In this document: piece after piece, positions 1 through 64,000 of the stretch
Layout of the letters: every line of letters begins with the position of its first letter
How positions within the stretch are numbered: position 1 is the first letter of the stretch
Assembly: GCA_018865545.1 (NCBI GenBank)
Contig: GCA_018865545.1_3633.1
Source of the DNA: a phage
Reading direction: 5' to 3' (one strand)
Length of the DNA stretch: 64,000 nucleotides
Notes under the pieces: model-generated
What the model was told of the DNA's origin: nothing
The model's input: the letters and a program-made list of their open reading frames with translations, nothing else
Database searches by the model: none
Made by a program: the position numbers and the translations under genes

Positions 1-12
1 AGTGATACGGTT

Positions 13-708
13 TTGTGCATGTTTGACGGATCAGGCATCATGGGTTACGAATGGGCAAAAAACGGGTATAAAGTAATATGCCTTAACTATGATGATGCTG
101 ACCACGGCGGTTATGAAAGTATCCGAGTAAAACATAAAAATATAGAATACATTAATGTTTGGATAGATGACCAGTTTAACCCAACAGAGATAGGGATCTG
201 TAAGCCAAGTATTATATTCGCATTTCCACCATGTACTGACATGGCTGTTAGTGGTGCAGCGCATTTCGCAAGAAAAGCTGCAAAAGACCCTTTATTCCAG
301 ATAAAGGCTGTAAATACAGCAAAGGTGGCAGCAAGGTTGGCAGATGAATACGACTGCCCTTACATGATAGAAAATCCTGTTAGTGTTCTATCTTCTCTGT
401 GGCGTAAACCAGATCATTCATTTCATCCTTATGAGTACGGCGGGTATCTATCAGAGAATGATGTTCATCCGTTTTTTCCAGAATACATAAAACCCAGAGA
501 TGCCTACCCTAAGAGGACTTGTTTGTGGACAGGCAATGGTTTTAAGATGCCGGAGAAATTACCTGTCCCCGTGTTAAGAGGGTATTCTGAGCAGCACCTA
601 AAATTGGGTGGTAAATCAAAAAAGACAAAGGTTATAAGATCGTTAACCCCAAGAGGATTTGCCAAAGCTGTATTCCTATATAATGATTTTAGGAGGGCTG
701 GTGGATAA
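13..708 (+). CDS. Putative DNA (cytosine-5)-methyltransferase-like protein (may be 5'-truncated by window edge)
   Basis: 231 aa ORF; FDGSG near N-terminus (motif I-like), FPPCTDMAVSG with Pro-Cys (motif IV-like catalytic Cys), IENPV (ENV motif VI-like), in the order expected for C5-MTases. Confidence 0.45.
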   Translation: MCMFDGSGIMGYEWAKNGYKVICLNYDDADHGGYESIRVKHKNIEYINVWIDDQFNPTEIGICKPSIIFAFPPCTDMAVSGAAHFARKAAKDPLFQIKAVNTAKVAARLADEYDCPYMIENPVSVLSSLWRKPDHSFHPYEYGGYLSENDVHPFFPEYIKPRDAYPKRTCLWTGNGFKMPEKLPVPVLRGYSEQHLKLGGKSKKTKVIRSLTPRGFAKAVFLYNDFRRAGG

Positions 709-859
709 AAATGTCAAGATTCTCACAGGAACTAGTATTTCAGAATTAGAATTAAAGCTAAACACTTGGTTTAGAAAAGGTTACTGTATTTCAGGTGGTA
801 TATCTGTGTGTAATGGCTGGTATATGGCTGTAGTTACCAAACCCTTCTAAGGAGAAGAG

Positions 860-2860
860 ATGAAGATGACAAAATGGGGGGCTGGTGCATACTTTGAAGG
901 TGAGAACCCAAAAGCATTCCGACCTACAAAAAGTGGTGGTAAAGTGAATTATCAGAAAAAAGAAGAAGAAACTGTAGAGTCTGTCCTAGATAGTACAAGG
1001 ATCTTGGCTGTCCCCCAAATGGATATTAGTTTAGATGCAGCTAAGTACTTCAAGATCAGATCTGCAACAGATTTGAAAGACGGTACTACAGTGGTGGCAA
1101 CATATCTTCCATATTATGACAAATATGGGAAATTGACAGGGTACAAAAAACGAGACTGGACTGTTCCGAAAGAGAAAAAGGGGCATTTCTCTGTTGTTGG
1201 CACAGTAAAGGCTTCCTCTCAATTTTTTGGTCAACATGAGGCCTCTATGGGATCTGGTAAAAAACAGATCTTTATTGTTGAGGGGGAAGGTGATGTAACG
1301 GCTGGCTGGCAAGCTGGGTTTGAGTATATTAAATTCCTTCATAGCAATCCTAACACGTCACGTTCAGTACGTGAGTGGGCAAACAATGCTTTAAAAGGCA
1401 TCAAAGCAATTCAGGATGGGGAAGAGGTTTCTAATTGCCCGACATTACCTTTTATCGGGTTGAACTGTGGTACAGCCAATGCTGTGGATACATTCGCCCA
1501 CAACGAAAAGTTTATCAGGGAATATGAAAAGATTGTCCTTGGCTTAGACAATGATGAAGCCACAGCAAGGGAAAAAGAACACAGAATTAAGAAAGGTAAG
1601 GAAGCCACAGATGATGTCGCAGGTTTTTTACTGTCTGACAACATCTATGTTGCACGATACCCAAATGAGCGCAATGACCCAAATGGTGTTAAAGATATCC
1701 GGGATATTTACAAAAAAGGTAAATGGATGGATATCTGGAATATGTTTGCTAAAGCGCAGGATAAATATGTTCCAGACAAATTGATTGGGTTGGAGAGAAT
1801 ATCTATTGAAAATCTCCGTAAAAAGAAAAAAGATGGCGTTCCGTTGCCGTGCTTTCCTCGTTTGTATGAACTAACAAGAGGCCCACGAACAGGAGAATTG
1901 TGGACACTGACAGGCCCATCTGGAGCTGGGAAATCAACTTTCTCAAGAAAGATTGAGTATGCAATTATCGAGTACCTCCGTAACATGGATATTCCCCGAT
2001 TAGACGGTTGGAAAGAGAACGAGAAAATTGCAATTATTCGTCTAGAGGAGGATGAGGAGGAGTCTGTAAACAGCTTATATGCTGAGGAGCTAAAGATTGA
2101 CCCGAAAGCATTTGTTGCAGACCCAGAACAATTCCTTACCGATGAGCAGCACTTAGCTATACACCAACGATGGATTGCCGAAGATAAGGTTAAAATTTTC
2201 GATCACTTTGGTTCAATACCAACTGACCAATTACTACAAAAATTGAAACAGATGGTTTTCCTTGATGGGTGTAGATGGATTATCTTAGATCACTTATCGA
2301 TGGTGATATCAGGATTAAAATCCGATAACGAGCGAAGAGATTTAGATAACATCATGACGGAATTGGCTGCCTTCTGCAAAAAATATGACGTGTTTATCCT
2401 CAGTATCAGCCATATGAAGCGTAAAGAGATCCAGATTCCAAAAGACAAAGATGGTAATCTCTTACCGTTTTGGTATCCTGTGCGGAAAGAGGATCTCCGT
2501 GGGTCAGCAGCACTCGAACAGTTATCATGGGTTGTATTAGGTGTTGAACCTGAAGAACTCCCTGATCGCTCTCGTGGGCGTATTCGTAGCGTTGTAATGA
2601 AAAACCGTCCACATAAAAAATTAGGTATAGCGGATACTCTGATTATGGATGATAATGGTCAGTTTTCTGATGCGTCAGGATGGGTGTGGGAAGACAATAT
2701 GTTTAAACTCAACGGGGAGGTAATGCTAAGACCTAAATCAATGGTTCAAAGTTTAGAGCTTGAAACACCTGTGGGTAAAATTGCTGTTTCTGTTCCTCAA
2801 CAAGAACCTGCTGTTGTTATTGAGGAACCTGAAGATTTGGACAACGACACACCATTTTGA
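860..2860 (+). CDS. Bifunctional DNA primase/helicase (TOPRIM primase + DnaB-family helicase)
   Basis: 666 aa ORF; IVEGEGDVTAGWQAG (TOPRIM-like acidic motif), Walker A TGPSGAGKST, Walker B-like IILDHLS; RBS aaggagaag upstream of ATG. Confidence 0.8.
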   Translation: MKMTKWGAGAYFEGENPKAFRPTKSGGKVNYQKKEEETVESVLDSTRILAVPQMDISLDAAKYFKIRSATDLKDGTTVVATYLPYYDKYGKLTGYKKRDWTVPKEKKGHFSVVGTVKASSQFFGQHEASMGSGKKQIFIVEGEGDVTAGWQAGFEYIKFLHSNPNTSRSVREWANNALKGIKAIQDGEEVSNCPTLPFIGLNCGTANAVDTFAHNEKFIREYEKIVLGLDNDEATAREKEHRIKKGKEATDDVAGFLLSDNIYVARYPNERNDPNGVKDIRDIYKKGKWMDIWNMFAKAQDKYVPDKLIGLERISIENLRKKKKDGVPLPCFPRLYELTRGPRTGELWTLTGPSGAGKSTFSRKIEYAIIEYLRNMDIPRLDGWKENEKIAIIRLEEDEEESVNSLYAEELKIDPKAFVADPEQFLTDEQHLAIHQRWIAEDKVKIFDHFGSIPTDQLLQKLKQMVFLDGCRWIILDHLSMVISGLKSDNERRDLDNIMTELAAFCKKYDVFILSISHMKRKEIQIPKDKDGNLLPFWYPVRKEDLRGSAALEQLSWVVLGVEPEELPDRSRGRIRSVVMKNRPHKKLGIADTLIMDDNGQFSDASGWVWEDNMFKLNGEVMLRPKSMVQSLELETPVGKIAVSVPQQEPAVVIEEPEDLDNDTPF

Positions 2861-3054
2861 GAGAAAAAGAGGATACGTGTAAAATATGATGAGTTAGCTA
2901 TTCGTGTTGCCAAGGGGCTTGAGGGGTACATTCCCGCCAAGAGAAGCCCTTTGGCAAAGAAACATAAATCAAAAATAGGTAGTTTTCCACATAATCTATA
3001 ACCAACTAAGAGATGGGCGACGATACAGTCAAGCCCATCTTGAATAGGAGGAGT

Positions 3055-5094
3055 ATGAAAGGGCTTTTTGTCGGAGATAACGAAGCTGACGGATTATTAG
3101 AAGAGGCAACTAAATATCACTGCACACTTTTTAAAGAATATGCTGTAAATAACTGGGTGTTGTTTCTCGATCCTGCTCACAAGGAATACCAGAGTGCAGT
3201 TAATTTTGCACGCAGCAAAGAAGGTGTTAATTTACGTATCCTTTCTTATGATGATTTTTACTCTTGGTTGCAGACCGAGCCAAGAGGGATAGCAATACAT
3301 AACCTGTTCGGCTATGATTTACGTCTGTGGAAAAAACTTTCTGGGATTGAATATGACATGTTCAAAGACCCAAAATGTATGGGGACGATAGGTAATAAAC
3401 AGGTAAATCTTTACGACACTCTTTCAATGAGTCGTGTTCTTTACCCAGATCGCCCATTGCCTAATGGCTGCCCAGATTCTGTATTGAACCCTGTAACAGG
3501 AAAACGTGACAGGGTTGGGCCACACGGCTTATTGGCATGGGGTTATCGTGTAGCAAACAAGAAAGTGCAGATTGATGATTGGCGTAATCAGCCATTGTGG
3601 GAATATGTAAACCGTGTGTGGGAAGACGTTATCATTAACGAACTTGTGTGGAAAGCTCTTATTGATGAGTCAAATGGTACGCGATGGCCTGATGACAAGC
3701 AGTTTATGTACACTGATAAACCTCACGGGATGCACCAGATTAATTGGAAAAATGCATTACGTAGGAGAATGCTCACAGACTATTTGATGATAGAGCAAGA
3801 AATACAAGGCGTATACTTTAATCGGGAGGAGGCAGAAAAATTAAGAGATCGCATAGATAAGATGATGCGAGAAATTGAAGAAGAGGTAGAACCACTTCTT
3901 CCAAAAAAAGAGATGACGAAATCTCAACAACCAAAATTCCCAGCTAACCCTTTTGACACAGCGGGTAATATATCTCATCATGGGTGGAATTGGTTGGAAT
4001 ATAAACTTGGCTATCCTGTTAACAGGGAAGCTCTGGAGTTTAAAGCTCCACCAAAAACAGCTTTTAAGAGTAATGGGGATGTAAGTGCAGCAGGGGAGAG
4101 ATATTGCATCCAGAATGGCATTGAAGATCCGGCTTTATACGGTGATTTCATTCGTTCCCAGCGAACCAAAGAGAACACACTCGAACCTTTACCGCCAGAT
4201 CTTCTAGAGAAGGCTAAAGAAGACCTTCGAAACAGAAAAATGCCAGATTTAATGGTTCCAATGAAAATCTCTAATCAAGATGATATTAAAAAATATTTGA
4301 TCAAAGATGCTGGTTGGAAACCTACACTGTGGCGTGTAAAAGATGTTACTAAGGATCAATTTAAAAAGACTCGTGAAGATTCTGAAATTGATGTACTAGT
4401 TAAGAAGTACATAGAAGAGTTGGCAGAGTCTGAGTATAAATCTCTTATTCTTGACTACCTTAATGATTCAGATGAGAAATTCAACATTTCAGAGCGTAAG
4501 TTTGACCATCGCCATGCATCTGAAAGGGGTTATTCAGAGATATTTAAGAAATTTCGGCGTAAAGCACGCCAGTTACCGACATCTCCTCAATTAAAAGATA
4601 ATTTTGGGCATCTGTGTCCAAATTTGGAGAAAATTGATGTGCATATGGCAAAACAGATTGTTAAGTGGCTATCACTTCGTAACAGGCGATCTGTTTTAGA
4701 CCCAATGGATGAGGATAAGACGGATACAGGGTTATTAAATCACCCTCGTTTAGACATTGACGGAAAACTTCCAGCACGTTTTTCTGGAATCACTAACACG
4801 GGCAGGTGCAAGCATACTGTTTGCGCAAACATGCCCAAGCCTGATCCGAAGGTTTTGTTGGGAAAAGAAATGCGGGGTCTTTGGACAGTCCCTGAAGGCT
4901 ACTACCTGATGGGTTGTGATGGATCTAACTTAGAAGGTATGATTGCAGCGGCAGGGGCTTTTGAGTTTGATGGTGGTGAGTATTTACGTATCATGATGGA
5001 AGAGGATGCCCATGAACGAAACGCAAGAGCATACACAATAGCAGCAGGAAAGGAGGTAACACGCTCTGGAGGAAAGGGGGTTACGTATGGTTAA
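3055..5094 (+). CDS. DNA polymerase, family A (T7 gp5-like), exon 1 (exonuclease + N-terminal polymerase part)
   Basis: Start chosen at ATG 3055 after aggagg RBS; N-terminus LFVGDNEADGLLEEATKYHC and HGLLAWGYRV resemble T7 gp5; ends with RSGGKGVTYG (R-x3-K-x3-YG, first half of motif B) directly before in-frame TAA. Confidence 0.8.
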   Translation: MKGLFVGDNEADGLLEEATKYHCTLFKEYAVNNWVLFLDPAHKEYQSAVNFARSKEGVNLRILSYDDFYSWLQTEPRGIAIHNLFGYDLRLWKKLSGIEYDMFKDPKCMGTIGNKQVNLYDTLSMSRVLYPDRPLPNGCPDSVLNPVTGKRDRVGPHGLLAWGYRVANKKVQIDDWRNQPLWEYVNRVWEDVIINELVWKALIDESNGTRWPDDKQFMYTDKPHGMHQINWKNALRRRMLTDYLMIEQEIQGVYFNREEAEKLRDRIDKMMREIEEEVEPLLPKKEMTKSQQPKFPANPFDTAGNISHHGWNWLEYKLGYPVNREALEFKAPPKTAFKSNGDVSAAGERYCIQNGIEDPALYGDFIRSQRTKENTLEPLPPDLLEKAKEDLRNRKMPDLMVPMKISNQDDIKKYLIKDAGWKPTLWRVKDVTKDQFKKTREDSEIDVLVKKYIEELAESEYKSLILDYLNDSDEKFNISERKFDHRHASERGYSEIFKKFRRKARQLPTSPQLKDNFGHLCPNLEKIDVHMAKQIVKWLSLRNRRSVLDPMDEDKTDTGLLNHPRLDIDGKLPARFSGITNTGRCKHTVCANMPKPDPKVLLGKEMRGLWTVPEGYYLMGCDGSNLEGMIAAAGAFEFDGGEYLRIMMEEDAHERNARAYTIAAGKEVTRSGGKGVTYG

Positions 5095-5825
5095 TGATAG
5101 CCCCCTTACAAAGTAATTTGTAAGGTGCACCCATTGAATTGCTGGGAAGTCTGACCGAGTTATGTCGAAGATAATCAGCAGGTAAGCGAATGCTTCCCTC
5201 TTACAAAAGGAGGGAGAATATGAGTACATTTTGTTGTATAATCTGCGGTGAACAATGTGTTAAAACTGGTAAAAATCAAAAAGTATGTCTCTCTGAAGGT
5301 TGTAGAAGAGAATATTCAAAGATAAAAACCAGAGAATATAGACGCAGAAAGGCCGAAAGAGAAAATAGGCTTGACAGAGTTGGCATAGGAAAAGGTGGTG
5401 GGCAGCCTCGTGGGAAATTGTCCAAATTTTATAAAAATGGCATATCGATGTTTCGTAAGTTATCCCCTGTCATAAAGGAACAGAGAAGATACTGTAATAG
5501 ATGTAATAAAGATCTTCTTTATGCAGGTAAGGATGAGTGGTGCGTTCATCATATTGACCATGATAGGACGAATAACGAAATAAGTAATTTTGAATTACTT
5601 TGTAAAAAATGCCATCAAATAGAACATAAATGTTGGGAAGCATTCGAAACTTCAACGACTAGCCGAAAGGCGTAGGGCCAAGCGGTGAGGGAAACCTCCA
5701 GTCTTTCAGACTGCCGAAGCAGTGGGCATCCTGAAAAGGATGAAGATATAGTCTGATCTGCATAGAAATATGTAGCAGTTCCTAAGAGGACGGGCATGGT
5801 GTAGCGAGCCATGTTGAACAATATG
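5095..5825 (+). mobile_element. Group I intron interrupting DNA polymerase motif B, carrying an HNH endonuclease ORF
   Basis: Exon 1 ends in U (ggT), intron ends in G (5825); P-like gaattgctgggaag (5136-5149), Q-like aatcagcagg (5173-5182), R-like tcagactgcc (5706-5715), S-like aagatatagtctg (5743-5755); ORF lies between Q and R as in canonical ORF-containing group I introns; splicing would give ...GKGVTYG-IMYGAQAPKI..., matching pol A motif B. Confidence 0.6.
5190..5675 (+). CDS. HNH homing endonuclease (intron-encoded)
   Basis: 161 aa; CVHHIDHDRTNNEISNFELLCKKCHQIEH (HNH motif with Cys pairs); located inside intron between Q and R elements. Confidence 0.8.
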   Translation: MLPSYKRRENMSTFCCIICGEQCVKTGKNQKVCLSEGCRREYSKIKTREYRRRKAERENRLDRVGIGKGGGQPRGKLSKFYKNGISMFRKLSPVIKEQRRYCNRCNKDLLYAGKDEWCVHHIDHDRTNNEISNFELLCKKCHQIEHKCWEAFETSTTSRKA

Positions 5826-6458
5826 ATCATGTATGGAGCACAAGCTCCTAAGATAGCCGCAATGCTGGGTATCCCCCTTAATAGAGCACAGGCTGTAATA
5901 GACGCATTCTGGGATAGTAACTTCGGGTTGAAAATGCGTAGAGAGTGGTTAGAAAAATTCTGGGAGGCAAATGGGAGACGCTATATTCCAGGCATGGACG
6001 GGCGTAAAATTTGGACTCGTTCTAAACATTCTCTGCTGAATGCTTACCAACAAAACGGTGGTGCTTCATTGTTTGACCTCATGGGAGTCCTGTTCCATTG
6101 GGAATTGGTGAAACGGGGATGGTACGACCAAGGTGTCAGGAGGGTTATCTACTACCACGATGAGATACAGGTACAAGTACCGGAAAGATTTAAATCAATA
6201 ACGGAGCATTCTAACTTAGAGGCTGCACAAAGCTATGTAGACATGATGCTTGAAAAAGGCCATCGTTTCGACGGGCATTATGTGAAAGCAGGTAAAGTTA
6301 TTGTTGAACCTGATGTGTATGGGAAATACAGGATACTGCATTGCCCAGTAGGAGAGCTTGCAACAAAATGTGTAGAAAAAGCATCTAAGATAATGGGACT
6401 TCCCGTTTTAATTACAGGAGAATATCTTTGTGGATACACATGGGCAGATTCCCACTGA
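5826..6458 (+). CDS. DNA polymerase, family A, exon 2 (C-terminal polymerase part)
   Basis: In-frame continuation IMYGAQAPKIAAMLGI (second half of motif B), VIYYHDEIQVQV (motif C HDE); upstream in-frame stop at 5802 shows it is not an independent long ORF. Confidence 0.75.
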   Translation: MMYGAQAPKIAAMLGIPLNRAQAVIDAFWDSNFGLKMRREWLEKFWEANGRRYIPGMDGRKIWTRSKHSLLNAYQQNGGASLFDLMGVLFHWELVKRGWYDQGVRRVIYYHDEIQVQVPERFKSITEHSNLEAAQSYVDMMLEKGHRFDGHYVKAGKVIVEPDVYGKYRILHCPVGELATKCVEKASKIMGLPVLITGEYLCGYTWADSH

Positions 6459-7068
6459 TGAAGTAGAGGAAATTTGGAAGGATATCGTAGGGTATCCTGA
6501 TTATCAAGTAAGTAATTATGGAAATGTAAGATCTTTTAAATCAGGAATGTGGAAATACTTAAAAACTAAAAGTGAAAATTTATCTCCACAATGCTATCCG
6601 AGCGTGTGCTTGTACAAAAGGGGTAAAGATTCAGGGAAAAGTTTTTCAGTCCATAGACTTGTAGCGGAGGCTTTTAAAGAGCCTCCTTCTCCAGAATTGC
6701 AGAAAGAATGTAGAAAAACTGTGCTAGGAGTTCCAATTATAAACCACATAGATGGTGACAGACATAATAATAGGGTTGAAAATCTTGAGTGGTGTACCTA
6801 TAGCCATAACAATACAGTGGCTTATGGTATGGGGAGAATCCAAAAATTTGGTGATGATTATCATTTATCTGTTCTTACAAAGGAGAAAGTTTTAGAGATT
6901 GTACGGCTTATTGATTGTGGGATAACACACAAAGCTATTGCGGAACTATTCGGAGTTTCCAGAAATACAATATCTTCTTTAAATAATGGATACTCATGGT
7001 CACATGTCACAGGAAGACCTAAGAAAGTCCAGAAAAGAAGATCAAAAACAGACCCTATATCAGAGTAA
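6430..7068 (+). CDS. Free-standing HNH homing endonuclease (HNH_3/NUMOD-type)
   Basis: 212 aa; WKDIVGYPDYQVSNYGNVRS N-terminus, HRLVAEAF...INHIDGDRHNNRVENLEW core, C-terminal HTH-like ITHKAIAELFGVSRNTISS; overlaps 3' end of DNA polymerase. Confidence 0.75.
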   Translation: MDTHGQIPTDEVEEIWKDIVGYPDYQVSNYGNVRSFKSGMWKYLKTKSENLSPQCYPSVCLYKRGKDSGKSFSVHRLVAEAFKEPPSPELQKECRKTVLGVPIINHIDGDRHNNRVENLEWCTYSHNNTVAYGMGRIQKFGDDYHLSVLTKEKVLEIVRLIDCGITHKAIAELFGVSRNTISSLNNGYSWSHVTGRPKKVQKRRSKTDPISE

Positions 7069-7078
7069 GGTAAAAATA

Positions 7079-7450
7079 ATGAAAGTAAAAGGAACCAAGA
7101 CAACAACACAACTTATTGATGTTGAAGTAAACGACTCTGAAATCAAAAGAATCATAGATAGCCAAGACAAAATAATCTTGGCAGAAGCAATTCAACAAAA
7201 ACTTTTAAACAAATTCTTCAAAAGATGCCTACCTTCAATAGACGGAGAGATTATCGTAAGAAAGGACGCTAAGGCTGGCAATAGAGGAACACGGGTCTTC
7301 GTCCATGTTGATGCCGATTGGGATTACCATAATAATGTTGGTGTGGATAAAGAAATCAGGCCATTGACACACGGAGAGATTGTGCTGTATGAGAACATCC
7401 GAAAGCTACCTGAGTATATAATGTCGTTGGATGCTGAATTGGCTAATTAA
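7079..7450 (+). CDS. Hypothetical protein
   Basis: ORF; start moved to internal ATG 7079 (MKVKGTK...) just after HNH stop. Confidence 0.45.
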   Translation: MKVKGTKTTTQLIDVEVNDSEIKRIIDSQDKIILAEAIQQKLLNKFFKRCLPSIDGEIIVRKDAKAGNRGTRVFVHVDADWDYHNNVGVDKEIRPLTHGEIVLYENIRKLPEYIMSLDAELAN

Positions 7451-7516
7451 GAACACTTGCTATAGGCAATCTGTTTGTGTATCATTTCGCTACCTGACAC
7501 TTTGTGGAGAATTTCT

Positions 7517-7936
7517 ATGAGAAATGTAAAGATACATGCAATACCAAGTGACTATTTATCACCCCCTGTACAAGGGAGTTCCTTCTGTACAGACATGGTT
7601 TCTTACGATGACTACAAGAAACTGGAGGGTATGTTCATTGACGTAGCATCAGAAAATGCACTCCTAAAGAAGTTCATTCGTGAGAGTTGTTATGTTTTTG
7701 ATGGGGAACAATCTGATATCTCTGATGCATATACCCCAGCAGATCAATCACTTTTAATGCCTGGTTTGGAAGCCACACAGAAGTTTTCTACAGAGATGAT
7801 GGCTCAAGGTGTTCATATGTACGGTATGCTCACAATCCGTATCGGAGAGCAGGAGCAAGAAGAAAGCATCATCTATGCGGGAAAGCAAGCCCTTCTTTAT
7901 GCAGAACAACTTCGTAATGGAGATTTCGAACAATGA
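7517..7936 (+). CDS. Hypothetical protein
   Basis: ORF; start at ATG 7517 preceded by ggaga; C-terminal region resembles C-terminus of ORF 11228-11683 (QGV-M ... LR-G pattern). Confidence 0.45.
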   Translation: MRNVKIHAIPSDYLSPPVQGSSFCTDMVSYDDYKKLEGMFIDVASENALLKKFIRESCYVFDGEQSDISDAYTPADQSLLMPGLEATQKFSTEMMAQGVHMYGMLTIRIGEQEQEESIIYAGKQALLYAEQLRNGDFEQ

Positions 7937-8427
7937 ATTTTGATATTACAAAGCTACATGTCTTACTACAAAGTTTTTACCTTTCTTACGATGCTTGGGT
8001 AAAAAGAGGAGCACCAGACTCTGATATTTTCTCTCGTGACTGCGGTTTGTGTGCTAATTTATATGATTGGTGTAATGTGAATCATTTGTCCGGCTACATG
8101 GATGACCTACTGGACATGCTGCATGATGATTTCGAAAAGGCGGGGCTAGATAAAAGATTGCCTTTCAACCAGACAAGCCCCTATAGTAGAGAAATGTTTA
8201 AAAATACTTGCCATAAGAACAAAGAACGCTTGCAATGGGTACAAGACAATATAGATTTGTTCAAGAAGGAGCAAGGAGCTTTAAGAAATAAGTATGAAAC
8301 TTTGAGCGACGCTGCTAAAATGGTTGTGTATACATGGGCAAGTGCGGACAGTAAACAATTTAAAGCAAGTATGGATAAAAGCGTCCCTGTATTACGAGAT
8401 ATTCTGTTCAATGAGGGGGAATCATGA
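7933..8427 (+). CDS. Hypothetical protein
   Basis: 164 aa ORF, start overlaps previous stop (ATGA), operon-like packing. Confidence 0.5.
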   Translation: MNFDITKLHVLLQSFYLSYDAWVKRGAPDSDIFSRDCGLCANLYDWCNVNHLSGYMDDLLDMLHDDFEKAGLDKRLPFNQTSPYSREMFKNTCHKNKERLQWVQDNIDLFKKEQGALRNKYETLSDAAKMVVYTWASADSKQFKASMDKSVPVLRDILFNEGES

Positions 8428-8738
8428 AAACCTTTACAAAAGAGCAGCTACTTAAGCATGTTCGCTCTAATGTTGACCATCTGAAAGACCTCCAACAGCG
8501 TGTTGGTGAGGCTGGAGATGAGTATAAGAAGATTTTTGACATGGTATCTCTTGATTTGGAGATTGCTAAGATCGCATTAAATGCATTAGAAGCAAAACCG
8601 ATTGGTGCTTTCCATATCGCAGAGCAGCAAGTCGATGGTACAAGCGATTATATCAAAGATGGGGAATGGCCCATTGATAACGGAACAATTGAAGTGTACA
8701 CTTCACCACTTGCTTTTACAAAGAGTAGCCGATATTAG
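8424..8738 (+). CDS. Hypothetical protein
   Basis: 104 aa ORF, ATGA overlap with upstream gene. Confidence 0.5.
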   Translation: MKTFTKEQLLKHVRSNVDHLKDLQQRVGEAGDEYKKIFDMVSLDLEIAKIALNALEAKPIGAFHIAEQQVDGTSDYIKDGEWPIDNGTIEVYTSPLAFTKSSRY

Positions 8739-8792
8739 ATAATTTACCAAAAATGGGTTTCTTTGGCATATTTTTCACAAATGGTTCTTATT

Positions 8793-9662
8793 ATGAAAGA
8801 TAAAGTTTTTGTTCCGCCTATAAAATCGCAAGGGATTAAGACTAAACTGGTTCCGTGGATAAAGAGAATTGTTCCTAAAAACTTTAATGGGGTATGGGTC
8901 GAGCCGTTTATGGGGACTGGAGTTGTTGCCTTTAACGTTGCTCCTAAAGATGCATTATTATGTGATACAAACCCTCATTTGATTTCTTTTTATAATGCAT
9001 TGAAAAATAAAGATATAACAGGGGATCTTGTTAAGGATTTTTTATATCGTGAAGGTGAAAAACTCTTATTAAGTAATGGTGAGTATTATTATGAAGTCAG
9101 GGAAAGGTTTAATAATTACAAGGAACCTTTAGATTTTTTATTCTTAAATAGGTCTTGTTTTAATGGTATGATTAGGTTTAATAGTAAAGGAGGGTTTAAT
9201 GTTCCTTTTTGTAAAAAACCAAACAGATTTGCACAAGCATATATTACCAAGATTTCGAATCAAGTTGATAGGATTTCTGAAATAATATCAAAAGGGAACT
9301 ATACATTCTTGTGTCAGTCATTTGAAAAAACTATTGGCATGGTAAATAGGGATGATGTTGTTTATTGTGATCCTCCATATATTGGTAGGCATGTTGATTA
9401 TTTTAATTCATGGGGAGAGCGTGACGAGCGTTTATTATTTGAAACGTTATCATCTTTGAATGCTACATTTATAACGTCTACGTGGCATCATAATGATTAT
9501 AGGGAAAATAAGTACGTTCGTGATTTATGGTCATCTTTTAGAATATTGACGAAAGAACATTTTTATCATGTTGGAGCGTCCGAAAAAAACAGATCCCCGA
9601 TGGTAGAGGCGCTAATTACAAATATCAATTACTTACCCCAGGCTGAAGCTGCGAAATGTTGA
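8793..9662 (+). CDS. dam: DNA adenine (N6) methyltransferase, Dam-like
   Basis: [11 protein letters not shown] (FxGxG AdoMet motif) and VVYCDPPY (DPPY catalytic motif); start placed at MKDKVF; gene visibly more AT-rich than neighbours. Confidence 0.75.
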
Positions 9663-9680
9663 GATTAAGGTGAAATAGTT

Positions 9681-10052
9681 ATGACCACTATTACCAAAGA
9701 ACGTCTGCTGACAATCAAGCAATGGCGCGAAACATACGGACTAGGTAGCAACGTTGTACTGCCAGCAGAAGAAGCGCAAGAACTGGCTCGAATTGCTCTG
9801 GCATCGCTGGAAACAGAGCCTGTAGCATGGATGTGTGAGGACGCAGATGGTCGTGAGTATAACGCTCGCAATGAATTTTCTGGTGGGAGGAAAGGAACCC
9901 CACTCTACACCTCTCCTAACGTGCAGGTAGTGCCGGAAGAAATGTATTGGCAGGATGCGCCAGTTGAAGGCAGCAGCAAAGCGGCTGCATACGCTACAGG
10001 CTGGAATGCCTGCCGCGCCGCTATGCTCAAAAAGAAGGGGATGAATCAATGA
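9681..10052 (+). CDS. Hypothetical protein
   Basis: 123 aa ORF in co-directional early block. Confidence 0.45.
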   Translation: MTTITKERLLTIKQWRETYGLGSNVVLPAEEAQELARIALASLETEPVAWMCEDADGREYNARNEFSGGRKGTPLYTSPNVQVVPEEMYWQDAPVEGSSKAAAYATGWNACRAAMLKKKGMNQ

Positions 10053-10291
10053 CTTGGCCTGAAGCATTCACAACGGTAGGGGTTGTAATGGCTGTAGCCT
10101 TTGCAGTGTACTCAGTTTGTCGATGGGGGTGATGATGATAAAAGAACAACTAGGGAATGATACTCAAAAATCACGTTTTCAGCAGTGGTTGGAACAACAA
10201 CATGACCAGATTGATGTGGATTGTGGTTGTGTTTCTATTGAAACATTCATGTATTGGTTACAAGTGGCGTATGAGGCAGGAGGAGATTTAA

Positions 10292-10678
10292 ATGAGCAAT
10301 GGTTATCAACCTGTCATCTCGGAAATGACTAATGTTGCGCTTCCACCTTCGTCACCAAGCCTTAAAGCAGCAACCCAACAACCAGTTGCTTGGCGCTATC
10401 GTTATGTAAAACAGGGAAATCTGTGGACTGGTGACTGGAAATATGTCCCAACAAAAGAAGATTGTAACGACAGACCAAACTACGAAATTCAGGCGTTATA
10501 CACCACACCTGTAACTTTAGAAGGTTTGTCTAAAGCAGTGCGCTTCTATGAACAGGTTAAGCGTGAAAATCCACCAGTCGAAACAGGGGCATGGAAAGAT
10601 GCTATTGACTGGATACTCAAAGAGGCATATGATGTGGTAAATAAAACCACACAGGACTTATCGAGTTATGAAAATTGA
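10292..10678 (+). CDS. Hypothetical protein
   Basis: 128 aa ORF. Confidence 0.45.
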   Translation: MSNGYQPVISEMTNVALPPSSPSLKAATQQPVAWRYRYVKQGNLWTGDWKYVPTKEDCNDRPNYEIQALYTTPVTLEGLSKAVRFYEQVKRENPPVETGAWKDAIDWILKEAYDVVNKTTQDLSSYEN

Positions 10679-10997
10679 TTACCAAAAATTACGTAAGCTA
10701 GCGGAGATAGCAAGAGATGGTGGTACTTATCAAGAAATAACTGACTACCGTACTATGGCCACACCTCAGCTTGTGCTGGCATTAATTGAAGAAATTGAAG
10801 ATCAAGGCAAACGTATTGCAGATCTGGAGGCACGGATAGTAGATCTTCCTCAACGGTTGCAACCTGGTGCTGATGGTTATGATGATTGGTATATGCACAG
10901 CGCAGATGATGGTGAATATTTCAAAGCCGATGAGGTTATCGCGGCAATCTACGCCGCTGGCATTCGCCTCAAGGAGGCAACCAGTGAGCGGAATTAA
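10668..10997 (+). CDS. Hypothetical protein, paralog A of a tandem pair
   Basis: 109 aa; IDYQKLRKLAEIARDGG...ATPQLVLALIEEIEDQGK shared with downstream ORF. Confidence 0.5.
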   Translation: MKIDYQKLRKLAEIARDGGTYQEITDYRTMATPQLVLALIEEIEDQGKRIADLEARIVDLPQRLQPGADGYDDWYMHSADDGEYFKADEVIAAIYAAGIRLKEATSERN

Positions 10998-11235
10998 TTA
11001 CCAAGCACTGCGTGAGGCGGCGCAGAACGCGAAAGATTTAGGTGGGATTAAGAATTACAAGCGAGGCGAGCAAGCTGTTGCCGAATTTGAGTCCTTGATA
11101 ACACCACACATTGTGCTGGCGCTACTGGATGAAATTAAGAAGTTAGAAGACACAAATATTGACGCCATGTGTCAAATTGCAGAACTCAAAACTAATGTCA
11201 AGTTATTGAAGGAAGGGGTAACTAGCCATGACTGA
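10984..11235 (+). CDS. Hypothetical protein, paralog B of a tandem pair
   Basis: GTG start 10984 after aaggagg RBS; INYQALREAAQNAKDLGG...ITPHIVLALLDEIKKLED parallels upstream gene. Confidence 0.45.
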   Translation: MSGINYQALREAAQNAKDLGGIKNYKRGEQAVAEFESLITPHIVLALLDEIKKLEDTNIDAMCQIAELKTNVKLLKEGVTSHD

Positions 11236-11683
11236 GAAATCGGTGCATATTGATGAAATCAAACGTCTTGGTGCTAAATGTGCAACTCTTTTAGAAGAGA
11301 AATACCATGATAAAAAGAAAATCTCCGAACTTGCGACTCGTTGTGCAGAGCTAGTCGCTGAAAATATAGTGCTGCACAGGGCAATTAAAGCTGTCCACAA
11401 TGTTGCTGATAACTCCAGTGGGGTTGCCGATTGGCATTTGAATGGCGATATCTCTGCATGGGAAGAGGTTCTTCCTGAAATTTATGATATCAAAACCCCA
11501 GCTACCGATGCTTTCCTGGCTGAAGTACGGGCGCAGGGCGTGGAGATGCTGGCAAAAAATCATCAGAGTATCGTCAATGCACTTAAGGGAGATTCTTTAT
11601 TTTCTGATGGTGAAAACCGACATGCAGCTATTGTTTCCGCAGCCGTATATTTCGCCGCAGAGCTTCGCAAAGGGGGTGAGTAA
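11228..11683 (+). CDS. Hypothetical protein
   Basis: 151 aa ORF. Confidence 0.45.
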   Translation: MTEKSVHIDEIKRLGAKCATLLEEKYHDKKKISELATRCAELVAENIVLHRAIKAVHNVADNSSGVADWHLNGDISAWEEVLPEIYDIKTPATDAFLAEVRAQGVEMLAKNHQSIVNALKGDSLFSDGENRHAAIVSAAVYFAAELRKGGE

Positions 11684-11864
11684 TGCGTGTGGCATGTATC
11701 GGCCTGTTACCGTATCCGATTCGATTTTGGGCATCTGCGCCAATTGCAAATCCGAATATCCTGATGGCTGACAACATCATCTCGGCACAGAAGCGCCATA
11801 CCGGTATTGCAGCGGCACGACGAGCAGCCAAGAAACGCAGAAAGTCAAAACATAAGAGGAAATA

Positions 11865-12030
11865 ATGAAAGAAATATTATTTGCATTCATATTTGCACTT
11901 GTAAGTGTTCCTGTGGCGATGGTTATGGCTGGTTTACCAGTTCATAAAGGGCTGCTTTTTGCGGGGCATATAGGAGCTTTTGTCATAGGTTTGCTCACTT
12001 GTCTACAGGTGGTTGCTAAAGATGTGTAAA
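11865..12030 (+). CDS. Small hydrophobic membrane protein (54 aa)
   Basis: Below ORF-track cutoff; ATG after aagagga RBS; MKEILFAFIFALVSVPVAMVMAGLP...GAFVIGLL has two hydrophobic segments. Confidence 0.4.
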
Positions 12031-12678
12031 AATCGTTTTTACATGATGTGCTTGCGTGAAACTGTAGGTAATAACGCCTCATTCCATTGCCATAACGGTA
12101 ATGGTTACAGTTCTGATATCGATCGCGCTCATGTTTACACGCTGGAAGAAGCCCAAAAAGCCTGGAATTGTGGTCGAGATATCGATCAACCTGTTTGTGC
12201 CGATAGTGTGGATGCAATGGCTGTGTGGCACGTTGATTGCCAGTACATCCCTACAGAAAGCCTGATTGAGTCAGATTGCACTGCGTATGTGGCCTACAAA
12301 AAAGGTAGCTGGAACGGCAACGATGTTTACTGGCTTCAACACGGTGGATTGCCAACAGATGACTTCAGTAAAGCAACCATCTTTAGCGTCACCAACAGAA
12401 ACGAACCAGGAATAGTTTGGTTGCCATTTTCCATTGCTGATTCAGCAAAGCGCAGGACGTTCAATATCAATAACTTTAACCGCAGAACAATGGCTCAGGG
12501 CGCAGGTTTGATCATGCCTGACTGGTTGAAAAAGCAGAACAGAAGAAAGAAGTCACGAACCGGGAAGGTGCGTTGGAATTGTCCGTATTGCGGAAAAATA
12601 GTCTGGCAGTACAGTCCCTATGATTTTGAAGGATGTCGTGATCACAACTGTGAAGGGTGGGTATATGGAAGATTTTAA
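12022..12678 (+). CDS. Hypothetical Cys/His-rich protein
   Basis: ORF; FHCHNGNG and C-terminal CPYCGKIVW...CRDHNCEGW suggest metal-binding. Confidence 0.45.
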   Translation: MCKNRFYMMCLRETVGNNASFHCHNGNGYSSDIDRAHVYTLEEAQKAWNCGRDIDQPVCADSVDAMAVWHVDCQYIPTESLIESDCTAYVAYKKGSWNGNDVYWLQHGGLPTDDFSKATIFSVTNRNEPGIVWLPFSIADSAKRRTFNINNFNRRTMAQGAGLIMPDWLKKQNRRKKSRTGKVRWNCPYCGKIVWQYSPYDFEGCRDHNCEGWVYGRF

Positions 12679-12874
12679 AATTAAACAAGGTTGTTTATAC
12701 AAGTCTAAATTATCTTGGGATCCAGAGCAGAAATACCTTGTTACTGCCGTTGGTTTAAATCATGTCTTGATTACTGACTACCCTTTGATTAAAATTAACG
12801 AGGGTTATTTAGAGCACTGTTTAACATACAAACAGTTCAAAGAAGACTTTATCTATGTTGGGGAGGTAGAATAA
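12665..12874 (+). CDS. Hypothetical protein
   Basis: ORF, start placed at internal ATG to avoid long overlap. Confidence 0.35.
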   Translation: MEDFKIKQGCLYKSKLSWDPEQKYLVTAVGLNHVLITDYPLIKINEGYLEHCLTYKQFKEDFIYVGEVE

Positions 12875-13404
12875 TGGAACTTTCTAAATTCGCAGACTTG
12901 GTTAACCATATAGCCTCTTTACGTGGGAAACAATATCAGGATCCAGACACTAAAGTAACAATTGTTATTCATTCCCCAAGTACTGTTGGAGCAACACCTT
13001 CGGTTGATGTTCAATCTATACATGCAGGATTCGATTGGGATAGTGGACAAATAATGATTTTCCCATCTCAACCACTCACTGTGCTCTCAAAAGAGCAAGT
13101 AGAGGCCATTTGTGAAAGTGTTCATAAAGGACAATCTTGGCACGCTTTTCAAGAATACAAAAGACATAAGGAAGAAATTGAAAAAGCACAGGCTCGTATT
13201 AAAGAGCTTGAAGAAGATCTTGGAAATATAAAACTTGTTGCTTCGGGTCTGCTCTCTGAATATCTCATGAATAAAGGTACTGATCTGGAATTTATCGCCT
13301 GTGTGACTCCATCGAAAAACACAATAGGTAATGGTGGTGTGTGGGATATGTGGCGAAAACTGGATAAGATGATTGGAGATAAAGATGAAAAATCGCAAAG
13401 CTAA
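12874..13404 (+). CDS. Hypothetical protein
   Basis: 176 aa ORF with coiled-coil-like stretch (EEIEKAQARIKELEEDLGN). Confidence 0.45.
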   Translation: MELSKFADLVNHIASLRGKQYQDPDTKVTIVIHSPSTVGATPSVDVQSIHAGFDWDSGQIMIFPSQPLTVLSKEQVEAICESVHKGQSWHAFQEYKRHKEEIEKAQARIKELEEDLGNIKLVASGLLSEYLMNKGTDLEFIACVTPSKNTIGNGGVWDMWRKLDKMIGDKDEKSQS

Positions 13405-13594
13405 AATCCTTCTCCTGCCAAGGAAAAGGGAATCCCAAGTATTAAAAGTAAGCAATAGACGTGTTGTTTTATTTAAGTATTATGGCGCAATGGTTGCCGG
13501 AGAGAGAAAAAAGTTAAGCATAAAACAAAAGATTAAATACAGGAAACTCGAAAAAATATTTAATAATGCAATGGCAAAATTGAGGAATAACTAG
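13385..13594 (+). CDS. Hypothetical small basic protein
   Basis: ORF, Lys/Arg-rich; ATG 13385 after ggaga. Confidence 0.35.
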   Translation: MKNRKAKILLLPRKRESQVLKVSNRRVVLFKYYGAMVAGERKKLSIKQKIKYRKLEKIFNNAMAKLRNN

Positions 13595-13888
13595 ATGACC
13601 AAAGAAATGTGGGAACATCACGAGGATTTGTTTGGTGAAAACCAAGTTATTGTTAAAGGTAGTCTTGAGAAAGAGGGAAACGGAATGGAGAGCTACTCCC
13701 CAATCTGTACCGCTGAAAACGGGAATCTAGCTTTGGCTATTGCAATGTGTCCCTTGATTGTGGATGCTCTCGAACAAGCCCTACCATATGTAAAAGCGGC
13801 AGCAAAAACTGATGGACATGCCAACGGAACTTATCAGCTTGCAGCTAACATTGTTTCTGACTGGAAGAGATATATGAATAAAGGATAG
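13595..13888 (+). CDS. Hypothetical protein
   Basis: 97 aa ORF. Confidence 0.45.
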   Translation: MTKEMWEHHEDLFGENQVIVKGSLEKEGNGMESYSPICTAENGNLALAIAMCPLIVDALEQALPYVKAAAKTDGHANGTYQLAANIVSDWKRYMNKG

Positions 13889-13892
13889 AAAC

Positions 13893-14249
13893 ATGATGTC
13901 TTTTTTAGAGTGGGTCCAGGTGCATAATAACTGGTTCCCTGCTTTATCGTTTTATGTGTTGTGTTCTATTTGGGCTTTCATTTTATCGTATAAAGGGACA
14001 TGGAAACACGTTGTTGTCTCTTTTGTTATGTTCGTTATTCTTGGGGCAACAACTATTAACTACTTTCTCCTTTACGAGGATGGCTACAAAGAGTACACAA
14101 AAAACTGGGAATCGTGCACAACACAAAAAGCATTGGATGAAATGTATGTCTTCGATAATGTAAAAGAGAAATGTATGAAGCCTGTTGTTGGCTTTGTACC
14201 AACAGAGAGCGTAGATATACTGGAAATTAAAAATGGAGATTGGACATGA
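13893..14249 (+). CDS. Hypothetical membrane protein
   Basis: 118 aa; two hydrophobic segments (WFPALSFYVLCSIWAFILS, VVSFVMFVILGATTINYFLL). Confidence 0.45.
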   Translation: MMSFLEWVQVHNNWFPALSFYVLCSIWAFILSYKGTWKHVVVSFVMFVILGATTINYFLLYEDGYKEYTKNWESCTTQKALDEMYVFDNVKEKCMKPVVGFVPTESVDILEIKNGDWT

Positions 14250-14521
14250 CAAACAAAAAGTTAACAGGTGCACAACTTGTTGAGAATCTCAAAGAGAAAC
14301 TTCGCAACAACCCCTCTTTGGAAGAGGAATTGCTACTTAAATATTTCGAAGATAATGTGGATATGCTCCCTGTGGAATATGGTTGTCCAGAGGGTTTCCA
14401 CAAAGCATTTCGACAAGTGGATGTGTGTAAGAAAGGCTATCAAGATATGGTTATTTGGAGTATCCTTTCAGGAGGGGATTCGGAAAGGGTTTGGGAAGTT
14501 ATAGAAGAGTTTTTCTCTTGA
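14240..14521 (+). CDS. Hypothetical protein
   Basis: 93 aa ORF. Confidence 0.45.
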   Translation: MDMTNKKLTGAQLVENLKEKLRNNPSLEEELLLKYFEDNVDMLPVEYGCPEGFHKAFRQVDVCKKGYQDMVIWSILSGGDSERVWEVIEEFFS

Positions 14522-14528
14522 GGTTTTT

Positions 14529-14720
14529 ATGAGATTTTTATCTGCGTTAAGCATTCTCTTCATAGCGTTGAAGTTGTGTGAGATTATAGACTGGTCTTGG
14601 TGGTTAGTTCTTGCCCCTCTATACCTACCATGGGCAATTGTTGTCATGCCCCCTTTGATTATAGCGGTTACAGCATTTGTCCTGTCTTTTCTCCAAGAAA
14701 AAGACAAAAAATCATCTTGA
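14529..14720 (+). CDS. Small membrane protein
   Basis: 63 aa, almost entirely hydrophobic (two predicted TM helices). Confidence 0.4.
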   Translation: MRFLSALSILFIALKLCEIIDWSWWLVLAPLYLPWAIVVMPPLIIAVTAFVLSFLQEKDKKSS

Positions 14721-14745
14721 CATACATGCATGCATAGTGTAAGAT
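14717..14745 (+). promoter_or_regulatory. Sigma70-like promoter candidate (TTGACA-N17-TAAGAT)
   Basis: ttgaca 14717-14722, 17 nt spacer, taagat 14740-14745, about 30 nt upstream of ORF 14777. Confidence 0.4.
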
Positions 14746-14776
14746 GTGATACTCAACAACCTTGTAAGGAATAGAC

Positions 14777-15118
14777 ATGCCTAAAGAAAAACAAACACCT
14801 GAAAATAAAGAGGATATCCGTTTTCTTGATCTTGATGAAGGGCAGTTTGGAACAATCGTATACTTGTCCAGCGCCAGTCACCAGATGGGAACAGTAATCG
14901 GGTCGAAAGAAATTCGAGAAGAGATGCTAAAGCTCATCCAAAGTGGTAACTATAAAACGGTAGAGGATGCAATTTCATGGATCCGAGGACACCGCAACAA
15001 TTTGTTGAAATTAAATACTGCTTCCACTTTTGCATTGAACCTGCTAAATCAAGTTGAAGATTTAGTGGTAGATAAAATGTTGAGCGTTGGAAACGAAACT
15101 GCTGAAGGCGTTAAGTAA
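14777..15118 (+). CDS. Hypothetical protein
   Basis: 113 aa ORF downstream of promoter candidate. Confidence 0.5.
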   Translation: MPKEKQTPENKEDIRFLDLDEGQFGTIVYLSSASHQMGTVIGSKEIREEMLKLIQSGNYKTVEDAISWIRGHRNNLLKLNTASTFALNLLNQVEDLVVDKMLSVGNETAEGVK

Positions 15119-15132
15119 TAAAAGGAGAGAGA

Positions 15133-16350
15133 ATGAGCGTAATCAATGAATTTAAGAATCCAATCAACGGAAAAGTTGATTATTTTGCGAAAGGTTTTAT
15201 CAAGTATGTTAATATTCGTCCAGTGAAAAACGCTGACGCAGATGGTATCCGGCGTACCCATATCCCTGCTCGCAACGGGCAACCAGCTAAAGTTATTGAG
15301 GCTACGCACTCAATCAGTTTCCTGATGCAAGAGGTTGACGATAATAACAACGTTATTGACCCACAGAGCCAAGGTGAGTGGATTTCTATGGGTGAGAAAA
15401 AACTTCACCCAAGCCATGCAGACAAAATTCAGGTGAAATTTGATTCTGGATACAAAGATATTGTGGCGGGGATGGTTGTTTCTTTCCCTCTCAAAATTAC
15501 TAAGAGTGGGGATAAAACGTATACAAACGGCACTTTAAACGGAAAGACCTTCAGCATTCTCGATGAAAGTAAAGTTGGTCAAAGTGCTCCTCGCCAGCAA
15601 TCTTCGACCCAATCACCTGCAAATGCCCAAGTTAAAGGCACTAAAATTTATGGTGAGATTGCTGCAATCGTTGGCAATGTGGTGACAGTTAATGATGAGA
15701 AGAATGGTCAAGGAAACCTTGTCCTCACAGATGAGCAATTGGCGCAAGTTGTAGTAGGTGGTCGTGTCACTGCGATTGTTAACCTAAGTGATGGTACGGT
15801 CTTAAGTGGATTTAAAGCCTATGGTCCTGCTGGGCAGACTAAGAAGTCATCTGGCGGCTATGATGCTTTAGGTGTTGCTTGTGGACACGGCATCAACGGT
15901 GTGAAGGAACTCATTAAAGCTGGTTTTAAGATCGAGGATCGTCTCTCTGCCGCGAAGATGGTTCACAACGCTACAGTAGCTATGAAGGCTTTTGTGGCAG
16001 AGAAAACAGGAAAAGATGTGGAATCTAATGCGGTGGGCGCTAGTGCGGGTAATGCTATCTTAGTGGCTTGTGCTTTGTATCATCAAACCGATAAACTAAC
16101 AGAAGATAGTATTCTGAATGCCGCCAAAGATGTTTACCTAACACTATCAGAGCCGTTTTACGAGTTCTTATCTAAAGGTGATGGGAAGACACAACAAAAG
16201 AACAAACAGCATGCTAAGGAACCTTTGAACAGTTCCAATAGCGATATTCCGAATATGGAATCGCCAGCACCTGAATTTGACTATGATGAAGATATCCCTT
16301 TCAGTCCTGTAGGTCTACAGTACGGTAAACATCGGGTATACATCCTGTAA
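15133..16350 (+). CDS. Putative single-stranded DNA-binding protein-like
   Basis: 405 aa; acidic FDYDEDIPF near C-terminus resembles the SSB C-terminal tip (DDDIPF) but is followed by 15 more residues; RBS aaggagaga. Confidence 0.35.
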   Translation: MSVINEFKNPINGKVDYFAKGFIKYVNIRPVKNADADGIRRTHIPARNGQPAKVIEATHSISFLMQEVDDNNNVIDPQSQGEWISMGEKKLHPSHADKIQVKFDSGYKDIVAGMVVSFPLKITKSGDKTYTNGTLNGKTFSILDESKVGQSAPRQQSSTQSPANAQVKGTKIYGEIAAIVGNVVTVNDEKNGQGNLVLTDEQLAQVVVGGRVTAIVNLSDGTVLSGFKAYGPAGQTKKSSGGYDALGVACGHGINGVKELIKAGFKIEDRLSAAKMVHNATVAMKAFVAEKTGKDVESNAVGASAGNAILVACALYHQTDKLTEDSILNAAKDVYLTLSEPFYEFLSKGDGKTQQKNKQHAKEPLNSSNSDIPNMESPAPEFDYDEDIPFSPVGLQYGKHRVYIL

Positions 16351-16363
16351 ATACCTCATAAAA

Positions 16364-16390
16364 ATGGAGGGGAGATCCCCTCCATTTTTT
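16364..16390 (+). terminator. Rho-independent terminator
   Basis: ggagggg-agat-cccctcc hairpin followed by attttttg, right after stop of 15133-16350. Confidence 0.7.
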
Positions 16391-16535
16391 GATTAAAGTC
16401 TAGGTGTTTATTAGGGATTTATACAACAGTGGCGATCTTATGATAATTACATACTCCTATAAAGTGTGGATTATTTGTAATAAATATTTACTTGTAAAAA
16501 TAAGTGATGTCCTACAAAATTATAAAAGAGCTTTA

Positions 16536-17168
16536 TTAAACCACCGTTACTGTTTCTTTGTGGGTGGCAGAAACATCTTTGTATGTACCTTTTAATCCAC
16601 ATTGTGCCTCACCAGAGGATATGCATGTAAATATCCCGCTAGGAGCCATGCTTATGATGTTAGGTGTTTCTGCAAACCCATAGACAGAGAAGTCATCTTC
16701 TTCCATGATCTCTGGCGGGAATACATCAAAACCAACCATATTAGGGGATGGGTTGCCAGGATCAAAAGAAGGATCGCCTCTATAGACAAACCAGAACCTG
16801 TCCCCGATTGATCTATTTCCTATAGGGTCAACGTCCAATCTCAACTCTTCTACATTTCCAGTTATAACATCGGATAAAGTTATATCTCCAACTGTCTTTG
16901 CTGTCATCAATATACTGAAGTAACCTTCTGAAATAAAGGATATTTCCCCATCTTTATTAACAGAGACCGAATCCGGCGTATTAGCTTCAAAAGTTATATC
17001 ATATATATCAGCCCCTTCGGGGGAAACCGCATACGCCAGCTTTTTAGAACTACCTTTTAATGCAATACCTATAGGTTGTAAAGTTATGGATTGTGCCGCT
17101 ATCTTGTTAATAATTGTATTATAGAAACAAGGAATTGGATACATTAAACCTCCTAAAACAAAGGCCAC
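16536..17168 (-). CDS. Tail-associated protein with Ig-like (Big_2-type) domain
   Basis: 210 aa; pattern LAYAVSPEGADIYDITFEANTPDSVSVNKDGEISFISEGYFSILMTAKTVGDITL typical of bacterial Ig-like domains. Confidence 0.4.
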   Translation of the reverse strand: MAFVLGGLMYPIPCFYNTIINKIAAQSITLQPIGIALKGSSKKLAYAVSPEGADIYDITFEANTPDSVSVNKDGEISFISEGYFSILMTAKTVGDITLSDVITGNVEELRLDVDPIGNRSIGDRFWFVYRGDPSFDPGNPSPNMVGFDVFPPEIMEEDDFSVYGFAETPNIISMAPSGIFTCISSGEAQCGLKGTYKDVSATHKETVTVV

Positions 17169-17185
17169 TGCTGTGGCCTTTTACA

Positions 17186-18940
17186 TTATGGTTGTGGTCT
17201 ACGGACAATAACAGTGTCGATAACCCCACCTTCAACACCATTAAAGGTTAATTGAAGGATGGTGACTGAATTTGCTGTTGTATTAACAGTTTCACTGTTA
17301 AGGACAACATAATTAGGATCCAGAGTCACACTGTGCCCACCTGTGGCATCCTGCGTCAGATAAATCATAGCGGAGAAAGGTTGCTGTGGATCAGGCCATG
17401 CTCCGATTGTCAGATTTTTATTTACTGTGACATTATAAATGTTGGATGTGCCGCTTGGTGTCCATGTTGCTGTCGGATCGTCAACTTCTTCCGATTGTAA
17501 AGTTAGGAAACTTACATTGGTGGAAGAAAGTTGTGTCTGGCCGTTAACAAATAACTGATTTGTCGTTACACTGCTTTGAGCAGAAAGAGATGCTACGTTT
17601 ACGTTTTGTCCTGTCAAATCAAACGTAATACCAGATACAGTCCCCTTAACAATCAGGTTGTTTACTGTTGTTGTGCCAGAAGATCTATTTAAAGTCACAT
17701 CGCCATCAGATATTATCTTACCAAGGGTTGAAGTTCCGTTGACAGTTAGATCACCACCTACAGACCCGTCACCAGTCGCAGTGAATCCCTCCCCTAAAGT
17801 TAATAGCCCTGTGACATTACCAGTTGTAGAGGAGAAATCTTTGAGACTGGCTTGTCCATTAACAACAAGGTTGTTAGTAACTTCTAAGCTCTCACATGTT
17901 GTACTGTTGAGATTGGTGTTACCATTGACTTGTAAATCACCACCTACAGTAATCCCTTGTGCCGTTGTTACAGAATTAGGCGAGATATCTTCCCCATTGA
18001 CAGAAAAAGAAAGTCCTGTTACAGTACCTGTAATCTTTAAGTTTTCAAGTTCTGTTATCCCAGAAACTTTAAGACGAGCTTCAGAAGGGTCTTTTTTAGA
18101 GTTACCTGTAATGTAAACATAGTCGAAGGTATTATTACCAAGACCTGTGAAAGACATTGTTGTATTGTCTGCTACTGGCACACCGTTTATGATGATGTCT
18201 GTATGTAACTGATGTGTCTGCGCTGAGTATGCTTCAAGCCTTGTTTTTATAAACGTCGGGTTAGAATCATCACTGTAGGCAAAAGATAGACTTGAATTAT
18301 CTTTTGTTAAGATAAGATTCTGGAATTTTCCTGTTTGATTTTCAGCATTAACAGGCCCATTAAATGTTGACACACCGCCAACAGAAAGCGTATTAAGACT
18401 CGCTAAACCTGTTACAGTAAGATCCGCGAATGTACCGTTGCCACCCGCAATTCCAGCCAAAGCAGTAGCAATAGCTCTAGTAACGAATTGTGTTGTTGCC
18501 AGAGTTGTACTGTTACTATCCGCTGATGGTGTTGGTGCTTGAGGGTTCCCTGTAAAAATAGGGCTGTCAATAGGCGCAAATAGCTGAGACATAGATTCTG
18601 AATCGTTGTATAATCTCCAGTTAACATTATTGACTGGATTAGGAGGTAGTGTTACAGGCGAACTCTCTGTCGCACCGGGTGCATACCACCATTGGACACC
18701 TCTTTCCCCTGTATAGGCATACAACTGATTAAATACCGTCGTCTGTTGTCCAGCAACCCACGGCAGTGGAGGTGTTTTAAAGAATAAATTGTCAAGAAAT
18801 GCTTTTCTGACTGTAGGTATCAGACTGCCATCCTCTGTAACTACAGTTTCAGTAGCTGCCCCATTGACAACTTTATGAAGGCGTTCAGAATCTTCTACAA
18901 CCTGATCTACCGCCTGTTCAAATTTAGTCATGTCCGCCAC
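17186..18940 (-). CDS. Tail fiber protein
   Basis: 584 aa; SPIFTGNPQAPTPSADSNSTTLATTQFV motif shared with two other fiber ORFs; Gly/Thr/Asn/Val-rich repetitive body. Confidence 0.65.
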   Translation of the reverse strand: MADMTKFEQAVDQVVEDSERLHKVVNGAATETVVTEDGSLIPTVRKAFLDNLFFKTPPLPWVAGQQTTVFNQLYAYTGERGVQWWYAPGATESSPVTLPPNPVNNVNWRLYNDSESMSQLFAPIDSPIFTGNPQAPTPSADSNSTTLATTQFVTRAIATALAGIAGGNGTFADLTVTGLASLNTLSVGGVSTFNGPVNAENQTGKFQNLILTKDNSSLSFAYSDDSNPTFIKTRLEAYSAQTHQLHTDIIINGVPVADNTTMSFTGLGNNTFDYVYITGNSKKDPSEARLKVSGITELENLKITGTVTGLSFSVNGEDISPNSVTTAQGITVGGDLQVNGNTNLNSTTCESLEVTNNLVVNGQASLKDFSSTTGNVTGLLTLGEGFTATGDGSVGGDLTVNGTSTLGKIISDGDVTLNRSSGTTTVNNLIVKGTVSGITFDLTGQNVNVASLSAQSSVTTNQLFVNGQTQLSSTNVSFLTLQSEEVDDPTATWTPSGTSNIYNVTVNKNLTIGAWPDPQQPFSAMIYLTQDATGGHSVTLDPNYVVLNSETVNTTANSVTILQLTFNGVEGGVIDTVIVRRPQP

Positions 18941-18950
18941 AAGAATCTCC

Positions 18951-19214
18951 TTATTGGTCTGACTCTTCCCTACGTTGTGCTTCTACACCCCAGCGTAGAG
19001 ATATTAACTTACTTATTAACTGCGGGGCAGCTACTGTGGGGGCATACACCCACATATACCACTCCGTTAATGTGCCTTTGAAACCCCAATCCAAAAAAAC
19101 TGCTGTCATTGCAGCTAATCCGATATTGCTCCAAAATTTTGTGTGGGAGGCTTTCTCTGGATTTACTGGGGATCTGACAAGATCTTTTAAAAATTTCAAT
19201 ATTGATTTTATCAT
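18951..19214 (-). CDS. Hypothetical small membrane protein
   Basis: 87 aa, one hydrophobic segment (GLAAMTAVFLDWGF). Confidence 0.3.
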   Translation of the reverse strand: MIKSILKFLKDLVRSPVNPEKASHTKFWSNIGLAAMTAVFLDWGFKGTLTEWYMWVYAPTVAAPQLISKLISLRWGVEAQRREESDQ

Positions 19215-19229
19215 AATACATTAGAATCC

Positions 19230-19703
19230 TCAATAATTTACTCCAGGAACAATTCTGGCTATAATTATGAAACCAACAACAACAGAAGTTTTAAACAATT
19301 CTTTTATTGTACCTGTTTTGTATGCAGCGCATAATAAAAGAACTTCCATAAATGTTGGATATGATGAATTTATCGTGAAGCCTAATGCGTTCGGTAAAAT
19401 AAATGGGAACTGCATAATTAAAATTTGGCAAAACAAAACAGGTAGAGATAGTGCAAGCATTAGCTTTTTTCTCCATCCTGTCAAAACACATGCAGTAAAG
19501 AAAATCAGAGATATATCCAAAAACCAACAAAAAGTTAGGTAGAGTGATAAATCAAATGCGTAGATATGGGAACTGAACCACCAGTACAATATATTCTCTA
19601 TCAGGATATGAACCATGCCAAGTACTGACATGGTTCGGATACCTTTATCATTATCAAGAAGTAGCACTGCAAAGCATATAAAGTACAGTGCAGAACTTAT
19701 CAT
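19230..19703 (-). CDS. Hypothetical integral membrane protein
   Basis: 157 aa with about four hydrophobic helices. Confidence 0.4.
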   Translation of the reverse strand: MISSALYFICFAVLLLDNDKGIRTMSVLGMVHILIENILYWWFSSHIYAFDLSLYLTFCWFLDISLIFFTACVLTGWRKKLMLALSLPVLFCQILIMQFPFILPNALGFTINSSYPTFMEVLLLCAAYKTGTIKELFKTSVVVGFIIIARIVPGVNY

Positions 19704-20014
19704 TTCATTTGGCTCTCTATAAGAATTTTAAGCTGGTCTATAAGATCAACTCTCAAACTGCTTACATCCTCTTTTAAGTCTTTTCTAAAATCTGAAACAT
19801 CATCGCGGACAGCTTTCAGTTTTTTATCAAGAATCTCATCAAGTTTTTCTTTAGTGACCATTTCTGCCTTAATTCTTATGATGTCCCTATCAAGTTCATC
19901 AAGACGTTGTTGTGTCTTTTTATAGTCTGAGTATGTTAACTTCAGAACACCAACTAAGAAAAACGTCAATACGCCCCATACGGCTTTTAAGATAGCAAAT
20001 AGGTCAATAGACAT
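19700..20014 (-). CDS. Membrane-anchored coiled-coil protein
   Basis: 104 aa; N-terminal TM (FAILKAVWGVLTFFLVGVL) then charged coiled-coil region. Confidence 0.4.
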   Translation of the reverse strand: MSIDLFAILKAVWGVLTFFLVGVLKLTYSDYKKTQQRLDELDRDIIRIKAEMVTKEKLDEILDKKLKAVRDDVSDFRKDLKEDVSSLRVDLIDQLKILIESQMK

Positions 20015-20026
20015 TCCTTAGCTCCT

Positions 20027-20611
20027 TTACTCAACTGACGGTCTTATAGCCCATGTTATGTTAGGAGCATCCTCAGTTTTAATGCTTAATACCTCACAAC
20101 GATAAATCTTTAATTTCTTAAGAATATCTGCCATGTGCTCTGGTAGTTTTTTACCTGTTACCTGCTCATAGTCTTCATATGTCTGAATATATTGACTTGC
20201 CCATGCAATTTCCTTATCCTTGTGAAGTTTTGCCTCTTGTATAGATCGGAAATAGGTATAAACAAATTTGCCATCTTTTAATGCCACGTCACCGAGGTCA
20301 TACTCAATGCCTTTAGGCAAATTTTCTACCGGAACAACCGCTATTTTCCAGCCGCTGAAAGGAGTGCACCCATCAAAACCTTCATAGCAAACGCAGCAAA
20401 CCCTATCGTCGAGATCCAGCGAAAGAAAAGCATATTTCCCCGGCTCTGTTTGGGATTTCAATTCTTCGGCTATTTCATAATAGTCTTTCCCCGTAGATTC
20501 TTCATAGAAAAAAGGGGCGAAAGGGTTAGCTTCCAACAATCTTTTCGTAGCTCCTGTTGCATTATCAGGAAGTGGAGAATAAGGGAAAAATGGTCCAAAT
20601 ATTTTGTTCAT
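20027..20611 (-). CDS. Hypothetical protein
   Basis: 194 aa ORF. Confidence 0.45.
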   Translation of the reverse strand: MNKIFGPFFPYSPLPDNATGATKRLLEANPFAPFFYEESTGKDYYEIAEELKSQTEPGKYAFLSLDLDDRVCCVCYEGFDGCTPFSGWKIAVVPVENLPKGIEYDLGDVALKDGKFVYTYFRSIQEAKLHKDKEIAWASQYIQTYEDYEQVTGKKLPEHMADILKKLKIYRCEVLSIKTEDAPNITWAIRPSVE

Positions 20612-20628
20612 GCAACTCTCCTGAATGA

Positions 20629-21723
20629 TTAAACTCTACTTACGTTGTGCCAGACACCATTTACTTGTTTCTGGATATACGCATAGTAAACCCCACCAAT
20701 GTTGTCTGCTGAGTTTTTACCAACATCTTGAGGATAGATACCTGTCATAACTGCACCCGCTGGCGCTTGCCAGTTCCAAGATACTAGGTTACTACCAGGC
20801 CAGTACCATGTGTTACCTGTTAATCTAACATCTTGAACACCGCCAGTTTGGATATTAACATTGCCGTTACCATCCGCACCTACACCATTAACAGATCTTA
20901 CGATATTTCTCCCAGCAACCGTAGCAGAGTTATTATTTACAATTAACGCATTTACGTTTGCTGTTCCATTAACTCTTGCAGATGGTGTTGTTAATGAGCT
21001 TGTTGCTACAACAGTCTGACCTTGAATTTGCCCTGTAGCCGTCAAAGAGGATGTTCTTGTTGTGGTGAATGTTGCATTTGTGCCATTAACATTTGTTCCT
21101 TGTACAGTTCCTGTGGCAACAACATTTCCTGTTACTTTACACAAAGCCGCTGAGGAGCTAATAGCATTAAGCTCCATCATAGTGAACATCCCAGAGTTAC
21201 CTGAAGGAGAGAATCGGAAACGTATAGAATCTACACCGTTTGTCCCTGCTGTTCCCGGATTATCTCCAAGAACAAAATCCCAGTACGTCCAGTCAGAAGC
21301 CGGATTTGTAGTTGTAATATACGCAGTATCTGTTTCAGAAGGTTGAAAATTCAATCTCGGCAATGACAAAGCTCCTGTCATTGTATCTCCCGTTACATTC
21401 ACGTAACGGTTGTCGGCCTCTGATCTGCTCCACACATCAAGGTTGACTCTGGATGTTTCCTTGTCAGCTAAATCAGACAGATTTTCACTTCTTCTTAAAA
21501 ATCTTGTATCTAATTCAGGAATTTGATCCCCTGTAACATATTTTATCCAACTTGTCATCATATGAAGAACATAGTTAAATTCTTCACAAGCTGGTTTTTC
21601 TCCCATATCCCAACCTTTTAACCAAAGGTCGTCAATAGGTCTTATTTTATTCTCCCCGTGAGTATTAGGGAGAATTACATCCCCCGCTGCCCAAATCTCG
21701 ATTGGTATACTTGGTGTAGCCAT
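20629..21723 (-). CDS. Tail fiber / receptor-binding protein candidate
   Basis: 364 aa; Thr/Asn/Gly/Val-rich repetitive C-terminal half typical of fiber shafts. Confidence 0.45.
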   Translation of the reverse strand: MATPSIPIEIWAAGDVILPNTHGENKIRPIDDLWLKGWDMGEKPACEEFNYVLHMMTSWIKYVTGDQIPELDTRFLRRSENLSDLADKETSRVNLDVWSRSEADNRYVNVTGDTMTGALSLPRLNFQPSETDTAYITTTNPASDWTYWDFVLGDNPGTAGTNGVDSIRFRFSPSGNSGMFTMMELNAISSSAALCKVTGNVVATGTVQGTNVNGTNATFTTTRTSSLTATGQIQGQTVVATSSLTTPSARVNGTANVNALIVNNNSATVAGRNIVRSVNGVGADGNGNVNIQTGGVQDVRLTGNTWYWPGSNLVSWNWQAPAGAVMTGIYPQDVGKNSADNIGGVYYAYIQKQVNGVWHNVSRV

Positions 21724-21738
21724 AAAAGTATCTCCTTC

Positions 21739-23802
21739 TTAAACTTCTGGTGGGGTATCTTTTAAATACCCTTTCAATGCTGTATGCCCCATATGAAAGA
21801 CTGCGGATTGAGAGTTGTGCACTGTTATAGAATCATGCATTACTTGTGGATACGCCCATATGTATTGATAAATACCTGGAAACTTAAACTCATTAAGAAC
21901 GATGTTCCCTATAATCATTTTCCAAAGATATTCTCTATAATTAGAATTAGGGTCAAATCCGTATAATGGTGCTAGCCCTTCGTCTGGAACAAATCCTGCC
22001 AGATAATGTATCTTATCTTCTTTAAATTTTAAGACATCTCGCGGAATGGTGATGGCCTGGAATGATTTTTCCATTTTTCCTTGAAGTAACCAGTCATAGC
22101 ACTCGGAGCAATAAAAATCAAAATTCTCAGGTGTATAACTACCACTAGGGAAATTTATCTTTTCCATAATACCATTACCAATAATGGATGGTAAAAACGG
22201 TAAAAGTGTTATTTTTGCATTAGGATAAGATTTTTTAAGATCAGCACCGAATTTTACCACTCGCTCCCCTAAGCACTGTCTTAGAAAATCTACATACTCA
22301 TCATAGGGTGTTCCGGTCTTAAAGTCATAAATTGTTCCCATGTCTTGAGCATACAATCCAGTCTCTTCATTAAAACGAACTTTTGTAGTATAATCATAGA
22401 CACAAGGTAAGTTAGTAGCTGTATTATACCACCACCAAGGTTCTCCTATCTGAATGATAACAACTTGGTTAACTTGTTCGCACGTAGCTGCTATTTTATT
22501 TATCACACTTTGGATATATTGCATACCCTCATTAATATTAGGTGATAATACCCAACTAGGAGGTGTATAGCCTGTTTCAGCCAATGCATCATTCCAATCA
22601 TGCTGCACCCATTCTGCCGGACATACAGTGCTCATCAACTCAAAACTAATAGAATTGATAACCTTATAACCATTTGCTCGTGTCAGTGCGAAATAGTTAT
22701 TCATCCATTGTAGGGTTGCATTATTGACAGGGACATCTTTGTTCAGTTTCCATGCGGAGCTTTCCCAAGAGAACTCGTAATAATGCGACATACCATTATA
22801 GTGGTTTATCATATCCCTGTACCCAAGTTTCAAGCAGTTGTCCACCACTCGTTCAGGTGTCAGGTTATACATGTCATCATAGGATGTACACATACGCACA
22901 TCATGTGCAGGAATTGTCAAATTATTAACTCTCATCATTGTATAGCCTGTATCAGGCTCTTTAAGAGTTATTTTCAACATAAGGTTCTGATTTTCTTTAG
23001 GGACAACATCTTCTCCTTCTGCATACTTCTCAGATATCATAGAAAAGAAAAACTGATCCACTTGAGAGGTATCCACTGGCACGTTCACATCAGGGCCAGA
23101 TTTTAAATTTGAAAAATCAAGTTTGATTGTGGCTCTTTTATAATCCTCGCTGATATTTTCAGCATAAGCGTACAGAGGGATATAATGGGTCGCCCCATCT
23201 AAAAGTTTAAGGGTTAATGTCGGGGTCAATTTCTCATTATTGAAATCAGGCATTCCGTCGCCCAACTCTATATCGAACCACAGTTTAGCGTTTCGAAGAT
23301 CTGCGTGATCTTGAAAAGAGATCCCTTTATGATCATACTTATCTTTTGTGCTCCAAATAACCCCTGCTAAACCGCTTACAGTTCTATTAGTCATATAAGC
23401 TGTAAGTATATTACCATTAGATATTATAGAGCAACTTTCTGTGGGTTGAGAATCAATTGTCCAATATTTAGGTAGAAACATTTTCTCTTCTTTTGTTCCC
23501 CACCCCAACTCAGACATATCCTCCTTGGTGCTAATAACACATCTGGAAGCCAGCCTGTCTAGCCTTGCACCAAAAGACGGATTACTCATTTTTAAGGTAA
23601 ATTCTCTTGGTAATGAGTTTTTAGGATGTTGTTTTATCTCCACAGGTATCTGTACAGACTTTTCCCCTTTAGGAATTGTTGCCGTACCTACTTTGGGTGT
23701 ATAATCTCTTCCAGCAATAGCTGTGTTTGATATTGTTTCATAGTCAAAGCTGACAGCTACAGAGTCATCTTCTCTTCTGGCTGTGAAAATAGCCTCTGCC
23801 AT
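21739..23802 (-). CDS. Baseplate/tail protein with possible C-terminal hydrolase-like domain
   Basis: 687 aa; C-terminal region rich in Trp/Tyr with IIQIGEPWWWY (inferred glycoside-hydrolase-like signature, unverified). Confidence 0.4.
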   Translation of the reverse strand: MAEAIFTARREDDSVAVSFDYETISNTAIAGRDYTPKVGTATIPKGEKSVQIPVEIKQHPKNSLPREFTLKMSNPSFGARLDRLASRCVISTKEDMSELGWGTKEEKMFLPKYWTIDSQPTESCSIISNGNILTAYMTNRTVSGLAGVIWSTKDKYDHKGISFQDHADLRNAKLWFDIELGDGMPDFNNEKLTPTLTLKLLDGATHYIPLYAYAENISEDYKRATIKLDFSNLKSGPDVNVPVDTSQVDQFFFSMISEKYAEGEDVVPKENQNLMLKITLKEPDTGYTMMRVNNLTIPAHDVRMCTSYDDMYNLTPERVVDNCLKLGYRDMINHYNGMSHYYEFSWESSAWKLNKDVPVNNATLQWMNNYFALTRANGYKVINSISFELMSTVCPAEWVQHDWNDALAETGYTPPSWVLSPNINEGMQYIQSVINKIAATCEQVNQVVIIQIGEPWWWYNTATNLPCVYDYTTKVRFNEETGLYAQDMGTIYDFKTGTPYDEYVDFLRQCLGERVVKFGADLKKSYPNAKITLLPFLPSIIGNGIMEKINFPSGSYTPENFDFYCSECYDWLLQGKMEKSFQAITIPRDVLKFKEDKIHYLAGFVPDEGLAPLYGFDPNSNYREYLWKMIIGNIVLNEFKFPGIYQYIWAYPQVMHDSITVHNSQSAVFHMGHTALKGYLKDTPPEV

Positions 23803-23814
23803 ATGTGGTCTCCT

Positions 23815-24492
23815 CTACTCTGTTGCATCTACAGAAATATTGTCAACATAAATAAGGATGTCATCCGATGTTCTTGGTGGATCCGGTACGTAAACTAGAT
23901 GGGCTAAACCGCCATCCCCAGTTCTTGATTTCTCTGCCACAGATCCGAATCCAAGTGCATGTTTGTCATTCTTAAAGCCAAACGCCAAACCCACAGACTC
24001 TGTTAGTCTAAGGTGAGTTGGTAACGGTAATAGGTCAAGTATCTCATCTATCGCTGCTGCTAAGTCGAAACAGCTTTTCGATACGTTTACGTCAAAACGG
24101 TAATTATCCCCTTTGTAAGTTGTAAAATTTCCAACACCAAACAGTTGATCTAATGTTTCAATAAACTCTGGTCTTGTACCGTGTCTTGCAGATCCAGCAG
24201 CCAAGATCATTATTATTGCCCTATAGGTGGCATCATCAAGCCCGTTTCTCTCAATACCAACCTGATTACCTATCTCATCAAGATTCAGCCCTGCGGCATT
24301 CCTTAATAATCTACCTTCTGATAGCTTTACAAGCATCTCATCAATAGCTTTCAATCTTTCAAGGTATATTGTCAGAAATTTTACAAGATTCTTTTTCTCT
24401 TTCAGAAAATCACCAGGGAGATAATCAATACCTCCCTCAACGAAATCTGGCAGTGTGTGTATATGATTTACATCTTTTAAATAGTCTGCCAT
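23815..24492 (-). CDS. Baseplate protein (putative)
   Basis: 225 aa ORF immediately downstream of baseplate J-like gene. Confidence 0.4.
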   Translation of the reverse strand: MADYLKDVNHIHTLPDFVEGGIDYLPGDFLKEKKNLVKFLTIYLERLKAIDEMLVKLSEGRLLRNAAGLNLDEIGNQVGIERNGLDDATYRAIIMILAAGSARHGTRPEFIETLDQLFGVGNFTTYKGDNYRFDVNVSKSCFDLAAAIDEILDLLPLPTHLRLTESVGLAFGFKNDKHALGFGSVAEKSRTGDGGLAHLVYVPDPPRTSDDILIYVDNISVDATE

Positions 24493-24502
24493 AATAACAT
24501 CC

Positions 24503-25996
24503 TTAAAGAACTTGCTGGAAAGTTATGTCATTTAACTCTACAGCGAAAACTTCTGTCATAGTAGCAACAATATCATCATTAGTGTACGTACTGTCTGGCT
24601 CACCTTTGTTTTTGACATCTACTAAAAGTTGAGTAAATCTGCCTGATGAGATGGATGACCCCACAGCAGAAACAAGTTGGATATTGTACAACGTATCTGC
24701 AATGTTAAGAGGATCAACAACAGCTTTAAGGGAATCCCTGATCGTGTTCTGTTCTGTAAGGGATAGTAATTTACCTTTATATCTGACACGAATTTCAAGT
24801 TGCCTTACTTTTGCCTTGCTATGATAAATTCTTTCTACTTGGTCATCTTCTGTAGTCACATCATAGAATACATCACCATAAGTAGCATTAGAGAGTGCTA
24901 TAGTATTATAAAGTGCCTTACTGATATCTTCTGTGGCCCCACCATAGACTACTGTCTCAAACTTATACGCTGGAACACCGTACTCGTTTGTCACACCAGT
25001 ATTGTTGGAGAAAATTTTAACCTTACTTACACCAGGCACATTTAAAACAGCAGAAACAATAGCAGGTCGTGTTGCGGCAGCGCCCGCTGATGTGGTGTTC
25101 GAAGCCCTCAGCTTATATTCTGTATCCGTCTCAACATCTGTACCATCACTAAATGCTTCCCTGTTCGTCAAGCTAACAAAACCACTTGGTGTCGGGCTTA
25201 TGTTAGTAACTGTCTCTGCTTCTCTAGATATTTCTCCTGCTTCAACAGCAATAACATCCATGGTTATTGTTCTTTGACCAAGTAGGGGTGATGTTCTAAA
25301 GTCCACAGGAGCATTAAGACCAATCATTTTCTTATTTTGATCATAACCTATAAACATACTTCCTGAAGAAGATTCGATAAAGATCTTATCTTCGTTCAGA
25401 TAAGTTGTATTATCGACTATAAACTCTTTCATAGCCATCATAAAAGAGTTTAATTCGGTACTGTTTGGAGTTTTGTTTTTCAGAGATAGGTTCAGTGTCT
25501 TTGTTGTCCCATCATTCTGGTTAACTATCTGGATGGTGTAGTTACCAAGAACCCAATCTTGATTGGTTATTTGCTGCGCTATGATATTGCCAGCAACGGC
25601 GGTATCTTCTGTTAACACAAAATTTCCACCGTCAATACTGTATGTTGCGGCATCATAAATCATGTTATACGGCACTGTGTTATTAATTACCATTTGAACA
25701 GTACCGGACCCTTTGGTTTTTCCTCTACGGAATATGCCACGACGACCAAGAATCTCGTCAAGATATATACCTTCTGCCCCTGCTAGCGTTTGTGCTGCAT
25801 AAATAGATGCAGCCAAAAGAATTAATTGATATTCCCTTTCGTTGAAAATAGTAGTGATCTTATCAACAACAGAGTTAGTTTGGGTGTTAAAGTTTTCACC
25901 AAAAGCTCTAATAAGGGATTGCTTAGTGTCTGTTATCAAGTCATCAAGGGACGGAATTGAAAAACCGTAGTCATTTAATCCAAATTGAGCAGCCAC
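24503..25996 (-). CDS. Baseplate wedge protein (gpJ-like)
   Basis: 497 aa; N-terminus FSIPSLDDLITDTKQSLIRAFGENF resembles the baseplate J family start; position in baseplate cluster. Confidence 0.55.
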   Translation of the reverse strand: MAAQFGLNDYGFSIPSLDDLITDTKQSLIRAFGENFNTQTNSVVDKITTIFNEREYQLILLAASIYAAQTLAGAEGIYLDEILGRRGIFRRGKTKGSGTVQMVINNTVPYNMIYDAATYSIDGGNFVLTEDTAVAGNIIAQQITNQDWVLGNYTIQIVNQNDGTTKTLNLSLKNKTPNSTELNSFMMAMKEFIVDNTTYLNEDKIFIESSSGSMFIGYDQNKKMIGLNAPVDFRTSPLLGQRTITMDVIAVEAGEISREAETVTNISPTPSGFVSLTNREAFSDGTDVETDTEYKLRASNTTSAGAAATRPAIVSAVLNVPGVSKVKIFSNNTGVTNEYGVPAYKFETVVYGGATEDISKALYNTIALSNATYGDVFYDVTTEDDQVERIYHSKAKVRQLEIRVRYKGKLLSLTEQNTIRDSLKAVVDPLNIADTLYNIQLVSAVGSSISSGRFTQLLVDVKNKGEPDSTYTNDDIVATMTEVFAVELNDITFQQVL

Positions 25997-26065
25997 GATT
26001 ATGCCTCCTCTTGTAAATTATTATAAGATGTGGTTATTTTACCACAATATGTCTTAATTATAAAT

Positions 26066-26095
26066 AGTAAACACAAATAAAGGGGCATAAGCCCC
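26066..26095 (-). terminator. Rho-independent terminator candidate (minus strand)
   Basis: aaaggggc-ataa-gccccttt hairpin, T-rich on minus strand just downstream of 26102 stop. Confidence 0.45.
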
Positions 26096-26101
26096 TTTCC
26101 A

Positions 26102-26629
26102 TTATTCATTAGTTGCCCACTTATTCCACCAAGTTGCGTCACCTGTACGAGGTAAACGGAAATTGATGAGGTAATAGAGTTTGTTAGCCCAAAGTATCCA
26201 GCCATCATCATCGCAAAGGATTGTTGTCCCTGCATCAGCTTCTGGATAATAATACTCATCCTGCCCTATAAAGGCAATCCTAACAACCTCTTGTTCTTTG
26301 GTTGTCACTTCAAAATATGCTTGATAGCTTCTTGTCCCTGAATCCATTGTGGAATGAAAATAAGTTATTTCCAAAACGTCCGGTTCCTGCCTTGTTACCT
26401 CTTTTATCTTATTATCAAGTACAGTCTTCATAACCTTCTTGCTAATATATGTTCGATATGGAAATCCGAATGTCTCATCGAAATACCAGTCTCCTTGCCA
26501 GACATTAAACCTTAGCCACAAACGTTGACGAAGACTAACTTGGTTTGATTCTATCAGTTTAAGACCTTCTGAGACATCGAGATCCCCAGTAACAGGATCC
26601 ATTAATAAATCAGAATAGAGAGTTGCCAT
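26102..26629 (-). CDS. Baseplate wedge protein (gpW/gp25-like, putative)
   Basis: 175 aa ORF between spike-like and J-like genes. Confidence 0.4.
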   Translation of the reverse strand: MATLYSDLLMDPVTGDLDVSEGLKLIESNQVSLRQRLWLRFNVWQGDWYFDETFGFPYRTYISKKVMKTVLDNKIKEVTRQEPDVLEITYFHSTMDSGTRSYQAYFEVTTKEQEVVRIAFIGQDEYYYPEADAGTTILCDDDGWILWANKLYYLINFRLPRTGDATWWNKWATNE

Positions 26630-26638
26630 TTACACTCC

Positions 26639-27340
26639 TTATTTGTTAGGGACATTTGTGTCACTTTCACCAGATGGGTCTGTCCAAATATAGTGATGTG
26701 TGTGTCTTGTAAACCAGTCGTAGAAATCATTTAGATTCACACCTCTAGCTGTCACGATATTCCCATCTGGTGTAACCTTCGCCCCATTCATCTCTATATT
26801 CCCATCAGGCTTCGCTGTCAATGTCGCAGACCCGTTGGTAAAAGACATTTTACCATCTTTATCAACAGTAAATGTTCCCACTGGGCCTTTTAATACAAAA
26901 TCTCCTTCAGGGGCAAGAGAGAAATGAACTTGGTCGTTCCATAATTCCACATTGTTTGGGTCGATAACCATTGCATTCCCATCACTGTGAACACCAATGA
27001 TTGACCACCCAGGAAATAAACCGTGTGTCGTTAAGTCATTAGCATCTGACTCATTTCTCTCTGAAAAAGATAACCCGACAATATCACCTGGTTTAACAGG
27101 CAATGTAAGTCTTGCCTTACCGCCGTTTGCGCTTGGCATCGAAAGCGGCACATCGAAAACAGCAGGATATGCATCTACTGTTCCGTCATCGAAATTAGTG
27201 GATGCTAAAGGTTGTACAGTTGCTGAGGGTATGCTATAATCAACCTCAACAACCTTCGCCCTTAATCCTGTGTGGATGTCTCTAGCTTGTCTCGCAAACC
27301 ACTGATTCAATGCTGCGTCCATTCTTTGAATTGCTGCCAT
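26639..27340 (-). CDS. Baseplate spike/hub protein (gpV-like, putative)
   Basis: 233 aa; PVKPGDIVGLSFSERNESD resembles the OB-fold region of gpV-type spikes. Confidence 0.45.
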   Translation of the reverse strand: MAAIQRMDAALNQWFARQARDIHTGLRAKVVEVDYSIPSATVQPLASTNFDDGTVDAYPAVFDVPLSMPSANGGKARLTLPVKPGDIVGLSFSERNESDANDLTTHGLFPGWSIIGVHSDGNAMVIDPNNVELWNDQVHFSLAPEGDFVLKGPVGTFTVDKDGKMSFTNGSATLTAKPDGNIEMNGAKVTPDGNIVTARGVNLNDFYDWFTRHTHHYIWTDPSGESDTNVPNK

Positions 27341-28338
27341 TATTCCTCCACAACACCACCACGGGCTTCAGCAAGGCCAATTTCGGAAATCCAATCTCCA
27401 CCTTCAAGTTGCCCTTTGTGTGTCAAATATACTACTTTATAAAAACCTGTATATTTATGACTCTTCAAATAAATTGTGCTCTCAGGAATAATTGCCCCAT
27501 TAAGCTCTGTGGTTACAACCAACCCAGCGTCTTCTTTTATTCTTGCTCTACTTGGTCTTGTATCCGTGCCAGGTTTAGGTTTCCTTTTTTTCTTTTTGCT
27601 TTCTTTCTCAAGTCTTCTTTTAGCAGGTTCTGGATTCTGTGGGGTTGGAGAATCATGCATCCCAGATTCTGCGCTTATTTCAAAAACAGCGTTCTTAAAT
27701 CTTTTACCTTGGGTTGTCCAGTACACAGCACCGTCTTGGACACTAAATGTGGAACCTGTATTTCTAGCTAATCTCTCAAGATTATTAGCAGCATTCCCTG
27801 TGAATGCCATTGATTGTTGAAGAGTCTTATTCCCGAATTTAACAACTTTTCCGATAGGTAATTTTAAATCAGAAATTAAATCATTAAGAACAGTATCTAA
27901 AGGTGTTCCTTTTTTATATGATCTTGCTGTTTTAGCAGTCATAATATTTGTGGTTGCATCACCAAGGATCATTTTTGTTTGGCGAGTATTTCCATCCCAT
28001 TTATCCTGAACAAACTCTACTGTCCCAGAGAATAACATTTGGTTTTCACCATCAAACCCAGCCTCCAACACTATGGCTAGAGATTCTCTCTGATTAGCAT
28101 CTAGATAGCTAACGGTCTCATCACTTAAATTGTAAATTGTTACGTAACCTTTGTTGGGGTCTTTTGAGTTGTCTTTTTTAACTTCAAATTCTATATTTGC
28201 AGAACCGTACTCATTACTTACAACATAAGCATCCTTATTATTCTGATTTGTATAATCTGAAATATTCGTTGGCTTCTCTCCAATGTATACTGGTTTACCT
28301 ATTGTTAGTTTATATGTTCTTGTTCTGTAAGATGGCAT
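27340..28338 (-). CDS. Baseplate hub / tail protein (putative)
   Basis: 332 aa; internal Lys-rich stretch KRRLEKESKKKKRKPKPG. Confidence 0.4.
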   Translation of the reverse strand: MPSYRTRTYKLTIGKPVYIGEKPTNISDYTNQNNKDAYVVSNEYGSANIEFEVKKDNSKDPNKGYVTIYNLSDETVSYLDANQRESLAIVLEAGFDGENQMLFSGTVEFVQDKWDGNTRQTKMILGDATTNIMTAKTARSYKKGTPLDTVLNDLISDLKLPIGKVVKFGNKTLQQSMAFTGNAANNLERLARNTGSTFSVQDGAVYWTTQGKRFKNAVFEISAESGMHDSPTPQNPEPAKRRLEKESKKKKRKPKPGTDTRPSRARIKEDAGLVVTTELNGAIIPESTIYLKSHKYTGFYKVVYLTHKGQLEGGDWISEIGLAEARGGVVEE

Positions 28339-28343
28339 AATTA

Positions 28344-28694
28344 TTACTCCTCACCTGTTAACTCCTCATCAGGAGATGAATAAAGAAGTTGGAGATCTGC
28401 AAGAAATCCGATATTGTATCTTCCGACACGTTTTGTAGATTGTTTAAAAGAAAAAACAGACAATTGACCAGATGGTATATTCTCAAGGTATTTGAATGGC
28501 TCAAAGATATCAAATATTGTTGTTAATTTAAAAGATATCGTAGGTGTTGAACCAACATCCCCAAAATACACCAACCAAGATTCATCCCTCTCATTCCATT
28601 GAAATCTCATCTCGTATGTTTTACTGTCCAAGACAACTCTCATTGTTTGATCAGCAAACCCATCTATATCCCAGACAAAAGTTATTTTAGACAT
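28344..28694 (-). CDS. Hypothetical tail protein
   Basis: 116 aa ORF in tail cluster. Confidence 0.4.
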   Translation of the reverse strand: MSKITFVWDIDGFADQTMRVVLDSKTYEMRFQWNERDESWLVYFGDVGSTPTISFKLTTIFDIFEPFKYLENIPSGQLSVFSFKQSTKRVGRYNIGFLADLQLLYSSPDEELTGEE

Positions 28695-28704
28695 CTATAG
28701 TTCC

Positions 28705-29571
28705 TTACTTACCAAACTTCATAGGGTTCCCATCCAGATCTTTAAATTCCCCAGACGGAGTAAGTGTATATGACCCAACTTTCTGTAGAGAAGTAACATC
28801 ATCTAAATTATGGTGTCTGCTCTCTGACCAGTTTTTCCAGAAATCAGCTTGGTCTCCAGAGTATAATGTTTTTCTAGCCATAATATCAACTTCTTGTTGG
28901 GTAGCGGATGATTGAACAGAACCTTTCTGTTTTGTTTTCCCTGACTTCTTAGGATCTGTGTAGATGGTGGCTAAAACAGTCTTTCCTAATGTGAATGTAC
29001 GGAACTCTGTAAACTCTAATTGAAAAACTAATGCCGCGCCATCTGAATTGCTACGAGATGCCTCCATTGAAGTAAGGATATAATTATCTAAGATTCTATC
29101 CTCTGTCACAAGAGTTACAATTTGTCTTTGGTCTATGAGGCGCTCAAGCACTTCCAGAGCTTTTTCTGGTCTTTTTGAAGCAGCGGGGTTCTGATTATCG
29201 GTATCTTTATCTATGTAATTAAACTGAATAATTGAAAGTGGTGATGAGCTAACCCTTGCACTAAAAGAGAATTTCCCATCTTCTATTACACCGTGATCAC
29301 TAAACTTAACCCTATCTTCAACTGCATAAGAAGTCTTATCCACAGTTCTCGTATAGGAGTGTTCTTCAACAACATCAAAAATTATAGCTAAATCGTCTGT
29401 ATAATTTTTATCTTTCAGTTCAATATTACGACCACCATAATTCAAACCGCTGGCAAAAAGTGTATACTTAACACCAGAGCTTGTTTCTTGTGCATTACTT
29501 ACCTTTCTTTCGACATTTGCTGTAGCTTTACCTTGCTGCGGTTTTGACTGGTTATTGGAAACTGAAGCCAT
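28705..29571 (-). CDS. Hypothetical tail protein
   Basis: 288 aa ORF in tail cluster. Confidence 0.4.
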   Translation of the reverse strand: MASVSNNQSKPQQGKATANVERKVSNAQETSSGVKYTLFASGLNYGGRNIELKDKNYTDDLAIIFDVVEEHSYTRTVDKTSYAVEDRVKFSDHGVIEDGKFSFSARVSSSPLSIIQFNYIDKDTDNQNPAASKRPEKALEVLERLIDQRQIVTLVTEDRILDNYILTSMEASRSNSDGAALVFQLEFTEFRTFTLGKTVLATIYTDPKKSGKTKQKGSVQSSATQQEVDIMARKTLYSGDQADFWKNWSESRHHNLDDVTSLQKVGSYTLTPSGEFKDLDGNPMKFGK

Positions 29572-29617
29572 AAGAACCTCACTTGTTATTGTATGATTTT
29601 ATCATAAATCTTTTATT

Positions 29618-29647
29618 AAAACAACAAAAAGGGGCAAAAGCCCCTTC
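29618..29647 (-). terminator. Rho-independent terminator candidate (minus strand)
   Basis: aaggggc-aaaa-gcccctt hairpin; on minus strand followed by tttttgtt, directly after the tape-measure stop. Confidence 0.5.
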
Positions 29648-29650
29648 AAA

Positions 29651-30771
29651 TTATTGAGGGACAGCAAGAATAAGATTAATGTTATCCATATTAGCTGTCT
29701 CTATTTGCTGATCAATCATATTCCGTAATTCTCCAGCATCTATTTTAATTGTTATTTCACCACTGACAGGCTCGGTAGGAATAACCATAGGAGCTACAAT
29801 TTGACCCGCAGTAGATCCGCCCGGCATCAAATTATGGGATTGAAGATAGTTGGCTTTATCCTGCATATGCCCAGCCCAAAGCGATGTCCACCAACTACTT
29901 AACATCCCTCCGGTAACAGCCATTAAGTCACCACCACCAAATGAATAAGCATTTCCAAGATCTTGTTTTTTAGCGTTCTTTTCACTATCGTTGGAATTTA
30001 CGTAGTCGTATCCCATAAGGGCAGCAGCAACGTAGGGATTTCGTATAGACCACCCTAGCAGCTTACCAAAAACCCCACTTCGTTTCCCACCACCTTTCCT
30101 ATCCCACGGTCCATTACCACCGCTATTACCTCCCCCAGATTTTGGTACGTCCGGCCCACCAAAAATTTCTTTAAGAATTTTTAATGTTCCCGTTATTCCA
30201 GCAATTTTAGCCAAGATTCTGAATACTCTAACCAAGGAAGCTGCGAAGAATAGAGCACCGAGACCCCAACCTACCCAGTTAGTCGCTTTTTGGAATGTCT
30301 CACTTTTCTTTATCCATTGTGGGATATACATGTTTAATTCTGCATTTATAAAAATGCAGACATTAGATATCGTATGTGCGATATCCATAAAGCCCTTTAT
30401 GAATCCAGAAGTAAATTGTCCAACTTTCTCAGCTAACGGTCCTTTAGCATCCAACATGTGGGACAAATCATTAAACGTCTTAGTTAATTCATCCCCAAAT
30501 CCACTTTCAAATATCTTATTTTGAAAGTTCATCCATGTTTGTTGTAAACGCTGCATAGCAACACGGTTGCTTTGTTGTGCCTTGGTAAGTGCACCACCTT
30601 TTCTTGCGGCCTCGGCATAATACTTAGCGACCAAAGGAAGAATTTTTGAAGCCTTTAGCTCCCCATTCTTCATCATATCCATTAATTTTGCAATGTCTAT
30701 AGATGAATCATTGAATGCTTCTTGTGTGGCTTTAAGGAATACATCAAGGGAACCAGGGATGCCCTCGGCTA
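29651..30771 (-). CDS. Tail tape measure protein, exon 2
   Basis: Frame stays open upstream of the ORF-track Met to 30771: AEGIPGSLDVFLKATQEAF...MDMMKNGELKASKILPLV; hydrophobic and Gly-rich segments typical of tape measure C-terminal regions. Confidence 0.55.
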
Positions 30772-31601
30772 CTTATTGTCCCCTCAGTTCGCTACACTGA
30801 GGCGGTGTGCTAAAACACCCGCCACATGTTTCCATGTGGAACAGACTATATCTTCCTCTGATTTTACAGAGGCCAACCATTTCGGAGCGGCTTCGCCCCT
30901 ACTCTCCTACACTCATCGGAGATAGTCGTTGAGCACATAACTTAAAGATTTTTTAATAAACGTCGCCAAGCATTTTTATGTTTTATCCTGTGGATAGTTG
31001 ATCTTGTTACACCAAACTCATTCATTAAAGATGTTGTATCCTCAAAACGCCTGTGGTAAATCCTAATAACTTGATCTTCTGTTAATTTGCAATTAGGATT
31101 TCTTTTTCCATCTACGGAGTTTAGACCTTTTGAGAAAGCATGTTTTTGGTTCTGCGACCTAGTAACATACTCCAGATTATCTTTGTGGTTGTTGGCCTTA
31201 TTACCATCTTTATGGTTAACTTCCATTTTTGGATGTGGCGGTTCACCAATGAATGTTAATGCGACTATCCTGTGTACAAGATACAATACACACTTTCCGT
31301 CTACCCTAAAGTAAACTCTTTTATATCCATTGTGTATTGTTTGCTCAGTTAGTTTCTTCCATGTACCTCTTTTTGTTGAAAAGATTGCACCATCTTCTCG
31401 ACAAAAGTACCCGTTATGTCCAGGCACGGGTCTAATCTCTAAGTTACTTCGCTGCGGATTGTCCATTGTTACATCTCCAAACTTTTTACTATACCTGAGA
31501 TAGTTATTCTCAGCCATTATTATGTTACCATAATAATTTAGTATTTGGTAGCTTTAGGAGTTCCCCGCAATTAGATTGGTTTTACAACAGCTAGTATGTC
31601 A
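30772..31601 (-). mobile_element. Group I intron in tape measure gene, carrying an HNH endonuclease ORF
   Basis: On minus strand: exon 1 ends ...CAGU (31602), intron ends in G (30772); P AAUUGCGGGGA (revcomp of 31562-31575), Q AAUCCGCAGCGAAG (revcomp of 31447-31460), R GCUCAACGACUAUCUCC (30915-30930), S AAGAUAUAGUCUG (30838-30852); splice gives ...IMAEELKQQL-AEGIPGSLDVF... Confidence 0.6.
30942..31517 (-). CDS. HNH homing endonuclease (HNH_3/NUMOD-type), intron-encoded
   Basis: 191 aa; LVHRIVALTFIGEPPHPKMEVNHKDGNKANNHKDNLEYV core and C-terminal HTH-like GVTRSTIHRI; annotated N-terminus overlaps intron Q element so the true start may be internal. Confidence 0.75.
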   Translation of the reverse strand: MAENNYLRYSKKFGDVTMDNPQRSNLEIRPVPGHNGYFCREDGAIFSTKRGTWKKLTEQTIHNGYKRVYFRVDGKCVLYLVHRIVALTFIGEPPHPKMEVNHKDGNKANNHKDNLEYVTRSQNQKHAFSKGLNSVDGKRNPNCKLTEDQVIRIYHRRFEDTTSLMNEFGVTRSTIHRIKHKNAWRRLLKNL

Positions 31602-32901
31602 ACTGTTGTTTTAATTCTTCAGCCATGATCTGACCTTTACCCATCATTTGTTGGATAGCGGTAATACCACGCTGGAATTTTACAGGATCAACCTGAAGTG
31701 CAGTAGCATATTCTGAGAAACCTTTGAACAGTTCGTCATTTTGCGCCTTGCTCAAAACACCTTTGGCAGATATGGACATTTGGGTATAACCTTGGGCGGC
31801 GGTTTTTAAATCCAAACCCAATCTGTAAGATTGCTCCCGAACAAACTGTATTCTTTTCGCTGCTTCTTCTGAGTCATCAGAAACCATTAACATGGTAGCT
31901 TCCATGCCTTGAAAGAATTGTCCTGTTTTCACAACACTTGCGGCAGCATTAAAAGCTCCGTATGCAGCAGAAACACTAATTAATGTGCTACGAAGGTTTT
32001 TCAATCCTTGATCAAGAGATAGTGTATTTGCCTTAGCTTTGCGGAGTCCTGTTTCCATTGCTGCCAATTCAGCACGGAAATTAGAAGCTCTCATAGTCTG
32101 GCTTTGCATAAATCTCTTTTCCAGATCATCATAACCTTTAATTTTAGACCTGAAATCATCACCATACTTAGCACGAAGTCTTACAGCAGCATTAGCAATT
32201 GTTGATTGTTTTGCAGCCTTTATCCTTTCTGCTCTTAACGCTTCTCTTTCTTTCTTCTTATTAGCATCTTTTTCTGCCTTAATCTCATCCGCTGTTTTTT
32301 CTTTCGGAATAGATTTATGATAGCGTTCCATAGCAGAGTTCTGGGCAGCCACAAGACTTGGATCGTGACGACTATTAGGATCCCCAACAATACCAGAGGC
32401 AGACCCTGAAGACTTTCTTGCTGCAAGTTCTTGCTGCAATCTTGCTTGACGGGCAGCAGATATTTCTGGATTTGTTCCATATCCAGAACCTGTTTTTTCC
32501 ATCTGCTTCAACTTTGATTTTAATGCATTATATTCTTTTTGTTCTTCAGGTGTTCTTCTGTTTGTTAGTCTGGCTACTGCTTGCTTTCTTCTCGCGCTCT
32601 CAACTTTGGCTATTTGTTCACGAGCACGAGCTTCCTTTTTTGCCATTGCAATAGCATGTGCCGTAGATTTTGCTTGCTCTGCACGTTCAGTTTGGTGTAA
32701 TCTTTTAGCTACAAGACGAGCCTCTTGCGCAGAACGTTTATAAATTGCTGCCGGATTACTTTTATTAGAAGTGAAAGCTCTGTTAGTCTTTTCCCATTCC
32801 TTCTTCAGGGATTTTATAGCTTTCATTGCACGACCGTAACTGGTGCGATCTACAGACCACTCGACAGCATTTACGGTTTTAGTTACTATGATATTCGCCA
32901 T
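31602..32901 (-). CDS. Tail tape measure protein, exon 1
   Basis: Long coiled-coil, Ala/Lys/Glu-rich N-terminal part then ...GITAIQQMMGKGQIMAEELKQQL, typical of tape measure proteins; in-frame stop follows the proposed 5' splice site. Confidence 0.6.
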
Positions 32902-32952
32902 AGATTTTCCTCAATAAAAAAGCCAGGTTCCGAGAAGGAACCTGGCTTGAGA

Positions 32953-33195
32953 TTAACCTCTTCTACCTCGGCGCGACCTATTTGCAGCGGCGGCAGCATT
33001 GGCTGCACTTTGTTCCTCTCTCTCCTGTACGTCTTGGATAAACTCTTCAATATCAAGATATTCGTTCAGTTTAAGCAGGTAGGCCATGTCAGCAGACTCA
33101 AGTGAGGAATAAGACTCACCTTTAAAACTCTTCAGAGCACGACACCACAAATAATCGAACCAAGTCAATGAGCTATTTTTTCTTGCATAATTCAT
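32953..33195 (-). CDS. Hypothetical protein (possible tail assembly chaperone component)
   Basis: 80 aa ORF immediately upstream of tape measure. Confidence 0.35.
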   Translation of the reverse strand: MNYARKNSSLTWFDYLWCRALKSFKGESYSSLESADMAYLLKLNEYLDIEEFIQDVQEREEQSAANAAAAANRSRRGRRG

Positions 33196-33230
33196 AGCTC
33201 TCAGGACAACTTTCGAAATATTAGACGGTG

Positions 33231-33764
33231 TTACTCCGCTTCCTCTGCCTGATCCATCGTGTTCAGTTGATGGGTCTGACCCAGGCGTCCCAGAAGATCC
33301 TGAAGGTTTGCGAAACCGTCTTTCGTGAAAAAACAGCCGTAGTTAACCTCCAGCACTTTTGCCACGAGTTTGATAAGGTCCATCATCTTCCCTTGGAAAA
33401 TATCATCAATGTCTACCTTACCTGCCATACCATCAACAGATACATCGTCCAGAATTAAGGCAAAAAGTTCTTCAATATTATCTTGCTCCATCTGGTCAAA
33501 TAGGTATAATACTGCTGTTGGAATAGCATCAGAAAGATTCTGCCCACCAGACATAAGTGCTCCAGAAATGGATGCCATTGGAACAGCAATATAACGTCCT
33601 ATCTTAGGAATATTTTTAAATGCTTTTGTTGGGGACCAATGTGTAATAACAAAGTTGTGACCCGCTAGGTCAATTTCAGTTGTTTGTCTGATTTTCATGC
33701 ACGCTCCTGCGTCTTTAGAAGTTGAACTATCCTTACGTGTATAAAGGCCACATCCATGTGGCAC
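33231..33764 (-). CDS. Tail assembly chaperone-like protein (putative)
   Basis: 177 aa ORF between tail tube and tape measure, the usual chaperone position. Confidence 0.4.
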   Translation of the reverse strand: MPHGCGLYTRKDSSTSKDAGACMKIRQTTEIDLAGHNFVITHWSPTKAFKNIPKIGRYIAVPMASISGALMSGGQNLSDAIPTAVLYLFDQMEQDNIEELFALILDDVSVDGMAGKVDIDDIFQGKMMDLIKLVAKVLEVNYGCFFTKDGFANLQDLLGRLGQTHQLNTMDQAEEAE

Positions 33765-33773
33765 ACGAAATTA

Positions 33774-34247
33774 TTAAATAATACCGGAAAGTCCAGCGAG
33801 GCCGAAGCCAACAGAGGACAGAGTATCAGGACTCAACCAAGCATCCAGAATACCAATTTCCCAGTCCATCTGACCAACTTCCGTTCCGTAAGTAAGGTCA
33901 GGCTGTTTCTGAATCCATCCAATTGTACTCAAGCCCATACCTTGAGAACCTTCCAGAAGAACAGGGAAGAAAATAAGGCCAGTTACGGATGCTTGTTTTT
34001 GCCAGTTTGCTAAATTACCATTCCATGATGCTGTATTCTGAAGAGAAACCGTCATAACACCAGATTGGTTACGGGACAGTGCAGCAGATAGCTCACCATC
34101 AACCCCCATGTGGGGGATGATATTGTCTTCATTACGGGACACAACAATTTTCGTGTCCGCTGCGAATCCTGTTACTCTTTGAGTCATCAGATACAATTTT
34201 ACTTTTTTAGGGTCATATGCATACGGCGTTAGAATAGCTGTATTCAT
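33774..34247 (-). CDS. Tail tube protein (putative)
   Basis: 157 aa ORF directly downstream of sheath-like gene. Confidence 0.5.
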   Translation of the reverse strand: MNTAILTPYAYDPKKVKLYLMTQRVTGFAADTKIVVSRNEDNIIPHMGVDGELSAALSRNQSGVMTVSLQNTASWNGNLANWQKQASVTGLIFFPVLLEGSQGMGLSTIGWIQKQPDLTYGTEVGQMDWEIGILDAWLSPDTLSSVGFGLAGLSGII

Positions 34248-34250
34248 TTA

Positions 34251-35663
34251 TTACACTCCTGCTGTTACTGTCTGTGCGTTACCAGAATTTGAACCTGTTT
34301 TGTCCAGCATGACAGTCATACGGATCTTGACAAAATGTAGTGGTGTGTTGTATACCAGTTCCACTTTCACGTTGTTAAGTGTACGTGCTGCCAGATCGTT
34401 AGTAGGTATGCTTCCACGCAGAGGGATTGTGATTACAGGGTCGAAGAAGACCTTGTTAACCTCATCATAACCTGTTAAAATAGCTCCGTTAGAAATACCT
34501 ACGTTGATAGGGTTATTCATGATGACAGACTTCAGGTTAGGGAGGTCATCATCACTCATTTTAACAGACAGCCCCATGTTGGATCTGCGGGACATATATC
34601 CGAAAACACTTTCTTCGGTGCGGAACTTAAGCCAGTGACCAAATCTCACAACATCTACATAATTGCCGGAAGCGCATTTGCCTTCATAGAAGGATCCTAC
34701 ACCATTAATCATGCGGTAGAAGTTCAGATTCTTACCCCAGATAGTCATACGTTCCGTTGCACTCAAGGTTGGAGCAACAACCCCGTCCATAGTCTTCAGG
34801 TGGATAGAATCCCCATAGGAAGGATCATTTGAGGCCATCGCCCCGATAATTCCTCCTTCTGGATAGGCACTGTCTGCCAGCGGATCGTACATACCAATAG
34901 AGGTGTCGTATTGCAGAGCTTTCAGTTCATCTGCGATGGAATCACTATCAGCAGTTTTAGATTTTTCATCCGCAGTTGAGTAGACATGCATCTTGTAATT
35001 TGCAGCGGCGAATGCGGCGGCACTTAAGATAGATGTTTTTGTGTGTGACTCAGTGCTGACAAAATACCAGTTCTCATTTGCGGTCATAACCTGCGGAAGA
35101 ACAGAAGAAACTGTCTCATCGGAGGTATTGGTGATGACCATATTTCCGCTGTCTTTACCAACACTAAACTTGCCACTATCTTTTGGGGCAATTGTTACTT
35201 TAGCCTCGCTTGCTGTTGCCGTAAGTACAGTCTTCAGCGTTGTATCCGCATTAATAGCGTCAGCCAGAGATGTAGCAATTGTAGAAGGCTCTGAAGATGC
35301 ATTTACATTGACAAGTATGCTCTTTTGATAAGCCCCTGTCACAAAGTTTAGAGCTACAGGTGTTTCTGGGTCTGTGTTTGTCTGGTCTGTAAAATCCACA
35401 ATCGTATTGGTGAAGCCTTGGCGACCAATCATCAGATATTGTGGACGGAATGTTCCAGAAAATGCCTTAGATGCATAATTATATGCAGGTGTTCCAACAG
35501 CAAATCCATCATCAACTAATTGACTAAGTTCGGTATAAGCACGAACTCTTTCTGGGAAGATATTATGGATCGCAAGGAACAGTGGGGTTTCAAACCCTTT
35601 TGTGTCGATTGGTTGAGTACCAAGTGTGACTGTTACATCAACCACCTTGTCATTATAAGCCAT
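34251..35663 (-). CDS. Tail sheath protein (putative)
   Basis: 470 aa ORF, size and sheath-tube-chaperone-tape measure order typical of contractile tails. Confidence 0.55.
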   Translation of the reverse strand: MAYNDKVVDVTVTLGTQPIDTKGFETPLFLAIHNIFPERVRAYTELSQLVDDGFAVGTPAYNYASKAFSGTFRPQYLMIGRQGFTNTIVDFTDQTNTDPETPVALNFVTGAYQKSILVNVNASSEPSTIATSLADAINADTTLKTVLTATASEAKVTIAPKDSGKFSVGKDSGNMVITNTSDETVSSVLPQVMTANENWYFVSTESHTKTSILSAAAFAAANYKMHVYSTADEKSKTADSDSIADELKALQYDTSIGMYDPLADSAYPEGGIIGAMASNDPSYGDSIHLKTMDGVVAPTLSATERMTIWGKNLNFYRMINGVGSFYEGKCASGNYVDVVRFGHWLKFRTEESVFGYMSRRSNMGLSVKMSDDDLPNLKSVIMNNPINVGISNGAILTGYDEVNKVFFDPVITIPLRGSIPTNDLAARTLNNVKVELVYNTPLHFVKIRMTVMLDKTGSNSGNAQTVTAGV

Positions 35664-35789
35664 CGATTTCCTCTTTTATTTCTGTACGTACAGTTATTGA
35701 CCAGCACTTATTTGTGCTGTGTTGTGGGTTATTTCTCCACATCGTGATCACCAATAAGCCAGTGCTTATCAATAACCAAAATATTTCTT

Positions 35790-36320
35790 TTAATCCTCTT
35801 TCGGAAAATGATATGAAAGTTGCGCATTGAGGGTTTCCAAATCTTCGAAAACTCCAGTGTCTGTTTCTGCAAAGCAAACATTAAAAGTTATCAGCACTAC
35901 AGCCCGAGTTTCATATTTTTGGACATTCAAAGGAACTCTCAACCGAGATATTGTTGAAGAGGAGGAATATGCAAAAGGTGAATTAGTTGGGAAATACTTA
36001 TCGTATATAAAAGGTAAGTTCATAGCTTGTAAAATACGACTTAGGGCATTTGGTGCTTTACCACGATAAGCAGTCAATGTATATACAATTTCATAGTTAT
36101 GAACTGTCATCGCTCGACCATCATCAGTAAATCCATCGTCTGATTGCCAGTCAAGCTGATCTACAGCAGTAAGATCCACTAGAATAAACTCACCATCAAC
36201 TTTAGGTATTTCATCTTCCCCTGCCAGCACGACTTTCCTACCAGTAACTTCTTTACAAAAAGAACCTATTGTTTTCGTCAAAGCATCGAAGATTTCATCT
36301 GTACTGATAAAATCAGTCAT
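35790..36320 (-). CDS. Neck / tail completion protein (putative)
   Basis: 176 aa ORF between head and sheath genes. Confidence 0.4.
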   Translation of the reverse strand: MTDFISTDEIFDALTKTIGSFCKEVTGRKVVLAGEDEIPKVDGEFILVDLTAVDQLDWQSDDGFTDDGRAMTVHNYEIVYTLTAYRGKAPNALSRILQAMNLPFIYDKYFPTNSPFAYSSSSTISRLRVPLNVQKYETRAVVLITFNVCFAETDTGVFEDLETLNAQLSYHFPKED

Positions 36321-36754
36321 TAAATACCTCCGTTTGTCCCTTCTGGTATTGCCACCACATAAGCTCTGAACCTAGAGACACCTGTGGTCTGATACAAATC
36401 AGATTTAATAACTGTGAACCACTCCATCTCACCACGAGAGTTCATTAATAGGATCTGATCAGCCATGTTATCAGACCCTTCAACTGGGCCTTTCAACATC
36501 ACAGATGAATACACAGTAAAGGAATCATACTGCCTACCACCTTCAGGAACTAATTGGGACGTATAATCCCTAGCTGCTTTACCACTAATAGGTTGAACGA
36601 CACATTCAGGTACATCAAATTCAACATACTCAATATCCAACCCACCATTTTCAAATGGATTATCTAAGTCTGTCTTTTTGAACTGTCTGTGTCTACCTTT
36701 CATGGTGACTCTGGGTATCAATTTGTTCTTGCCTATGAGTTTGTATCCCGCCAT
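36320..36754 (-). CDS. Neck / head-tail connector protein (putative)
   Basis: 144 aa ORF, start-stop overlap with neighbour. Confidence 0.4.
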   Translation of the reverse strand: MAGYKLIGKNKLIPRVTMKGRHRQFKKTDLDNPFENGGLDIEYVEFDVPECVVQPISGKAARDYTSQLVPEGGRQYDSFTVYSSVMLKGPVEGSDNMADQILLMNSRGEMEWFTVIKSDLYQTTGVSRFRAYVVAIPEGTNGGI

Positions 36755-36757
36755 AAT

Positions 36758-37234
36758 TTACGCCCCTGAACCTCTTCTGTTCGAAATTTTATAAGTTGTG
36801 GAATCTCTTAAATCCCCATAATGATACATAGCTGCGCTAAAACCTTTGACATCTGCCCATGCATCTGATACAGTATTATGAGGGAAAAGACCAGAGTCTA
36901 TTACAAACTTAATTTTTTCAGCACCTGCTTTACCAATTTTTTTCAGCATTGGGGTTGGATTATTACTTCCAGATGCTAACGTGCCGAATAACTCCTTCTG
37001 TAATTTCTCCAAATCCTTTTGAAAGGACACAGCCGCGCTAGTTATGAATGTACGGGCTGGAAGATTATTCCAGCCTTGTTCATGGATAGCTGCCAGAGTT
37101 GCAGTATTTAGTCCTGAATAGTGTGGGTCATCATAATAACCATAGGAGACTTGTTTTTTATCAAGTTGCTGTACAGAGTTATAAAAATTCTCCAAAGCAC
37201 TTAAATCTTGATGAGATTTAAATTTTGTTCTCAT
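36758..37234 (-). CDS. Head-tail connector protein (putative)
   Basis: 158 aa ORF in neck cluster. Confidence 0.4.
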   Translation of the reverse strand: MRTKFKSHQDLSALENFYNSVQQLDKKQVSYGYYDDPHYSGLNTATLAAIHEQGWNNLPARTFITSAAVSFQKDLEKLQKELFGTLASGSNNPTPMLKKIGKAGAEKIKFVIDSGLFPHNTVSDAWADVKGFSAAMYHYGDLRDSTTYKISNRRGSGA

Positions 37235-37299
37235 AAGAACTCCCGTTAAGGTATTTTACCACATTATCCAAGCAAAATCAATAATTAGGAATACGATTG

Positions 37300-37818
37300 T
37301 CAATAATACCTGTGTTTTGGGTATCTCCGAGGAATACCGGGAACTCCTGTTTGAGGAACTATACCGGAAACATCAAACGGGCTTCTTGAGTTAGGATTAC
37401 TCTTAACACGCCAAAACTCATCCTGTCGCACACCGCCCACAATAACCAAACCAGAGACACCATTCAGGCAGCTATTGACGTAATCAGGGTTTTGCAGTAG
37501 CCAGTCCAGAAAATCTTTCCAGTTCTGATAGGAAGATCCACCTTTTACCTGTATCGTCTCATCACCTATCTTTTCCAATCTTTCTGTGATGGATGCCTCG
37601 CCAGAATTTATCTCTTGAAGAATTAACCATCTTAATACAGCCACCATTGTGTTATAGACCACTTTCCACATGTCGCAAGGCGTGGATGATGGGTTAGGCC
37701 AGTTTGCTCTTTTTTTCTCTATCTCAAGGAATGCCATGATAACTTCATCAGGTAGTGCCTCTGGGGATATTGACCCAAGCAGGAGCCTGATGTAATCAAC
37801 AATTTCTTGGTCTGTCAT
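37300..37818 (-). CDS. Head-tail connector / head completion protein (putative)
   Basis: 172 aa ORF in neck cluster. Confidence 0.4.
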   Translation of the reverse strand: MTDQEIVDYIRLLLGSISPEALPDEVIMAFLEIEKKRANWPNPSSTPCDMWKVVYNTMVAVLRWLILQEINSGEASITERLEKIGDETIQVKGGSSYQNWKDFLDWLLQNPDYVNSCLNGVSGLVIVGGVRQDEFWRVKSNPNSRSPFDVSGIVPQTGVPGIPRRYPKHRYY

Positions 37819-37890
37819 CTAACTCTCCATTTTATGTTACTTGTCAGTAACTATATTATCACAAAATACAATTTTTGTCATTAAAAACGC

Positions 37891-37918
37891 TTGACACGAA
37901 AAATTCCGTAGGTAAGAT
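37891..37918 (+). promoter_or_regulatory. Sigma70-like promoter candidate (TTGACA-N16-TAAGAT)
   Basis: ttgaca 37891-37896, 16 nt spacer, taagat 37913-37918, upstream of plus-strand ORF 37946. Confidence 0.45.
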
Positions 37919-37945
37919 AAACACAACAATTGCTATGGAGGATTT

Positions 37946-38350
37946 ATGAAAAATATTTTAAAAATTACAATTGGTCTGTGCGTCTGTGCTGTTATTGCAG
38001 CGGGAACTCTCCAATATGTGAAAAAGAACCCAGATATTAATGATTATAAATCTGTCGAGGCAAGTTGGTTGTCGCCAGAAGAAAAAGATGAGGCAATTAG
38101 CCGTATTGTACAATTATCTTGCGATAAGAGATTCAGAGAAGCATTTAAACCAGGCGTTATTGTTGTGTCATCAGGTTTCGAGGGTAGGATAGCAGAACAG
38201 GCGGAAGCATATCAATATTTTGATGATGTCGCAATTATCTCAGGAAAACAATCTTACACTGGAAAATACATCTGCACTTTTTACAAAGATGGGCGGGAAG
38301 TGTATATTAATGCAAACTTGGATAAAGGAGTGCAAGGAATCCTAAAATAA
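37946..38350 (+). CDS. Secreted or membrane-anchored small protein on opposite strand inside the late module
   Basis: 134 aa; N-terminal hydrophobic segment ILKITIGLCVCAVIAAGTL; own promoter candidate and terminator; AT-rich; convergent with flanking tail genes. Confidence 0.5.
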   Translation: MKNILKITIGLCVCAVIAAGTLQYVKKNPDINDYKSVEASWLSPEEKDEAISRIVQLSCDKRFREAFKPGVIVVSSGFEGRIAEQAEAYQYFDDVAIISGKQSYTGKYICTFYKDGREVYINANLDKGVQGILK

Positions 38351-38372
38351 AAGACCCCGAAGGGTCTTTTTA
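38351..38372. terminator. Bidirectional rho-independent terminator
   Basis: agacccc-gaag-gggtct hairpin flanked by A-run and T-run, between convergent genes. Confidence 0.6.
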
Positions 38373-38630
38373 TCACGACATAATACCAGCGGCTTTCAAT
38401 TTGGCAAGCAAAGCATTAAAATCGTTGACCAACGTAGAGACATCTGAAGCCACAGAATCTGCTTGTGTTTGTGCTTTCTTAACACCTCCTAATACTGATT
38501 CCGTAGCCGCTGGAAGAACATAGCTATCTGAGCCTCCAGCAACAATATCTTCGATTTTCACAGATTTTCCAGTTTTTATATCAATAAGGCTTGATGCATA
38601 TACTTTACCTGCTACGCCATTTGTTGCCAT
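38373..38630 (-). CDS. Small protein paralogous to tail fiber N-terminal domain
   Basis: 85 aa; GVAGKVYASSLIDIKTGKSVKIEDIVAGG parallels the N-terminus of ORF 40815-42065 (GVGGLIYGRALVDQKTGKKINFDELGGG). Confidence 0.45.
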   Translation of the reverse strand: MATNGVAGKVYASSLIDIKTGKSVKIEDIVAGGSDSYVLPAATESVLGGVKKAQTQADSVASDVSTLVNDFNALLAKLKAAGIMS

Positions 38631-38641
38631 ATTTTCTCCTT

Positions 38642-40252
38642 TTAACTTGTGTAACTATATTGAACAACATAGTTAAATTCATGTGAGGCTTCATCAGCAC
38701 CTGCTTCGGGTATTACTCCAGCTAACCCAGAATTACCAGCCCCACGAAGAAGTTTCTTGATTTCCTTTGTCTCAGGGTCGATGGTATGCGTGGGAACTGT
38801 TGGTAGAATAAGCCATACAGCCACTGTAGGTTTCTCTGATCCGACAACCTTGGGGTATTCTGCATAGATATCGTAATCAAGATATGTACCATCTTCCATA
38901 CAAGGTAGTTCTCTCAAGCGAACATCTGTAATAACATTTGTGCTGCCAGCAGGCGCGCTATACAGGGTGACTGTTGTTTTCAAATATATAGAAGACCCAG
39001 ACCTCCCTACCGCTTTATCAGCCGAAGGTGTATCTCTATAATTGAAAGAAAAATTCCCAGATGTTGCTGACAACCTCATAGACGGCTGAGGGGAAAATGG
39101 GATATTAAAGCTCGCTTGTTGACTTGAATCATCTGTCATTGTAAAAGTTAGTGTAACCTGTTGTGCGTTATCAACTTCTTTCACAACAGCATTAACAGAT
39201 TTTATTGTTTGACCATCAGGTGCTTTTGGTATTCCCAAATTTAAGACCTGTGATGGTGATTGACCAGTTATTTCAATAGTAGGTTGTGATCCACTATCTA
39301 AAACAGTAACTGTGCCAGCAGACAGTGTGTAAGCATTATCAGAGATCTGCTTTTTAACAAATTCTACGTTGGCAATCTGGGTTCCTATTGCTGAGTCACT
39401 TGGTGTCGGGCTTTGTGGTGTACCAGTGAACACAGGGCCATCAAGATCTGCCTTAAGGGAGATAAGACGTTTTAGTCCTTCAACATCAACCTTCAGGTTT
39501 TCCCATCCGATGAGATAACCACTACCAGTTGTATGATAACGGTTGTACCAAAAATCCCCGTTAACACCGAAAAAGAATATCCCTTTCTCTTCGTATTGTG
39601 GACCAGAACTGTTCCGTGATGTACTAATATATTTTATTTCGATAAGTCCGTTGAATACCACTCCTGGAATTATTTTATCTTCCCCTGCCAATTGTGATAC
39701 TTGGTAAACCCCTGGTGTTGCTGCTCTAACCCATGTTAAGAACTCTGATGTTCCAGAGTTGCCACTAAAATTTTTTGTACTAGTGAGTATTGCTCCAAAA
39801 CCAAACGCACCAGGTATAGCGGCAACACCTTCTGTACGATCATAAAGCCATTCTTGTACTTTAGTAGGTGCAACATACAACCCCTCTTCACCTTCAGAAG
39901 TTAGATTTGTTAAAGTATTTCCTTCTTTAGGAGATATAGGGATATTTATTTCGGGCGCTGTTACATATAATGCCCCTTGTTTCAACTCCAACAGGTTATT
40001 TGCAGCAGGGCTAACCTTAACAGCTAACCCATTATCTCCAGCTTGGAGAGCATTATTTTCATCTTCTGCCACCACAACAACACCTTTAAGTGGTGTTGCT
40101 TTTTCACCATTACCTGAAAGTTTTATGGTCGCGGTGTCTTCTGTGTATAATTTAAAAGATTGGCTTGGGAGTCCTGATCCTCCAATACTATGCCCATCTG
40201 GAAGTATGACTTCAGCATTGACAACTTTATCCTTATAATCCATAACTACCAC
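38642..40252 (-). CDS. Tail fiber protein
   Basis: 536 aa; GPVFTGTPQSPTPSDSAIGTQIANVEFV motif shared with ORFs 17186-18940 and 40815-42065. Confidence 0.6.
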   Translation of the reverse strand: MVVMDYKDKVVNAEVILPDGHSIGGSGLPSQSFKLYTEDTATIKLSGNGEKATPLKGVVVVAEDENNALQAGDNGLAVKVSPAANNLLELKQGALYVTAPEINIPISPKEGNTLTNLTSEGEEGLYVAPTKVQEWLYDRTEGVAAIPGAFGFGAILTSTKNFSGNSGTSEFLTWVRAATPGVYQVSQLAGEDKIIPGVVFNGLIEIKYISTSRNSSGPQYEEKGIFFFGVNGDFWYNRYHTTGSGYLIGWENLKVDVEGLKRLISLKADLDGPVFTGTPQSPTPSDSAIGTQIANVEFVKKQISDNAYTLSAGTVTVLDSGSQPTIEITGQSPSQVLNLGIPKAPDGQTIKSVNAVVKEVDNAQQVTLTFTMTDDSSQQASFNIPFSPQPSMRLSATSGNFSFNYRDTPSADKAVGRSGSSIYLKTTVTLYSAPAGSTNVITDVRLRELPCMEDGTYLDYDIYAEYPKVVGSEKPTVAVWLILPTVPTHTIDPETKEIKKLLRGAGNSGLAGVIPEAGADEASHEFNYVVQYSYTS

Positions 40253-40818
40253 CCAATTTTTATCCTTTGTAATTCCTCAACCGTAGAGGCTGAAAGCACT
40301 TGATCTTTCATTTCTCGTTGCTTGATGTATATTGAATCATTCTTAGTTGCCAACTCGGAAGACATAGCCACAACAAGATTTTCAAATTCAGAGTTACTCA
40401 TCTCTACAGGTTTGTTATCAACATCTCTCCAAACCACAGCTTGTCTAGCCGAGGATGCTTTTTGTGCTAATAATACTGGATAAATACGACCAAGGGTTGC
40501 ATTATTGACATCATACCTTGCACCATTATAAGAAACAATAGCTGTAGAGCTTTCTTCCAGTTTTCTCCACTCTTTTATTTCTGATAACATCTGTTGCTTT
40601 AATGCCTCGATAAATTGAGGGTTTACTACATACGGGGCAATCTCCCCAAAATTACCAGATTGTAAGGAATCCCAAACTGCCTTTCCTGTTTCGCTACAGT
40701 CGTTGCTGGAAGCGGTGTATGGGAGATAATCAGAGAAACCCTCAAAAAGGACGAGGCAATCAACGTCACCATTAAGAAGATACTGTGGAGACTTGATAGC
40801 TTTAATATCTAGCATCAT
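40246..40818 (-). CDS. Hypothetical protein between tail fiber genes (possible fiber assembly factor)
   Basis: 190 aa ORF overlapping both neighbours by a few nt. Confidence 0.4.
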   Translation of the reverse strand: MMLDIKAIKSPQYLLNGDVDCLVLFEGFSDYLPYTASSNDCSETGKAVWDSLQSGNFGEIAPYVVNPQFIEALKQQMLSEIKEWRKLEESSTAIVSYNGARYDVNNATLGRIYPVLLAQKASSARQAVVWRDVDNKPVEMSNSEFENLVVAMSSELATKNDSIYIKQREMKDQVLSASTVEELQRIKIGW

Positions 40819-42065
40819 GCAATCCTCATAAAAAGGCCAATATAACCTGTATCAGTACCATTTCTATTGCTTGGTGAACCGGATAAGGCTATAAACGTAC
40901 CTCTCTGTGTTTCAGTACTGTGTGTAACAGAAACTGGTGTACTTTGATATGCACCTGTTGCGGAAACATTGCTATAAAGCGTTATACACCCTATGCGGGA
41001 ACCTGGGATAGTCTGACCACGAACAAGTTTTCTGTTTGAATCACTATCCGACTCGCCAAGATACACTCCTAACATTATTCCTCCAACATCAGGACTCCCC
41101 CAAGAATTGCCTACCGTAGACTGCAAAGAAGAGAATTGCCCTTTTATATTCACCCAGTCACCATTGGCAAAAATAGTCAGTAAGCGATAAAGGTACAACT
41201 CCCCATTTATGCCATAAAAATAGGCATGTTTACTATTTTTTGCTGCCTGCTCTGCATTCTCTGCTGGATATGGTGACAATACCTCAACCATACCTCTAAA
41301 AGTGATCCCTTCAATAATACGTGTACCACCTGAAGGTAAATCTTGGCGAACAAGGTAACGACCAGGTTGTGCACTTCTCAACCAAGAAACCCATTCCTCT
41401 GGCCCATTCTTCTCTTGAAAAACAACTTCTTTCTCGGCAGGGATAAACGCCCCAAAACCAAATGCCCCTGGTAAAGATACTACCCCATCGGTGGCATCAT
41501 AGATATCGTTTTGTACATCTTTTGTAGCGGCGGTTTTTATCCCCAGATAATCAAGAACCCCAGTTTTTGAGTCTTGCCCTATAATAACTCGACCAACAGC
41601 GGAGAGATTTGCCAAAGCCATTACGTTTTTGTCACTGAAATAAGCTAGTTTATTTCCAGCAGTAATCAATCCTGACAAAGATGTCAGTATTTCACTCAAT
41701 GGTTGTTTACCCGCAAGCGCGTTAGTCATGGTGGTCGCAAAGTTAGGGTCATCACCTAATGCCTTCGCCAATTCATTGAGAGTATCTAATGTTTCAGGCG
41801 CTGAGTCAGCCAATTTTGCAATTAAACCCCTCACATATTCTACATTAGCTATTTCCTTTCCAATAGCATCATCCAACGGTGTTGGTGCTTGAGGGTTCCC
41901 TGTAAATGAAGGGCTTTCTATTGGGGCTTTAGATGCAATAAGATCTGTTATATCTTCTGGAATATTCCCGCCACCCAGTTCATCAAAATTTATTTTCTTT
42001 CCTGTCTTCTGGTCAACCAATGCACGACCATAAATTAAACCACCAACACCTGTTGTTGCTGTCAT
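40815..42065 (-). CDS. Tail fiber protein
   Basis: 416 aa; SPSFTGNPQAPTPLDDAIGKEIANVEYV motif; shares ...PGAFGFGA... segment with 38642-40252. Confidence 0.6.
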   Translation of the reverse strand: MTATTGVGGLIYGRALVDQKTGKKINFDELGGGNIPEDITDLIASKAPIESPSFTGNPQAPTPLDDAIGKEIANVEYVRGLIAKLADSAPETLDTLNELAKALGDDPNFATTMTNALAGKQPLSEILTSLSGLITAGNKLAYFSDKNVMALANLSAVGRVIIGQDSKTGVLDYLGIKTAATKDVQNDIYDATDGVVSLPGAFGFGAFIPAEKEVVFQEKNGPEEWVSWLRSAQPGRYLVRQDLPSGGTRIIEGITFRGMVEVLSPYPAENAEQAAKNSKHAYFYGINGELYLYRLLTIFANGDWVNIKGQFSSLQSTVGNSWGSPDVGGIMLGVYLGESDSDSNRKLVRGQTIPGSRIGCITLYSNVSATGAYQSTPVSVTHSTETQRGTFIALSGSPSNRNGTDTGYIGLFMRIA

Positions 42066-42092
42066 TGCTTAACTCCTTGAAAAAAAAACATT

Positions 42093-42602
42093 TTAAAATG
42101 CTTCTAATTCAGATTTAAGATCAGCAATCATCTTTTCAAAGGATTTGTTCTTAGTCAGTGTAACACCTTTAGAAAGTGCAAACTCAACTAATCTATCTTT
42201 ACTACCTTTTTTATCAGCTTCATCATTCAGAGACATTGCTTCCTCTAAAATCAGGTCAATAGATAGATTTTCTTTATCATCCTTTTTATCTTGCACTTCT
42301 ACAATCTTGGCATCAACTACCTTACCCATACTATTTGGGCTAGGGATATCTTTGTTGAAGAACACGATATAAGATCCCATACGAATAGTAGAGTGCTGTG
42401 CATCAACATCAAGACCAGACATCTCAGCAAGAGCAGTGAAAAACTCAACAGTGTTTCTGAATGCTTTGTGTTGTGTTCCCACACATAAACCATTCAAAGG
42501 CAGTCTTGCAGATACCGCTGCATTCAATTGTGGTGCATATGCTCCGAAAAACTTAAACAGTTCCACTTTATTAGGGAAAATACGATAATTTTGATTTGCC
42601 AT
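42093..42602 (-). CDS. Hypothetical protein
   Basis: 169 aa ORF downstream of major capsid terminator. Confidence 0.45.
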   Translation of the reverse strand: MANQNYRIFPNKVELFKFFGAYAPQLNAAVSARLPLNGLCVGTQHKAFRNTVEFFTALAEMSGLDVDAQHSTIRMGSYIVFFNKDIPSPNSMGKVVDAKIVEVQDKKDDKENLSIDLILEEAMSLNDEADKKGSKDRLVEFALSKGVTLTKNKSFEKMIADLKSELEAF

Positions 42603-42675
42603 AAAATCTCCTTTTATTCCTTAGTAAAAACCACTTGACAACACAGGATAAGTGGCTATTATTAAGGTCAGAATG

Positions 42676-42709
42676 TGAAAAAAGGGGAGGTGATAATTCA
42701 CCTCCCCTC
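42676..42709 (-). terminator. Rho-independent terminator (minus strand) downstream of major capsid gene
   Basis: ggggaggtga-taat-tcacctcccc hairpin followed on minus strand by tttttt. Confidence 0.65.
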
Positions 42710-42733
42710 ATTAGAGGTAGCATTTAAGCTATC

Positions 42734-43747
42734 TTATGCGAAAGTACCAGTAGAACGCACAACCAGTTCAGGACGGGTGTTAACCGTCAAGAAGGAAGTT
42801 TCAGATTCAACTTTCTCTTCACGCAGATATGCAGAAGATTTGTACCACAGATACAGTTCTTCAGCTACAGTGTTTGCTTCACGAACATCATCTGCCGGAG
42901 CATAGTGGATCTGGAACATATCATCAATACCTTGCGGCAGGATGTATGCTTCACCATCTGGGATATATCCAGAGATGTCTTCAATGTAGGTTACGTTCTT
43001 ATGAACAAACATACGGTTGTTGGCATTCTCAGAACCCATACCCAGACGACGACGCAGCGGCTCTTGGGTAGAAGAATAATACTGGTATGCATTCATGATC
43101 AGCGGATGGGCGATCAGAGCAGAGAACCATTTACGAGAAGCCAGAACAATGATATTGTAGTTATTGCCGTTATCACCTGCATTGTCGATGATGTATGCAC
43201 GAGCGTCTTTCTCAATCAGATCAGACGGGTCAACAGCGACATCTGTGAAGTCGATATTGGCAGTATGCTGGGTAACTCCCCACTCAGTAAAGTAGTTGTA
43301 CTGTGCGGTCGGATCTTGTGGAGACCATGATTTACCCATGATTGCCTGAACCATTGCTTTTTCTTTCAGTTGTTCATGAGAAACGCGAATACGCTTAACT
43401 ACGCGAGCAACTACGTCTTCAACAGTTCTCGGAGCGTCCGTAGTGAAATATTTACGGAAGTTCTGAACATCTGCCGCAGTGATCTGACGATCCAGAGGGA
43501 AGAACGGAATGTTGAAGTTCTTGATTTGAGCTTTTTCACTACCCACATAGTTACGTTCTCCACCACGACGACGTGCAGGAATATCCGCAACAATTTCGTC
43601 AACACGCTCAACACGAGCAATTGTGGTTTCACCATGGTAAGCGGTGAACAGATCCATGTTGGTAATCAGGCGATACTGACGTGGAACAAGTTCCAGTGCT
43701 GCGCCAAGGTTTACGATTTGAAAGTCGTTAGTCTGTACTGCTGCCAT
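42734..43747 (-). CDS. Major capsid protein (putative, HK97-fold type)
   Basis: 337 aa; position after scaffold/protease; visibly higher GC and biased codon use; strong terminator downstream. Confidence 0.6.
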   Translation of the reverse strand: MAAVQTNDFQIVNLGAALELVPRQYRLITNMDLFTAYHGETTIARVERVDEIVADIPARRRGGERNYVGSEKAQIKNFNIPFFPLDRQITAADVQNFRKYFTTDAPRTVEDVVARVVKRIRVSHEQLKEKAMVQAIMGKSWSPQDPTAQYNYFTEWGVTQHTANIDFTDVAVDPSDLIEKDARAYIIDNAGDNGNNYNIIVLASRKWFSALIAHPLIMNAYQYYSSTQEPLRRRLGMGSENANNRMFVHKNVTYIEDISGYIPDGEAYILPQGIDDMFQIHYAPADDVREANTVAEELYLWYKSSAYLREEKVESETSFLTVNTRPELVVRSTGTFA

Positions 43748-43770
43748 TTATAAATTCTCCTTGATGCAAA

Positions 43771-44193
43771 TTAGCTGATAGCCGTTACTTTAATATCTTC
43801 AGAACCATCGTAATATTTATCGGTGATTTTCAGACCTCTTGCCTCAAGAGCTTTAATAGCAGTCTCGTCAATTCCAGTGGAACCGTCGGAGAACACAATC
43901 TTGGACTTATTCAGAGTAACGCCACGAACAGCAACAACAAAATTATATTTGGTTCCTACTTTGTACGGGGTAACTGGCTCGTAAGCAGGTACAAGATCAT
44001 GGTCAACAAGAACACCATAAGCATCCGCACCACTTCCAGAAGCGACCAGAGTACCGTCTTCTTTAACAATCATACCTGCTTTCATACCTGCTGCGTACTG
44101 AATCTCCATTTCCTTGAAGCTATAGCCTTGGTCAGAAGAATCAACTTTACCCAGTACAATGTCAGAGTAGAAACCTTGAATTGGATTAGCCAT
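43771..44193 (-). CDS. Head decoration / auxiliary capsid protein (putative)
   Basis: 140 aa ORF between scaffold and major capsid genes. Confidence 0.35.
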   Translation of the reverse strand: MANPIQGFYSDIVLGKVDSSDQGYSFKEMEIQYAAGMKAGMIVKEDGTLVASGSGADAYGVLVDHDLVPAYEPVTPYKVGTKYNFVVAVRGVTLNKSKIVFSDGSTGIDETAIKALEARGLKITDKYYDGSEDIKVTAIS

Positions 44194-44211
44194 TTATTTA
44201 ATCTCCTCGAA

Positions 44212-45213
44212 TTACGCGTTCATTGCAGCCGCTTCGCGTGCACGGGCGCGAGCTTTTTCTACGTTGGCTTTCAGAATATCTTCAGCAGACTTATTAATGT
44301 CGTCTGTAGCAGCTTCAGCACCGGAACCATGTTCAGCGGTAGCAAATTCTTTTTTCACAGTCTTAACTTCTTCTTCAAGCTCCTGAATACGAGCCTGTGC
44401 TTTTTCCAGAATAGCCACCACAGGAGCATTAGCTTTCTCGATAATAAAGTTAGCCAGTGCTTCATGATCAGAGTCAGCAGCGAAAGTGAAAGTTTTTGCT
44501 TTATTCAGAGCTTCTTTCTTTTCCACTTCAACGGCAGCTTTGATGATTTCATCAGCTTTAGCAGCTTTGGCTTCAGCTTCTTCTAATTTTTTAACCAGAT
44601 CTAGATATTCCTGAGATTTGGTCACATCAACATTATTAGACACTGAGGTCTCCTCTTTTTTCTTGGATTTATCAACTACAGGTTTTGAACCTGCTTCTTT
44701 GACGACCCCAGTCACCTGGAGATCTTTATCATCACCCTCTACGAAAGTGACTCCTAATTCTGCAACACCTTTTTCAAACAATTGTTGTAATTTTAGCAAC
44801 TCATATTGTTTAGCGAGATCTAATTCTTTACCTTCGTGAGCAGCTTTAGCAATTGTTATTGCTTGCACGCGTTCTTCAAGAAATTCTTGATGTTGTGCAT
44901 TCCACGCCACAATAAATTCATCATCAGGGTTTTGCGCCGCATCGTATTCAAGTTCAGTTTCAAAACCAAGAAGTTTTGCCAGCAGTTCTGCATCATCATG
45001 CCACATGTAGAAGAATCTACGCAGAAATTCTTCAAAGCTCATTGTAACAGTTACTTGCTGGAGGGCTTTGATAACGTCTTTAGTAAGCTGCTCAGGTTTA
45101 AGATCAGACTTCATAAGAAGTGATACTGGTCTTAAATTAGCAGAATACCCTTGAAGCTCATGACACAGTGCAATACCCTTCTCCTTAATGGCTTTGGCCT
45201 TTACAATTGTCAT
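44212..45213 (-). CDS. Scaffolding protein (putative)
   Basis: 333 aa, strongly Ala/Glu/Lys-rich coiled-coil (EEAEAKAAKADEIIKAAVEVEKKEALNKAK), upstream of capsid gene. Confidence 0.55.
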   Translation of the reverse strand: MTIVKAKAIKEKGIALCHELQGYSANLRPVSLLMKSDLKPEQLTKDVIKALQQVTVTMSFEEFLRRFFYMWHDDAELLAKLLGFETELEYDAAQNPDDEFIVAWNAQHQEFLEERVQAITIAKAAHEGKELDLAKQYELLKLQQLFEKGVAELGVTFVEGDDKDLQVTGVVKEAGSKPVVDKSKKKEETSVSNNVDVTKSQEYLDLVKKLEEAEAKAAKADEIIKAAVEVEKKEALNKAKTFTFAADSDHEALANFIIEKANAPVVAILEKAQARIQELEEEVKTVKKEFATAEHGSGAEAATDDINKSAEDILKANVEKARARAREAAAMNA

Positions 45214-45899
45214 TCGTCCTCTTCCTCTGTTTCATCTAGATAACCCAGACATTCGATACCGAAATCAACATCTGTTATTTCTCCTGTTGCTGTGTCCACA
45301 CGCCCAGAGCACTGGATGCTTAAACCACCAACAACATTTGCTTTTTTCAAATTCCACAAATCAGGATCATTATACTTAACCTTGGCTACCCATGTTCCTG
45401 CTTTAATTATCTGTTCCGTCCCAATGACCACAACATCCAGTTCTTCTTGAATCCAAGTTTTTTCAATAGTGAATGCATCAGTCTCGCTAAGATGGAATAA
45501 ATTTTCTTTCACCAAACCAGCAGCGAGTGCCTTATCGTAAGATTCTTTTGCCTTTACTATCGTTTCAGGAGACATCCACTCTCCATGGGCATCCTTGGTG
45601 TTTGGCTCATAAATAACCTCATAAGAGATCATTTGTTCCGCATCTTTTTGGATATTAACTACAGATGTTTCTTTATTAAGACTCTTTTTAAGATTTAGAG
45701 ATAAAACTCTCTCAGAAGCCTTTTCTACAGAAATTTCTGGAGAATGGCCTGAAGCAATCAGGCCATTAGCGATATTCAGTATCTTGCTCTTTTGAACAAG
45801 AGACAGATCAGATACTGATGAAGGAAGGTCTTTAATGCTTTTAAATTTCATTATTTCCCCATTAACAGTTATTTTAACATCGTTCTTTTTCTTTTGCAA
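45210..45899 (-). CDS. Prohead protease (putative)
   Basis: 229 aa ORF between portal and scaffold; acidic C-terminal tail ETEEEDE. Confidence 0.4.
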   Translation of the reverse strand: MQKKKNDVKITVNGEIMKFKSIKDLPSSVSDLSLVQKSKILNIANGLIASGHSPEISVEKASERVLSLNLKKSLNKETSVVNIQKDAEQMISYEVIYEPNTKDAHGEWMSPETIVKAKESYDKALAAGLVKENLFHLSETDAFTIEKTWIQEELDVVVIGTEQIIKAGTWVAKVKYNDPDLWNLKKANVVGGLSIQCSGRVDTATGEITDVDFGIECLGYLDETEEEDE

Positions 45900-45920
45900 G
45901 TTATTTCAGAAAGTTGAGTG

Positions 45921-47462
45921 TTAATTCTCTAAATTAGAAACAGAATTATCCCTCACTGTTGATATTTTTGATGTTCCGTTACCTGTTGACCCTGGAGTCA
46001 TCCCATCACCAGAACGACTTACATCCTGACCAAGAATTTGCAACAACTCTTCAAGGTCCATATCTTCTGGGATTTCTTCGTCAAAACCACCAACCTCAAG
46101 AATTTTATTAATAACTGTAGGTGTCTTAGGCAAGTACCCAACAGCACCGATACGCTGAACAAATTTAGAGAAGCCTTCCATATCAACTTCTTGAATAAGC
46201 CCAGGTTTTAATCTTGGCATATCTTCGTCAGACAATCTTATATCGTTCAAAGCAAGAAGTTGAGGTATTAAGTTCTTATTGAACGCCTCAACAATAATAT
46301 CAATATCTCTCTGGACAAAATGACCATGAATAGTTTGTTTTGATTCTGAAAGATTATAAGATCCTTGCCCATCGTTACCTAAGTTAATAAACCCCGCACC
46401 AAAACGATCAAGAATAGCCTTCTTACGAGAGTTAACAAGCTCTTGTGTGCTGTATTGTTTACCTGCGCCATCGATCCCTTTAAGGGACATTTCATATTGT
46501 TTACCACCTTGATTATTGAGGTCAGATGGTAAGATAAAATAGGCTTGTTCCCCAGCGTGTGCGTTTGCAGCATCTGCCATTAGTCCTTGCACCATAGCAG
46601 CTTCTGGTGATGTTGGGTCTATTGCTGCTTTATTAAGGATCTGGGAGGGTATCTTAAGTTCTATGATACCACCAAGATCTTTAGATGCTCCGATAGTCTC
46701 CAAATTTTCTATAAGGATCTTCTCTCGGAATGCCCTATAACAACCAACCAAAGGTGATACCCCAGCAGGGTTGGATTCCGTACCCCCCAAACTCATTATC
46801 ATCAACTTATTAACTGGAATAAAAACATCATCACCATTAGTCAATTTACGGATAATGTTTAAAGTATCCCCCAGCATTCCGTTTTGTAAATTGGAGAAAG
46901 CCAAACTGCTTTGGTTAATGCCCTTCAGCGTCTTACCATCGGCATCAAATACCCAAGGCTTTGATCTAGAAAGACTGCACTGTGGCCTGAATGCAATTTT
47001 ATCAATCGTAATATACCCAGCATACCTTGAAGTCTCTGGCTCAGTACGATAAACTTTTTCAAATATCGAAAACCCATACTCATTGAACGTTGCTGCGCTT
47101 CGGGCTATGTCACGTAGAGTTTGTTGGTTAGCAAGATTCTTCAGTGCATACTCCACAAACTCAGCAGCTTTCTTAGATTTTCTGCTATCTCTGTTATACA
47201 AGATTTTAAAATCATTGAAGGCTTTGGTCACAAAGACATACTTTGTATCAAGGGCTGTGGAAACTGTATGGTCTTGCTTCATAGCTTCAACAGTGGCGAT
47301 GAAATTAGGCCATCTCAACTCCTTAACTTTCATAATCTCTGATTCAGCCCTGAGTTGAGAAAGAGCACCGGAGCCTAATTCTCCGGTACGAAGACGACTA
47401 ACAGCAAGTCTCTCATTACCTGCTTTAGAAATCTCTTCTTGTTGTGCAAATCTTGTTGACAC
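45921..47462 (-). CDS. Portal protein (putative)
   Basis: 513 aa ORF immediately downstream of terminase large subunit, size typical of portals. Confidence 0.6.
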   Translation of the reverse strand: MSTRFAQQEEISKAGNERLAVSRLRTGELGSGALSQLRAESEIMKVKELRWPNFIATVEAMKQDHTVSTALDTKYVFVTKAFNDFKILYNRDSRKSKKAAEFVEYALKNLANQQTLRDIARSAATFNEYGFSIFEKVYRTEPETSRYAGYITIDKIAFRPQCSLSRSKPWVFDADGKTLKGINQSSLAFSNLQNGMLGDTLNIIRKLTNGDDVFIPVNKLMIMSLGGTESNPAGVSPLVGCYRAFREKILIENLETIGASKDLGGIIELKIPSQILNKAAIDPTSPEAAMVQGLMADAANAHAGEQAYFILPSDLNNQGGKQYEMSLKGIDGAGKQYSTQELVNSRKKAILDRFGAGFINLGNDGQGSYNLSESKQTIHGHFVQRDIDIIVEAFNKNLIPQLLALNDIRLSDEDMPRLKPGLIQEVDMEGFSKFVQRIGAVGYLPKTPTVINKILEVGGFDEEIPEDMDLEELLQILGQDVSRSGDGMTPGSTGNGTSKISTVRDNSVSNLEN

Positions 47463-47477
47463 GAATTATCCCCTCTG

Positions 47478-48263
47478 TTATATTCTTTTATACAAGGTAG
47501 GAGCTACAATTTTTGGAATAACAACAGGTTTGACTATTTCTTCTTTTTCAAGATAATTTATCCCAGAAGAAATGGCGTCGACCCAATCGTCTTTTCTTGT
47601 CGTAGTACTCCTTTCCCCATTGAACTTTTCAAGCTCTGTCATAAGGGCTTCATAAGTTTTAGGATCAAAACTATCACGAACTATTCTCACCATACCTGCT
47701 TGAGCAAGTTTTGCAAACGGTGTGAATCGTGTTAATTTTGATTTATTGCTTGGTGTAGGATCTTTTTCTACTGTAAACCCTTCCGCTATTAATTCACGGG
47801 AGCTTGTTAAAAATTCACTTATTCCTGCTTGTCCTGGGTCAACACTGAAAATTATAGTGACATCATCACCATCAAAATAAGCCTGTTTCTTAATGATAAC
47901 ATCACGTTCCCCAGCTTTTTTACAGAATCTTCCCTGCGTTTGAGTCGAATATCTACCATCATCAAAAAATTCAGGACAATAATCACCAGACAAGTAGTAA
48001 AAGCCATCATTGTCTTTACTTACCTTAACAGATGCTGTAAAGTCAGGATATCTGTTTCCAGATGTTCTTTCTGTACCTGCTTTATCATACGGGCGAACAG
48101 ATACAACACCGAGAGGTAAGCAGGGAACCTCTTTTAAATAAGATCTCTGGAAATAGTTTGCCCCTTCAGGTCTTGCGTTCCAGTTCCCATGCAACAACTG
48201 GGCTTTTTCTACCTCTGGAAGACCTTCAAGGAATGCTAGATAATCTGGGTTATTCTCCAGCAT
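47478..48263 (-). CDS. terL: Terminase large subunit, last exon (nuclease domain); true 5' edge a few codons upstream
   Basis: VTIIFSVDPGQAG and RKDDWVDAISSGINYL resemble RNase H-like nuclease motifs of large terminases; in-frame stop about 27 nt upstream of first Met marks the limit of the open frame. Confidence 0.65.
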   Translation of the reverse strand: MLENNPDYLAFLEGLPEVEKAQLLHGNWNARPEGANYFQRSYLKEVPCLPLGVVSVRPYDKAGTERTSGNRYPDFTASVKVSKDNDGFYYLSGDYCPEFFDDGRYSTQTQGRFCKKAGERDVIIKKQAYFDGDDVTIIFSVDPGQAGISEFLTSSRELIAEGFTVEKDPTPSNKSKLTRFTPFAKLAQAGMVRIVRDSFDPKTYEALMTELEKFNGERSTTTRKDDWVDAISSGINYLEKEEIVKPVVIPKIVAPTLYKRI

Positions 48264-49250
48264 GGGAGGATTATCGAATCCTTGTATTCAAGGTTGGACG
48301 CAACGCCAACCCCCGCACCACTACGTGCTGCTGCATGTCACCATGCAGAGTAGACTATATCACCACCCACACATAATGGGTGCTTCGCTTTTCGAACGCC
48401 ATTAGCTTGCGATCTACTCCCTTGCGGGATAGTCGTTGAACTACATTACCATTCATAGTTGTTTGAGATATAGATGTAAGTTTTTCTATCTTTTATTCTT
48501 CTAACAAGATTAAAACTAACACCCCATTTTTTAGATATCTTATTAATGCTTAGGATACCGTCTCTCAGATCTTCACATATCCCTATAACTTTGGATTCAC
48601 TAATTCTGTTGGAAGAAGGAACCATCCTGAAATTAAACTCTTTAGAAATGTCTGGGTAGACTCTCCCAGCTTTGATACTACTAACCACAGTCTGCCCAAT
48701 ACCAAACATCTCACTGATATCCTTTACTCTAGCACCCTGCTCAAGTAATCTGCATATCTCAAGGGCAGTGTTATCATCAAGAGGCCTGTAACTGTTTACA
48801 TAAGACTTCTTAAGCCCTATTTCATGTGCGTGATGTGTGTTTTCCTTTGCAGTTGTCCACTCAAGATTCCACGCTGCGTTATTAAGTTTGTTTCCATCTA
48901 AATGGTTCACTTGAGTTTTTGTATCAGGGCTATCATTCTCGACAAAAGCAAAAGCAATAACCCTATGGACAAGAACTTGAAACTTTTTACCATCCTCACA
49001 CAACGTTAACATTGCATAGCCAGTTTTCTTATGGACATTAGGATGTAAAAATTTGTGGGAATACAAACTATAAATTCTTCCATCATACGTCGCACAATAA
49101 TGGGAATACCCTAAAAATCCTAAATTTTTCATCTCAAACATTCTCCCTACTACAGTTTCGGAAAAGTAATTATAGCTGCTGATTGCCCTTATACAAAGGG
49201 TTTCCCAGCAATTAACGAAGTTATTCGACATGCATTACTGCATGAAGCCA
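48264..49250 (-). mobile_element. Group I intron-like insertion in terminase gene with HNH ORF (5' boundary unresolved)
   Basis: R GUUCAACGACUAUCCC (revcomp of 48426-48441) and S GAUAUAGUCUACUC (48335-48350) on minus strand; HNH ORF upstream of R; 3' segment repeated at 49606-49650. Confidence 0.5.
48446..49231 (-). CDS. HNH homing endonuclease (HNH_3/NUMOD-type), intron-encoded
   Basis: 261 aa; NLGFLGYSHYCATYDGRIYS N-terminus, LVHRVIAFAFVENDSPDTKTQVNHLDGNKLNNAAWNLEW core, HTH-like GIGQTVVSSIK. Confidence 0.75.
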   Translation of the reverse strand: MSNNFVNCWETLCIRAISSYNYFSETVVGRMFEMKNLGFLGYSHYCATYDGRIYSLYSHKFLHPNVHKKTGYAMLTLCEDGKKFQVLVHRVIAFAFVENDSPDTKTQVNHLDGNKLNNAAWNLEWTTAKENTHHAHEIGLKKSYVNSYRPLDDNTALEICRLLEQGARVKDISEMFGIGQTVVSSIKAGRVYPDISKEFNFRMVPSSNRISESKVIGICEDLRDGILSINKISKKWGVSFNLVRRIKDRKTYIYISNNYEW

Positions 49251-49572
49251 CTATTCTTTTAATGGTTGCGGAAATGAAGGAAAATGAAAGTGGTTTAGGC
49301 TTTCTTTTCTCATCCTTGCCATCCCAATACTTTTCAATTAATTCTTGCTCTGATTCACCCCAGATAAACTCCCCGTCACGTCTTATAAACCATCTAATCA
49401 CCCCGTCACGTTCAGGTATAGGATACCCCTCATCGTCTAAATACCAAGAAATCAACTCCTTAATCTTATGATCTGGATCAGGGTTACAAGAGATAACCAT
49501 CCTACTCGGGTATTTAGAGTTTGAACGTAGACGAGATATCAGATAATCTATCTGTGACCATGTGAATTGTGT
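49189..49572 (-). CDS. terL: Terminase large subunit, middle exon (ATPase domain C-terminal part); 3' limit is the ORF stop, real 5' splice site lies somewhere upstream of it
   Basis: Reading frame opens at 49572 after intron terminal G (49573): TQFTWSQIDYLISRLRSNSKYPSRMVISCNPDP, the post-Walker B R-x-R and (S/T)xNP region of large terminases. Confidence 0.5.
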   Translation of the reverse strand, partial: TQFTWSQIDYLISRLRSNSKYPSRMVISCNPDPDHKIKELISWYLDDEGYPIPERDGVIRWFIRRDGEFIWGESEQELIEKYWDGKDEKRKPKPLSFSFISATIKRIVASCSNACRITSLIAGKPFV

Positions 49573-49922
49573 CGTTTTTGTTCAGATAAGATCGCTACTC
49601 TTATCCCGCACCACTACGTGCTGCTGCATGTCACCATGCAGATCAGACTATATCTTGTGTGTTATTACACACCCCCCCTGTTTCGGCGGTTGATAATCAA
49701 CCGGAGGTTTCCCTCACCGCTTGGCCCTAACGCCCGTAAGCGATAGTCGTTGAACGTTCATCCCGTAGGGATGCTTCGCTGCGGATTGTCTAAACATTCA
49801 CACTGTTACTATACTCAACGTCATTACCGTTGACCATAAATATGTTACCATACCTACTTAGTGGTGATATGTATAAAGAGTTACCCGTCAATTAAAGGGG
49901 TTTATAGAGAGCACACTGTTCT
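49573..49922 (-). mobile_element. ORF-less group I intron in terminase gene
   Basis: Minus-strand P AAUUGACGGGUAAC (revcomp of 49880-49893), Q AAUCCGCAGCGAAG (49774-49787), R GUUCAACGACUAUCG (49741-49756), S AAGAUAUAGUCUGAUCUG (49636-49650); preceding exon ends in U, intron ends in G. Confidence 0.5.
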
Positions 49923-49955
49923 ACCCTCATCGAAACCTATAAAGGTATATTGCAA
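49923..49955 (-). CDS. terL: Terminase large subunit mini-exon (Walker B region), inferred
   Basis: Minus-strand frame LQYTFIGFDEG, hydrophobic run plus DE = Walker B-like, in frame with exon starting 49572 to give ...FIGFDEG-TQFTWSQIDYL...; bounded by intron-like sequence on both sides. Confidence 0.4.
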
Positions 49956-50194
49956 CTTATTGTCCCCTCAGTTCGCTACACTGAGGCGGTGTGCTAAAAC
50001 ACCCGCCACATGTTTCCATGTGGAACAGACTATATCTTCCATCCTTGGCGTGCCGTTTGGATCACCAATCGCTTGTGATTCTACTCTCCTACACTCATCG
50101 GAGATAGTCGTTACACCCAGAGTTTATATTTCCATATTCTGTGGCACGGTATTTTCCCATAGGGAGTTCCACCGTTATAGGCACGAAGGGCAAG
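49956..50194 (-). mobile_element. Group I intron-like element (3' core only recognisable) between terminase exon 1 and mini-exon; 5' boundary unresolved
   Basis: R (50095-50110) and S (50025-50040) elements; 85 bp at 49956-50040 nearly identical to the 3' end of the tape-measure intron (30772-30856); no P/Q recognised. Confidence 0.4.
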
Positions 50195-51277
50195 CTATTC
50201 ACCCTGATGATCTAATTTGTTATTCTCATACTCCATGTGTCTCCACAACACCTTTGCCCCAGATGGGAAAATTGCTTCCAGAGCTTTCTCCCTGAACTTC
50301 GGCTTCCATTCCTTATCGAGTTGCAAATAAATACTTTTCGCTGTATCAAAAAGTCCACCTGCACCTGTCAATTGAGGTGTTGTCCTACGAAACATTATAC
50401 ATGCTGTCTGCGGGTCATCGACATAAGCAAGCGGCATCAATTGTAGGAGATATGATTTTCCACTATTCCCAGTGACAACCACACAATCTTCCAGTCTGGT
50501 AACAAAGAAACCTGTTTGTGTTACAAAGCAGTATTTAAACCCATCCGTAGGTATAAACTCTTTAAGCTCAACTTTCTCTTTATCGTTTAATGCTCTTAAT
50601 GACCCGCCATTAACGTTTACATTAACAATGTACTCTGAGCCAATCTTCTTCAAAGAAGATTCACAATCGAAGCAGGAAACAACAAACTGGATAAAATCAG
50701 CAGTGGATTTGTTACTGGAAGAATACATACCACCTTGTGCTATAATGGCATCCATGATTACATCAAGTTGATGCCTTGAGCAGTTATAATAGTCCTCTGT
50801 TATCTCACCACACAACACTCGCTCTCTGATTGTTTCATCATCCAAATCCAAACCTGCACCAGAATAATTGAATGTTGTGATAAATTTTCCTTCCCAACCA
50901 CCGCTAGAATTTTTATGTGTCTCCGCAATTTCCGAAAATAATTGCGTTTTTGGTGGGGTATGGTAATCTTCTTTAAACAGGACAGTGTGTTCGTCAGATA
51001 GCTCTTGACAAATGCCATTACCTTCTATTCTTGTAAGTTTTTCGCAAGGGAGTTTAACAAACTCTAAAGGAGGGATAAATTTAGCCTCCCCAGTGGCTTT
51101 ATCATATTGCAGAATGTCCTGCCCTGACCATTCTGATATCTTAATCCAGCCAGATGGTGTCAACACCTCGTGGTCTTTAGACAAACACCCGGCGGCCCCG
51201 CCAATTATTAGAATTTGGGCTTTACTCTCCAAAATCATTTTTTGTTTAGGACTGGCAGGTCCAAATACTTTACTCAA
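50195..51277 (-). CDS. terL: Terminase large subunit, exon 1 (ATPase N-terminus) containing an intein in the Walker A motif
   Basis: 360 aa ORF; N-extein ...ILIIGGAAG, C-extein SGKSYLLQ... join to GGAAGSGKS Walker A; 3' end of ORF probably runs into intron. Confidence 0.7.
   Translation of the reverse strand: MSKVFGPASPKQKMILESKAQILIIGGAAGCLSKDHEVLTPSGWIKISEWSGQDILQYDKATGEAKFIPPLEFVKLPCEKLTRIEGNGICQELSDEHTVLFKEDYHTPPKTQLFSEIAETHKNSSGGWEGKFITTFNYSGAGLDLDDETIRERVLCGEITEDYYNCSRHQLDVIMDAIIAQGGMYSSSNKSTADFIQFVVSCFDCESSLKKIGSEYIVNVNVNGGSLRALNDKEKVELKEFIPTDGFKYCFVTQTGFFVTRLEDCVVVTGNSGKSYLLQLMPLAYVDDPQTACIMFRRTTPQLTGAGGLFDTAKSIYLQLDKEWKPKFREKALEAIFPSGAKVLWRHMEYENNKLDHQGE
50465..51187 (-). other. Intein (about 241 aa) inserted in terminase Walker A P-loop
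   Basis: Starts with Cys (CLSKDHEVLTPSGWIKI, block A-like), ends ...VVVTGN followed by Ser; host Walker A is complete only after excision. Confidence 0.6.
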
Positions 51278-51372
51278 AAGACCTCCATATTTTCTATTCC
51301 TACCATAGAAGGTAGTTTACCACGAATAACGATAAAAATAAAGCCCTTATCATTAAATAAGGGCATTGTCAA

Positions 51373-51666
51373 CTACTTATCTGAAGAAAATATTGTCTTC
51401 ACATACTGCTGTAACGTTCTTAATTTCATACGATCTTCAGCAGCCTTAATGTTGTTTTTCTTAATCACCTCGATAGCATCTGCATTACTAAGACCACCTG
51501 GCAATTTTTCAGGTTCTTTCGGTGGTATCATAGCCTCAGCGGGTGGTCTTGCTAAGATATCGCTTATTATGATCTCTTTTGCAACAGGAACAACTCTCTC
51601 AGGTGGTGAAGTGCACCCTGTTAACATAAACAATAGAAGAGGAACCATGATAACATACTTTTTCAT
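51373..51666 (-). CDS. o-spanin (outer-membrane lipoprotein, Rz1-like)
   Basis: 97 aa; signal peptide with lipobox LTGC, Pro-rich mature region; 4 nt overlap with upstream i-spanin-like gene. Confidence 0.55.
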   Translation of the reverse strand: MKKYVIMVPLLLFMLTGCTSPPERVVPVAKEIIISDILARPPAEAMIPPKEPEKLPGGLSNADAIEVIKKNNIKAAEDRMKLRTLQQYVKTIFSSDK

Positions 51667-52064
51667 TTAGACCCCAAACTGTCGTTATAGATATCAACAA
51701 ACTGGTTATCGAGGCAAACCTGTTTTCCTGCTTGTGTTTTGCTATAACTTTTAACCTTTTTATCAAGGTCTTCTTTCAGTTGGTTATTAATTTCTCTCTC
51801 TTTCACCAACATGGTTGACAACTCATCGATCTTATCCTGCTGTTGTTTTTTAAAAGCGTTATTACGATCCAGAACTTGCTGGTTAACCCTCTCCCATTTA
51901 AGATCCGTGTCGCTGACACCTGCGTTGTAGGACGATGTTAACTGGTCATTATACCAATGTTTTATCCCCAAGATACCACAGACGAGAACCACACAACACA
52001 AAACAACACCTATCTGTTTTATGTTCTTAGAAAAGAAAGTTAACAGCGTTTTAAACCATATCAT
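51663..52064 (-). CDS. i-spanin (Rz-like, N-terminal TM + periplasmic coiled coil)
   Basis: 133 aa; hydrophobic IGVVLCCVVLVCGILGI then charged coiled-coil region; paired with downstream lipoprotein. Confidence 0.5.
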   Translation of the reverse strand: MIWFKTLLTFFSKNIKQIGVVLCCVVLVCGILGIKHWYNDQLTSSYNAGVSDTDLKWERVNQQVLDRNNAFKKQQQDKIDELSTMLVKEREINNQLKEDLDKKVKSYSKTQAGKQVCLDNQFVDIYNDSLGSK

Positions 52065-53479
52065 GATATATCCCCATCACACTCAATAATGTTTTCAATT
52101 TTCAGTGTTGTTTTTCTGTTTTCAGAAATACACAAATCATTAAAATAACCTATATCGTATTGGATCTTTGACGTATCGCTTACAGAAACCTCTAACAGAA
52201 CTGCACCGGGCTTATACATTGTAAACCCATAATCATCTGTCTCCCCGTTCTCACACAGAATTTTGTACTCTCCTCTTGCCTCCGTTTCATCAACATAAAG
52301 TCTGAGAGTTGGAAAATTATTTGCTATATCTTCTTTGTGAAGCCCAATATGATGTGTATCTTTTGTTGGCATCATGAGATAGAAAACTTCAGCAGGACAA
52401 ACTCCATATAGTTTTGTAAAGTATTTCCTGCCTGTTGCTTTTCTTAATCTTTGGAAAATACTGAACATATTAACTTTAGATACATCATTAAACGGCAACG
52501 GTTGCACAGGGGTAACATTTTTGTCTATCTGCTGGCAACCAGATTCTAATCTGTCCAAGCACTCAACCAAAGAATCAAGGGAAAACTGTTTCGTATCATC
52601 AAAGATATCAGACAGTTTCATTCCGTACATTCCACTAAGATGTGACTTTGCCGATTCCCAACTTTCTATCTGAAGACTAGCAATGGTCATAGCTAGTTTC
52701 ATTGTCTCTTTTTTCGAAATTGTATATCCACGAGATTTGTATTTTTCAGATCTCAAAAGTGACATAATCGGGTATTCAGTCTTATGATTTACAACTAAGA
52801 CCCTTTGAGCAATATGTTTTAAGAAGTTGCTATCAAATTCCCACACACCATCCTTGAAGTTAAAAGCACCCATGTTGATTGTAAAATCAATTTTACTAAA
52901 GATGTCTTCTGTTGTTTTGAATACATCCACAGCAACACACTGTAATACAGGGTCTTTCCCAAAGTACAGCATCACACTCTTATCGGTTACACCAACTCTG
53001 GTAAGGTTTGGAAGATCTTCATCTTCAAAATGAAGATTTTTACATCTTGACAAAGGATCTGTGAAACCTAAATGAGAACCCTGCCCATTATCAAGGTTAT
53101 AAAAATACCTAAAAGTTCTTTTTTGATTTCCCCATCCGTTTGTCTGTGCGGCTAAATCATACTTTCCACCTAAGAGATTTTTATCCATCATGTACGCAAT
53201 GAATATCTCAAGGCTTTCCCAAGATGGGAAATACAAATCAAGATCGTTGACTTTACTATTAGAGAACAAAGAGGTTATTGCCCCGCCAGCTATCTTAACA
53301 TCCAGCTTCGACAATAAATCATAAACACCTTTTGGTATAAAAGAGCACAAAATGTCGTACTCTCTTTGAAAATCTTCTTTTTTGAAAACATGCAACATCT
53401 TAGCTATCCTTGAGTACAAAACAAGATGCGTAAAGACTAGCACATAAAGAAAAACCCCGCAAGAGGCGGGGTTAGGCAT
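52061..53479 (-). CDS. Predicted nucleotidyltransferase-fold protein (pol-beta superfamily-like), function unknown
   Basis: 472 aa; GGAITSLFSNSKVNDLDLYF fits the G[GS]-x(9-13)-DxD signature; likely real start at internal Met (MLHVF...); lies between spanins and tRNA cluster. Confidence 0.4.
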   Translation of the reverse strand: MPNPASCGVFLYVLVFTHLVLYSRIAKMLHVFKKEDFQREYDILCSFIPKGVYDLLSKLDVKIAGGAITSLFSNSKVNDLDLYFPSWESLEIFIAYMMDKNLLGGKYDLAAQTNGWGNQKRTFRYFYNLDNGQGSHLGFTDPLSRCKNLHFEDEDLPNLTRVGVTDKSVMLYFGKDPVLQCVAVDVFKTTEDIFSKIDFTINMGAFNFKDGVWEFDSNFLKHIAQRVLVVNHKTEYPIMSLLRSEKYKSRGYTISKKETMKLAMTIASLQIESWESAKSHLSGMYGMKLSDIFDDTKQFSLDSLVECLDRLESGCQQIDKNVTPVQPLPFNDVSKVNMFSIFQRLRKATGRKYFTKLYGVCPAEVFYLMMPTKDTHHIGLHKEDIANNFPTLRLYVDETEARGEYKILCENGETDDYGFTMYKPGAVLLEVSVSDTSKIQYDIGYFNDLCISENRKTTLKIENIIECDGDIS

Positions 53480-53609
53480 AGGAGAGGAGATTGATTGGAT
53501 TATTATTATTATAGTTATTAGAGAAAAGTGGCGAAGGAACCTTTACATGTCGAGAGTGTCTTACCGTTTACTCAGCCACGACCTTCCTTAGTGTCCACTT
53601 TAATTCTAG

Positions 53610-53682
53610 TTGCGAGTATTGGAATCGAACCAATCTGGACTGGCTTATGAGACCAGCGAAGTCACCAGACTTCAAACTCGCA
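53610..53682 (-). tRNA. tRNA-Met (anticodon CAU; could also be Ile-lysidine type)
   Basis: Manual fold: acceptor TGCGAGT/ACTCGCA, D stem GAAG/CTTC, anticodon stem CTGGT/GCCAG, loop CTCATAA, T arm ATTGG-TTCGATT-CCAAT. Confidence 0.75.
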
Positions 53683-53686
53683 ATGT

Positions 53687-53917
53687 TCATTTATTACCAA
53701 GAGAAATCCTTCTAGGTGGATGACCAAAATGGATCTCATAAGTGCCATCAAGTCTTCCTTTCTTTGTCCGACAATATTTATCTACTTTCTTGTAGTTCTT
53801 CACTTCTTGAGTAGTATACCTAGAATCGGCAATAAGTAGAATAAGAGGCCACCCAGCACAAAATTTTCTAACTGTCTCTATTTTTTGGATATATGCACTC
53901 TTCAATTTTCTTCGCAT
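53687..53917 (-). CDS. Hypothetical small protein within tRNA cluster
   Basis: 76 aa ORF between tRNA genes. Confidence 0.3.
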   Translation of the reverse strand: MRRKLKSAYIQKIETVRKFCAGWPLILLIADSRYTTQEVKNYKKVDKYCRTKKGRLDGTYEIHFGHPPRRISLGNK

Positions 53918-53935
53918 GATCTATTTCCTGTTTGG

Positions 53936-54008
53936 TGTGACGGACAGGGTTCGAACCTGTGACCACCTAGTCTTCAGCAAGGCACTCTACCAACTGAGTT
54001 ACCGTCAC
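53936..54008 (-). tRNA. tRNA-Phe (GAA)
   Basis: Acceptor GTGACGG/CCGTCAC, D arm ACTC-AGTTGGTA-GAGT, anticodon loop CTGAAGA, T arm ACAGG-TTCGAAC-CCTGT; CCA encoded. Confidence 0.8.
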
Positions 54009-54016
54009 ATGATTGG

Positions 54017-54090
54017 TAGGCGATGAGGGACTCGAACCCCCAAAATTCAGGTTCTAAGCCTGACATGTATACCAATTCCATCAATCGCCC
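54017..54090 (-). tRNA. tRNA with anticodon UAG (Leu by anticodon) but short variable arm, atypical
   Basis: Acceptor GGGCGAT/ATCGCCT (G1-U72), anticodon stem TCAGG/CCTGA, loop CTTAGAA, 5 nt variable region, T arm GGGGG-TTCGAGT-CCCTC; CCA encoded. Confidence 0.5.
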
Positions 54091-54104
54091 ATTTATATCA
54101 ACAG

Positions 54105-54296
54105 TTATGGTTTTCCACGATACACAGAAATAGTTTTCCCATTGGCATTGATAACATAAGCTGTCTGATCCTCAGACAAAAACACTTTTTGGTCAATACC
54201 TGAAATAGCTATAGACTTTTGATGAGCACAATACCCAACAATTTTCCCACAAAAAATTTGTTCATCATTTGGAGATACGACTTTAACTGTTAACAT
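54105..54296 (-). CDS. Hypothetical small protein within tRNA cluster
   Basis: Start moved to internal ATG 54296 because the annotated N-terminus overlaps tRNA-Pro. Confidence 0.3.
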   Translation of the reverse strand: MLTVKVVSPNDEQIFCGKIVGYCAHQKSIAISGIDQKVFLSEDQTAYVINANGKTISVYRGKP

Positions 54297-54341
54297 GGTA
54301 TCCTCTGTACATTTCTGCTTTGATATGTATATGTTTGTTGG

Positions 54342-54416
54342 TCTGTCCGGTTGGATTTGAACCAACGACCTGATCATCCCAAGTGACCCGCGCTACCCAA
54401 GCTGCGCTACGGACAG
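54342..54416 (-). tRNA. tRNA-Pro (UGG)
   Basis: Acceptor CTGTCCG/CGGACAG, D arm GCGC-AGCTTGGGTA-GCGC, anticodon stem GGTCA/TGATC, loop CTTGGGA, T arm GTTGG-TTCAAAT-CCAAC; CCA encoded. Confidence 0.8.
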
Positions 54417-54503
54417 AGAAATGTAGATTTTAATTGTCCCAGAATCTACTAACTGGTATCGCTGGCTAGGTGATATCTGTGACTTGATTAAGTCAAGAAT
54501 TGG

Positions 54504-54591
54504 CGGTTCCTGAAGGATTCGAACCTTCGGTGGGGAGATTCCTCCCAACGGCTTAACAGGCCGTCACCATCGACCACTCGGTCAAAGAACC
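54504..54591 (-). tRNA. Type II (long variable arm) tRNA with anticodon GUU (Asn by anticodon), atypical
   Basis: Acceptor GGTTCTT/AGGAACC, 3 bp D stem with GAGTGGTCGA loop, anticodon stem ACGGC/GCCGT, loop CTGTTAA, variable hairpin GGGAG-GAAT-CTCCC, T arm GAAGG-TTCGAAT-CCTTC, discriminator G, CCA encoded. Confidence 0.5.
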
Positions 54592-54603
54592 AGAATATTT
54601 TGG

Positions 54604-54677
54604 TGGATCTGGTTAGATTCGAACTAACAATCCCTCGATTAAAAGTCGAGTGCCTTAAACCATTTGGCTACAGATCC
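54604..54677 (-). tRNA. tRNA-Lys (UUU)
   Basis: Acceptor GGATCTG/CAGATCC, anticodon stem CTCGA/TCGAG, loop CTTTTAA, T arm GTTAG-TTCGAAT-CTAAC; CCA encoded. Confidence 0.75.
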
Positions 54678-54907
54678 TTTAAATTATCTTTAAAATAGCT
54701 AATTACTCGCACATAATTAGCTATACGCAACAGCCCTCTAGGGAGGGCACACTAATGATAGATTACGATTACATGACCATCATGAGTGTTTGACTTACGC
54801 CAGTAAAGAGCGGACTGCTCTGGGGTATCGGTAAAGTGGTTACCGCCACTTGCCGAAGATTTACTCTGCTAAAGTAAGAATAACAAGCTACATTAAAGAT
54901 AACTTGG

Positions 54908-54993
54908 AGGAGGCTGACAGAATCGAACTGTCACCATATCTCTACAGCGGGACTGGGTTCAAACCAGCTTGTGCACCATGCACCCCAGCCTCC
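54908..54993 (-). tRNA. tRNA-Ser (UGA), type II, atypical D arm
   Basis: Acceptor GGAGGCT/AGCCTCC, anticodon stem GCTGG/CCAGT, loop TTTGAAC, long variable region, T arm GACAG-TTCGATT-CTGTC; D region forms a tight GTGCA/TGCAC hairpin; CCA encoded. Confidence 0.55.
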
Positions 54994-55074
54994 AAAAATT
55001 GCCTCTGCCGAGAATATACACCCAACAAAGACGGCGCTCAGGTCCGAAGAAATCTGAGCCTTGACATACAGTGG

Positions 55075-55165
55075 AGGAAGATGCCAGACTTGAACTGGCA
55101 CACCCATTTCTGGGTTACTATCTCCTTAGCAGGGAGACCCCTTACCAAATTAGGGTTAATCTTCC
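55075..55165 (-). tRNA. tRNA-Ser (GCU), type II
   Basis: Acceptor GGAAGAT/ATCTTCC, anticodon stem TCTCC/GGAGA, loop CTGCTAA, long variable arm, T arm GCCAG-TTCAAGT-CTGGC; CCA encoded. Confidence 0.65.
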
Positions 55166-55189
55166 AATACCTTAGTAATTAAAAACTGG

Positions 55190-55276
55190 CGGAGAAGGAG
55201 AGAATCGAACTCTCAAGCCGTTTTACCAGTCAGCACATTTCCAATGTGTTTTCGTCGCCAATCGATTTGCTTCTCC
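55190..55276 (-). tRNA. tRNA-Ser (GGA)-like, type II, tentative
   Basis: Acceptor GGAGAAG/CTTCTCC, T arm GAGAG-TTCGATT-CTCTC, candidate anticodon loop TTGGAAA with imperfect stem; CCA encoded; D arm not well resolved. Confidence 0.45.
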
Positions 55277-55288
55277 GTTTTAACTTGG

Positions 55289-55361
55289 CAGGGGATGGTT
55301 GATTCGAACAACCGATCACGGGGTCAAAGCCCGTTGCATTAGGCCACTATGCTAATCCCCT
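55289..55361 (-). tRNA. tRNA-Gln (UUG)
   Basis: Acceptor AGGGGAT/ATCCCCT, D arm GCAT-AGTGGCCTA-ATGC, anticodon stem ACGGG/CCCGT, loop CTTTGAC, T arm GGTTG-TTCGAAT-CAACC; CCA encoded. Confidence 0.8.
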
Positions 55362-55365
55362 TTTG

Positions 55366-55444
55366 CACGAGAGTGAGGAATCGAACCTCTTAGTCACTGG
55401 TTTTGGAGGCCAGCCTTCACCCAGTGAAGTTACGCTACTCTCAT
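55366..55444 (-). ncRNA. tRNA-like sequence, unassigned
   Basis: Acceptor-like pairing ATGAGAG/CTCTCGT and T arm GAGG-TTCGATT-CCTC, but central region forms a long CACTGG/CCAGTG helix instead of canonical D and anticodon arms. Confidence 0.3.
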
Positions 55445-55450
55445 TAAAAA

Positions 55451-56008
55451 CTATTTTCGGAAAGGACTTATGAAAAATGCCAACATCACTCTCTCTCTTG
55501 AAAAAGCTCTGTCTTCAGGAACCACACTCTTCAGTTTCCAACCGACATAAATTCGCCAGTAAAATTGTTTTCCAAACAATCTAAAAGACGGGACAAACGC
55601 GAATACACCCCACGCATTGTCATTCCACATCAACAAATAGCCTTGTTGATTATCCTCCACATCAGAGCTTACATGGATGTTTCCTTTCCACTTTGTCACA
55701 GATGTGATTTCACGTCCAAGTGCGTGATAGGAGAAATTGTAGGCTTTATTTCTCCACAACCAAGCAACTCGTTGCAGATAAACACCAAAACTCCCTATCT
55801 TACGAACTTCTGCCCATCTCTCTATGTGTCCTTTATCACCATCTATAGGATTATCATATGTTTCCATCCACCTGAAAATATAAGGTAGATGCCCTGTCTT
55901 CTCATTATAGAACGGAACAACAAAAGGAGCCAGAATAACACAGAGAACCGACATAACTGGGTCAAGAGGTGCTAACAGAATCCACGATAAATATTTCAAG
56001 TATCTCAT
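55451..56008 (-). CDS. Hypothetical membrane protein
   Basis: 185 aa; N-terminal hydrophobic helices (LSWILLAPLDPVMSVLCVILAPFVVPF); Trp-rich. Confidence 0.45.
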   Translation of the reverse strand: MRYLKYLSWILLAPLDPVMSVLCVILAPFVVPFYNEKTGHLPYIFRWMETYDNPIDGDKGHIERWAEVRKIGSFGVYLQRVAWLWRNKAYNFSYHALGREITSVTKWKGNIHVSSDVEDNQQGYLLMWNDNAWGVFAFVPSFRLFGKQFYWRIYVGWKLKSVVPEDRAFSRERVMLAFFISPFRK

Positions 56009-56235
56009 GCAGGATCAAGCCTAGATATAATGTACTGGTTTAAATCTGAATATGGGAAGATACTTTCAAAGATAACCTGTTTAAATCTGAAACCGCACAA
56101 ACCGAAAAGTACCTTCTGACACTCCCCAAAAGAACAATCTTTACCAACTTTTATCACAACCGTATCGGCAACCTGCACACTTTCTATCTCTTTAGGTTCA
56201 TGATGCCGTACTATGATTACTTTAGAAACCATCAT
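56005..56235 (-). CDS. Hypothetical protein
   Basis: 76 aa ORF overlapping downstream gene start by 4 nt. Confidence 0.4.
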   Translation of the reverse strand: MMVSKVIIVRHHEPKEIESVQVADTVVIKVGKDCSFGECQKVLFGLCGFRFKQVIFESIFPYSDLNQYIISRLDPA

Positions 56236-56363
56236 ACTCGTCCGTATTAAAGCCTTCTACTATAGATAGTAGATGTCTAGGGTTGGACCGCAAACTCAAC
56301 CCCATGGAATTTGTTACGGTCTTCAGTTGACCCAAGCGGATTTCATTGACATCTTTTAACTGG

Positions 56364-56435
56364 AGCATCCAGAGGGTATCGAACCCTCGACTACAGCTTG
56401 GAAGGCTGTAGTTTTCCCAATTAAACTATGGATGC
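56364..56435 (-). tRNA. tRNA-Gly (UCC)
   Basis: Acceptor GCATCCA/TGGATGC, D stem GTTT/AAAC, anticodon stem ACAGC/GCTGT, loop CTTCCAA, T arm GAGGG-TTCGATA-CCCTC, discriminator U as expected for Gly; CCA encoded. Confidence 0.8.
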
Positions 56436-56443
56436 ATATTTGG

Positions 56444-56516
56444 TGGGAGTGGTAGGCTCTGCCCCTACGTCCTCTCGATTATCGGTCGAGCGATCTACTA
56501 ACTGATCTACACTCCC
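56444..56516 (-). tRNA. tRNA-Ile (GAU) with unusual T loop
   Basis: Acceptor GGGAGTG/CACTCCC, D arm GATC-AGTTAGTA-GATC, anticodon stem CTCGA/TCGAG, loop CCGATAA, T stem GTAGG/CCTAC but loop GGCAGAG lacks TTC; CCA encoded. Confidence 0.6.
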
Positions 56517-56587
56517 AAACTGTACTGACCCAACAACCACGATTGGAGGGTATCGTCACACATCAAAGCCAGTACAGATTCAGTTGG

Positions 56588-56674
56588 TGTGCCGTGATAG
56601 AGTCGAACTACCCGAGTCCCTTTCGAGACAGGAGATTTACAGTCTCCCCCGCTACCCCTACGGTCTAACGACAC
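56588..56674 (-). tRNA. tRNA-Tyr (GUA), type II
   Basis: Acceptor GTGTCGT/ACGGCAC, anticodon stem GGAGA/TCTCC, loop CTGTAAA, long variable arm, T arm GGTAG-TTCGACT-CTATC; CCA encoded. Confidence 0.65.
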
Positions 56675-56675
56675 A

Positions 56676-57023
56676 TTAACCTTGTTTGAATTGAACAATA
56701 TCCGTCGAGAATGGTTTAGCTGCCTTAATAGGAGCTTTTTCTGAGTTATCTTTTTCGAGTAACTCTTCGTTTTCCTCATCAAAGTAATCAGAAAGCATCT
56801 GCTCACCTTTCTCAATAACATAACGAGCGATATTTTCTCTGATATTGTCTTTTGTATTCACATTCTTCATCAAATCCCTAAGAACCTGATGAGCTTCAGG
56901 AATCATTGCAATCAGATTCGTTTTCAAATCTAGGATATTTTTCTCTAACTGAATTGCATTAGATTCCTCTTTCAGAGGACGACCTTTCCCTCTTCTACGT
57001 TTTGTAAGCTGCTTAGTAGCCAT
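56676..57023 (-). CDS. Hypothetical protein
   Basis: Start moved to internal ATG 57023 (MATKQLTKRRRGKGRP...) because the annotated 5' part overlaps tRNA-Cys. Confidence 0.45.
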   Translation of the reverse strand: MATKQLTKRRRGKGRPLKEESNAIQLEKNILDLKTNLIAMIPEAHQVLRDLMKNVNTKDNIRENIARYVIEKGEQMLSDYFDEENEELLEKDNSEKAPIKAAKPFSTDIVQFKQG

Positions 57024-57111
57024 TTTAAAACCCCACTTAATGATATTATCAAATAAAAACATATCTGTCAAGTGGTATTTTAACATATTTACCAAGAAAT
57101 TGAAAGTTTGG

Positions 57112-57185
57112 AGCACGGTGTCGGACTTGAACCGACATATATCTGTTTTGCAGACAGATCCGTAACCAAATTCCGGCAACCGTGC
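57112..57185 (-). tRNA. tRNA-Cys (GCA)
   Basis: Acceptor GCACGGT/ACCGTGC, anticodon stem TCTGT/ACAGA, loop CTGCAAA, T arm GTCGG-TTCAAGT-CCGAC, discriminator U as expected for Cys; CCA encoded. Confidence 0.8.
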
Positions 57186-57264
57186 AATAAGTACCCCGAG
57201 TAGAGAACCTATAGAGTGGGTCTTACGAGCCGCGCTGACGATTCTCAAGTTGGGGTTAATCTGG

Positions 57265-57338
57265 TCGAGGAGACAGGATTCGAACCTGTGACCTACGGCT
57301 TAGAAGGCCGCTGCTCTATCCAACTGAGCTACACCCCG
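57265..57338 (-). tRNA. tRNA-Arg (UCU)
   Basis: D arm GCTC-AGTTGGATA-GAGC, anticodon stem GCGGC/GCCGT, loop CTTCTAA, T arm ACAGG-TTCGAAT-CCTGT; acceptor has one U-U mismatch; CCA encoded. Confidence 0.7.
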
Positions 57339-57538
57339 AGAATAAGAATGCTTTATAGTGTATGGTTACTCAACCTCACCCCAACTTCCACAGTTGGTGC
57401 TCTACGAGCATGACTACGTTTGAAATCAACGTTGCGCACCGATAGCTTTCTCACGCATTGTATGCCTCATTCCCAACAAATGCTGATCAGGCATTTATAT
57501 CGAATAATATAAGCTAATACACTATAAAACAAACTTGT

Positions 57539-57635
57539 GGCTGGGTGATGGAATCGAACCACCTATGTATTCAACGGCTAGCCCGTCTATTTTCAGGATT
57601 ATAAATCCTCGCCCTTGCCAAAGGGCTTACCCAGC
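57539..57635 (-). ncRNA. tRNA-like sequence with oversized variable region, anticodon uncertain (possibly UAU)
   Basis: Acceptor GCTGGGT/ACCCAGC, perfect D arm GCCC-TTTGGCAA-GGGC, T arm GGTGG-TTCGATT-CCATC, but about 30 nt between anticodon arm and T arm. Confidence 0.35.
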
Positions 57636-57640
57636 ATTGG

Positions 57641-57712
57641 TGCTCGCAGCAGGTTTCGAACCTGCAACCCCCTGCTTACAAGGCAGGTGCTCTACCGTTG
57701 AGCTATACGAGC
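57641..57712 (-). tRNA. tRNA-Thr (UGU)
   Basis: Acceptor GCTCGTA/TGCGAGC, D arm GCTC-AACGGTA-GAGC, anticodon stem CCTGC/GCAGG, loop CTTGTAA, T arm GCAGG-TTCGAAA-CCTGC; CCA encoded. Confidence 0.8.
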
Positions 57713-58077
57713 AATAAGACATTGCTTCCGATTAACAGCCTTGAGGCTTTACAGACCATATCTTGTGAGCCATAACCTGTGCCAAGGATTTCAGATGATA
57801 AACGAAATTTTATCTTTCAAGAATTAACTTTCAAGTTTCATCTTTTACATTTGACCATTGACCTTTATTGTATGAACTTTTACTTAGTGGAAACAACAAG
57901 GCATCTTCGTGTGCCTCGCTGCATCTATGTCCTGTATTATCCTCATACATATACGATACATGGTGGGGAATATTTAACCTCCAATCCCCAGGAGGCAAGA
58001 TGATGTAAACTTCGTTAATCAAAAGCAATGTTTTAAATTTCAAAACAAAGGAACGATAATGATATTATCAGAGCCTT

Positions 58078-58725
58078 TTAGAGAGAGTGCTCAATCTCAA
58101 TTTCTGTCTTAGCGTTTGACTCAGACAACGCAAAATCAACGTTAGACAAGAAATCTTCAATCTCTTCTTCAAGAGAACGAATCTTAGAAGCCAGTTCAAG
58201 AGGATCCACAACCGATGGTGTGTTCATCATTCGAATGGGAGCTTCCACAGTCTTAATCTGCTCTGCATCTGGCGCTTTATCACGTTGGATATATGGCGCT
58301 CTGGCATTTTCAAGTTTATCTTCCAGAGATTTTTCTTCTTTTGCCAGAAGAAGCTGTGCAGAAGCACGCTGTGCACAAAGTTTGTTTAACAACTCTTGTT
58401 TAAAGCAAATCGTCCGTTTGCGTTCGATTGCCTCAGCAACTGTCATAGACACCTTACCAATTTTGACAATTGTCTCAGCATTAGACTTGACAATTTTTGC
58501 CTTCAGTTCATCGCGAACTGCCAAGAGGTCTTGCAGACTTTGATAGTCGTTGATCGCAGATTTCTTAAAATCATCAACAGAGCCGATATAACCAGGAATC
58601 TTACAATTATTCTCAGTTCCTTTTGCAATCTTAATACATTCAAGGTTATAAATACGCTTATTGATCTTATCTTCAATCTTAGAGATAGAAGCAAGTGCAC
58701 GAGTTACGGAAATCTTAGTAGACAT
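58078..58725 (-). CDS. Hypothetical protein
   Basis: 215 aa ORF, predicted coiled-coil segments. Confidence 0.45.
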   Translation of the reverse strand: MSTKISVTRALASISKIEDKINKRIYNLECIKIAKGTENNCKIPGYIGSVDDFKKSAINDYQSLQDLLAVRDELKAKIVKSNAETIVKIGKVSMTVAEAIERKRTICFKQELLNKLCAQRASAQLLLAKEEKSLEDKLENARAPYIQRDKAPDAEQIKTVEAPIRMMNTPSVVDPLELASKIRSLEEEIEDFLSNVDFALSESNAKTEIEIEHSL

Positions 58726-59066
58726 TCAATCTCTCCTATGTAAATTAGCTTTGATAAAGTAACTATACAGAAAAACAAAAACTATGTCAAGAAAAATTTT
58801 AATCTTTTACAGCATCTTTTATAGAATCACAAAGATCTTGGACAAGATCAGATGTCGGTGACAAAATCATCTCGTCTGCTGCTGCTATAGCATCTGATGC
58901 TAAATCAACAAACGGAGTTGTTACCGCAGCAGTCACTTCAACAGCCGTTGTTGTTACATCGCTTGCAATCTTAAGCAAAGATCCTATCATAATCTCAACC
59001 CTCCTGAATGTCCGTGATTCCCTTTGTTTAATGACGCTGGCTCACGGTGGCACTCTCGTCAGTAAA

Positions 59067-59390
59067 TTATTTTTTAGTTTTCTTAACGTTTTCTACAGGA
59101 GTGCTTGTTTTCTGTTTCACTTCTCGTTCACGCTTTGTTTTCCCAGTACGGATACGATAGGAAGCAGAAATCACTTCACCACCAATGACACGAGACACAG
59201 ATTCATAATACATTTCAGTATTACCGTCTTCATCTTTGCGTTTTTTCAGAACTGCTACAGTTTGCGTTTTGCCACCAAGACGCACATCGTGCGGTGCAGA
59301 ATGTGTCTGCGTGGATTTTGATTCAAACTGAAAAGGTTGCTTGATCGCCTCGATAGCTGATACCTTTTTAGCAGACTGTTTCTTAGCCAT
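59067..59390 (-). CDS. Hypothetical basic protein (possible nucleic-acid binding)
   Basis: 107 aa, Lys/Arg-rich N- and C-termini. Confidence 0.4.
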   Translation of the reverse strand: MAKKQSAKKVSAIEAIKQPFQFESKSTQTHSAPHDVRLGGKTQTVAVLKKRKDEDGNTEMYYESVSRVIGGEVISASYRIRTGKTKREREVKQKTSTPVENVKKTKK

Positions 59391-59445
59391 TAAGTTTTCT
59401 CCTCCGAAAACAATAAACCTAGTTTATTTCGTGTGCCACATTTGG

Positions 59446-59518
59446 TGGCCCCTGCTGGACTTGAACCAGCGACCAAGCGATTATGAGTCACCTGCTCTAA
59501 CCACTGAGCTAAGGGGCC
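59446..59518 (-). tRNA. tRNA-Met (CAU), second copy (initiator, elongator or Ile-lysidine type not resolved)
   Basis: Acceptor GGCCCCT/AGGGGCC, D arm GCTC-AGTGGTTA-GAGC, anticodon loop CTCATAA, T arm GCTGG-TTCAAGT-CCAGC; CCA encoded. Confidence 0.75.
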
Positions 59519-59851
59519 GTATCTCTTTGGTATGAGATGATGTTATCCTGTATGATCTACATTGTCAAGAGATATTTTAAAATTTTATACATCCCAGTTT
59601 TCTTCTTGATGACACCCTTCCCCGAAACCAACTTCTTTTTCAAAATCAATACCTTTTTTCATACATTCCTCACATTAAGAGATATTATTTTCAAACTCAA
59701 AACGTAAAATACGAACTCTGTCAATGCATTGTTGTAATCTACAAAGCAACAACTCAACTTGTCTATGCGTCTCTTCAGTATACGTTTTGGTCATCTTGCT
59801 TTTCTCCGCGATCTTTTCATTGCAGCTTCTGCACGTCTTTGTTTACGATTT

Positions 59852-60100
59852 TTATACGGTTGTTCTAAGGATCCTGATAACGTACTTTGTTGTACTAATC
59901 CCTTCGATGGGGTAGAAATAATATAACCCGCCTTCTTCACCGAACGATGCAATATATTTCCAGGATTCAATTCCAAAACCAGTTGTAGAAAAAGCGACAT
60001 CATCCGCTTCTTCAAGCGCATCATCATGTGTTTTATGAAAAGACTCATGTTCTACGTACTCCCCGTTATCAGACTTAAGAACCATTTTTAATTTAAACAT
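59852..60100 (-). CDS. Hypothetical small acidic protein
   Basis: 82 aa ORF; alternative overlapping frame 59791-60048 not favoured. Confidence 0.35.
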   Translation of the reverse strand: MFKLKMVLKSDNGEYVEHESFHKTHDDALEEADDVAFSTTGFGIESWKYIASFGEEGGLYYFYPIEGISTTKYVIRILRTTV

Positions 60101-60168
60101 AACAAATCACCACTAACTTTATTTTTATCTTGTTATTAGATCTTATCAGTGGTGTTTATTTTTGTCAA

Positions 60169-60375
60169 TTAAACTATTCCAGAAGCCTTGACACCACGTT
60201 CGTATTCTGATACTGCAATCTCATGAAGGGAAAGGTCACATGAGGCATCCTTGCAAAGACCTACTTCGATGTAGTGTTCTTCTAGTCCGTCAAGGATATC
60301 TGGCTCCCACGCTTTTTTCATGTCTGTGTGGACTGATGCACGGTTTCTGTCGTGCTTGACTACGAAATTTCTCAA
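60169..60375 (-). CDS. Hypothetical small protein
   Basis: 68 aa ORF immediately downstream of NAMPT terminator. Confidence 0.35.
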   Translation of the reverse strand: MRNFVVKHDRNRASVHTDMKKAWEPDILDGLEEHYIEVGLCKDASCDLSLHEIAVSEYERGVKASGIV

Positions 60376-60391
60376 AACGCTCTCCTAGAGA

Positions 60392-60417
60392 TGAAAAACC
60401 CCTCCGTGCGGAGGGGA
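60392..60417 (-). terminator. Rho-independent terminator candidate (minus strand) after NAMPT gene
   Basis: cccctccg-tgcg-gagggg hairpin; minus strand has T-run after the hairpin. Confidence 0.5.
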
Positions 60418-60429
60418 ATGATTATGCTG

Positions 60430-62145
60430 TTAAAGCTGTGACAAAGCTCTTTGGCGAATTTCTTCAAGATCCTCATCCACAAGCAGCTTACCATTAACAA
60501 AAACTGTTCTAAGCTCGTTATCAGGGTCAGATACCTGATTAATACCAAGATTATCTACCAGCTTCAACTCACCATCATCACCACGAATAACTTTAACAAA
60601 ACCTTTCGCAGATTTCTTCCCAAGATCAGTCTTAGGCTCTTTTACAACCATTACTTGTCTGCCATCAATCACAGCACCAGTAGCTTTTACAGCCATCCCA
60701 AGAGAATCACGAGTTGTATATTGCGTTGTATAAGATCCTACACCAAACACAATGTTGCTGGAAGCAAAGCCTCGTTCTTCAAGGCGCTCAAAGATCTCTT
60801 TAGCACGAGAGATTGTGATAGAGTCTCCGTAGATTAAACCAACATGGCTATCAAGAACTTTGTAACCCAAAGAGTTTACACTACCACCAAAGATTTCCCA
60901 CAAGCATTGTACAGCACCCTTAACCTCCTCTTTGGTCAGATAATTTGTAAACTCATCACCTGTCAAAGATTTCCAATCTACGAGGTTGCCTTCCGAATCT
61001 CGCATCCATGAAGTGTCTCTGGACATCTCGTACAGAGTAACATATTTGCCATTCTTAAACAGCACAGCATCCATGTCACAGCACTGACCAGTTGCCCATT
61101 CTTCCTGGGAGCACACACGATAGCCAGCAATAATGTGCTCTGGGATCCCACTGTCCGGTCGAAAGACCAGCTTGCCATCACGAGACATAATCTCATCTTT
61201 CAGGATTTTGGCTGCCTGTGTAATGATTGCCCAAAAATCATAGCTGTCTGCGACGTATGAAGCATAGCCTGACGGAAAAATCTCTGTTGCATAACGCTTT
61301 AAGAACTCAACTTCAGCACGAAAACGTGCTTCAGCAAGCGACATATCAGGATTTTCCTGCTGGATACGCTCAACAATAAAACCAATGTTCGTTGTCGCTA
61401 CGCTATGCTCAGATGCGGGAATAGACCCAGCAACAAAGCGACCTTTCATGTTGTAATAGCGATTTGCGTAAACAATCGCTGGAATTGTATCTGTGCCCAT
61501 TGAGCTAATCAGTTGCCCAAATTCGCTCTGTGCTGCGTCATGTGTTCCAGCTTCACCACGGTATGCAAAACAATGGTTCTGGAAAGGAACGTGATCGTTG
61601 TTATCACATGTTTTCTTTGCCCACAGTTCTGATAGTTTACGGTATTGCCAGAAAGTCGTTGCCGTGGTAATCGTCTTCCAAGTCTCCGAAGAGATCACGC
61701 TCTCAAGGAAGTTTGGCAGCCAGTAAAAATCAGGGTGCGTATTCTGAATCGTGAACATAGGAACCTGAACAGGAACAAGAGTTCCTTCAGGCAAGGCTCT
61801 AATTTCAATTGGGAGATAGCCAAGATCATGCAATCTCTCAAAACCCCAAGTTTCAACAGCACCCTTCCCAATGCTCAAATCACAAATCTCTTTGTAATCC
61901 TGAATCGCCTTTTCTTTCGGTAAAGCAAAGAAATTATTATTAAACATGTCAATCAGGAACCACTTGATAAATCCCTGAAGACCAGCAAACATCACACGAT
62001 GGTCATCATCTGCAAAGTGTACAAAGTGTTTCGCATTGCGTGGTGTCATGTTGTCTTGAACAAACTGTGAACGTTTGTCGTACATCGAGATGTGACTTGG
62101 TTTATAAAAATCTGCAAACAGCAATGGACTTTCTTTGTGAAGCAT
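60430..62145 (-). CDS. nadV: Nicotinamide phosphoribosyltransferase (NAMPT/NadV-like)
   Basis: 571 aa, size and many conserved stretches typical of NAMPT family (e.g. GSIPASEHSV, YGDSITISRA, GVGSYTTQY); adjacent to PRPP synthetase. Confidence 0.8.
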   Translation of the reverse strand: MLHKESPLLFADFYKPSHISMYDKRSQFVQDNMTPRNAKHFVHFADDDHRVMFAGLQGFIKWFLIDMFNNNFFALPKEKAIQDYKEICDLSIGKGAVETWGFERLHDLGYLPIEIRALPEGTLVPVQVPMFTIQNTHPDFYWLPNFLESVISSETWKTITTATTFWQYRKLSELWAKKTCDNNDHVPFQNHCFAYRGEAGTHDAAQSEFGQLISSMGTDTIPAIVYANRYYNMKGRFVAGSIPASEHSVATTNIGFIVERIQQENPDMSLAEARFRAEVEFLKRYATEIFPSGYASYVADSYDFWAIITQAAKILKDEIMSRDGKLVFRPDSGIPEHIIAGYRVCSQEEWATGQCCDMDAVLFKNGKYVTLYEMSRDTSWMRDSEGNLVDWKSLTGDEFTNYLTKEEVKGAVQCLWEIFGGSVNSLGYKVLDSHVGLIYGDSITISRAKEIFERLEERGFASSNIVFGVGSYTTQYTTRDSLGMAVKATGAVIDGRQVMVVKEPKTDLGKKSAKGFVKVIRGDDGELKLVDNLGINQVSDPDNELRTVFVNGKLLVDEDLEEIRQRALSQL

Positions 62146-62210
62146 GGTCTCAACCCTCCAATCCTAAAAAGCGTATTTTTTCACTAAAACGTATCTTTGT
62201 CAATACCTAC

Positions 62211-63014
62211 TTAAAAATTTTCTGTCCAGTCGTAATACGCATAAATTTCGTCAACACCACCGTCGAGAATAAATTCTTTCCCACGAGAGAAAATTCCATG
62301 CGTAACATACAAAATAACACGTTTTGCACCAGCAGCTTTCAAGGCTTGAGCTAAGTTTGTAAACGTAAACCCACCATCGCAGATATCATCGACAATCAGG
62401 CATGTCTTCCCATCGACATCACCAAACACTGTTGTACCTGTGATTGCCCCTGTCGAAACATCACGGACTTTACCAGCCTCCACCACACACAAATCCAAAG
62501 CATCAGCAACTTTCTGGGCCTTCTTGCGTGCTCCTGCATCTGGAGCAATCAGAACAAGTGATTTAAGCAGGTTAAAATCAAAATTCATTCCAAGAAACAA
62601 CTCCGCTTGAGAACGAATTTTCACGTTATCAATCAGTGCTGCGGATACGTCACTGTGCGGGTCATCGACAATGACTTTGTGGAAACCAAGTGAATTAATC
62701 ATTGTGGCAAAGACTTTCACCGATAGAGATTCTCCAGGGTTCATAACTCGGTCTTGTCGAGCATACGGAATGTACGGCAGGTGTAAAACCTTTTCCACAC
62801 CAACATCCAAATTGCCAAGACGATTAACTGCATCAACAAGCAGTGCCAAACACATCACATCCTGTGAGTTCTTGAGTCTAGCGAAGATATCAACAAAACC
62901 AATCGAACCATGCGGAACATGACGCATATCGATCTTAATCTGCTCCTCACCACCACTAAATGTGAAATGGTCAACTGGCACATGTAGCTTGTTCAAACTC
63001 AAACGAATATTCAT
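62211..63014 (-). CDS. prs: Ribose-phosphate pyrophosphokinase (PRPP synthetase)
   Basis: 267 aa; CLIVDDICDGGFTF (PRPP-binding DDI-DGG-T motif) and overall Prs-like layout. Confidence 0.8.
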   Translation of the reverse strand: MNIRLSLNKLHVPVDHFTFSGGEEQIKIDMRHVPHGSIGFVDIFARLKNSQDVMCLALLVDAVNRLGNLDVGVEKVLHLPYIPYARQDRVMNPGESLSVKVFATMINSLGFHKVIVDDPHSDVSAALIDNVKIRSQAELFLGMNFDFNLLKSLVLIAPDAGARKKAQKVADALDLCVVEAGKVRDVSTGAITGTTVFGDVDGKTCLIVDDICDGGFTFTNLAQALKAAGAKRVILYVTHGIFSRGKEFILDGGVDEIYAYYDWTENF

Positions 63015-63436
63015 GATTTATCTCCTCTGATACGATTGACGATAATATAATTTCTTGGTTTCACGTTACCATCAGAATCCTGAAATCCTGATCTAACACG
63101 CCTGATATAACCAAAGCTCTCCATCCGGGACAGAAATTCAGACACTTTGGTTCGTGAGTTTTCATTCCACCCCAACAGGCCACACAAGGATTGTTGTGAC
63201 GGAAAGAATACCAGTTCCCCACCCAGAGGGTTCAGATTCTTGAAATACTCGTACCTCCACAACAAGCGTATCAGTCTTTGCAGATCGCTTGGTGATAAGC
63301 GTTCATCAAAAACCCACTCTGTCGGGACAGCGATGTACGACCCAGGTTTCGGATTTACATGGAAACCCCCAACAATAGATTTCAAGGCAAACTCCGGTGT
63401 GTAATCCAACACCGAGAATGCTACCCATAACCCCAC
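63011..63436 (-). CDS. Hypothetical protein
   Basis: 141 aa ORF, 4 nt overlap with prs-like gene (operon). Confidence 0.45.
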   Translation of the reverse strand: MGLWVAFSVLDYTPEFALKSIVGGFHVNPKPGSYIAVPTEWVFDERLSPSDLQRLIRLLWRYEYFKNLNPLGGELVFFPSQQSLCGLLGWNENSRTKVSEFLSRMESFGYIRRVRSGFQDSDGNVKPRNYIIVNRIRGDKS

Positions 63437-63439
63437 ACA

Positions 63440-63800
63440 ATGTCAACCCTCCCATATGTCCCCATTTCAGGGACATGGGTATGTCCCCGTTTTGGGGACA
63501 CAATACTAACTTATCAAATTAAACTAACTTATAAGATCTATTAAATATAATACTACGTATTATAATACTATGATCTATTTAATATATTATATATTATACT
63601 ACGTATAATATAATTTAATATGATCTAATATAATATAAATTATATAATATAATACTACGTATTATATATTATAATATATTATATAAAATTTATTTAAAAT
63701 ACATTAAGTCTTGAGGAATGTCAAGACTTGATTTTAAATATTTTTGTTGTTATGATTCGATTGAGTCGAATCGTATGGTTCGATGATTTCGAATCATAGA
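63440..63800. repeat. AT-rich noncoding region with tandem hairpins, direct repeats and iteron-like inverted repeats
   Basis: Two similar hairpins (atgtcccc...ggggacat at 63456-63476 and 63481-63501); three copies of aatactacgtat(t)ataata; hairpin aagtcttga...tcaagactt; four gattcga/tcgaatc motifs at 63754-63797; no ORF. Confidence 0.5.
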
Positions 63801-64000
63801 GTTCATAGTGTTTTGCCTGAAAGTGTGAGTCGATGAGACTCTTCAGGCAATACGTGAGTGTGTAAGATGCTCACTGCGCTGATAGCTTGTGACCATCTAA
63901 CCCTCATGAGCCATTCTGAGATAAACCCACATCAACAAACCCTACAGGTTTGTCTCTGTGTGTTGATCTCAATCATGGATTCGGGTTGTCACAAGTCACT

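What the first reader, a model, noticed from the sequence alone, without database searches (positions are those of the whole stretch)
30772..50194. Near-identical intron core modules reused at distant sites
An 85 bp block (30772-30856) is essentially identical to 49956-50040, and a 33 bp block (30898-30930) to 50081-50113; these are the S/P9 and R regions of the tape-measure intron and of the first terminase intron-like element. Separately, 48307-48350 closely matches 49606-49650 (3' ends of two other terminase introns), and the Q-containing stretch atgcttcgctgcggattgtc recurs at 31447 and 49774. This suggests recent intron duplication or recombination, and one terminase element appears to retain only its 3' half.
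Basis: seen in the sequence. Interest (0 to 1): 0.55.

Follow-up and report, generated by a model that had tools for sequence, protein, structure and literature searches.

The report
Phage self-splicing introns swapping RNA modules
Two self-splicing introns 19 kb apart in an rV5-like E. coli phage (tape-measure and terminase genes) share two 100% identical ribozyme segments, most likely copied between introns by recombination; a real natural example of a known process.

Summary
The repeats are real. Blocks of 85/85 and 32/32 nt occur exactly twice (0 expected by chance), and a 48/50 block also repeats.

They lie in four complete group I introns on the minus strand:
- tape-measure intron, 31601..30772, with an HNH endonuclease gene;
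- terminase intron A, 50200..49956;
- terminase intron B, 49922..49573;
- terminase intron C, 49261..48280, with an HNH gene.

Each boundary is fixed by an intron-less relative, and both spliced genes are in frame.

The identical blocks cover P7 plus P7.1, and P7' through P9.2 to the terminal G. The 42 nt between them and the whole 5' half are unrelated. The same tape-measure intron in other phages carries its own version of these blocks (72-80% identical, with compensatory changes). So selection or whole-intron duplication does not explain the identity. Patchy recombination between co-resident introns does.

A second case has a clear direction. Intron B's P9.1 hairpin equals this genome's intron C (19/19) but matches intron B of rV5-type phages at only 8-9/19.

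No terminase intron is a 3' half only. The recurring "Q" stretch is ordinary family conservation.

This is a new member of a known kind and is moderately interesting.

The parts
31602..32901 (-). Tape-measure gene exon 1
   Evidence: ORF list. Continuous tape-measure CDS in TH18 and Av-05. Spliced CDS is 2421 nt, in frame, 806 aa.
30772..31601 (-). Tape-measure group I intron (830 nt, IA-type with P7.1/P7.2 and P9.1/P9.2)
   Evidence: Absent from TH18, Av-05 and L046-L048. Rfam Intron_gpI 32.3 bits, below the gathering score. The 5' exon ends in U31602, which pairs as U-G in P1 (ACAGUU/AGCUGU). The terminal G is 30772. All helices P1-P9.2 pair. Orthologous introns occupy the same site in L008-L010 and L037-L040.
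30942..31466 (-). Intron-encoded HNH homing endonuclease gene (174 aa). It starts in P4' and its stop codon lies in the 3' strand of P6a.
   Evidence: Pfam HNH_3, E=2.2e-13. The exact protein is called on Logan contigs. Orthologues are 81% and 75% identical.
30899..30930 (-). Shared block 1 (J6/7, P7 5' strand, P7.1 hairpin), 32/32 identical to 50081-50112
   Evidence: All 8 substitutions relative to orthologous tape-measure introns fall on the window branch.
30857..30898 (-). Unshared middle of the tape-measure intron (P7.2, P3' strand, P8), of the tape-measure-lineage type
   Evidence: Does not align with intron A. The P3' strand AAAUGGUUGGC is invariant in the orthologues and pairs with this intron's own P3.
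30772..30856 (-). Shared block 2 (J8/7, P7 3' strand, P9, P9.1, P9.2, 3' tail and terminal G), 85/85 identical to 49956-50040
   Evidence: Covariation supports P9 and P9.2.
29651..30771 (-). Tape-measure gene exon 2
50201..51277 (-). Terminase large subunit exon 1 (contains a putative intein at 50489-51187)
49956..50200 (-). Terminase intron A (245 nt, no ORF). It carries copies of block 1 (50081-50112) and block 2 (49956-50040).
   Evidence: Empty site in Av-05, CATCAGGGT|TTGCAGTAT; also absent from rV5 and RudolfGeigy. Rfam 33.9 bits. P1 AGGGU/GCCCU and all helices pair. 98.8-100% identical copies in TH18, L034, L051-L053 and L056.
49923..49955 (-). Terminase exon 2, only 33 nt (LQYTFIGFDEG, Walker B motif)
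   Evidence: Bounded by the empty sites of introns A and B. The spliced frame is intact.
49573..49922 (-). Terminase intron B (350 nt, no ORF, T4 td-like)
   Evidence: Rfam 66.3 bits, above the gathering score. Empty site in TH18, GATGAGGGA|ACACAA. Orthologues at the same site in rV5 and RudolfGeigy. P1 GAGGGU/GCUCUC.
49605..49654 (-). Module shared by introns B and C (P7', P9, P9.1), 48/50 identical to 48312-48361. Its P9-P9.1 part (49605-49641) is 37/37 identical to intron C at 48312-48348.
   Evidence: P9.1 is 19/19 identical to this genome's intron C but 8-9/19 to the orthologous intron B of rV5 and RudolfGeigy.
49262..49572 (-). Terminase exon 3
   Evidence: Pfam Terminase_6N.
48280..49261 (-). 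Terminase intron C (982 nt) with an HNH gene (48446..49132) in the P6 loop
   Evidence: Exactly absent from metagenomic contig L034. Rfam finds its two halves separately, 21.4 and 31.6 bits. HNH_3 E=2.9e-7. Helices pair. An ORF-less form exists in RudolfGeigy, L052 and L054.
47478..48279 (-). Terminase exon 4 (nuclease domain)
   Evidence: Pfam Terminase_6C. Spliced TerL is 740 aa.
5091..5817 (+). Fifth group I intron, in the DNA polymerase gene, with HNH ORF 5190..5675. The boundaries are provisional. It shares 27/27 (P7.2) and 21/21 nt with terminase intron B.
   Evidence: Rfam 46.8 bits. Shared blocks. The polymerase motif B, RSGGKGVTYG|IMYGAQ, spans the proposed junction. I could not find a convincing P1 for this junction.

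Best explanation
The window comes from an Av-05/TH18-like (rV5-type) E. coli myovirus. Its late genes are interrupted by several self-splicing group I introns. The tape-measure intron belongs to a mobile lineage with an HNH endonuclease that occupies this exact tape-measure site in several phage groups. Terminase intron A is a small ORF-less intron with an unrelated 5' half. The two introns share two perfectly identical patches: P7 plus P7.1, and P7' through P9.2 to the terminal G. The most likely cause is non-reciprocal homologous recombination (gene conversion) between the two non-allelic introns in one replicating genome. A crossover would delete 19 kb of essential structural genes, so only conversion products survive. 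The patch between the two blocks contains P3', which must pair with each intron's own P3. Products that keep the resident version there are the ones expected to still splice. The same process acted on the terminase introns: intron C overwrote the P9 loop and P9.1 hairpin of intron B. Shown: the intron boundaries, the complete ribozyme cores, the mosaic identity pattern, the different versions in orthologues, and covariation in the shared helices. Inferred: the gene-conversion mechanism, the direction intron A to tape-measure intron (about 60-65%), actual self-splicing, and homing by the HNH enzymes.
For: Repeats are exact and not chance. Empty sites fix every boundary: the tape-measure intron, intron A, intron B, intron C. 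Spliced TerL is 740 aa and the spliced tape-measure protein 806 aa, both in frame. All P1-P9 helices pair. P9 and P9.2 show 12 of 19 pairs with changes on both sides and 99.3% paired cells, against 0-4 such pairs in the slid controls. Orthologous tape-measure introns (L008-10, L037-40) carry their own version of the blocks, 72-80% identical, while the window's copy equals its own intron A. In block 1 the substitutions are 8:0:0 on the window branch versus 74:47:86 in the rest of the intron. Both window copies share a derived U in the P9.1 loop (UUUUAG). L053's intron A and all outgroups have UCUUAG. Intron A is 245/245 identical in L034 and in L056, a 133.9-kb contig. None of the samples that yielded these terminase loci is among those recovered for the tape-measure endonuclease cluster. 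At least 10 of 12 contigs with the same neighbouring protein have an uninterrupted tape-measure gene. Second case: intron B's P9.1 is 19/19 identical to its own intron C, 8-9/19 to the orthologous intron B, while intron C matches its orthologues at 16-17/19. From memory, not retrieved from the library: Bryk & Belfort (Nature 1990) observed recombination between homologous core elements of different T4 introns.
Against: Block 2 shows no excess of window-branch changes (8-9 against 3-10 on the other branches). So its direction is not shown by divergence, and it could be native to the window-type tape-measure intron. I could not read the tape-measure region of the genomes that have an identical intron A, so their intron-free status rests on indirect cluster and sample information. 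Phages recombine freely, so the exchange may have happened in another genome before these introns arrived here. No splicing or recombination experiment is available. The 8 changes in block 1 are about 4 compensatory events and are not independent.
Confidence: 0.8

Rival explanations
1. Same mechanism, opposite direction or another place. The blocks are native to the window-type tape-measure intron, were copied into terminase intron A in an ancestor, and intron A then spread by homing or recombination into phages without the tape-measure intron.
For: Block 2 of the window's tape-measure intron is no more diverged from its orthologues (78-80%) than the rest of the intron (75-82%), and it shows no branch excess. 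Contig L042 keeps the lineage-typical A at the first P7.1 position.
Against: Block 1 has all 8 changes on the window branch. Intron A with identical blocks occurs in several genomes for which no tape-measure endonuclease was recovered. Intron A shows its own population variation (loop variants, two P9.2 types), and the tape-measure intron matches only the variant of its own genome.
Confidence: 0.2
2. Whole-intron duplication or transposition (for example by reverse splicing) from one gene into the other, followed by divergence.
For: The 3' exon starts are similar (UAGC and UUGC) and the 3' ends are identical.
Against: The 5' halves and the 42-nt middle do not align while the flanking blocks are 100% identical. 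Uniform divergence cannot produce that pattern. Orthologous tape-measure introns exist at the same site in distant phages.
Confidence: 0.03
3. The identity is maintained by strong purifying selection on ribozyme sequence, or arose by convergence, without recombination.
For: Parts of the blocks (AACGACUA, GAAGAUAUAGUC, the P9.1 stem) are conserved across the family.
Against: Orthologues differ at 20-28% of block positions, with free compensatory change in P7.1, P9 and P9.2. Loop positions are identical too.
Confidence: 0.02
4. Assembly or consensus artefact that copied sequence from one locus to the other.
For: These modules do disturb assemblies: Logan contigs break at them, and the Av-05 record is rearranged at the P9 hairpins.
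Against: Independent samples, including a 99.8% identical genome, break at exactly the block edges, as expected for a true repeat. The path returns to the correct locus after each short block. The intron remains structurally coherent.
Confidence: 0.02

Closest known systems
Phage T4 td / nrdB / nrdD (sunY) introns and the recombination between their homologous core elements (Bryk & Belfort, Nature 1990; cited from memory, not found in the searchable library)
   Same: Group IA-type phage introns in different genes of one genome share homologous core segments. Recombination between them produces chimeric introns. Intron B here is td-like at its 3' end (P9 CUGCAUGGUGACAUGCAG and the 3' tail ...CUUAUCUGAAC..., as I recall the T4 td sequence). 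Searches list Tequatrovirus records among the matches.
   Different: In T4 the shuffling was selected in the laboratory and went with deletion of the DNA in between. Here it is a natural, non-reciprocal, hairpin-scale patchwork (32, 85 and 37 nt) that leaves the genome intact, and it is seen twice in one genome.
rV5 terminase large-subunit introns (Kropinski et al. 2013, PMC3606486)
   Same: The same gene family, and the same two insertion sites as introns B and C, one of which holds an HNH gene.
   Different: rV5 has no intron A, no intein and no tape-measure intron. Its intron B keeps its own P9.1 hairpin.
Multi-intron terminase and polymerase genes of Bastillevirinae (PMC11878797) and tape-measure introns of Bacillus cereus-group prophages (PMC2504315)
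   Same: Terminase genes split by two or three group I introns, very small internal exons, and introns in tape-measure genes are all documented.
   Different: Different phage groups and different insertion sites. Those papers, as far as I searched them, do not report identical modules shared between introns of one genome.
PhiPA3 RNA-polymerase intron with HNH endonuclease gp210 (PMC11620839)
   Same: It is the closest relative of block 2 in deposited phage genomes outside this phage group (78-82% identical, same P9, P9.1 and P9.2 architecture), and it also encodes an HNH enzyme. It shows what such an intron can do: its endonuclease interferes with a co-infecting intron-less competitor.
   Different: Different host gene, phage family and 5' half. 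No functional data exist for the intron in this window.

Membership tests
Group I self-splicing intron (Rfam RF00028) | Covariance-model score at or above the curated gathering score (50 bits) | tested here: inconclusive
   Intron B scores 66.3 bits and passes. The tape-measure intron scores 32.3, intron A 33.9, intron C 31.6 plus 21.4 (two halves), and the polymerase intron 46.8. These are all below 50, with E-values between 4e-9 and 0.14. ORF and peripheral insertions depress the scores.
Group I self-splicing intron (Rfam RF00028) | Precise insertion: the element is exactly absent from homologous genes and its removal restores the reading frame | tested here: met
   Empty sites exist for all four introns. 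The spliced CDSs are in frame.
Group I self-splicing intron (Rfam RF00028) | The 5' exon ends in U, which pairs with G in P1 formed with an internal guide sequence; the intron ends in G | tested here: met
   P1 is ACAGU/GCUGU, AGGGU/GCCCU, GAGGGU/GCUCUC and CCAU/GUGG in the four introns. Each intron ends in G.
Group I self-splicing intron (Rfam RF00028) | Conserved core helices P3-P9, including the P7 guanosine-binding helix | tested here: met
   All helices are complementary in the four introns. P9 and P9.2 are supported by covariation. P3, P4 and P7.1 show compensatory differences between lineages.
Group I self-splicing intron (Rfam RF00028) | Guanosine-dependent self-splicing of the RNA | not testable with these tools
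   Inferred only. Terminase and tape-measure protein are essential, the introns carry in-frame stops, and TH18 and Av-05, deposited phages of this group, carry some of the same terminase introns.
Subgroup IA (T4 td-like, IA2-type) | Extra hairpins P7.1 and P7.2 between P7 and the 3' strand of P3 | tested here: met
   Hairpins at 30922-30903 and 30899-30884 in the tape-measure intron, and at 50104-50085 and 50079-50061 in intron A. The Rfam alignments show a 40-80 nt insertion at that place.
Intron-encoded HNH homing endonuclease | HNH catalytic motif | tested here: met
   Pfam HNH_3: E=2.2e-13 for the tape-measure intron ORF and 2.9e-7 for the intron C ORF.
Intron-encoded HNH homing endonuclease | Cleaves the intron-less allele and drives homing with co-conversion of flanking exon sequence | tested here: inconclusive
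   Presence or absence varies among near-identical genomes. Against the closest intron-less allele, L048, 4 of the 8 differences in 650 nt lie within -5..+22 of the junction. The larger 13-difference cluster against TH18 and Av-05 is also present in the intron-less alleles L046-L048, so it is an allele class and not proof of co-conversion. Cleavage itself is not testable here.
Intein (in the terminase Walker A loop) | In-frame insertion in a conserved motif, starting with Cys/Ser/Thr and ending with Asn followed by Cys/Ser/Thr | tested here: met
   IGGAAG[C...233 aa...N]SGKSYLL in the window, against the contiguous IGGAAGSGKSFLL in rV5 and RudolfGeigy.
Intein (in the terminase Walker A loop) | Recognisable HINT splicing-domain fold or profile | tested here: inconclusive
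   No Pfam or NCBIfam hit. The only PDB sequence hit is an intein, at E=0.79. The single-sequence AlphaFold model is unusable, pLDDT 37.

The most novel reading that the evidence does not exclude
The hairpin-scale homogenisation seen twice in this genome (intron A with the tape-measure intron; intron C with intron B) is not neutral gene conversion. Instead it is favoured because co-resident introns benefit from sharing peripheral modules. Examples would be a common protein cofactor or maturase that binds P7.1 or P9-P9.2, or coordinated folding or GTP-dependent splicing that times terminase and tape-measure production late in infection.
Probability: 0.06. Interest if true: 0.7.

Novelty: new member of a known kind. 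Interest (0 to 1): 0.42.

Why it matters
There are three reasons.

1. It is a clean natural record of domain exchange between different ribozymes inside one virus. One case has a clear direction, and population samples show that the exchanged pieces are single hairpins or small groups of helices. This bears on how group I introns diversify and adapt to new insertion sites.

2. It has practical consequences for annotation and assembly. Relatives annotate the terminase as three separate genes. The tape-measure intron is absent from the deposited phage genomes I searched. The repeated, partly palindromic modules break k-mer assemblies, and they coincide with a rearrangement in the Av-05 reference record.

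3. One essential gene here carries three introns and a putative intein, including a 33-nt exon that encodes the Walker B motif. Together with its polymorphic relatives, this makes a good system for testing homing, trans-mobilisation of ORF-less introns and exon skipping.

Tried and rejected
- Exact scans of IMG/VR for the window-type block 2 and for the tape-measure-specific middle found nothing. A scan of representative genomes also found nothing.
- A peptide-based search for terminase loci did not retrieve the three IMG/VR contigs that carry the orthologous tape-measure intron. A degenerate pattern scan showed that they have the cassette only once, so concerted evolution could not be tested there.
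- I first read the 13 exon differences against TH18 and Av-05 as a co-conversion tract. I withdrew that reading after the intron-less alleles L046-L048 showed the same flanks. Only a short cluster against L048 remains.
- Segment identities did not reveal which intron donated block 2.
P0006 was not on record. The E. coli genome collection has no copy. So I could not read a second complete genome with the window-type tape-measure intron.
- Intein tests gave nothing usable: Pfam, NCBIfam and the single-sequence structure prediction.
- The Rfam alignment placed P1 of intron B inside exon 2 (ACCUUUAU/AUGAGGGU). The empty site shows that the true P1 is GAGGGU/GCUCUC.
- I could not find a convincing P1 for the polymerase intron, so its boundaries stay provisional.
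- The Bryk & Belfort 1990 paper is not in the searchable library.


Full report
**Observation.** The repeats exist as described, with small coordinate corrections. Window 30772-30856 equals 49956-50040 at 85/85. Window 30899-30930 equals 50081-50112 at 32/32, so this block is 32 nt, not 33. Window 48312-48361 equals 49605-49654 at 48/50. A 17-nt core (31447-31463 = 49774-49790) recurs. Each of the two long blocks occurs exactly twice in the window, with none expected in 100 shuffles.

**Context.** The window is closest to Escherichia phages Av-05 and vB_EcoM_TH18 (Vequintavirinae, rV5-like myoviruses), at 94-98% identity. Genes in the region run on the minus strand. Rfam finds one group I intron above its threshold (49624-49950, 66.3 bits). 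It also finds weaker group I matches exactly at the repeat positions and at 5572-5775.

**Anatomy from empty sites.**
- TH18 and Av-05 have an uninterrupted tape-measure gene. So do at least 10 of 12 contigs that encode the identical downstream protein.
- The tape-measure intron is 31601..30772 (830 nt). Its 5' exon ends in U, which pairs with G in P1. It ends in G, and the spliced protein is 806 aa. It encodes a 174-aa HNH endonuclease.
- Av-05 lacks intron A (CATCAGGGT|TTGCAGTAT), which fixes intron A at 50200..49956.
- TH18 lacks intron B (GATGAGGGA|ACACAA), which fixes intron B at 49922..49573.
- A 98%-identical metagenomic contig, L034, lacks exactly 49261..48280, which fixes intron C.
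- The spliced terminase is 740 aa and in frame. Exon 2 is only 33 nt and encodes the Walker B motif.
- All four introns have complementary P1-P9 helices, with P7.1/P7.2 and P9.1/P9.2 of the IA type.
- No terminase intron is a 3' half. Intron C looks split only because an HNH gene sits in its P6 loop.

**What the shared blocks are.** Block 1 is J6/7, the 5' strand of P7, and P7.1. Block 2 is J8/7, the 3' strand of P7, P9, P9.1, P9.2 and the 3' tail up to the terminal G. The 42 nt between the blocks (P7.2, the 3' strand of P3, P8) and everything upstream do not align between the two introns. Both strands of P7 therefore lie in the shared part, and both strands of P3 lie in the unshared part. That is the arrangement a still-functional chimera needs.

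**Relatives of the tape-measure intron.** IMG/VR and ENA contigs carry an orthologous intron at the same tape-measure site. These are L008-L010 (endonuclease 81% identical) and L037-L040 (75% identical).
- Their blocks are homologous to the window's but only 72-80% identical, with compensatory changes in P7.1, P9 and P9.2.
- An alignment of eight copies of the cassette also includes one in a DnaB-like helicase gene (L029) and the PhiPA3 RNA-polymerase intron. In it, 99.3% of cells are paired and 12 of 19 pairs change on both sides, against 0-4 in the slid controls.
- The blocks are therefore selected RNA structure that is free to vary in sequence. Perfect identity inside one genome is not explained by constraint.

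**Mechanism and direction.** A mosaic of perfect identity next to unalignable sequence points to recombination between the two non-allelic introns. A crossover would delete 19 kb of structural genes, so the viable product is a conversion patch.

Evidence on the direction:
- In block 1, all 8 substitutions relative to the two orthologous lineages fall on the window branch (8:0:0). The rest of the intron gives 74:47:86.
- Both window copies share a derived U in the P9.1 loop. Outgroups and L053's intron A have C there.
- Intron A varies among close relatives (three loop variants and two P9.2 hairpins). The tape-measure intron matches only the variant of its own genome.
- Intron A identical to the window's (245/245) occurs in L034 and in L056, a 133.9-kb contig. 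None of the samples that yielded these terminase loci is among those recovered for the tape-measure endonuclease cluster.
- Against this, block 2 shows no branch excess, and I could not read the tape-measure region of those genomes.

I therefore put the direction intron A to tape-measure intron at about 60-65%.

**A second, directional case.** In rV5 and RudolfGeigy, intron B has its own P9.1 hairpin and intron C has another; within those genomes the two match at 9/19. In the window, intron B's P9.1 equals its own intron C at 19/19 but matches the orthologous intron B at only 8-9/19. Intron C matches its orthologues at 16-17/19. So intron C overwrote the P9 loop and P9.1 of intron B in this lineage. 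This supports the idea that small conversion patches between co-resident introns recur.

**How the tape-measure intron arrived.** It did not arise as a local copy of intron A. It belongs to a lineage tied to this site. My first reading of 13 exon differences against TH18 and Av-05 as a co-conversion tract was too strong, because the intron-less alleles L046-L048 share those flanks. Against the closest intron-less allele, 4 of the 8 differences in 650 nt lie within -5..+22 of the junction. That fits a short co-conversion tract or selection at the target site.

**Reality of the repeat.** Logan contigs from four other samples end inside block 1 at window 30901. One of these samples is a 99.8% identical, independent genome. 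One contig with a single-base difference in block 1 reads through that block and stops 31 nt into block 2. Another contig starts inside block 2. This is the behaviour expected at a true repeat in a k=31 graph.

**Comparison with what is known.**
- Two terminase introns were reported for rV5 (PMC3606486).
- Terminase genes with two or three introns, tiny internal exons and exon skipping are described in Bastillevirinae (PMC11878797).
- Tape-measure introns are known in Bacillus prophages (PMC2504315).
- The PhiPA3 intron, which carries the nearest deposited relative of block 2 outside this phage group, encodes an HNH enzyme that harms a co-infecting competitor (PMC11620839).
- Recombination between core elements of different T4 introns was shown experimentally (Bryk & Belfort 1990). 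I cite this from memory, because it is not in the library.

The finding is therefore a new member of a known kind. It comprises an intron absent from the deposited phage genomes I searched, plus natural and partly directional evidence for module exchange.

**Verdict.** Interest is moderate.

Noticed in passing
window 50489-51187 (minus strand): Putative 233-aa intein that splits the terminase Walker A loop: IGGAAG[C...N]SGKSYLL. rV5 and RudolfGeigy read IGGAAGSGKSFLL without interruption. Av-05 has the same insert. TH18 has the same ends but a middle 88 aa longer, containing a LAGLIDADG-like VAVMADGRV, so the window's copy may have a degraded endonuclease domain. There is no profile hit, and the structure model was unusable.
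   Followed up: partly
window 49923-49955: Terminase exon 2 is only 33 nt (Walker B) and lies between two introns. The window and L034, L051, L052 and L054-L056 have both introns; TH18 has only A and Av-05 only B. The exon can fold on itself (ACCUUUAU/AUGAGGGU), and Rfam mistook that hairpin for P1 of intron B. Exon skipping, as reported for another phage terminase (PMC11878797), would remove Walker B.
   Followed up: partly
window ~5091-5817 (plus strand), DNA polymerase gene 3013-6458: A fifth group I intron (Rfam 46.8 bits) with HNH ORF 5190-5675. It shares an identical 27-nt P7.2 segment and an identical 21-nt P7'-P9 segment with terminase intron B. In the same 1.6-kb stretch, Av-05 has about 843 nt and TH18 about 317 nt of extra insertions. 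The boundaries are provisional.
   Followed up: partly
Av-05 RefSeq NC_025830 (L006, L007), matching window 48340-49955: The Av-05 record starts inside intron B's P9 module. The segment between the P9 hairpins of introns B and C is inverted, and the HNH gene is missing. The breakpoints are at window 48348 and 49626. This is probably a misassembly at these palindromic shared modules.
   Followed up: partly
L054:3439-3530 and L055:2727-2818 (terminase intron A of close relatives): Intron A has an alternative P9.2 hairpin here (CAUGUGG-UGUAGCGA-CCACAUG in L054; the loop is UAUAGCGA in L055). Its stem strands are those of P9 in swapped order. This is another hairpin-level replacement within the same intron.
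   Followed up: no
L009, L010 and L037 tape-measure introns (P7.2 region): These orthologues carry a long P7.2 (GGGCCAAGCGG..GGAAACC..AGUCUUU.AGACUGCCG) that resembles the P7.2 of the window's polymerase intron and intron B. L008 and the window have a short P7.2. This is further module polymorphism within one intron lineage.
   Followed up: no
window 6430-7068 (plus strand): An ORF immediately after the DNA polymerase gene, with only weak helix-turn-helix-like family hits. By its N-terminal sequence (GYPDYQVSNYGNV...) it may be a free-standing homing endonuclease. If so, it is a candidate for mobilising ORF-less introns in trans.
   Followed up: no
window 53600-59520 (minus strand): A cluster of 14 tRNA genes above the Rfam threshold, plus three weaker tRNA-like hits, just upstream of the lysis and terminase region.
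   Followed up: no
TH18 record ON075799 (L001, L002): The terminase is annotated as three separate 'terminase large subunit' CDSs plus an HNH gene, and the tape-measure protein as 'hypothetical protein'. Neither the introns nor the intein are annotated.
   Followed up: no

What the first reader, a model, noticed from the sequence alone, without database searches (positions are those of the whole stretch)
37891..38372. Opposite-strand secreted/membrane protein gene embedded among tail fiber and neck genes
A 134 aa ORF with an N-terminal hydrophobic anchor or signal sequence is encoded on the plus strand inside an otherwise minus-strand structural block. It has its own TTGACA-N16-TAAGAT promoter candidate and a bidirectional terminator, is AT-rich, and lies next to tail fiber genes. 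This moron-like arrangement is typical of superinfection-exclusion or receptor-masking proteins (inference).
Basis: inference. Interest (0 to 1): 0.5.

Follow-up and report, generated by a model that had tools for sequence, protein, structure and literature searches.

The report
Opposite-strand exported accessory protein gene
A real, conserved phage gene sits backwards inside the head/tail gene block with its own promoter and terminator and makes a small protein that is most likely anchored in the inner membrane and faces the periplasm. Relatives already carry it as a 'hypothetical membrane protein', and its function is unknown, so the finding is solid but fairly ordinary.

Summary
Window 37946..38350 (+) is a genuine 134-aa gene (dN/dS 0.08-0.14). 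It is the only plus-strand gene with its own non-overlapping space in the minus-strand structural block 16.5-53.5 kb of an Avunavirus-like (Vequintavirinae) phage. It has a sigma70-type promoter (37891-37918) whose -35 TTGACA is invariant in seven lineages while the spacer has diverged. A hairpin (38349-38370) fills the 22 nt between two convergent stop codons and shows a compensatory A-U/G-C change.

The protein has a positively charged N-tip, a 16-22-residue hydrophobic segment, no conserved lipobox, and a roughly 95-aa domain with two invariant cysteines. AlphaFold (pLDDT 87) gives a cystatin/NTF2-like alpha+beta roll. No characterised family matches it by sequence or fold (PHROG 11434 'membrane protein' only).

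The gene sits at the same spot in Avuna-, Seuna- and Mydovirus. It is absent there in rV5, CR3, a Henunavirus and an Aeromonas relative. Its base composition is not foreign, so 'AT-rich' is not distinctive.

Function is inferred, not shown. The leading guess is a periplasm-facing binder or inhibitor that acts on the envelope (superinfection exclusion or protection, about 0.35). The gene, its membrane prediction and both terminators were already annotated in PVP-SE1 (gp66). Interest is low to moderate.

The parts
37853..37881 (-). Back-to-back minus-strand sigma70-like promoter (ATGACA-N17-TGa-TAATAT) that restarts the adaptor/neck/tail operon after the terminator
   Evidence: 9/12 match, TG before the -10. 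The blocks TTTGTCAT and TATTATCA(C/T)A are conserved across lineages.
37891..37918 (+). Sigma70-type promoter of the ORF (TTGACA-N16-TAAGAT)
   Evidence: The -35 is invariant and the position is conserved in 7 lineages while the spacer has diverged.
37937..37941 (+). Shine-Dalgarno GGAGG, 4 nt before the ATG
   Evidence: Read directly from the sequence. GGAG is present in all 7 lineages.
37946..38350 (+). 134-aa ORF (stop TAA 38348-38350), member of PHROG 11434
   Evidence: dN/dS is 0.083 and 0.135.
37955..38020 (+). Codons 4-25: N-terminal hydrophobic signal-anchor (or long signal peptide)
   Evidence: AlphaFold places a helix at residues 2-27.
38063..38347 (+). Codons 40-134: cystatin/NTF2-like alpha+beta domain with invariant Cys59 and Cys110
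38349..38370 (.). Hairpin filling the gap between the two convergent stop codons; intrinsic terminator for both strands
   Evidence: compensatory pair. Annotated as two rho-independent terminators in PVP-SE1.
37300..37818 (-). Divergent neighbour: 172-aa head-tail adaptor (rV5 gp57 homologue)
   Evidence: PF26075 Phage_Adaptor_PhiTE hits the homologues.
38373..38630 (-). Convergent neighbour: 85-aa head-fibre-like protein whose transcript ends at the same hairpin
   Evidence: (PF11133, E 3e-17).

Best explanation
SHOWN. This is an independently transcribed accessory gene that has been fixed in one clade of Vequintavirinae (Avuna-, Seuna- and Mydovirus). A sigma70-type promoter, back-to-back with the promoter of the adaptor/neck operon, drives it. 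A hairpin squeezed between two convergent stop codons ends both this transcript and the oncoming head-fibre transcript.

INFERRED, topology. The product inserts N-in/C-out. It has a short positively charged N-tip and a 16-22-residue hydrophobic segment with no conserved lipobox. Its roughly 95-residue cystatin/NTF2-like domain would then sit in the periplasm, stabilised by a disulfide between the two invariant cysteines. It is either tethered to the inner membrane or released if signal peptidase cuts it.

INFERRED, function. It acts as a binding or inhibitory module in the periplasm of the infected cell, changing the envelope to the phage's advantage. The most likely specific role is to block entry of, or envelope damage by, superinfecting sister phages. 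That would be superinfection exclusion or protection from lysis-from-without, working like T4 Spackle/Imm. Interfering with a receptor or surface-glycan pathway is an alternative within the same class.

The confidence figure refers to this functional class. Confidence that it is a real, exported, self-contained accessory gene is about 0.9.
For: Real gene: purifying selection with dN/dS 0.083 against phage 18-1-2 and 0.135 against Av-05. Full-length PHROG 11434 match, E 3e-63. 66 phage records carry it.

Own expression signals: promoter, ribosome-binding site and hairpin are conserved in 7 lineages, with one compensatory pair in the hairpin. Exact TTGACA-N15-18-TAnnnT matches on the coding strand cluster in the tRNA/small-gene region at 57-64 kb (6 matches). 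There is only one on the coding strand of the late block, so this promoter resembles the presumed host-polymerase class.

Export: a +1/+2 N-tip, a hydrophobic segment in all 12 members, and exactly two invariant Cys in the C-terminal domain.

Accessory character: the gene is absent at this locus in rV5, CR3, a Henunavirus and a Plateaulakevirus, whose adaptor genes are homologous. It evolves faster than the adaptor, neck and sheath genes: 37-52% against 69-84% amino-acid identity to Mydo and PVP-SE1. A 1-nt frameshift removes the last roughly 20 residues in the deposited K54 Klebsiella phage lineage.

Precedent: T4 Spackle is a small, early, exported, disulfide-bonded periplasmic protein of a virulent myovirus (PMC7677548). 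The close relative Av-05 also encodes rIIA and rIIB.
Against: No experiment and no homology ties the protein to exclusion. Spackle is an alpha-helical bundle, not this fold. No lysozyme domain was detected by Pfam in the baseplate hub or spike ORFs of the window, so a Spackle-type target is not evident.

Sigma70-like promoters are spread over the whole rV5 genome (PMC3606486). The adjacent late-operon promoter is also sigma70-like. Early timing therefore does not follow from the promoter alone.

Topology and the disulfide are predicted, not measured. The positive-inside signal is modest: the flank after the hydrophobic segment also carries 1-3 Lys/Arg, partly offset by acidic residues.

Confidence: 0.35

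Rival explanations
1. Periplasmic inhibitor or modulator of a host factor, unrelated to exclusion. Targets could include an envelope protease, a peptidoglycan or outer-membrane enzyme, a membrane-bound defence system or a secretion machine. This would be host takeover or anti-defence acting in the envelope.
Against: By inspection of the family alignment and the model's loops, the cystatin inhibitory motifs (QxVxG hairpin, PW hairpin) are absent. There is no Pfam, NCBIfam or PADLOC hit. No target can be named. The fold match is generic.
Confidence: 0.2
2. Lysis-timing regulator: a membrane-tethered periplasmic antiholin or sensor that works like T4 RI, or another lysis accessory.
For: The N-terminal segment is 35-55% Gly/Ala/Ser/Thr, which is reminiscent of signal-anchor-release domains. 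The protein is small, tethered to the periplasm and dispensable. The relative Av-05 carries rIIA and rIIB. T4-type lysis genes are not always clustered (own knowledge).
Against: In Av-05 the endolysin and two small adjacent ORFs lie about 45 kb away. Lysis systems appear to differ among genera that all keep this gene: a SAR endolysin is reported for the Mydovirus KP12 (PMC9902359), and a modular endolysin with a cell-wall-binding domain for PVP-SE1 (PMC3352856 abstract). A spanin role is excluded. The periplasmic part is a compact alpha+beta globule, not a coiled coil, and neither embedded plus-strand ORF has a lipobox that would mark an o-spanin partner.
Confidence: 0.12
3. The selected feature is the transcriptional punctuation, and the protein is secondary or acts in morphogenesis. 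The terminator plus divergent promoters uncouple the head operon from the neck/tail operon. The protein might, for example, help fibre or head-fibre assembly at the membrane.
For: The hairpin and both back-to-back promoters are at least as conserved as the protein. The cassette always sits exactly at the head/neck module boundary. dS against Av-05 jumps across the promoter region (adaptor 0.19, ORF 0.66, head-fibre gene 0.86), so the gene shares its history with the fibre side.
Against: Purifying selection on the protein (dN/dS about 0.1), 18 invariant residues and a confidently folded domain show that the protein itself is selected. An exported domain cannot take part in cytoplasmic virion assembly. 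rV5 punctuates its head operon with a terminator alone, after the capsid gene.
Confidence: 0.1

Closest known systems
PHROG 11434 / PVP-SE1 gp66 / Av-05 Av05_0081 / Mydo gp241 ('hypothetical membrane protein')
   Same: Same family (E 3e-63, full length; 84-96% identity to Avunavirus copies, 37-52% to PVP-SE1 and Mydo). Same position and orientation. In PVP-SE1 the single transmembrane domain and two rho-independent terminators are already annotated.
   Different: Nothing essential. This is a new allele in a phage whose neighbouring fibre gene differs from those of its relatives. None of the family members has a known function.
T4 Spackle (gp61.3) and Imm: superinfection exclusion in a virulent myovirus
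   Same: A small exported protein with one disulfide, made independently of the late structural operons and acting in the periplasm or envelope (PMC7677548).
   Different: Spackle is a 75-aa alpha-helical bundle released by signal cleavage. This protein is an alpha+beta cystatin-like domain with a long hydrophobic segment. There is no sequence or fold similarity, and no lysozyme domain was detected in the hub or spike ORFs.
Morons of lambdoid phages (e.g. the HK97 gp15 exclusion protein)
   Same: An extra gene with its own promoter and terminator, inserted between genes that are adjacent in relatives. It encodes a membrane protein.
   Different: The phage belongs to a group described as lytic (Av-05), so there is no prophage expression. 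Base composition is not atypical. The insertion is old and vertically inherited across three genera.
Cystatin-fold inhibitors and VirB8-like bitopic NTF2-like proteins
   Different: Identity is 13% or less. Cystatin motifs are absent. The domain is smaller than a VirB8 domain. There are no Pfam hits. This is fold-level resemblance only.
Cor / Llp receptor-masking lipoproteins (T1, phi80, T5)
   Same: Small envelope proteins of phages that protect the infected cell or the progeny.
   Different: Those are lipoproteins. Here the N-terminal cysteines are not conserved and there is no lipobox.

Membership tests
PHROG 11434 (Vequintavirinae 'membrane protein') | Full-length profile match | tested here: met
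   E 3.3e-63, residues 1-134 of 134. tblastn finds 66 phage records.
Moron (Hendrix-type extra gene) | Own promoter upstream | tested here: met
   TTGACA-N16-TAAGAT, conserved in 7 lineages. Not mapped experimentally.
Moron (Hendrix-type extra gene) | Own factor-independent terminator downstream | tested here: met
   Hairpin 38349-38370 with a compensatory pair.
Moron (Hendrix-type extra gene) | Lies between genes that are adjacent in related phages | tested here: met
   No such gene upstream of the adaptor gene in rV5, CR3, 2L372X or pEa_SNUABM_56.
Moron (Hendrix-type extra gene) | Nucleotide composition unlike the surrounding genome | tested here: not met
   GC 37.0% against 39.8 +/- 3.0% (z -0.9); GC3 z -0.6.
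Moron (Hendrix-type extra gene) | Expressed from a prophage and benefits the lysogen | not testable with these tools
   The closest named relative, Av-05, is described as lytic. The feature probably does not apply.
Superinfection-exclusion proteins (T4 Sp/Imm, HK97 gp15, Sie2009 and similar) | Homology to a characterised exclusion family | tested here: not met
   No such hit in Pfam, PHROG, NCBIfam or PADLOC, in PDB by sequence or fold, or in BFVD.
Superinfection-exclusion proteins (T4 Sp/Imm, HK97 gp15, Sie2009 and similar) | Envelope localisation | tested here: inconclusive
   Predicted signal-anchor and two invariant Cys. No SignalP/TMHMM run and no experiment.
Superinfection-exclusion proteins (T4 Sp/Imm, HK97 gp15, Sie2009 and similar) | Expression blocks adsorption or DNA entry of the same or related phages | not testable with these tools
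   Requires wet-lab plating, adsorption and injection assays.
Bacterial or phage lipoprotein (Cor/Llp type) | Conserved lipobox L-x-x-C at the end of the signal sequence | tested here: not met
   Cys12 and Cys14 occur only in Avunavirus copies. Other members have Gly, Ala, Ile or Val there.
Two-component spanin (i-spanin) | Periplasmic coiled-coil domain, an adjacent or embedded o-spanin lipoprotein gene, and a position in the lysis cassette | tested here: not met
   The domain is a globular alpha+beta fold. The embedded ORFs have no lipobox. The endolysin lies elsewhere in Av-05.
Cystatin superfamily | Cystatin fold | tested here: met
Cystatin superfamily | QxVxG and PW inhibitory hairpin motifs, or sequence-family membership | tested here: not met
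   By inspection, the motifs are absent from the alignment. No Pfam cystatin hit.
VirB8-like T4SS proteins | Sequence membership (Pfam VirB8) and a full NTF2-like periplasmic domain of about 140 aa | tested here: not met

The most novel reading that the evidence does not exclude
The family is the founding member of a new, phage-restricted class of periplasmic cystatin-fold inhibitors. Virulent Vequintavirinae would use it to neutralise an envelope enzyme, either the cell-wall-degrading or injection apparatus of superinfecting phages or a host envelope protease or defence component. That would be a mechanism of exclusion or counter-defence not seen in T4, T5 or lambdoid phages.
Probability: 0.25. 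Interest if true: 0.55.

Novelty: new member of a known kind. Interest (0 to 1): 0.3.

Why it matters
Vequintavirinae relatives such as Av-05 and PVP-SE1 are broad-host-range phages proposed for therapy and biocontrol. A gene that changes the envelope of the infected cell could affect how the phages in a cocktail interfere with one another, and how lysis and adsorption behave.

The family is small and phage-restricted. An exhaustive profile search of 1.8 billion representative proteins found only four further clusters. It has a confident predicted structure and clean expression signals, which makes it an easy target for a knockout or an expression test.

As it stands, though, it is one more conserved hypothetical membrane protein. 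Public records already annotate the gene and its terminators.

Tried and rejected
Lipoprotein (Cor/Llp-like): rejected, because the N-terminal cysteines are not conserved.

Spanin: rejected, because the fold is globular, there is no embedded lipoprotein ORF and the lysis genes lie elsewhere.

Membership of the cystatin or VirB8 families: rejected, fold resemblance only.

Foreign, AT-rich island: rejected.

Chance antisense ORF: rejected, given its own gap, conservation and dN/dS.

Searches that gave nothing: Pfam, NCBIfam, PADLOC, PDB by sequence, Foldseek against PDB, and BFVD apart from the protein's own family. No Rfam family matches 37.8-38.4 kb.

The two long repeat proteins in the exhaustive search (P0008, P0009) are additive weak matches to repeats, not relatives.

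The first AlphaFold run with 4 sequences was unusable (pLDDT 50). The AFDB50 fold library was unavailable. The PVP-SE1 genome/proteome paper (PMC3194984) is not held, so I could not check whether gp66 was seen in virions.

The KP12 paper's '12 kDa putative membrane protein' virion band was assigned by size alone and is not evidence. Literature searches found no transcriptome or exclusion study of this clade.

The rV5 late motif TggTAaAAtA matches the ORF's -10 region at 8 of 10 positions (my own comparison with the motif quoted). I treat this as unresolved rather than as evidence of late expression.

Full report
WHAT THE WINDOW IS. The stretch 37300-38641 is 94% identical at the nucleotide level to Escherichia phages 18-1-2, 19-1-2, 24-2-1 and TH18, and 88% identical to Av-05 (genus Avunavirus, subfamily Vequintavirinae). 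From 16.5 to 53.5 kb, every gene-sized ORF with its own space is on the minus strand. This stretch is the structural block, running capsid, fibres, adaptor, neck, sheath, tube, tape measure and baseplate.

THE OBSERVATION. The ORF at 37946..38350 (+) encodes 134 aa. It occupies its own gap between the adaptor gene (37300..37818, minus strand) and an 85-aa head-fibre-like gene (38373..38630, minus strand; PF11133, E 3e-17). Beyond that lie three tail-fibre-like genes. The homologues of the 172-aa neighbour carry PF26075 (Phage_Adaptor_PhiTE).

The ORF is a real gene. dN/dS is 0.083 against 18-1-2 and 0.135 against Av-05. The adaptor, neck and sheath genes give 0.02-0.08 and the head-fibre gene gives 0.15-0.16 in the same comparisons. 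Its GC content (37.0%) is within the phage's range (39.8 +/- 3.0%, z -0.9), so 'AT-rich' is not a distinguishing feature.

EXPRESSION SIGNALS. The promoter TTGACA-N16-TAAGAT lies at 37891-37918. A match of this quality is not significant on its own. In seven lineages, however, the TTGACA is invariant and sits 54-60 nt before the ATG. These lineages are the window, 18-1-2, Av-05, PVP-SE1, Mydo and two metagenomic contigs. In all of them the 16-17-nt spacer is unrelated in sequence, and each has a TAnnnT hexamer and a GGAG ribosome-binding site.

Immediately upstream, on the other strand, lies a second conserved promoter, ATGACA-N17-TGaTAATAT (37881 to 37853), facing the adaptor/neck operon. The two -35 boxes are 9 nt apart.

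Downstream, the 22 nt between the two convergent stop codons (TAA at 38348-38350 and TGA at 38373-38375 on the other strand) are filled by a hairpin. AAAAGACCC pairs with GGGTCTTTT around a CGAA loop. Free energy is -11.4 kcal/mol on the plus strand and -14.4 on the minus strand, with T runs on both. One stem pair is A-U in the three Avunavirus sequences and G-C in the other four, a compensatory change. In one metagenomic lineage (L012) the plus-strand T run is lost, so there the element mainly terminates the head operon.

GenBank record GU070616 (PVP-SE1) already annotates two rho-independent terminators here and calls gp66 a 'hypothetical membrane protein' with one transmembrane domain.

TIMING. 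Exact TTGACA-N15-18-TAnnnT matches on the coding strand cluster in the tRNA/small-gene region at 57-64 kb (six matches). There is only one on the coding strand of the late block. That pattern, together with the opposite orientation, suggests transcription by unmodified host polymerase and hence early expression.

This remains inference. The rV5 paper reports sigma70-like promoters all over the genome and a separate late motif, TggTAaAAtA (PMC3606486). The adjacent late-operon promoter is also sigma70-like. The ORF's -10 region (AGGTAAGATA) matches that late motif at 8 of 10 positions by my own comparison.

THE PROTEIN. All 12 available family members have the same plan. There is a +1/+2 N-tip with no acidic residue, then an uncharged segment of 16-22 residues (Kyte-Doolittle 19-residue maximum 2.05-2.35), then a K-x-x-P-D/N motif, and exactly two cysteines in the remainder, both invariant (Cys59 and Cys110). 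Cys12 and Cys14 of the window protein are not conserved, so there is no lipobox.

The length of the hydrophobic segment favours an uncleaved signal-anchor. Small residues at positions 18-21 in every member leave signal-peptidase cleavage possible.

With a 12-sequence alignment AlphaFold2 gives pLDDT 87.4 and pTM 0.73. The model has a transmembrane helix at 2-27, a long helix at 44-64, five antiparallel strands at 72-125 and a short C-terminal helix. A 4-sequence run had failed.

DISTRIBUTION. tblastn finds the protein in 66 of 50,697 phage records. All records listed that carry a genus assignment are Avunavirus, Seunavirus or Mydovirus, with 37-96% identity. An exhaustive profile search of 1.84 billion representative proteins adds only four clusters; two further hits are repeat-protein artefacts.

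In every context examined the gene has the same position and orientation. The adaptor gene occurs in 268 records. In rV5 (Vequintavirus), CR3 (Certrevirus), pEa_SNUABM_56 (Henunavirus) and Aeromonas phage 2L372X, nothing is encoded on the opposite strand upstream of it.

The cassette is therefore an insertion, or a loss in the other genera, that has been stably inherited in one clade. It diverges two to three times faster than the flanking structural genes.

Against Av-05, dS rises from 0.19 in the adaptor gene to 0.66 in this ORF and 0.86 in the head-fibre gene. A recombination boundary therefore lies near the divergent promoters, and the gene shares its history with the fibre side.

In the K54 Klebsiella phage lineage a 1-nt deletion truncates the last roughly 20 residues. 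If this is not a sequencing error, it indicates the gene is dispensable for propagation.

INTERPRETATION. What is shown is a self-contained, conserved accessory gene for a small protein with an N-terminal hydrophobic segment. What is inferred is an N-in/C-out topology and a disulfide-stabilised periplasmic cystatin-like domain that acts as a binder or inhibitor in the envelope.

The leading functional guess (about 0.35) is superinfection exclusion or protection of the envelope. This rests on analogy with T4 Spackle, which is an early, exported, disulfide-bonded periplasmic protein but an alpha-helical bundle (PMC7677548).

Three rivals remain. The first is a periplasmic inhibitor of a host factor or defence system (0.2). 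The second is a lysis-timing regulator (0.12). That idea is weakened by the distance of the lysis genes in Av-05 and by the apparently different endolysin types in genera that share this gene. The third is that the punctuation element is what is selected, with the protein secondary or morphogenetic (0.1). Purifying selection on an exported protein contradicts it.

Spanin and lipoprotein readings are rejected.

VERDICT. The 'moron-like' anatomy is supported, but the unit is old and compositionally native. The exclusion or receptor-masking function is plausible and untested.

The gene, its membrane prediction and its terminators are already annotated in relatives. The novelty lies only in the unknown function of a small, phage-restricted family with a cystatin-like fold. 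Interest is 0.3.

Noticed in passing
window 42627-42708: A second conserved plus-strand sigma70-like promoter lies in the late block with no ORF behind it. TTGACA-N16-TATTAT (42635-42662) is embedded in an inverted repeat, CCACTT-N13-AAGTGG. It points into the strong capsid-gene terminator hairpin (GGGGAGGTGA-TAAT-TCACCTCCCC, T6 on the minus strand) and runs antisense to the capsid gene. It is conserved in PVP-SE1, Mydo and a metagenomic contig, and weakened in 18-1-2 and L009. It may be an antisense or small-RNA promoter, or a regulator binding site.
   Followed up: partly
window 29651-32901: The tape-measure gene appears to be split in this phage. ORFs of 343 aa and 436 aa (the latter with TMP_3) are separated by a 191-aa HNH endonuclease ORF (30942..31517, PF13392). 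Av-05 has a single 2382-nt tape-measure gene. This may be a homing-endonuclease or intron insertion.
   Followed up: partly
window 49624-49950 (-): A group I intron (Rfam RF00028, 66 bits, E 1.3e-14) lies between ORFs in the packaging region. The rV5 paper reports an intron in the large terminase gene.
   Followed up: no
window 53936-59518 (-): A cluster of 14 tRNA genes is interspersed with several exact TTGACA-type promoters.
   Followed up: no
window 38641/38642: Nucleotide similarity to all close relatives stops exactly at the end of the head-fibre-like gene. The 536-aa fibre gene at 38642..40252 is not shared with 18-1-2 or Av-05 at megablast level. This looks like a fibre-module swap next to the finding.
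   Followed up: no
L017 (PQ569687.1) 710-1075: Klebsiella phage K54 recombinants and K54lambda1.1.1 carry a 1-nt deletion (GATGGT to GAGGT) in the homologous gene. The product ends after residue 121 with an altered tail.
   Followed up: yes
L002 (OK136180.1) 8647-9051: In phages 18-1-2, 19-1-2, 24-2-1 and TH18 the homologue is annotated 'adenosine deaminase'. No family search supports this, so it appears to be a mis-annotation.
   Followed up: yes

Follow-up and report, generated by a model that had tools for sequence, protein, structure and literature searches.

An intein and three group I introns interrupt the large terminase gene of an rV5-like coliphage

Results

The window analysed here is a 64,000-nt stretch of phage DNA (contig GCA_018865545.1_3633.1 of assembly GCA_018865545.1). 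On its minus strand, at positions 47478-51277, lies terL, the DNA-packaging (large terminase) gene of an rV5-like, Avunavirus-like (Vequintavirinae) coliphage infecting E. coli. From a TTG start, which is also annotated as the start in phage 24-2-1, to its stop codon, the gene comprises four exons and three group I introns, with one intein inside exon 1. A preliminary description of this DNA had proposed an intein in the Walker A motif plus three group I insertions, and this proposal has held up: all four elements are on the minus strand and are supported by homology, by empty sites and, for the introns, by Rfam matches.

Exon 1 (50201-51277, 1077 nt) is itself divided into an N-extein part of codons 1-30 (51188-51277), which was placed by alignment of the spliced product and ends in IIGGAAG, and a C-extein part (50201-50464) that runs from SGKSYLLQ to LDHQG and whose 3' end was set by the empty site in phage Av-05. 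Exon 2 (49923-49955) is a 33-nt mini-exon of 11 codons, LQYTFIGFDEG, delimited by the spliced-product alignment and by empty sites; it is exactly the mini-exon on which a Walker B candidate had been noticed earlier, and its hhhhDE pattern suggests that it supplies the Walker B strand and the catalytic Glu. Exon 3 (49262-49572, 311 nt), placed by the same alignment and by comparison with rV5, runs from TQFTWSQ to SFISAT and ends with the AT of an Ile codon. Exon 4 (47478-48279, 802 nt), placed by its Terminase_6C match and the alignment, contributes the A of that codon, continues with FDNPPMLENNPDYL and carries the nuclease domain and the stop. Its corrected start lies 16 nt upstream of the ATG used in the preliminary description and adds FDNPP to the protein.

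Conceptual removal of all four elements gave a 499-aa TerL, which could be aligned from residue 1 to 499 with the TerL proteins of Salmonella phage SPLA5a (86% identity) and KpS8. The alignment was colinear, with no gap at any of the four junctions against either the uninterrupted SPLA5a protein or that of KpS8. A search of this conceptual product with Terminase_6 profiles, as had been suggested, returned a full-length match to Terminase_6N (87.5 bits against a cutoff of 22, E 1.3e-24, profile positions 1-213 of 215), whereas the separate unspliced fragments reached E values of 0.01-0.03 and the full-length match appeared only after splicing in silico. Terminase_6C matched with 32.5 bits (cutoff 22.6). 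The predicted product is a T4-type large terminase whose ATPase and RNase H-like nuclease domains are full length and above the Pfam cutoffs, and all four elements fall within the ATPase domain.

Relatives of the phage provide precise empty sites for these elements. Av-05 lacks positions 49956-50200 (intron 1) exactly and 24-2-1 lacks 49573-49922 (intron 2) exactly; rV5 has precise empty sites for the intein and intron 1, and the uninterrupted terL of SPLA5a has base-exact empty sites. The intein insertion is in-frame and is missing from rV5, SPLA5a and KpS8. Within the subfamily, terL has at least five insertion sites (a slash marks the point of insertion here and below), namely the P-loop intein site, HQG/LQY, FIGVD/EG, FDEG/TQF and SATI/FDNP, and each element is gained or lost without regard to the others between phages that are approximately 96-99% identical across the locus. 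The Av-05 record itself is seemingly rearranged in the terL region.

Could the locus be dead, a terL pseudogene in a defective phage, or could the four-element set be a chimera of alleles created during assembly? The combination of four elements was not found in any record of the phage collection, the nearest records each being without one of them, and the apparent rearrangement of the Av-05 record also speaks for this possibility. However, all terL exons are intact and the spliced coding sequence, compared with that of SPLA5a, has a pN of 0.10 and a pS of 0.82, indicating strong purifying selection; conservation likewise extends to the intein's catalytic residues and to the intron core motifs. 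Furthermore, an independent Logan contig of SRR27048311 is colinear with the window over 51400-49700 at 96% identity and has the elements in the same order, from the intein through intron 1 and exon 2 into the first part of intron 2. We therefore consider a dead or chimeric locus very improbable.

The three introns were compared with the Rfam covariance model RF00028, which describes the catalytic core P3-P9 and has a gathering score of 50 bits. Intron 2 (49573-49922, 350 nt), an ORF-less, td-like intron for which the earlier boundaries proved exact, scored 66.3 bits over model positions 1-253. Intron 1 (49956-50200, 245 nt), which is ORF-less and has an in-frame stop two codons in, and intron 3 (48280-49261, 982 nt) scored below gathering, at 33.9 bits (E 5e-6) and 31.6 bits (E 2e-5) respectively in a 4.6-kb search. 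In intron 3 the matches are partial (48331-48522 and 49064-49271), the model being unable to span a 733-nt ORF cassette, and the ORF-less homologue of this intron in Av-05, approximately 96% identical in the common parts, scored 71.2 bits. Introns 2 and 3 have a 38-nt identical core in common. Taken together, the Rfam scores and the base-exact empty sites in relatives exclude a chance origin of the insertions.

The intron boundaries are also canonical: each of the three introns has an exon U directly 5' and G as its last base, and in RNAfold predictions U(-1) faces a G in the P1 hairpin of each. Intron 3 interrupts an Ile codon (AT/A). With regard to the limits proposed previously, that of intron 1 (49956-50194) was right at 49956 and 6 nt short at the other end, the GAATAG there being intronic and not part of exon 1, while the HNH intron placed at 48264-49250 is present but its bounds were off by 11-16 nt.

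The ORF of intron 3 (48446-49132), looped out after the P4-P6 region, encodes a predicted HNH homing endonuclease of 228 aa from MKNLGF, with an alternative ATG at 49141. It matched Pfam HNH_3 (30.4 bits, cutoff 24.8) together with HTH_23 and HTH_7, and PHROG 59 (HNH endonuclease) with an E value of 1.8e-48. The whole cassette (48442-49174) is missing from Av-05, and its presence varies independently of that of the intron. Intron 3 is the only one of the four elements that plausibly still has a mobility enzyme, judging from the predicted HNH and HTH domains.

These boundaries bear on a second alternative, in which no RNA splicing takes place, each terL fragment is translated on its own and the resulting polypeptides form a functional terminase through non-covalent association. 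There is precedent for such an arrangement in nrdA of Aeromonas phage Aeh1, which is split by a homing endonuclease; in GenBank records of relatives each fragment does have a CDS of its own, named 'terminase large subunit', and there is an in-frame ATG near the start of exon 4. Yet exon 2, which holds the Walker B Asp-Glu, is only 33 nt long and has no start codon, and exon 3 opens with TQF without a start codon at its 5' end, its first ATG ORF beginning 24 codons in. The true start of exon 4 is 16 nt upstream of its ATG and the FDNPP encoded there is conserved. Given, in addition, the group I cores and the canonical U/G boundaries of the insertions, we attach hardly any probability to separate translation and favor RNA splicing.

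The intein (50465-51187) takes up codons 31-271 of exon 1 and interrupts the P-loop between G30 and S31, such that GGAAG and SGKS are split; in precursor numbering it extends from C31 to N271 and is followed by S272. This agrees with the Cys-initiated, Asn-terminated insert of about 241 aa proposed earlier: the element is 241 aa long, begins with Cys1 and ends in Thr-Gly-Asn241 before Ser+1. In an alignment of nine family members, Cys1, an S/T-x-x-H motif, the block-F Cys, T-G-N and S/C at +1 are invariant. Block B reads S64-D-E-H67, with Ser in place of Thr (Thr in one member) and E66 and H67 invariant, and aligns with S-P-N-H of PDB 6ZGQ. The penultimate His of block G is not present in the intein, its place being taken by Gly240 in the invariant T-G-N; this His is not absolute, however, as the functional AceL NrdHF intein is also without it (PMC7891396) and some inteins with other residues at this position are known (PMC2807308).

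A lack of Hint-domain similarity in residues 31-271 had been named as grounds for rejecting the intein, but such similarity exists. Pfam intein/Hint models found no match to the intein; a profile of the intein family, in contrast, matched the solved intein 6ZGQ in the PDB (E 4.5e-6), and the structure prediction pointed the same way. The AlphaFold2 model (pLDDT 88.9, pTM 0.85) had the PhoVMA intein, 7QST, as its best Foldseek match in the PDB (E 1e-7), and all of the best 50 matches were inteins, BIL or hedgehog HINT domains.

Inteins of this family at the same site are 329, 241, 240 or 152 aa in size. The full-length relatives of 329 aa contain the LAGLIDADG motifs LQVAVMADG and ILDEIFHWDGS, and Pfam LAGLIDADG_3 matches these relatives weakly (E 0.068 and 0.0046). 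In the window intein the first motif is gone entirely and the second reads IMDAIIAQGG, having lost its acidic residue. The central endonuclease domain is classed as decayed because the two LAGLIDADG motifs with their catalytic acidic residues have not been retained. This decay, and the class-3-like residues that are present as well as Cys1, amend the preliminary description.

The latter residues raise the possibility that the intein follows a class-3-type route and not the standard class-1 route. Splicing would then begin with an attack of the internal block-F Cys220 on the N-terminal junction, and Cys1 would not be needed; this alternative concerns the protein-splicing step only. The closest solved relative by sequence, the AceL NrdHF intein, is of class 3, and V69, C220 and T239 are invariant in the window intein family with the spacing of the AceL triplet. 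There is also the Gly at the penultimate His position, and Ser+1 in eight of the nine aligned inteins (Cys+1 in P0011). In the AceL intein the triplet takes the unusual form M-C-T, the penultimate His is likewise missing and Ser follows at +1 (PMC7891396); among WCT inteins, a few begin with Cys1 or Ser1 (PMC2807308). On the other hand, Cys1 is invariant in all nine members, the family has no counterpart to the Trp of WCT, C220 was assigned to block F position 4 by spacing and by eye, and a profile search of the PDB with the C-terminal part alone gave spurious matches only. On balance we regard the class-3-type route as rather unlikely.

Discussion

Our data indicate that terL is very probably an intact essential gene that has been colonised by four independent homing-type elements. 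In our working model, a single pre-mRNA would be transcribed from terL and the three td-like group I introns would splice themselves out by guanosine-initiated transesterification at the P1 U.G pair and the terminal G. The exons of 1077, 33, 311 and 802 nt would thereby be joined into a 2223-nt ORF, to be translated into a 740-aa precursor. The intein may then excise itself with the help of Cys1, the block-F Cys220 or both, of Ser+1 and of Asn241, which would cyclise. This step would rebuild the P-loop GGAAGSGKS and leave the 499-aa TerL.

Introns 1 and 2 are ORF-less and the LAGLIDADG domain of the intein is degraded; therefore three of the four elements, these two introns and the intein, are probably either immobile passengers or reliant on enzymes supplied in trans. 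A more speculative scenario, which we think is unlikely, is that the terL ATPase domain of Avunavirus and Vequintavirinae is a live arena for homing elements and not a graveyard. The ORF-less introns and the endonuclease-dead intein would be kept by co-conversion at breaks that either the HNH enzyme of nearby intron 3 or an intact intein allele in a co-infecting phage introduces. The intein would represent a Pfam-invisible, P-loop-targeting lineage (inserted at G/SGK or G/CGK in NTPases such as TerL and PhoH-like proteins) that has Cys1 together with a class-3-type Cys and Thr and uses hybrid or class 3 splicing.

The pile-up of selfish DNA in terL is real, but it is of a kind already known, with precedents in the rV5 introns, the P-loop inteins of TerL, which are common, and nrdE of phage A9. 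The same gene in a phage of the same subfamily, terL of rV5 (ORF64ABC, NC_011041), is in three pieces and is accompanied by a homing endonuclease (Kropinski et al. 2013, PMC3606486). The two group I introns of rV5 terL are exactly at the sites of window introns 2 (FDEG/TQF) and 3 (SAT-AT/A-FDNP), respectively, and the second carries an HNH ORF homologous to that of intron 3. In contrast to the window gene, rV5 exon A is continuous through GGAAGSGKS and NHQGLEYT, with neither the intein nor intron 1.

With regard to the introns themselves, the 3' core (P7-P9) of intron 2 is approximately 83% identical to that of the self-splicing T4 td intron (subgroup IA2). The I-TevI ORF of td is located in a peripheral loop, comparable to the placement of the intron 3 ORF after P4-P6. 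The two systems differ in host gene and in the type of endonuclease (GIY-YIG in td, HNH in the window), and window introns 1 and 2 are ORF-less.

Precedent for an intein and introns in one phage gene comes from nrdE, which has three introns and an intein in Brochothrix phage A9 and an intron and an intein in Bacillus phage SPbeta (both summarised in PMC3653736). The element count in A9, three introns plus one intein in one essential gene, is the same as that in window terL, but nrdE encodes a ribonucleotide reductase and not a terminase, the hosts of A9 and SPbeta are Gram-positive and the elements are unrelated.

P-loop inteins of mycobacteriophage TerL, which is the commonest intein host in those phages, splice efficiently (Kelley et al. 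2016, PMC5050341). As with the window intein, their insertion point is the Walker A loop within the ATPase domain; however, they occur in Terminase_1-type proteins at or adjoining GK/T, whereas the window intein is in a Terminase_6-type protein two residues upstream (G/SGKS), and no introns are reported in the intein-bearing mycobacteriophage genes (PMC5050341), as against three in window terL. AceL NrdHF-1-1 (PDB 6ZGQ), the closest solved relative by profile and the second-best fold match, resembles the window intein in several features: block B is S-x-x-H, an internal Cys precedes the terminal Asn by about 21-22 residues, position -2 is Thr, the penultimate His is absent and Ser is at +1. 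It differs in being naturally split, with Ala1 and no endonuclease domain, while the window intein is contiguous and has Cys1 and a decayed LAGLIDADG domain.

Finally, terL of Pectobacterium phage CB7, another member of the Vequintavirinae, has an HNH-carrying group I intron adjoining Walker B, as in the window. Its site (FIGVD/EG) is 6 nt upstream of that of window intron 2 and it is a single intron in a gene without an intein. Splicing of the CB7 intron was demonstrated by RT-PCR and cDNA sequencing (PMC7344957).

Results

The ORF table contains the four coding pieces that the preliminary description assigned to the large terminase gene (terL; 47478-51277, minus strand), together with the HNH ORF lying between the last two. 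Rfam scanning, at gathering thresholds and at higher sensitivity, likewise showed that the group I core elements reported there, in three sets, are real and not chance resemblances. One group I intron was called at gathering thresholds (49624-49950, minus strand; 66.3 bits), and a sensitive scan of 47000-51600 gave a second match at 50006-50256 (minus strand; 33.9 bits, E 4.8e-6) and a third at 48331-48522 (minus strand; 31.6 bits, E 2.3e-5), the last accompanied by a weak 5' match at 49064-49271. The low score for intron 3 reflects the inability of the model to span its endonuclease cassette; the ORF-less copy in phage Av-05, from which window positions 49174-48442 are missing, scores 71.2 bits.

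The limits of introns 1 and 2, and of the exon between them, follow from junctions read against empty sites in Av-05 and 24-2-1. In BLASTN comparisons Av-05 is colinear with the window apart from the absence of 49956-50200, and 24-2-1 is colinear apart from the absence of 49573-49923. In what follows a slash marks a junction. Intron 1 (50200-49956, minus strand; 245 nt) is defined by ...CATCAGGGT/TTGCAGTAT... in Av-05 versus ...CATCAGGGT[GAATAG...AATAAG]TTGCAATAT... in the window, and intron 2 (49922-49573, minus strand; 350 nt) by ...GATGAGGGA/ACACAATTC... in 24-2-1 versus ...GATGAGGGT[AGAACA...AAAACG]ACACAATTC... in the window. Between them lies exon 2, a mini-exon of 33 nt (49955-49923, minus strand) encoding LQYTFIGFDEG. 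Intron 3 (49261-48280, minus strand; 982 nt) splits an Ile codon (...GCAACCAT/TAAAAG...ACAAGG/ATTCGAT...), and these are the only limits that preserve the frame between exons 3 and 4, place a U before the intron and leave G as its last base. The rV5 introns are at exactly the sites of window introns 2 (GATGAGGGT/...AAACG/ACACAA) and 3 (GCAACCAT/...ATAAGG/ATTCGAT). Judged by the empty sites and the in-frame join, the coordinates first proposed were correct to the base for both intron 2 and the mini-exon, but intron 1 had been drawn 6 nt short and intron 3 was 11-16 nt off. We rejected those earlier intron 3 boundaries, which would give a non-U 5' splice site and lose the conserved FDNPP.

All three introns are preceded by U and have G as their last base, and RNAfold predictions for the 5' junction regions place U(-1) opposite G in a P1 hairpin in each case. 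An in-frame stop is reached after 1, 6 and 23 codons past the 5' splice site in introns 1, 2 and 3, respectively. The 3' core of intron 2 (nt 267-347) is approximately 83% identical to the T4 td intron, and introns 2 and 3 have an identical core stretch of 38 nt in common. The intron 3 cassette specifies a protein of 228 aa that combines HNH and helix-turn-helix regions (score above the cutoff for Pfam HNH_3; PHROG 59, E 1.8e-48). Intron 1 is rare, being present in the phage collection only in four near-identical 24-2-1-type records, and it is partly similar to an intron that interrupts the RNA polymerase gene of PhiPA3. As a side observation, the shared 38 nt (TCTGCATGGTGACATGCAGCAGCACGTAGTGGTGCGGG, P9 region) form a direct repeat on the minus strand, with copies at about 49643-49606 (intron 2) and about 48350-48313 (intron 3), some 1.3 kb apart and on either side of exon 3; this repeat is a potential substrate both for lethal recombination deletion and for assembly errors.

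Joining the four exons yields a 2223-nt ORF and, after removal of codons 31-271, a 499-aa protein. By tblastn, 1220 phage records cover at least 80% of this spliced TerL, the best uninterrupted match being that of Salmonella phage SPLA5a, in which the gene is a single piece (100% coverage, 86% identity). Alignment with the SPLA5a and KpS8 proteins is free of gaps at all four junctions (GGAAG/SGKS, HQG/LQYTF, FDEG/TQF and SATI/FDNPPML), and the flanking residues are identical to those of SPLA5a throughout and to those of KpS8 except at two positions. A Terminase_6 profile search with the spliced protein matched Terminase_6N over profile positions 1-213 of 215 (E 1.3e-24); the separate unspliced fragments reached just E 0.01-0.03 against this Pfam model. 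Comparison of the spliced coding sequence with SPLA5a gave a pN of 0.10 versus a pS of 0.82, and terL is therefore under strong purifying selection. The Walker B label comes from motif reading and Pfam, and a phmmer search of the PDB with mature TerL returned no match at E <= 0.01. We also dropped the idea that intron 3 lies inside the ATPase C-motif, for which ISCN (residues 156-159, in exon 3) is a better candidate.

Residues 31-271, which had been proposed to be an intein inserted in Walker A, begin with Cys, end in Thr-Gly-Asn, are followed by Ser and are missing in rV5, SPLA5a and KpS8. Pfam intein and Hint models gave no match to the exon 1 ORF, the isolated intein, a 329-aa relative or any of 9 family members, one of which had a weak LAGLIDADG_3 match. 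Since Pfam was silent, a more sensitive test was needed of the Hint similarity on which the preliminary description had staked its reading. A profile of the intein family matched the AceL NrdHF-1-1 intein in the PDB (6ZGQ; E 4.5e-6). Modeling with AlphaFold2 required a 9-sequence alignment (pLDDT 88.9, pTM 0.85), a single-sequence model having been discarded at pLDDT 33, and the best 50 Foldseek matches of the resulting model in the PDB were all inteins, bacterial intein-like domains or hedgehog HINT domains, headed by the endonuclease-containing PhoVMA intein (E 1.1e-7). The profile and structural matches together show that residues 31-271 do have Hint similarity.

Homology searches revealed a small family of inteins that share this insertion point and measure 329, 328, 241, 240 and 152 aa. 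Related inteins of 326-334 aa occur in three metagenomic proteins (P0009, P0010 and P0011), namely a PhoH-like protein and two others with a P-loop-like motif, one of them unidentified with a Walker A-like G/SGKT and one with a guanylate-kinase-type Pfam match (PF00625), and the insertion site is always G/SGK or G/CGK (A/CGK in P0011). These three are 36-44% identical to the window intein over approximately 55% of its length and have an intact-looking LAGLIDADG domain; the window intein also has a match to PHROG 32482 (PhoH-like; E 4e-11). In the family alignment, conserved N-terminal (approximately 110 aa) and C-terminal (approximately 32 aa) splicing regions flank a variable center, and the invariant residues are C1, E66-H67 (in S/T-x-x-H), D215-G216, K218-Y219-C220-F221 and T239-G240-N241. 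The 329-aa relatives carry two LAGLIDADG-like motifs (LQVAVMADG and ILDEIFHWDGS); in the window intein the first is missing and the second reads IMDAIIAQGG, and its homing endonuclease is therefore most likely dead, as judged from these motifs.

In the family a block-F Cys stands 21 residues ahead of the terminal Asn, Thr occupies position -2, the penultimate His is missing and Ser+1 follows (Cys+1 in P0011). In these respects the members resemble the AceL NrdHF intein, an unusual class 3 ('MCT') intein (PMC7891396; PMC2807308) and, among solved structures, the nearest relative of the window intein; unlike it, they keep an invariant Cys1. In the window intein (50465-51187, minus strand) V69, C220, T239 and G240 have a class-3-like look alongside Cys1. 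A profile of the C-terminal 38 residues, run against the PDB to place Cys220 relative to Cys124 of 6ZGQ, returned spurious toxin B repeat matches alone. We also noted that the intein is a mosaic relative to the 24-2-1 allele: identity is 90% over its 5' third together with the upstream flank and the beginning of exon 1, and 98% over its 3' part together with exon 1b and intron 1, and the central endonuclease region (50576-50857, minus strand; 282 nt) does not align at the DNA level with 24-2-1 positions 2046-2588 (543 nt). This pattern suggests recombination or independent decay within the intein.

The elements are differently combined among relatives. None of the four is present in SPLA5a or KpS8, and rV5 carries introns 2 and 3. 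Av-05 combines the 241-aa intein with intron 2 and an intron 3 that lacks the ORF. In 24-2-1 and TH18 a 329-aa intein is accompanied by introns 1 and 3, and in the window the 241-aa intein is accompanied by all three introns. This full set was not found in any record of the phage collection, and an exact-pattern scan of IMG/VR for the intron 1/exon 2/intron 2 junction gave no match. The window arrangement might then be an assembly chimera; however, a Logan contig from SRR27048311 shows the same order, being colinear with window 51400-49700 at 96% identity and spanning the intein, intron 1 and exon 2 before ending 223 nt into intron 2. We accordingly favor a genuine arrangement over a chimera.

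In the Av-05 record (NC_025830), read at its ends, the remainder of terL runs opposite to an inverted block that contains exon 3, the ORF-less intron 3 and the 3' end of intron 2, and one 'terminase' CDS is therefore annotated on the opposite strand. The breakpoints are inside the core sequence common to introns 2 and 3, and the inverted block is probably a misassembly at this repeat. The terL intron of Pectobacterium phage CB7 (KY514263; 385-1350), whose splicing has been shown by RT-PCR (PMC7344957), lies between the Walker B Asp and Glu (FIGVD/EG). It is not one of the window introns, as its site is 6 nt upstream of that of intron 2, and it marks a fourth intron site in Vequintavirinae terL.

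Discussion

The likely pathway for expression is that terL would be transcribed as a single pre-mRNA, that three guanosine-initiated self-splicing reactions would excise the introns, that translation would then produce a 740-aa precursor and that protein splicing would restore the P-loop. If RNA splicing failed, the Walker B mini-exon could not be expressed, and if protein splicing failed, the P-loop would stay split by 241 residues; a viable phage should therefore need both steps. The HNH enzyme of intron 3 is the only one that looks capable of driving mobility, and the intein and introns 1 and 2 are probably passengers or rely on enzymes supplied in trans.

There is precedent for much of this organization. 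The terL of rV5 has already been reported as three pieces with a homing endonuclease (PMC3606486). Up to three introns are present in the terL of Bastillevirinae (PMC11878797); in mycobacteriophages inteins are hosted most often by TerL, frequently in the P-loop (PMC5050341); and nrdE contains three introns and an intein in Brochothrix phage A9, and an intron and an intein in SPbeta (PMC3653736). Genes with multiple introns and an intein, terL introns and TerL P-loop inteins are thus already documented, and current concepts are unchanged. The novelty lies in this particular combination of four elements within terL, in the rare intron 1 and in a divergent, P-loop-targeting intein lineage that standard Pfam models miss. 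In GenBank relatives the pieces are annotated as unconnected 'terminase large subunit' fragments, and the intein is annotated in none; an exact exon/intron/intein map permits a correct joined terL CDS. The locus also offers a compact natural series for the homing cycle and for interference between adjacent selfish elements (the intein in four lengths, 329, 241, 240 and 152 aa; alleles with and without intron 1, and likewise for intron 2; and intron 3 either carrying or lacking the HNH cassette), set in an essential gene in which two introns are just 33 nt apart. The co-occurrence of Cys1 and class-3-like residues in one intein poses a small, testable mechanistic question.

The window derives from a myovirus genome of the subfamily Vequintavirinae, near the genus Avunavirus. 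Across the structural-gene block (30000-47400), identity is 94.9% to Escherichia phages 18-1-2, 19-1-2, 24-2-1 and vB_EcoM_TH18, with 92% of the block aligned, and 93.6% to Av-05. On the minus strand, terL is flanked by Rz-like spanin genes (51373-52064) on one side and by an ORF (45921-47462) on the other; the latter is a homologue of rV5 ORF 64, the product of which, gp64, was named the portal protein in the rV5 paper (PMC3606486). The block of spanin genes and terL has an array of approximately 16 tRNA genes (53612-59518, minus strand) on its upstream side, and a similar array adjoins terL in rV5.

With two further candidate group I introns carrying HNH genes, the whole phage appears to be heavily colonised. 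One candidate interrupts the DNA polymerase gene (5095-5810, plus strand; Rfam match 5572-5775, RF00028, 46.8 bits, E 9e-9, just under gathering) and contains an HNH endonuclease ORF (5190-5675); the flanking ORFs 3013-5094 and 5811-6458 correspond to PHROG 17 positions 667-1071 and 1072-1233, and a free-standing HNH-like ORF (6430-7068) follows the split gene. The other lies in the tail tape measure gene (30683-31590, minus strand; Rfam match 30822-31037, 32.3 bits, E 2e-4), where ORFs 31591-32901 and 29651-30682 correspond to PHROG 5255 positions 1-431 and 460-800, and its HNH ORF (30942-31517) belongs to PHROG 59, the same family as the terL intron 3 enzyme.
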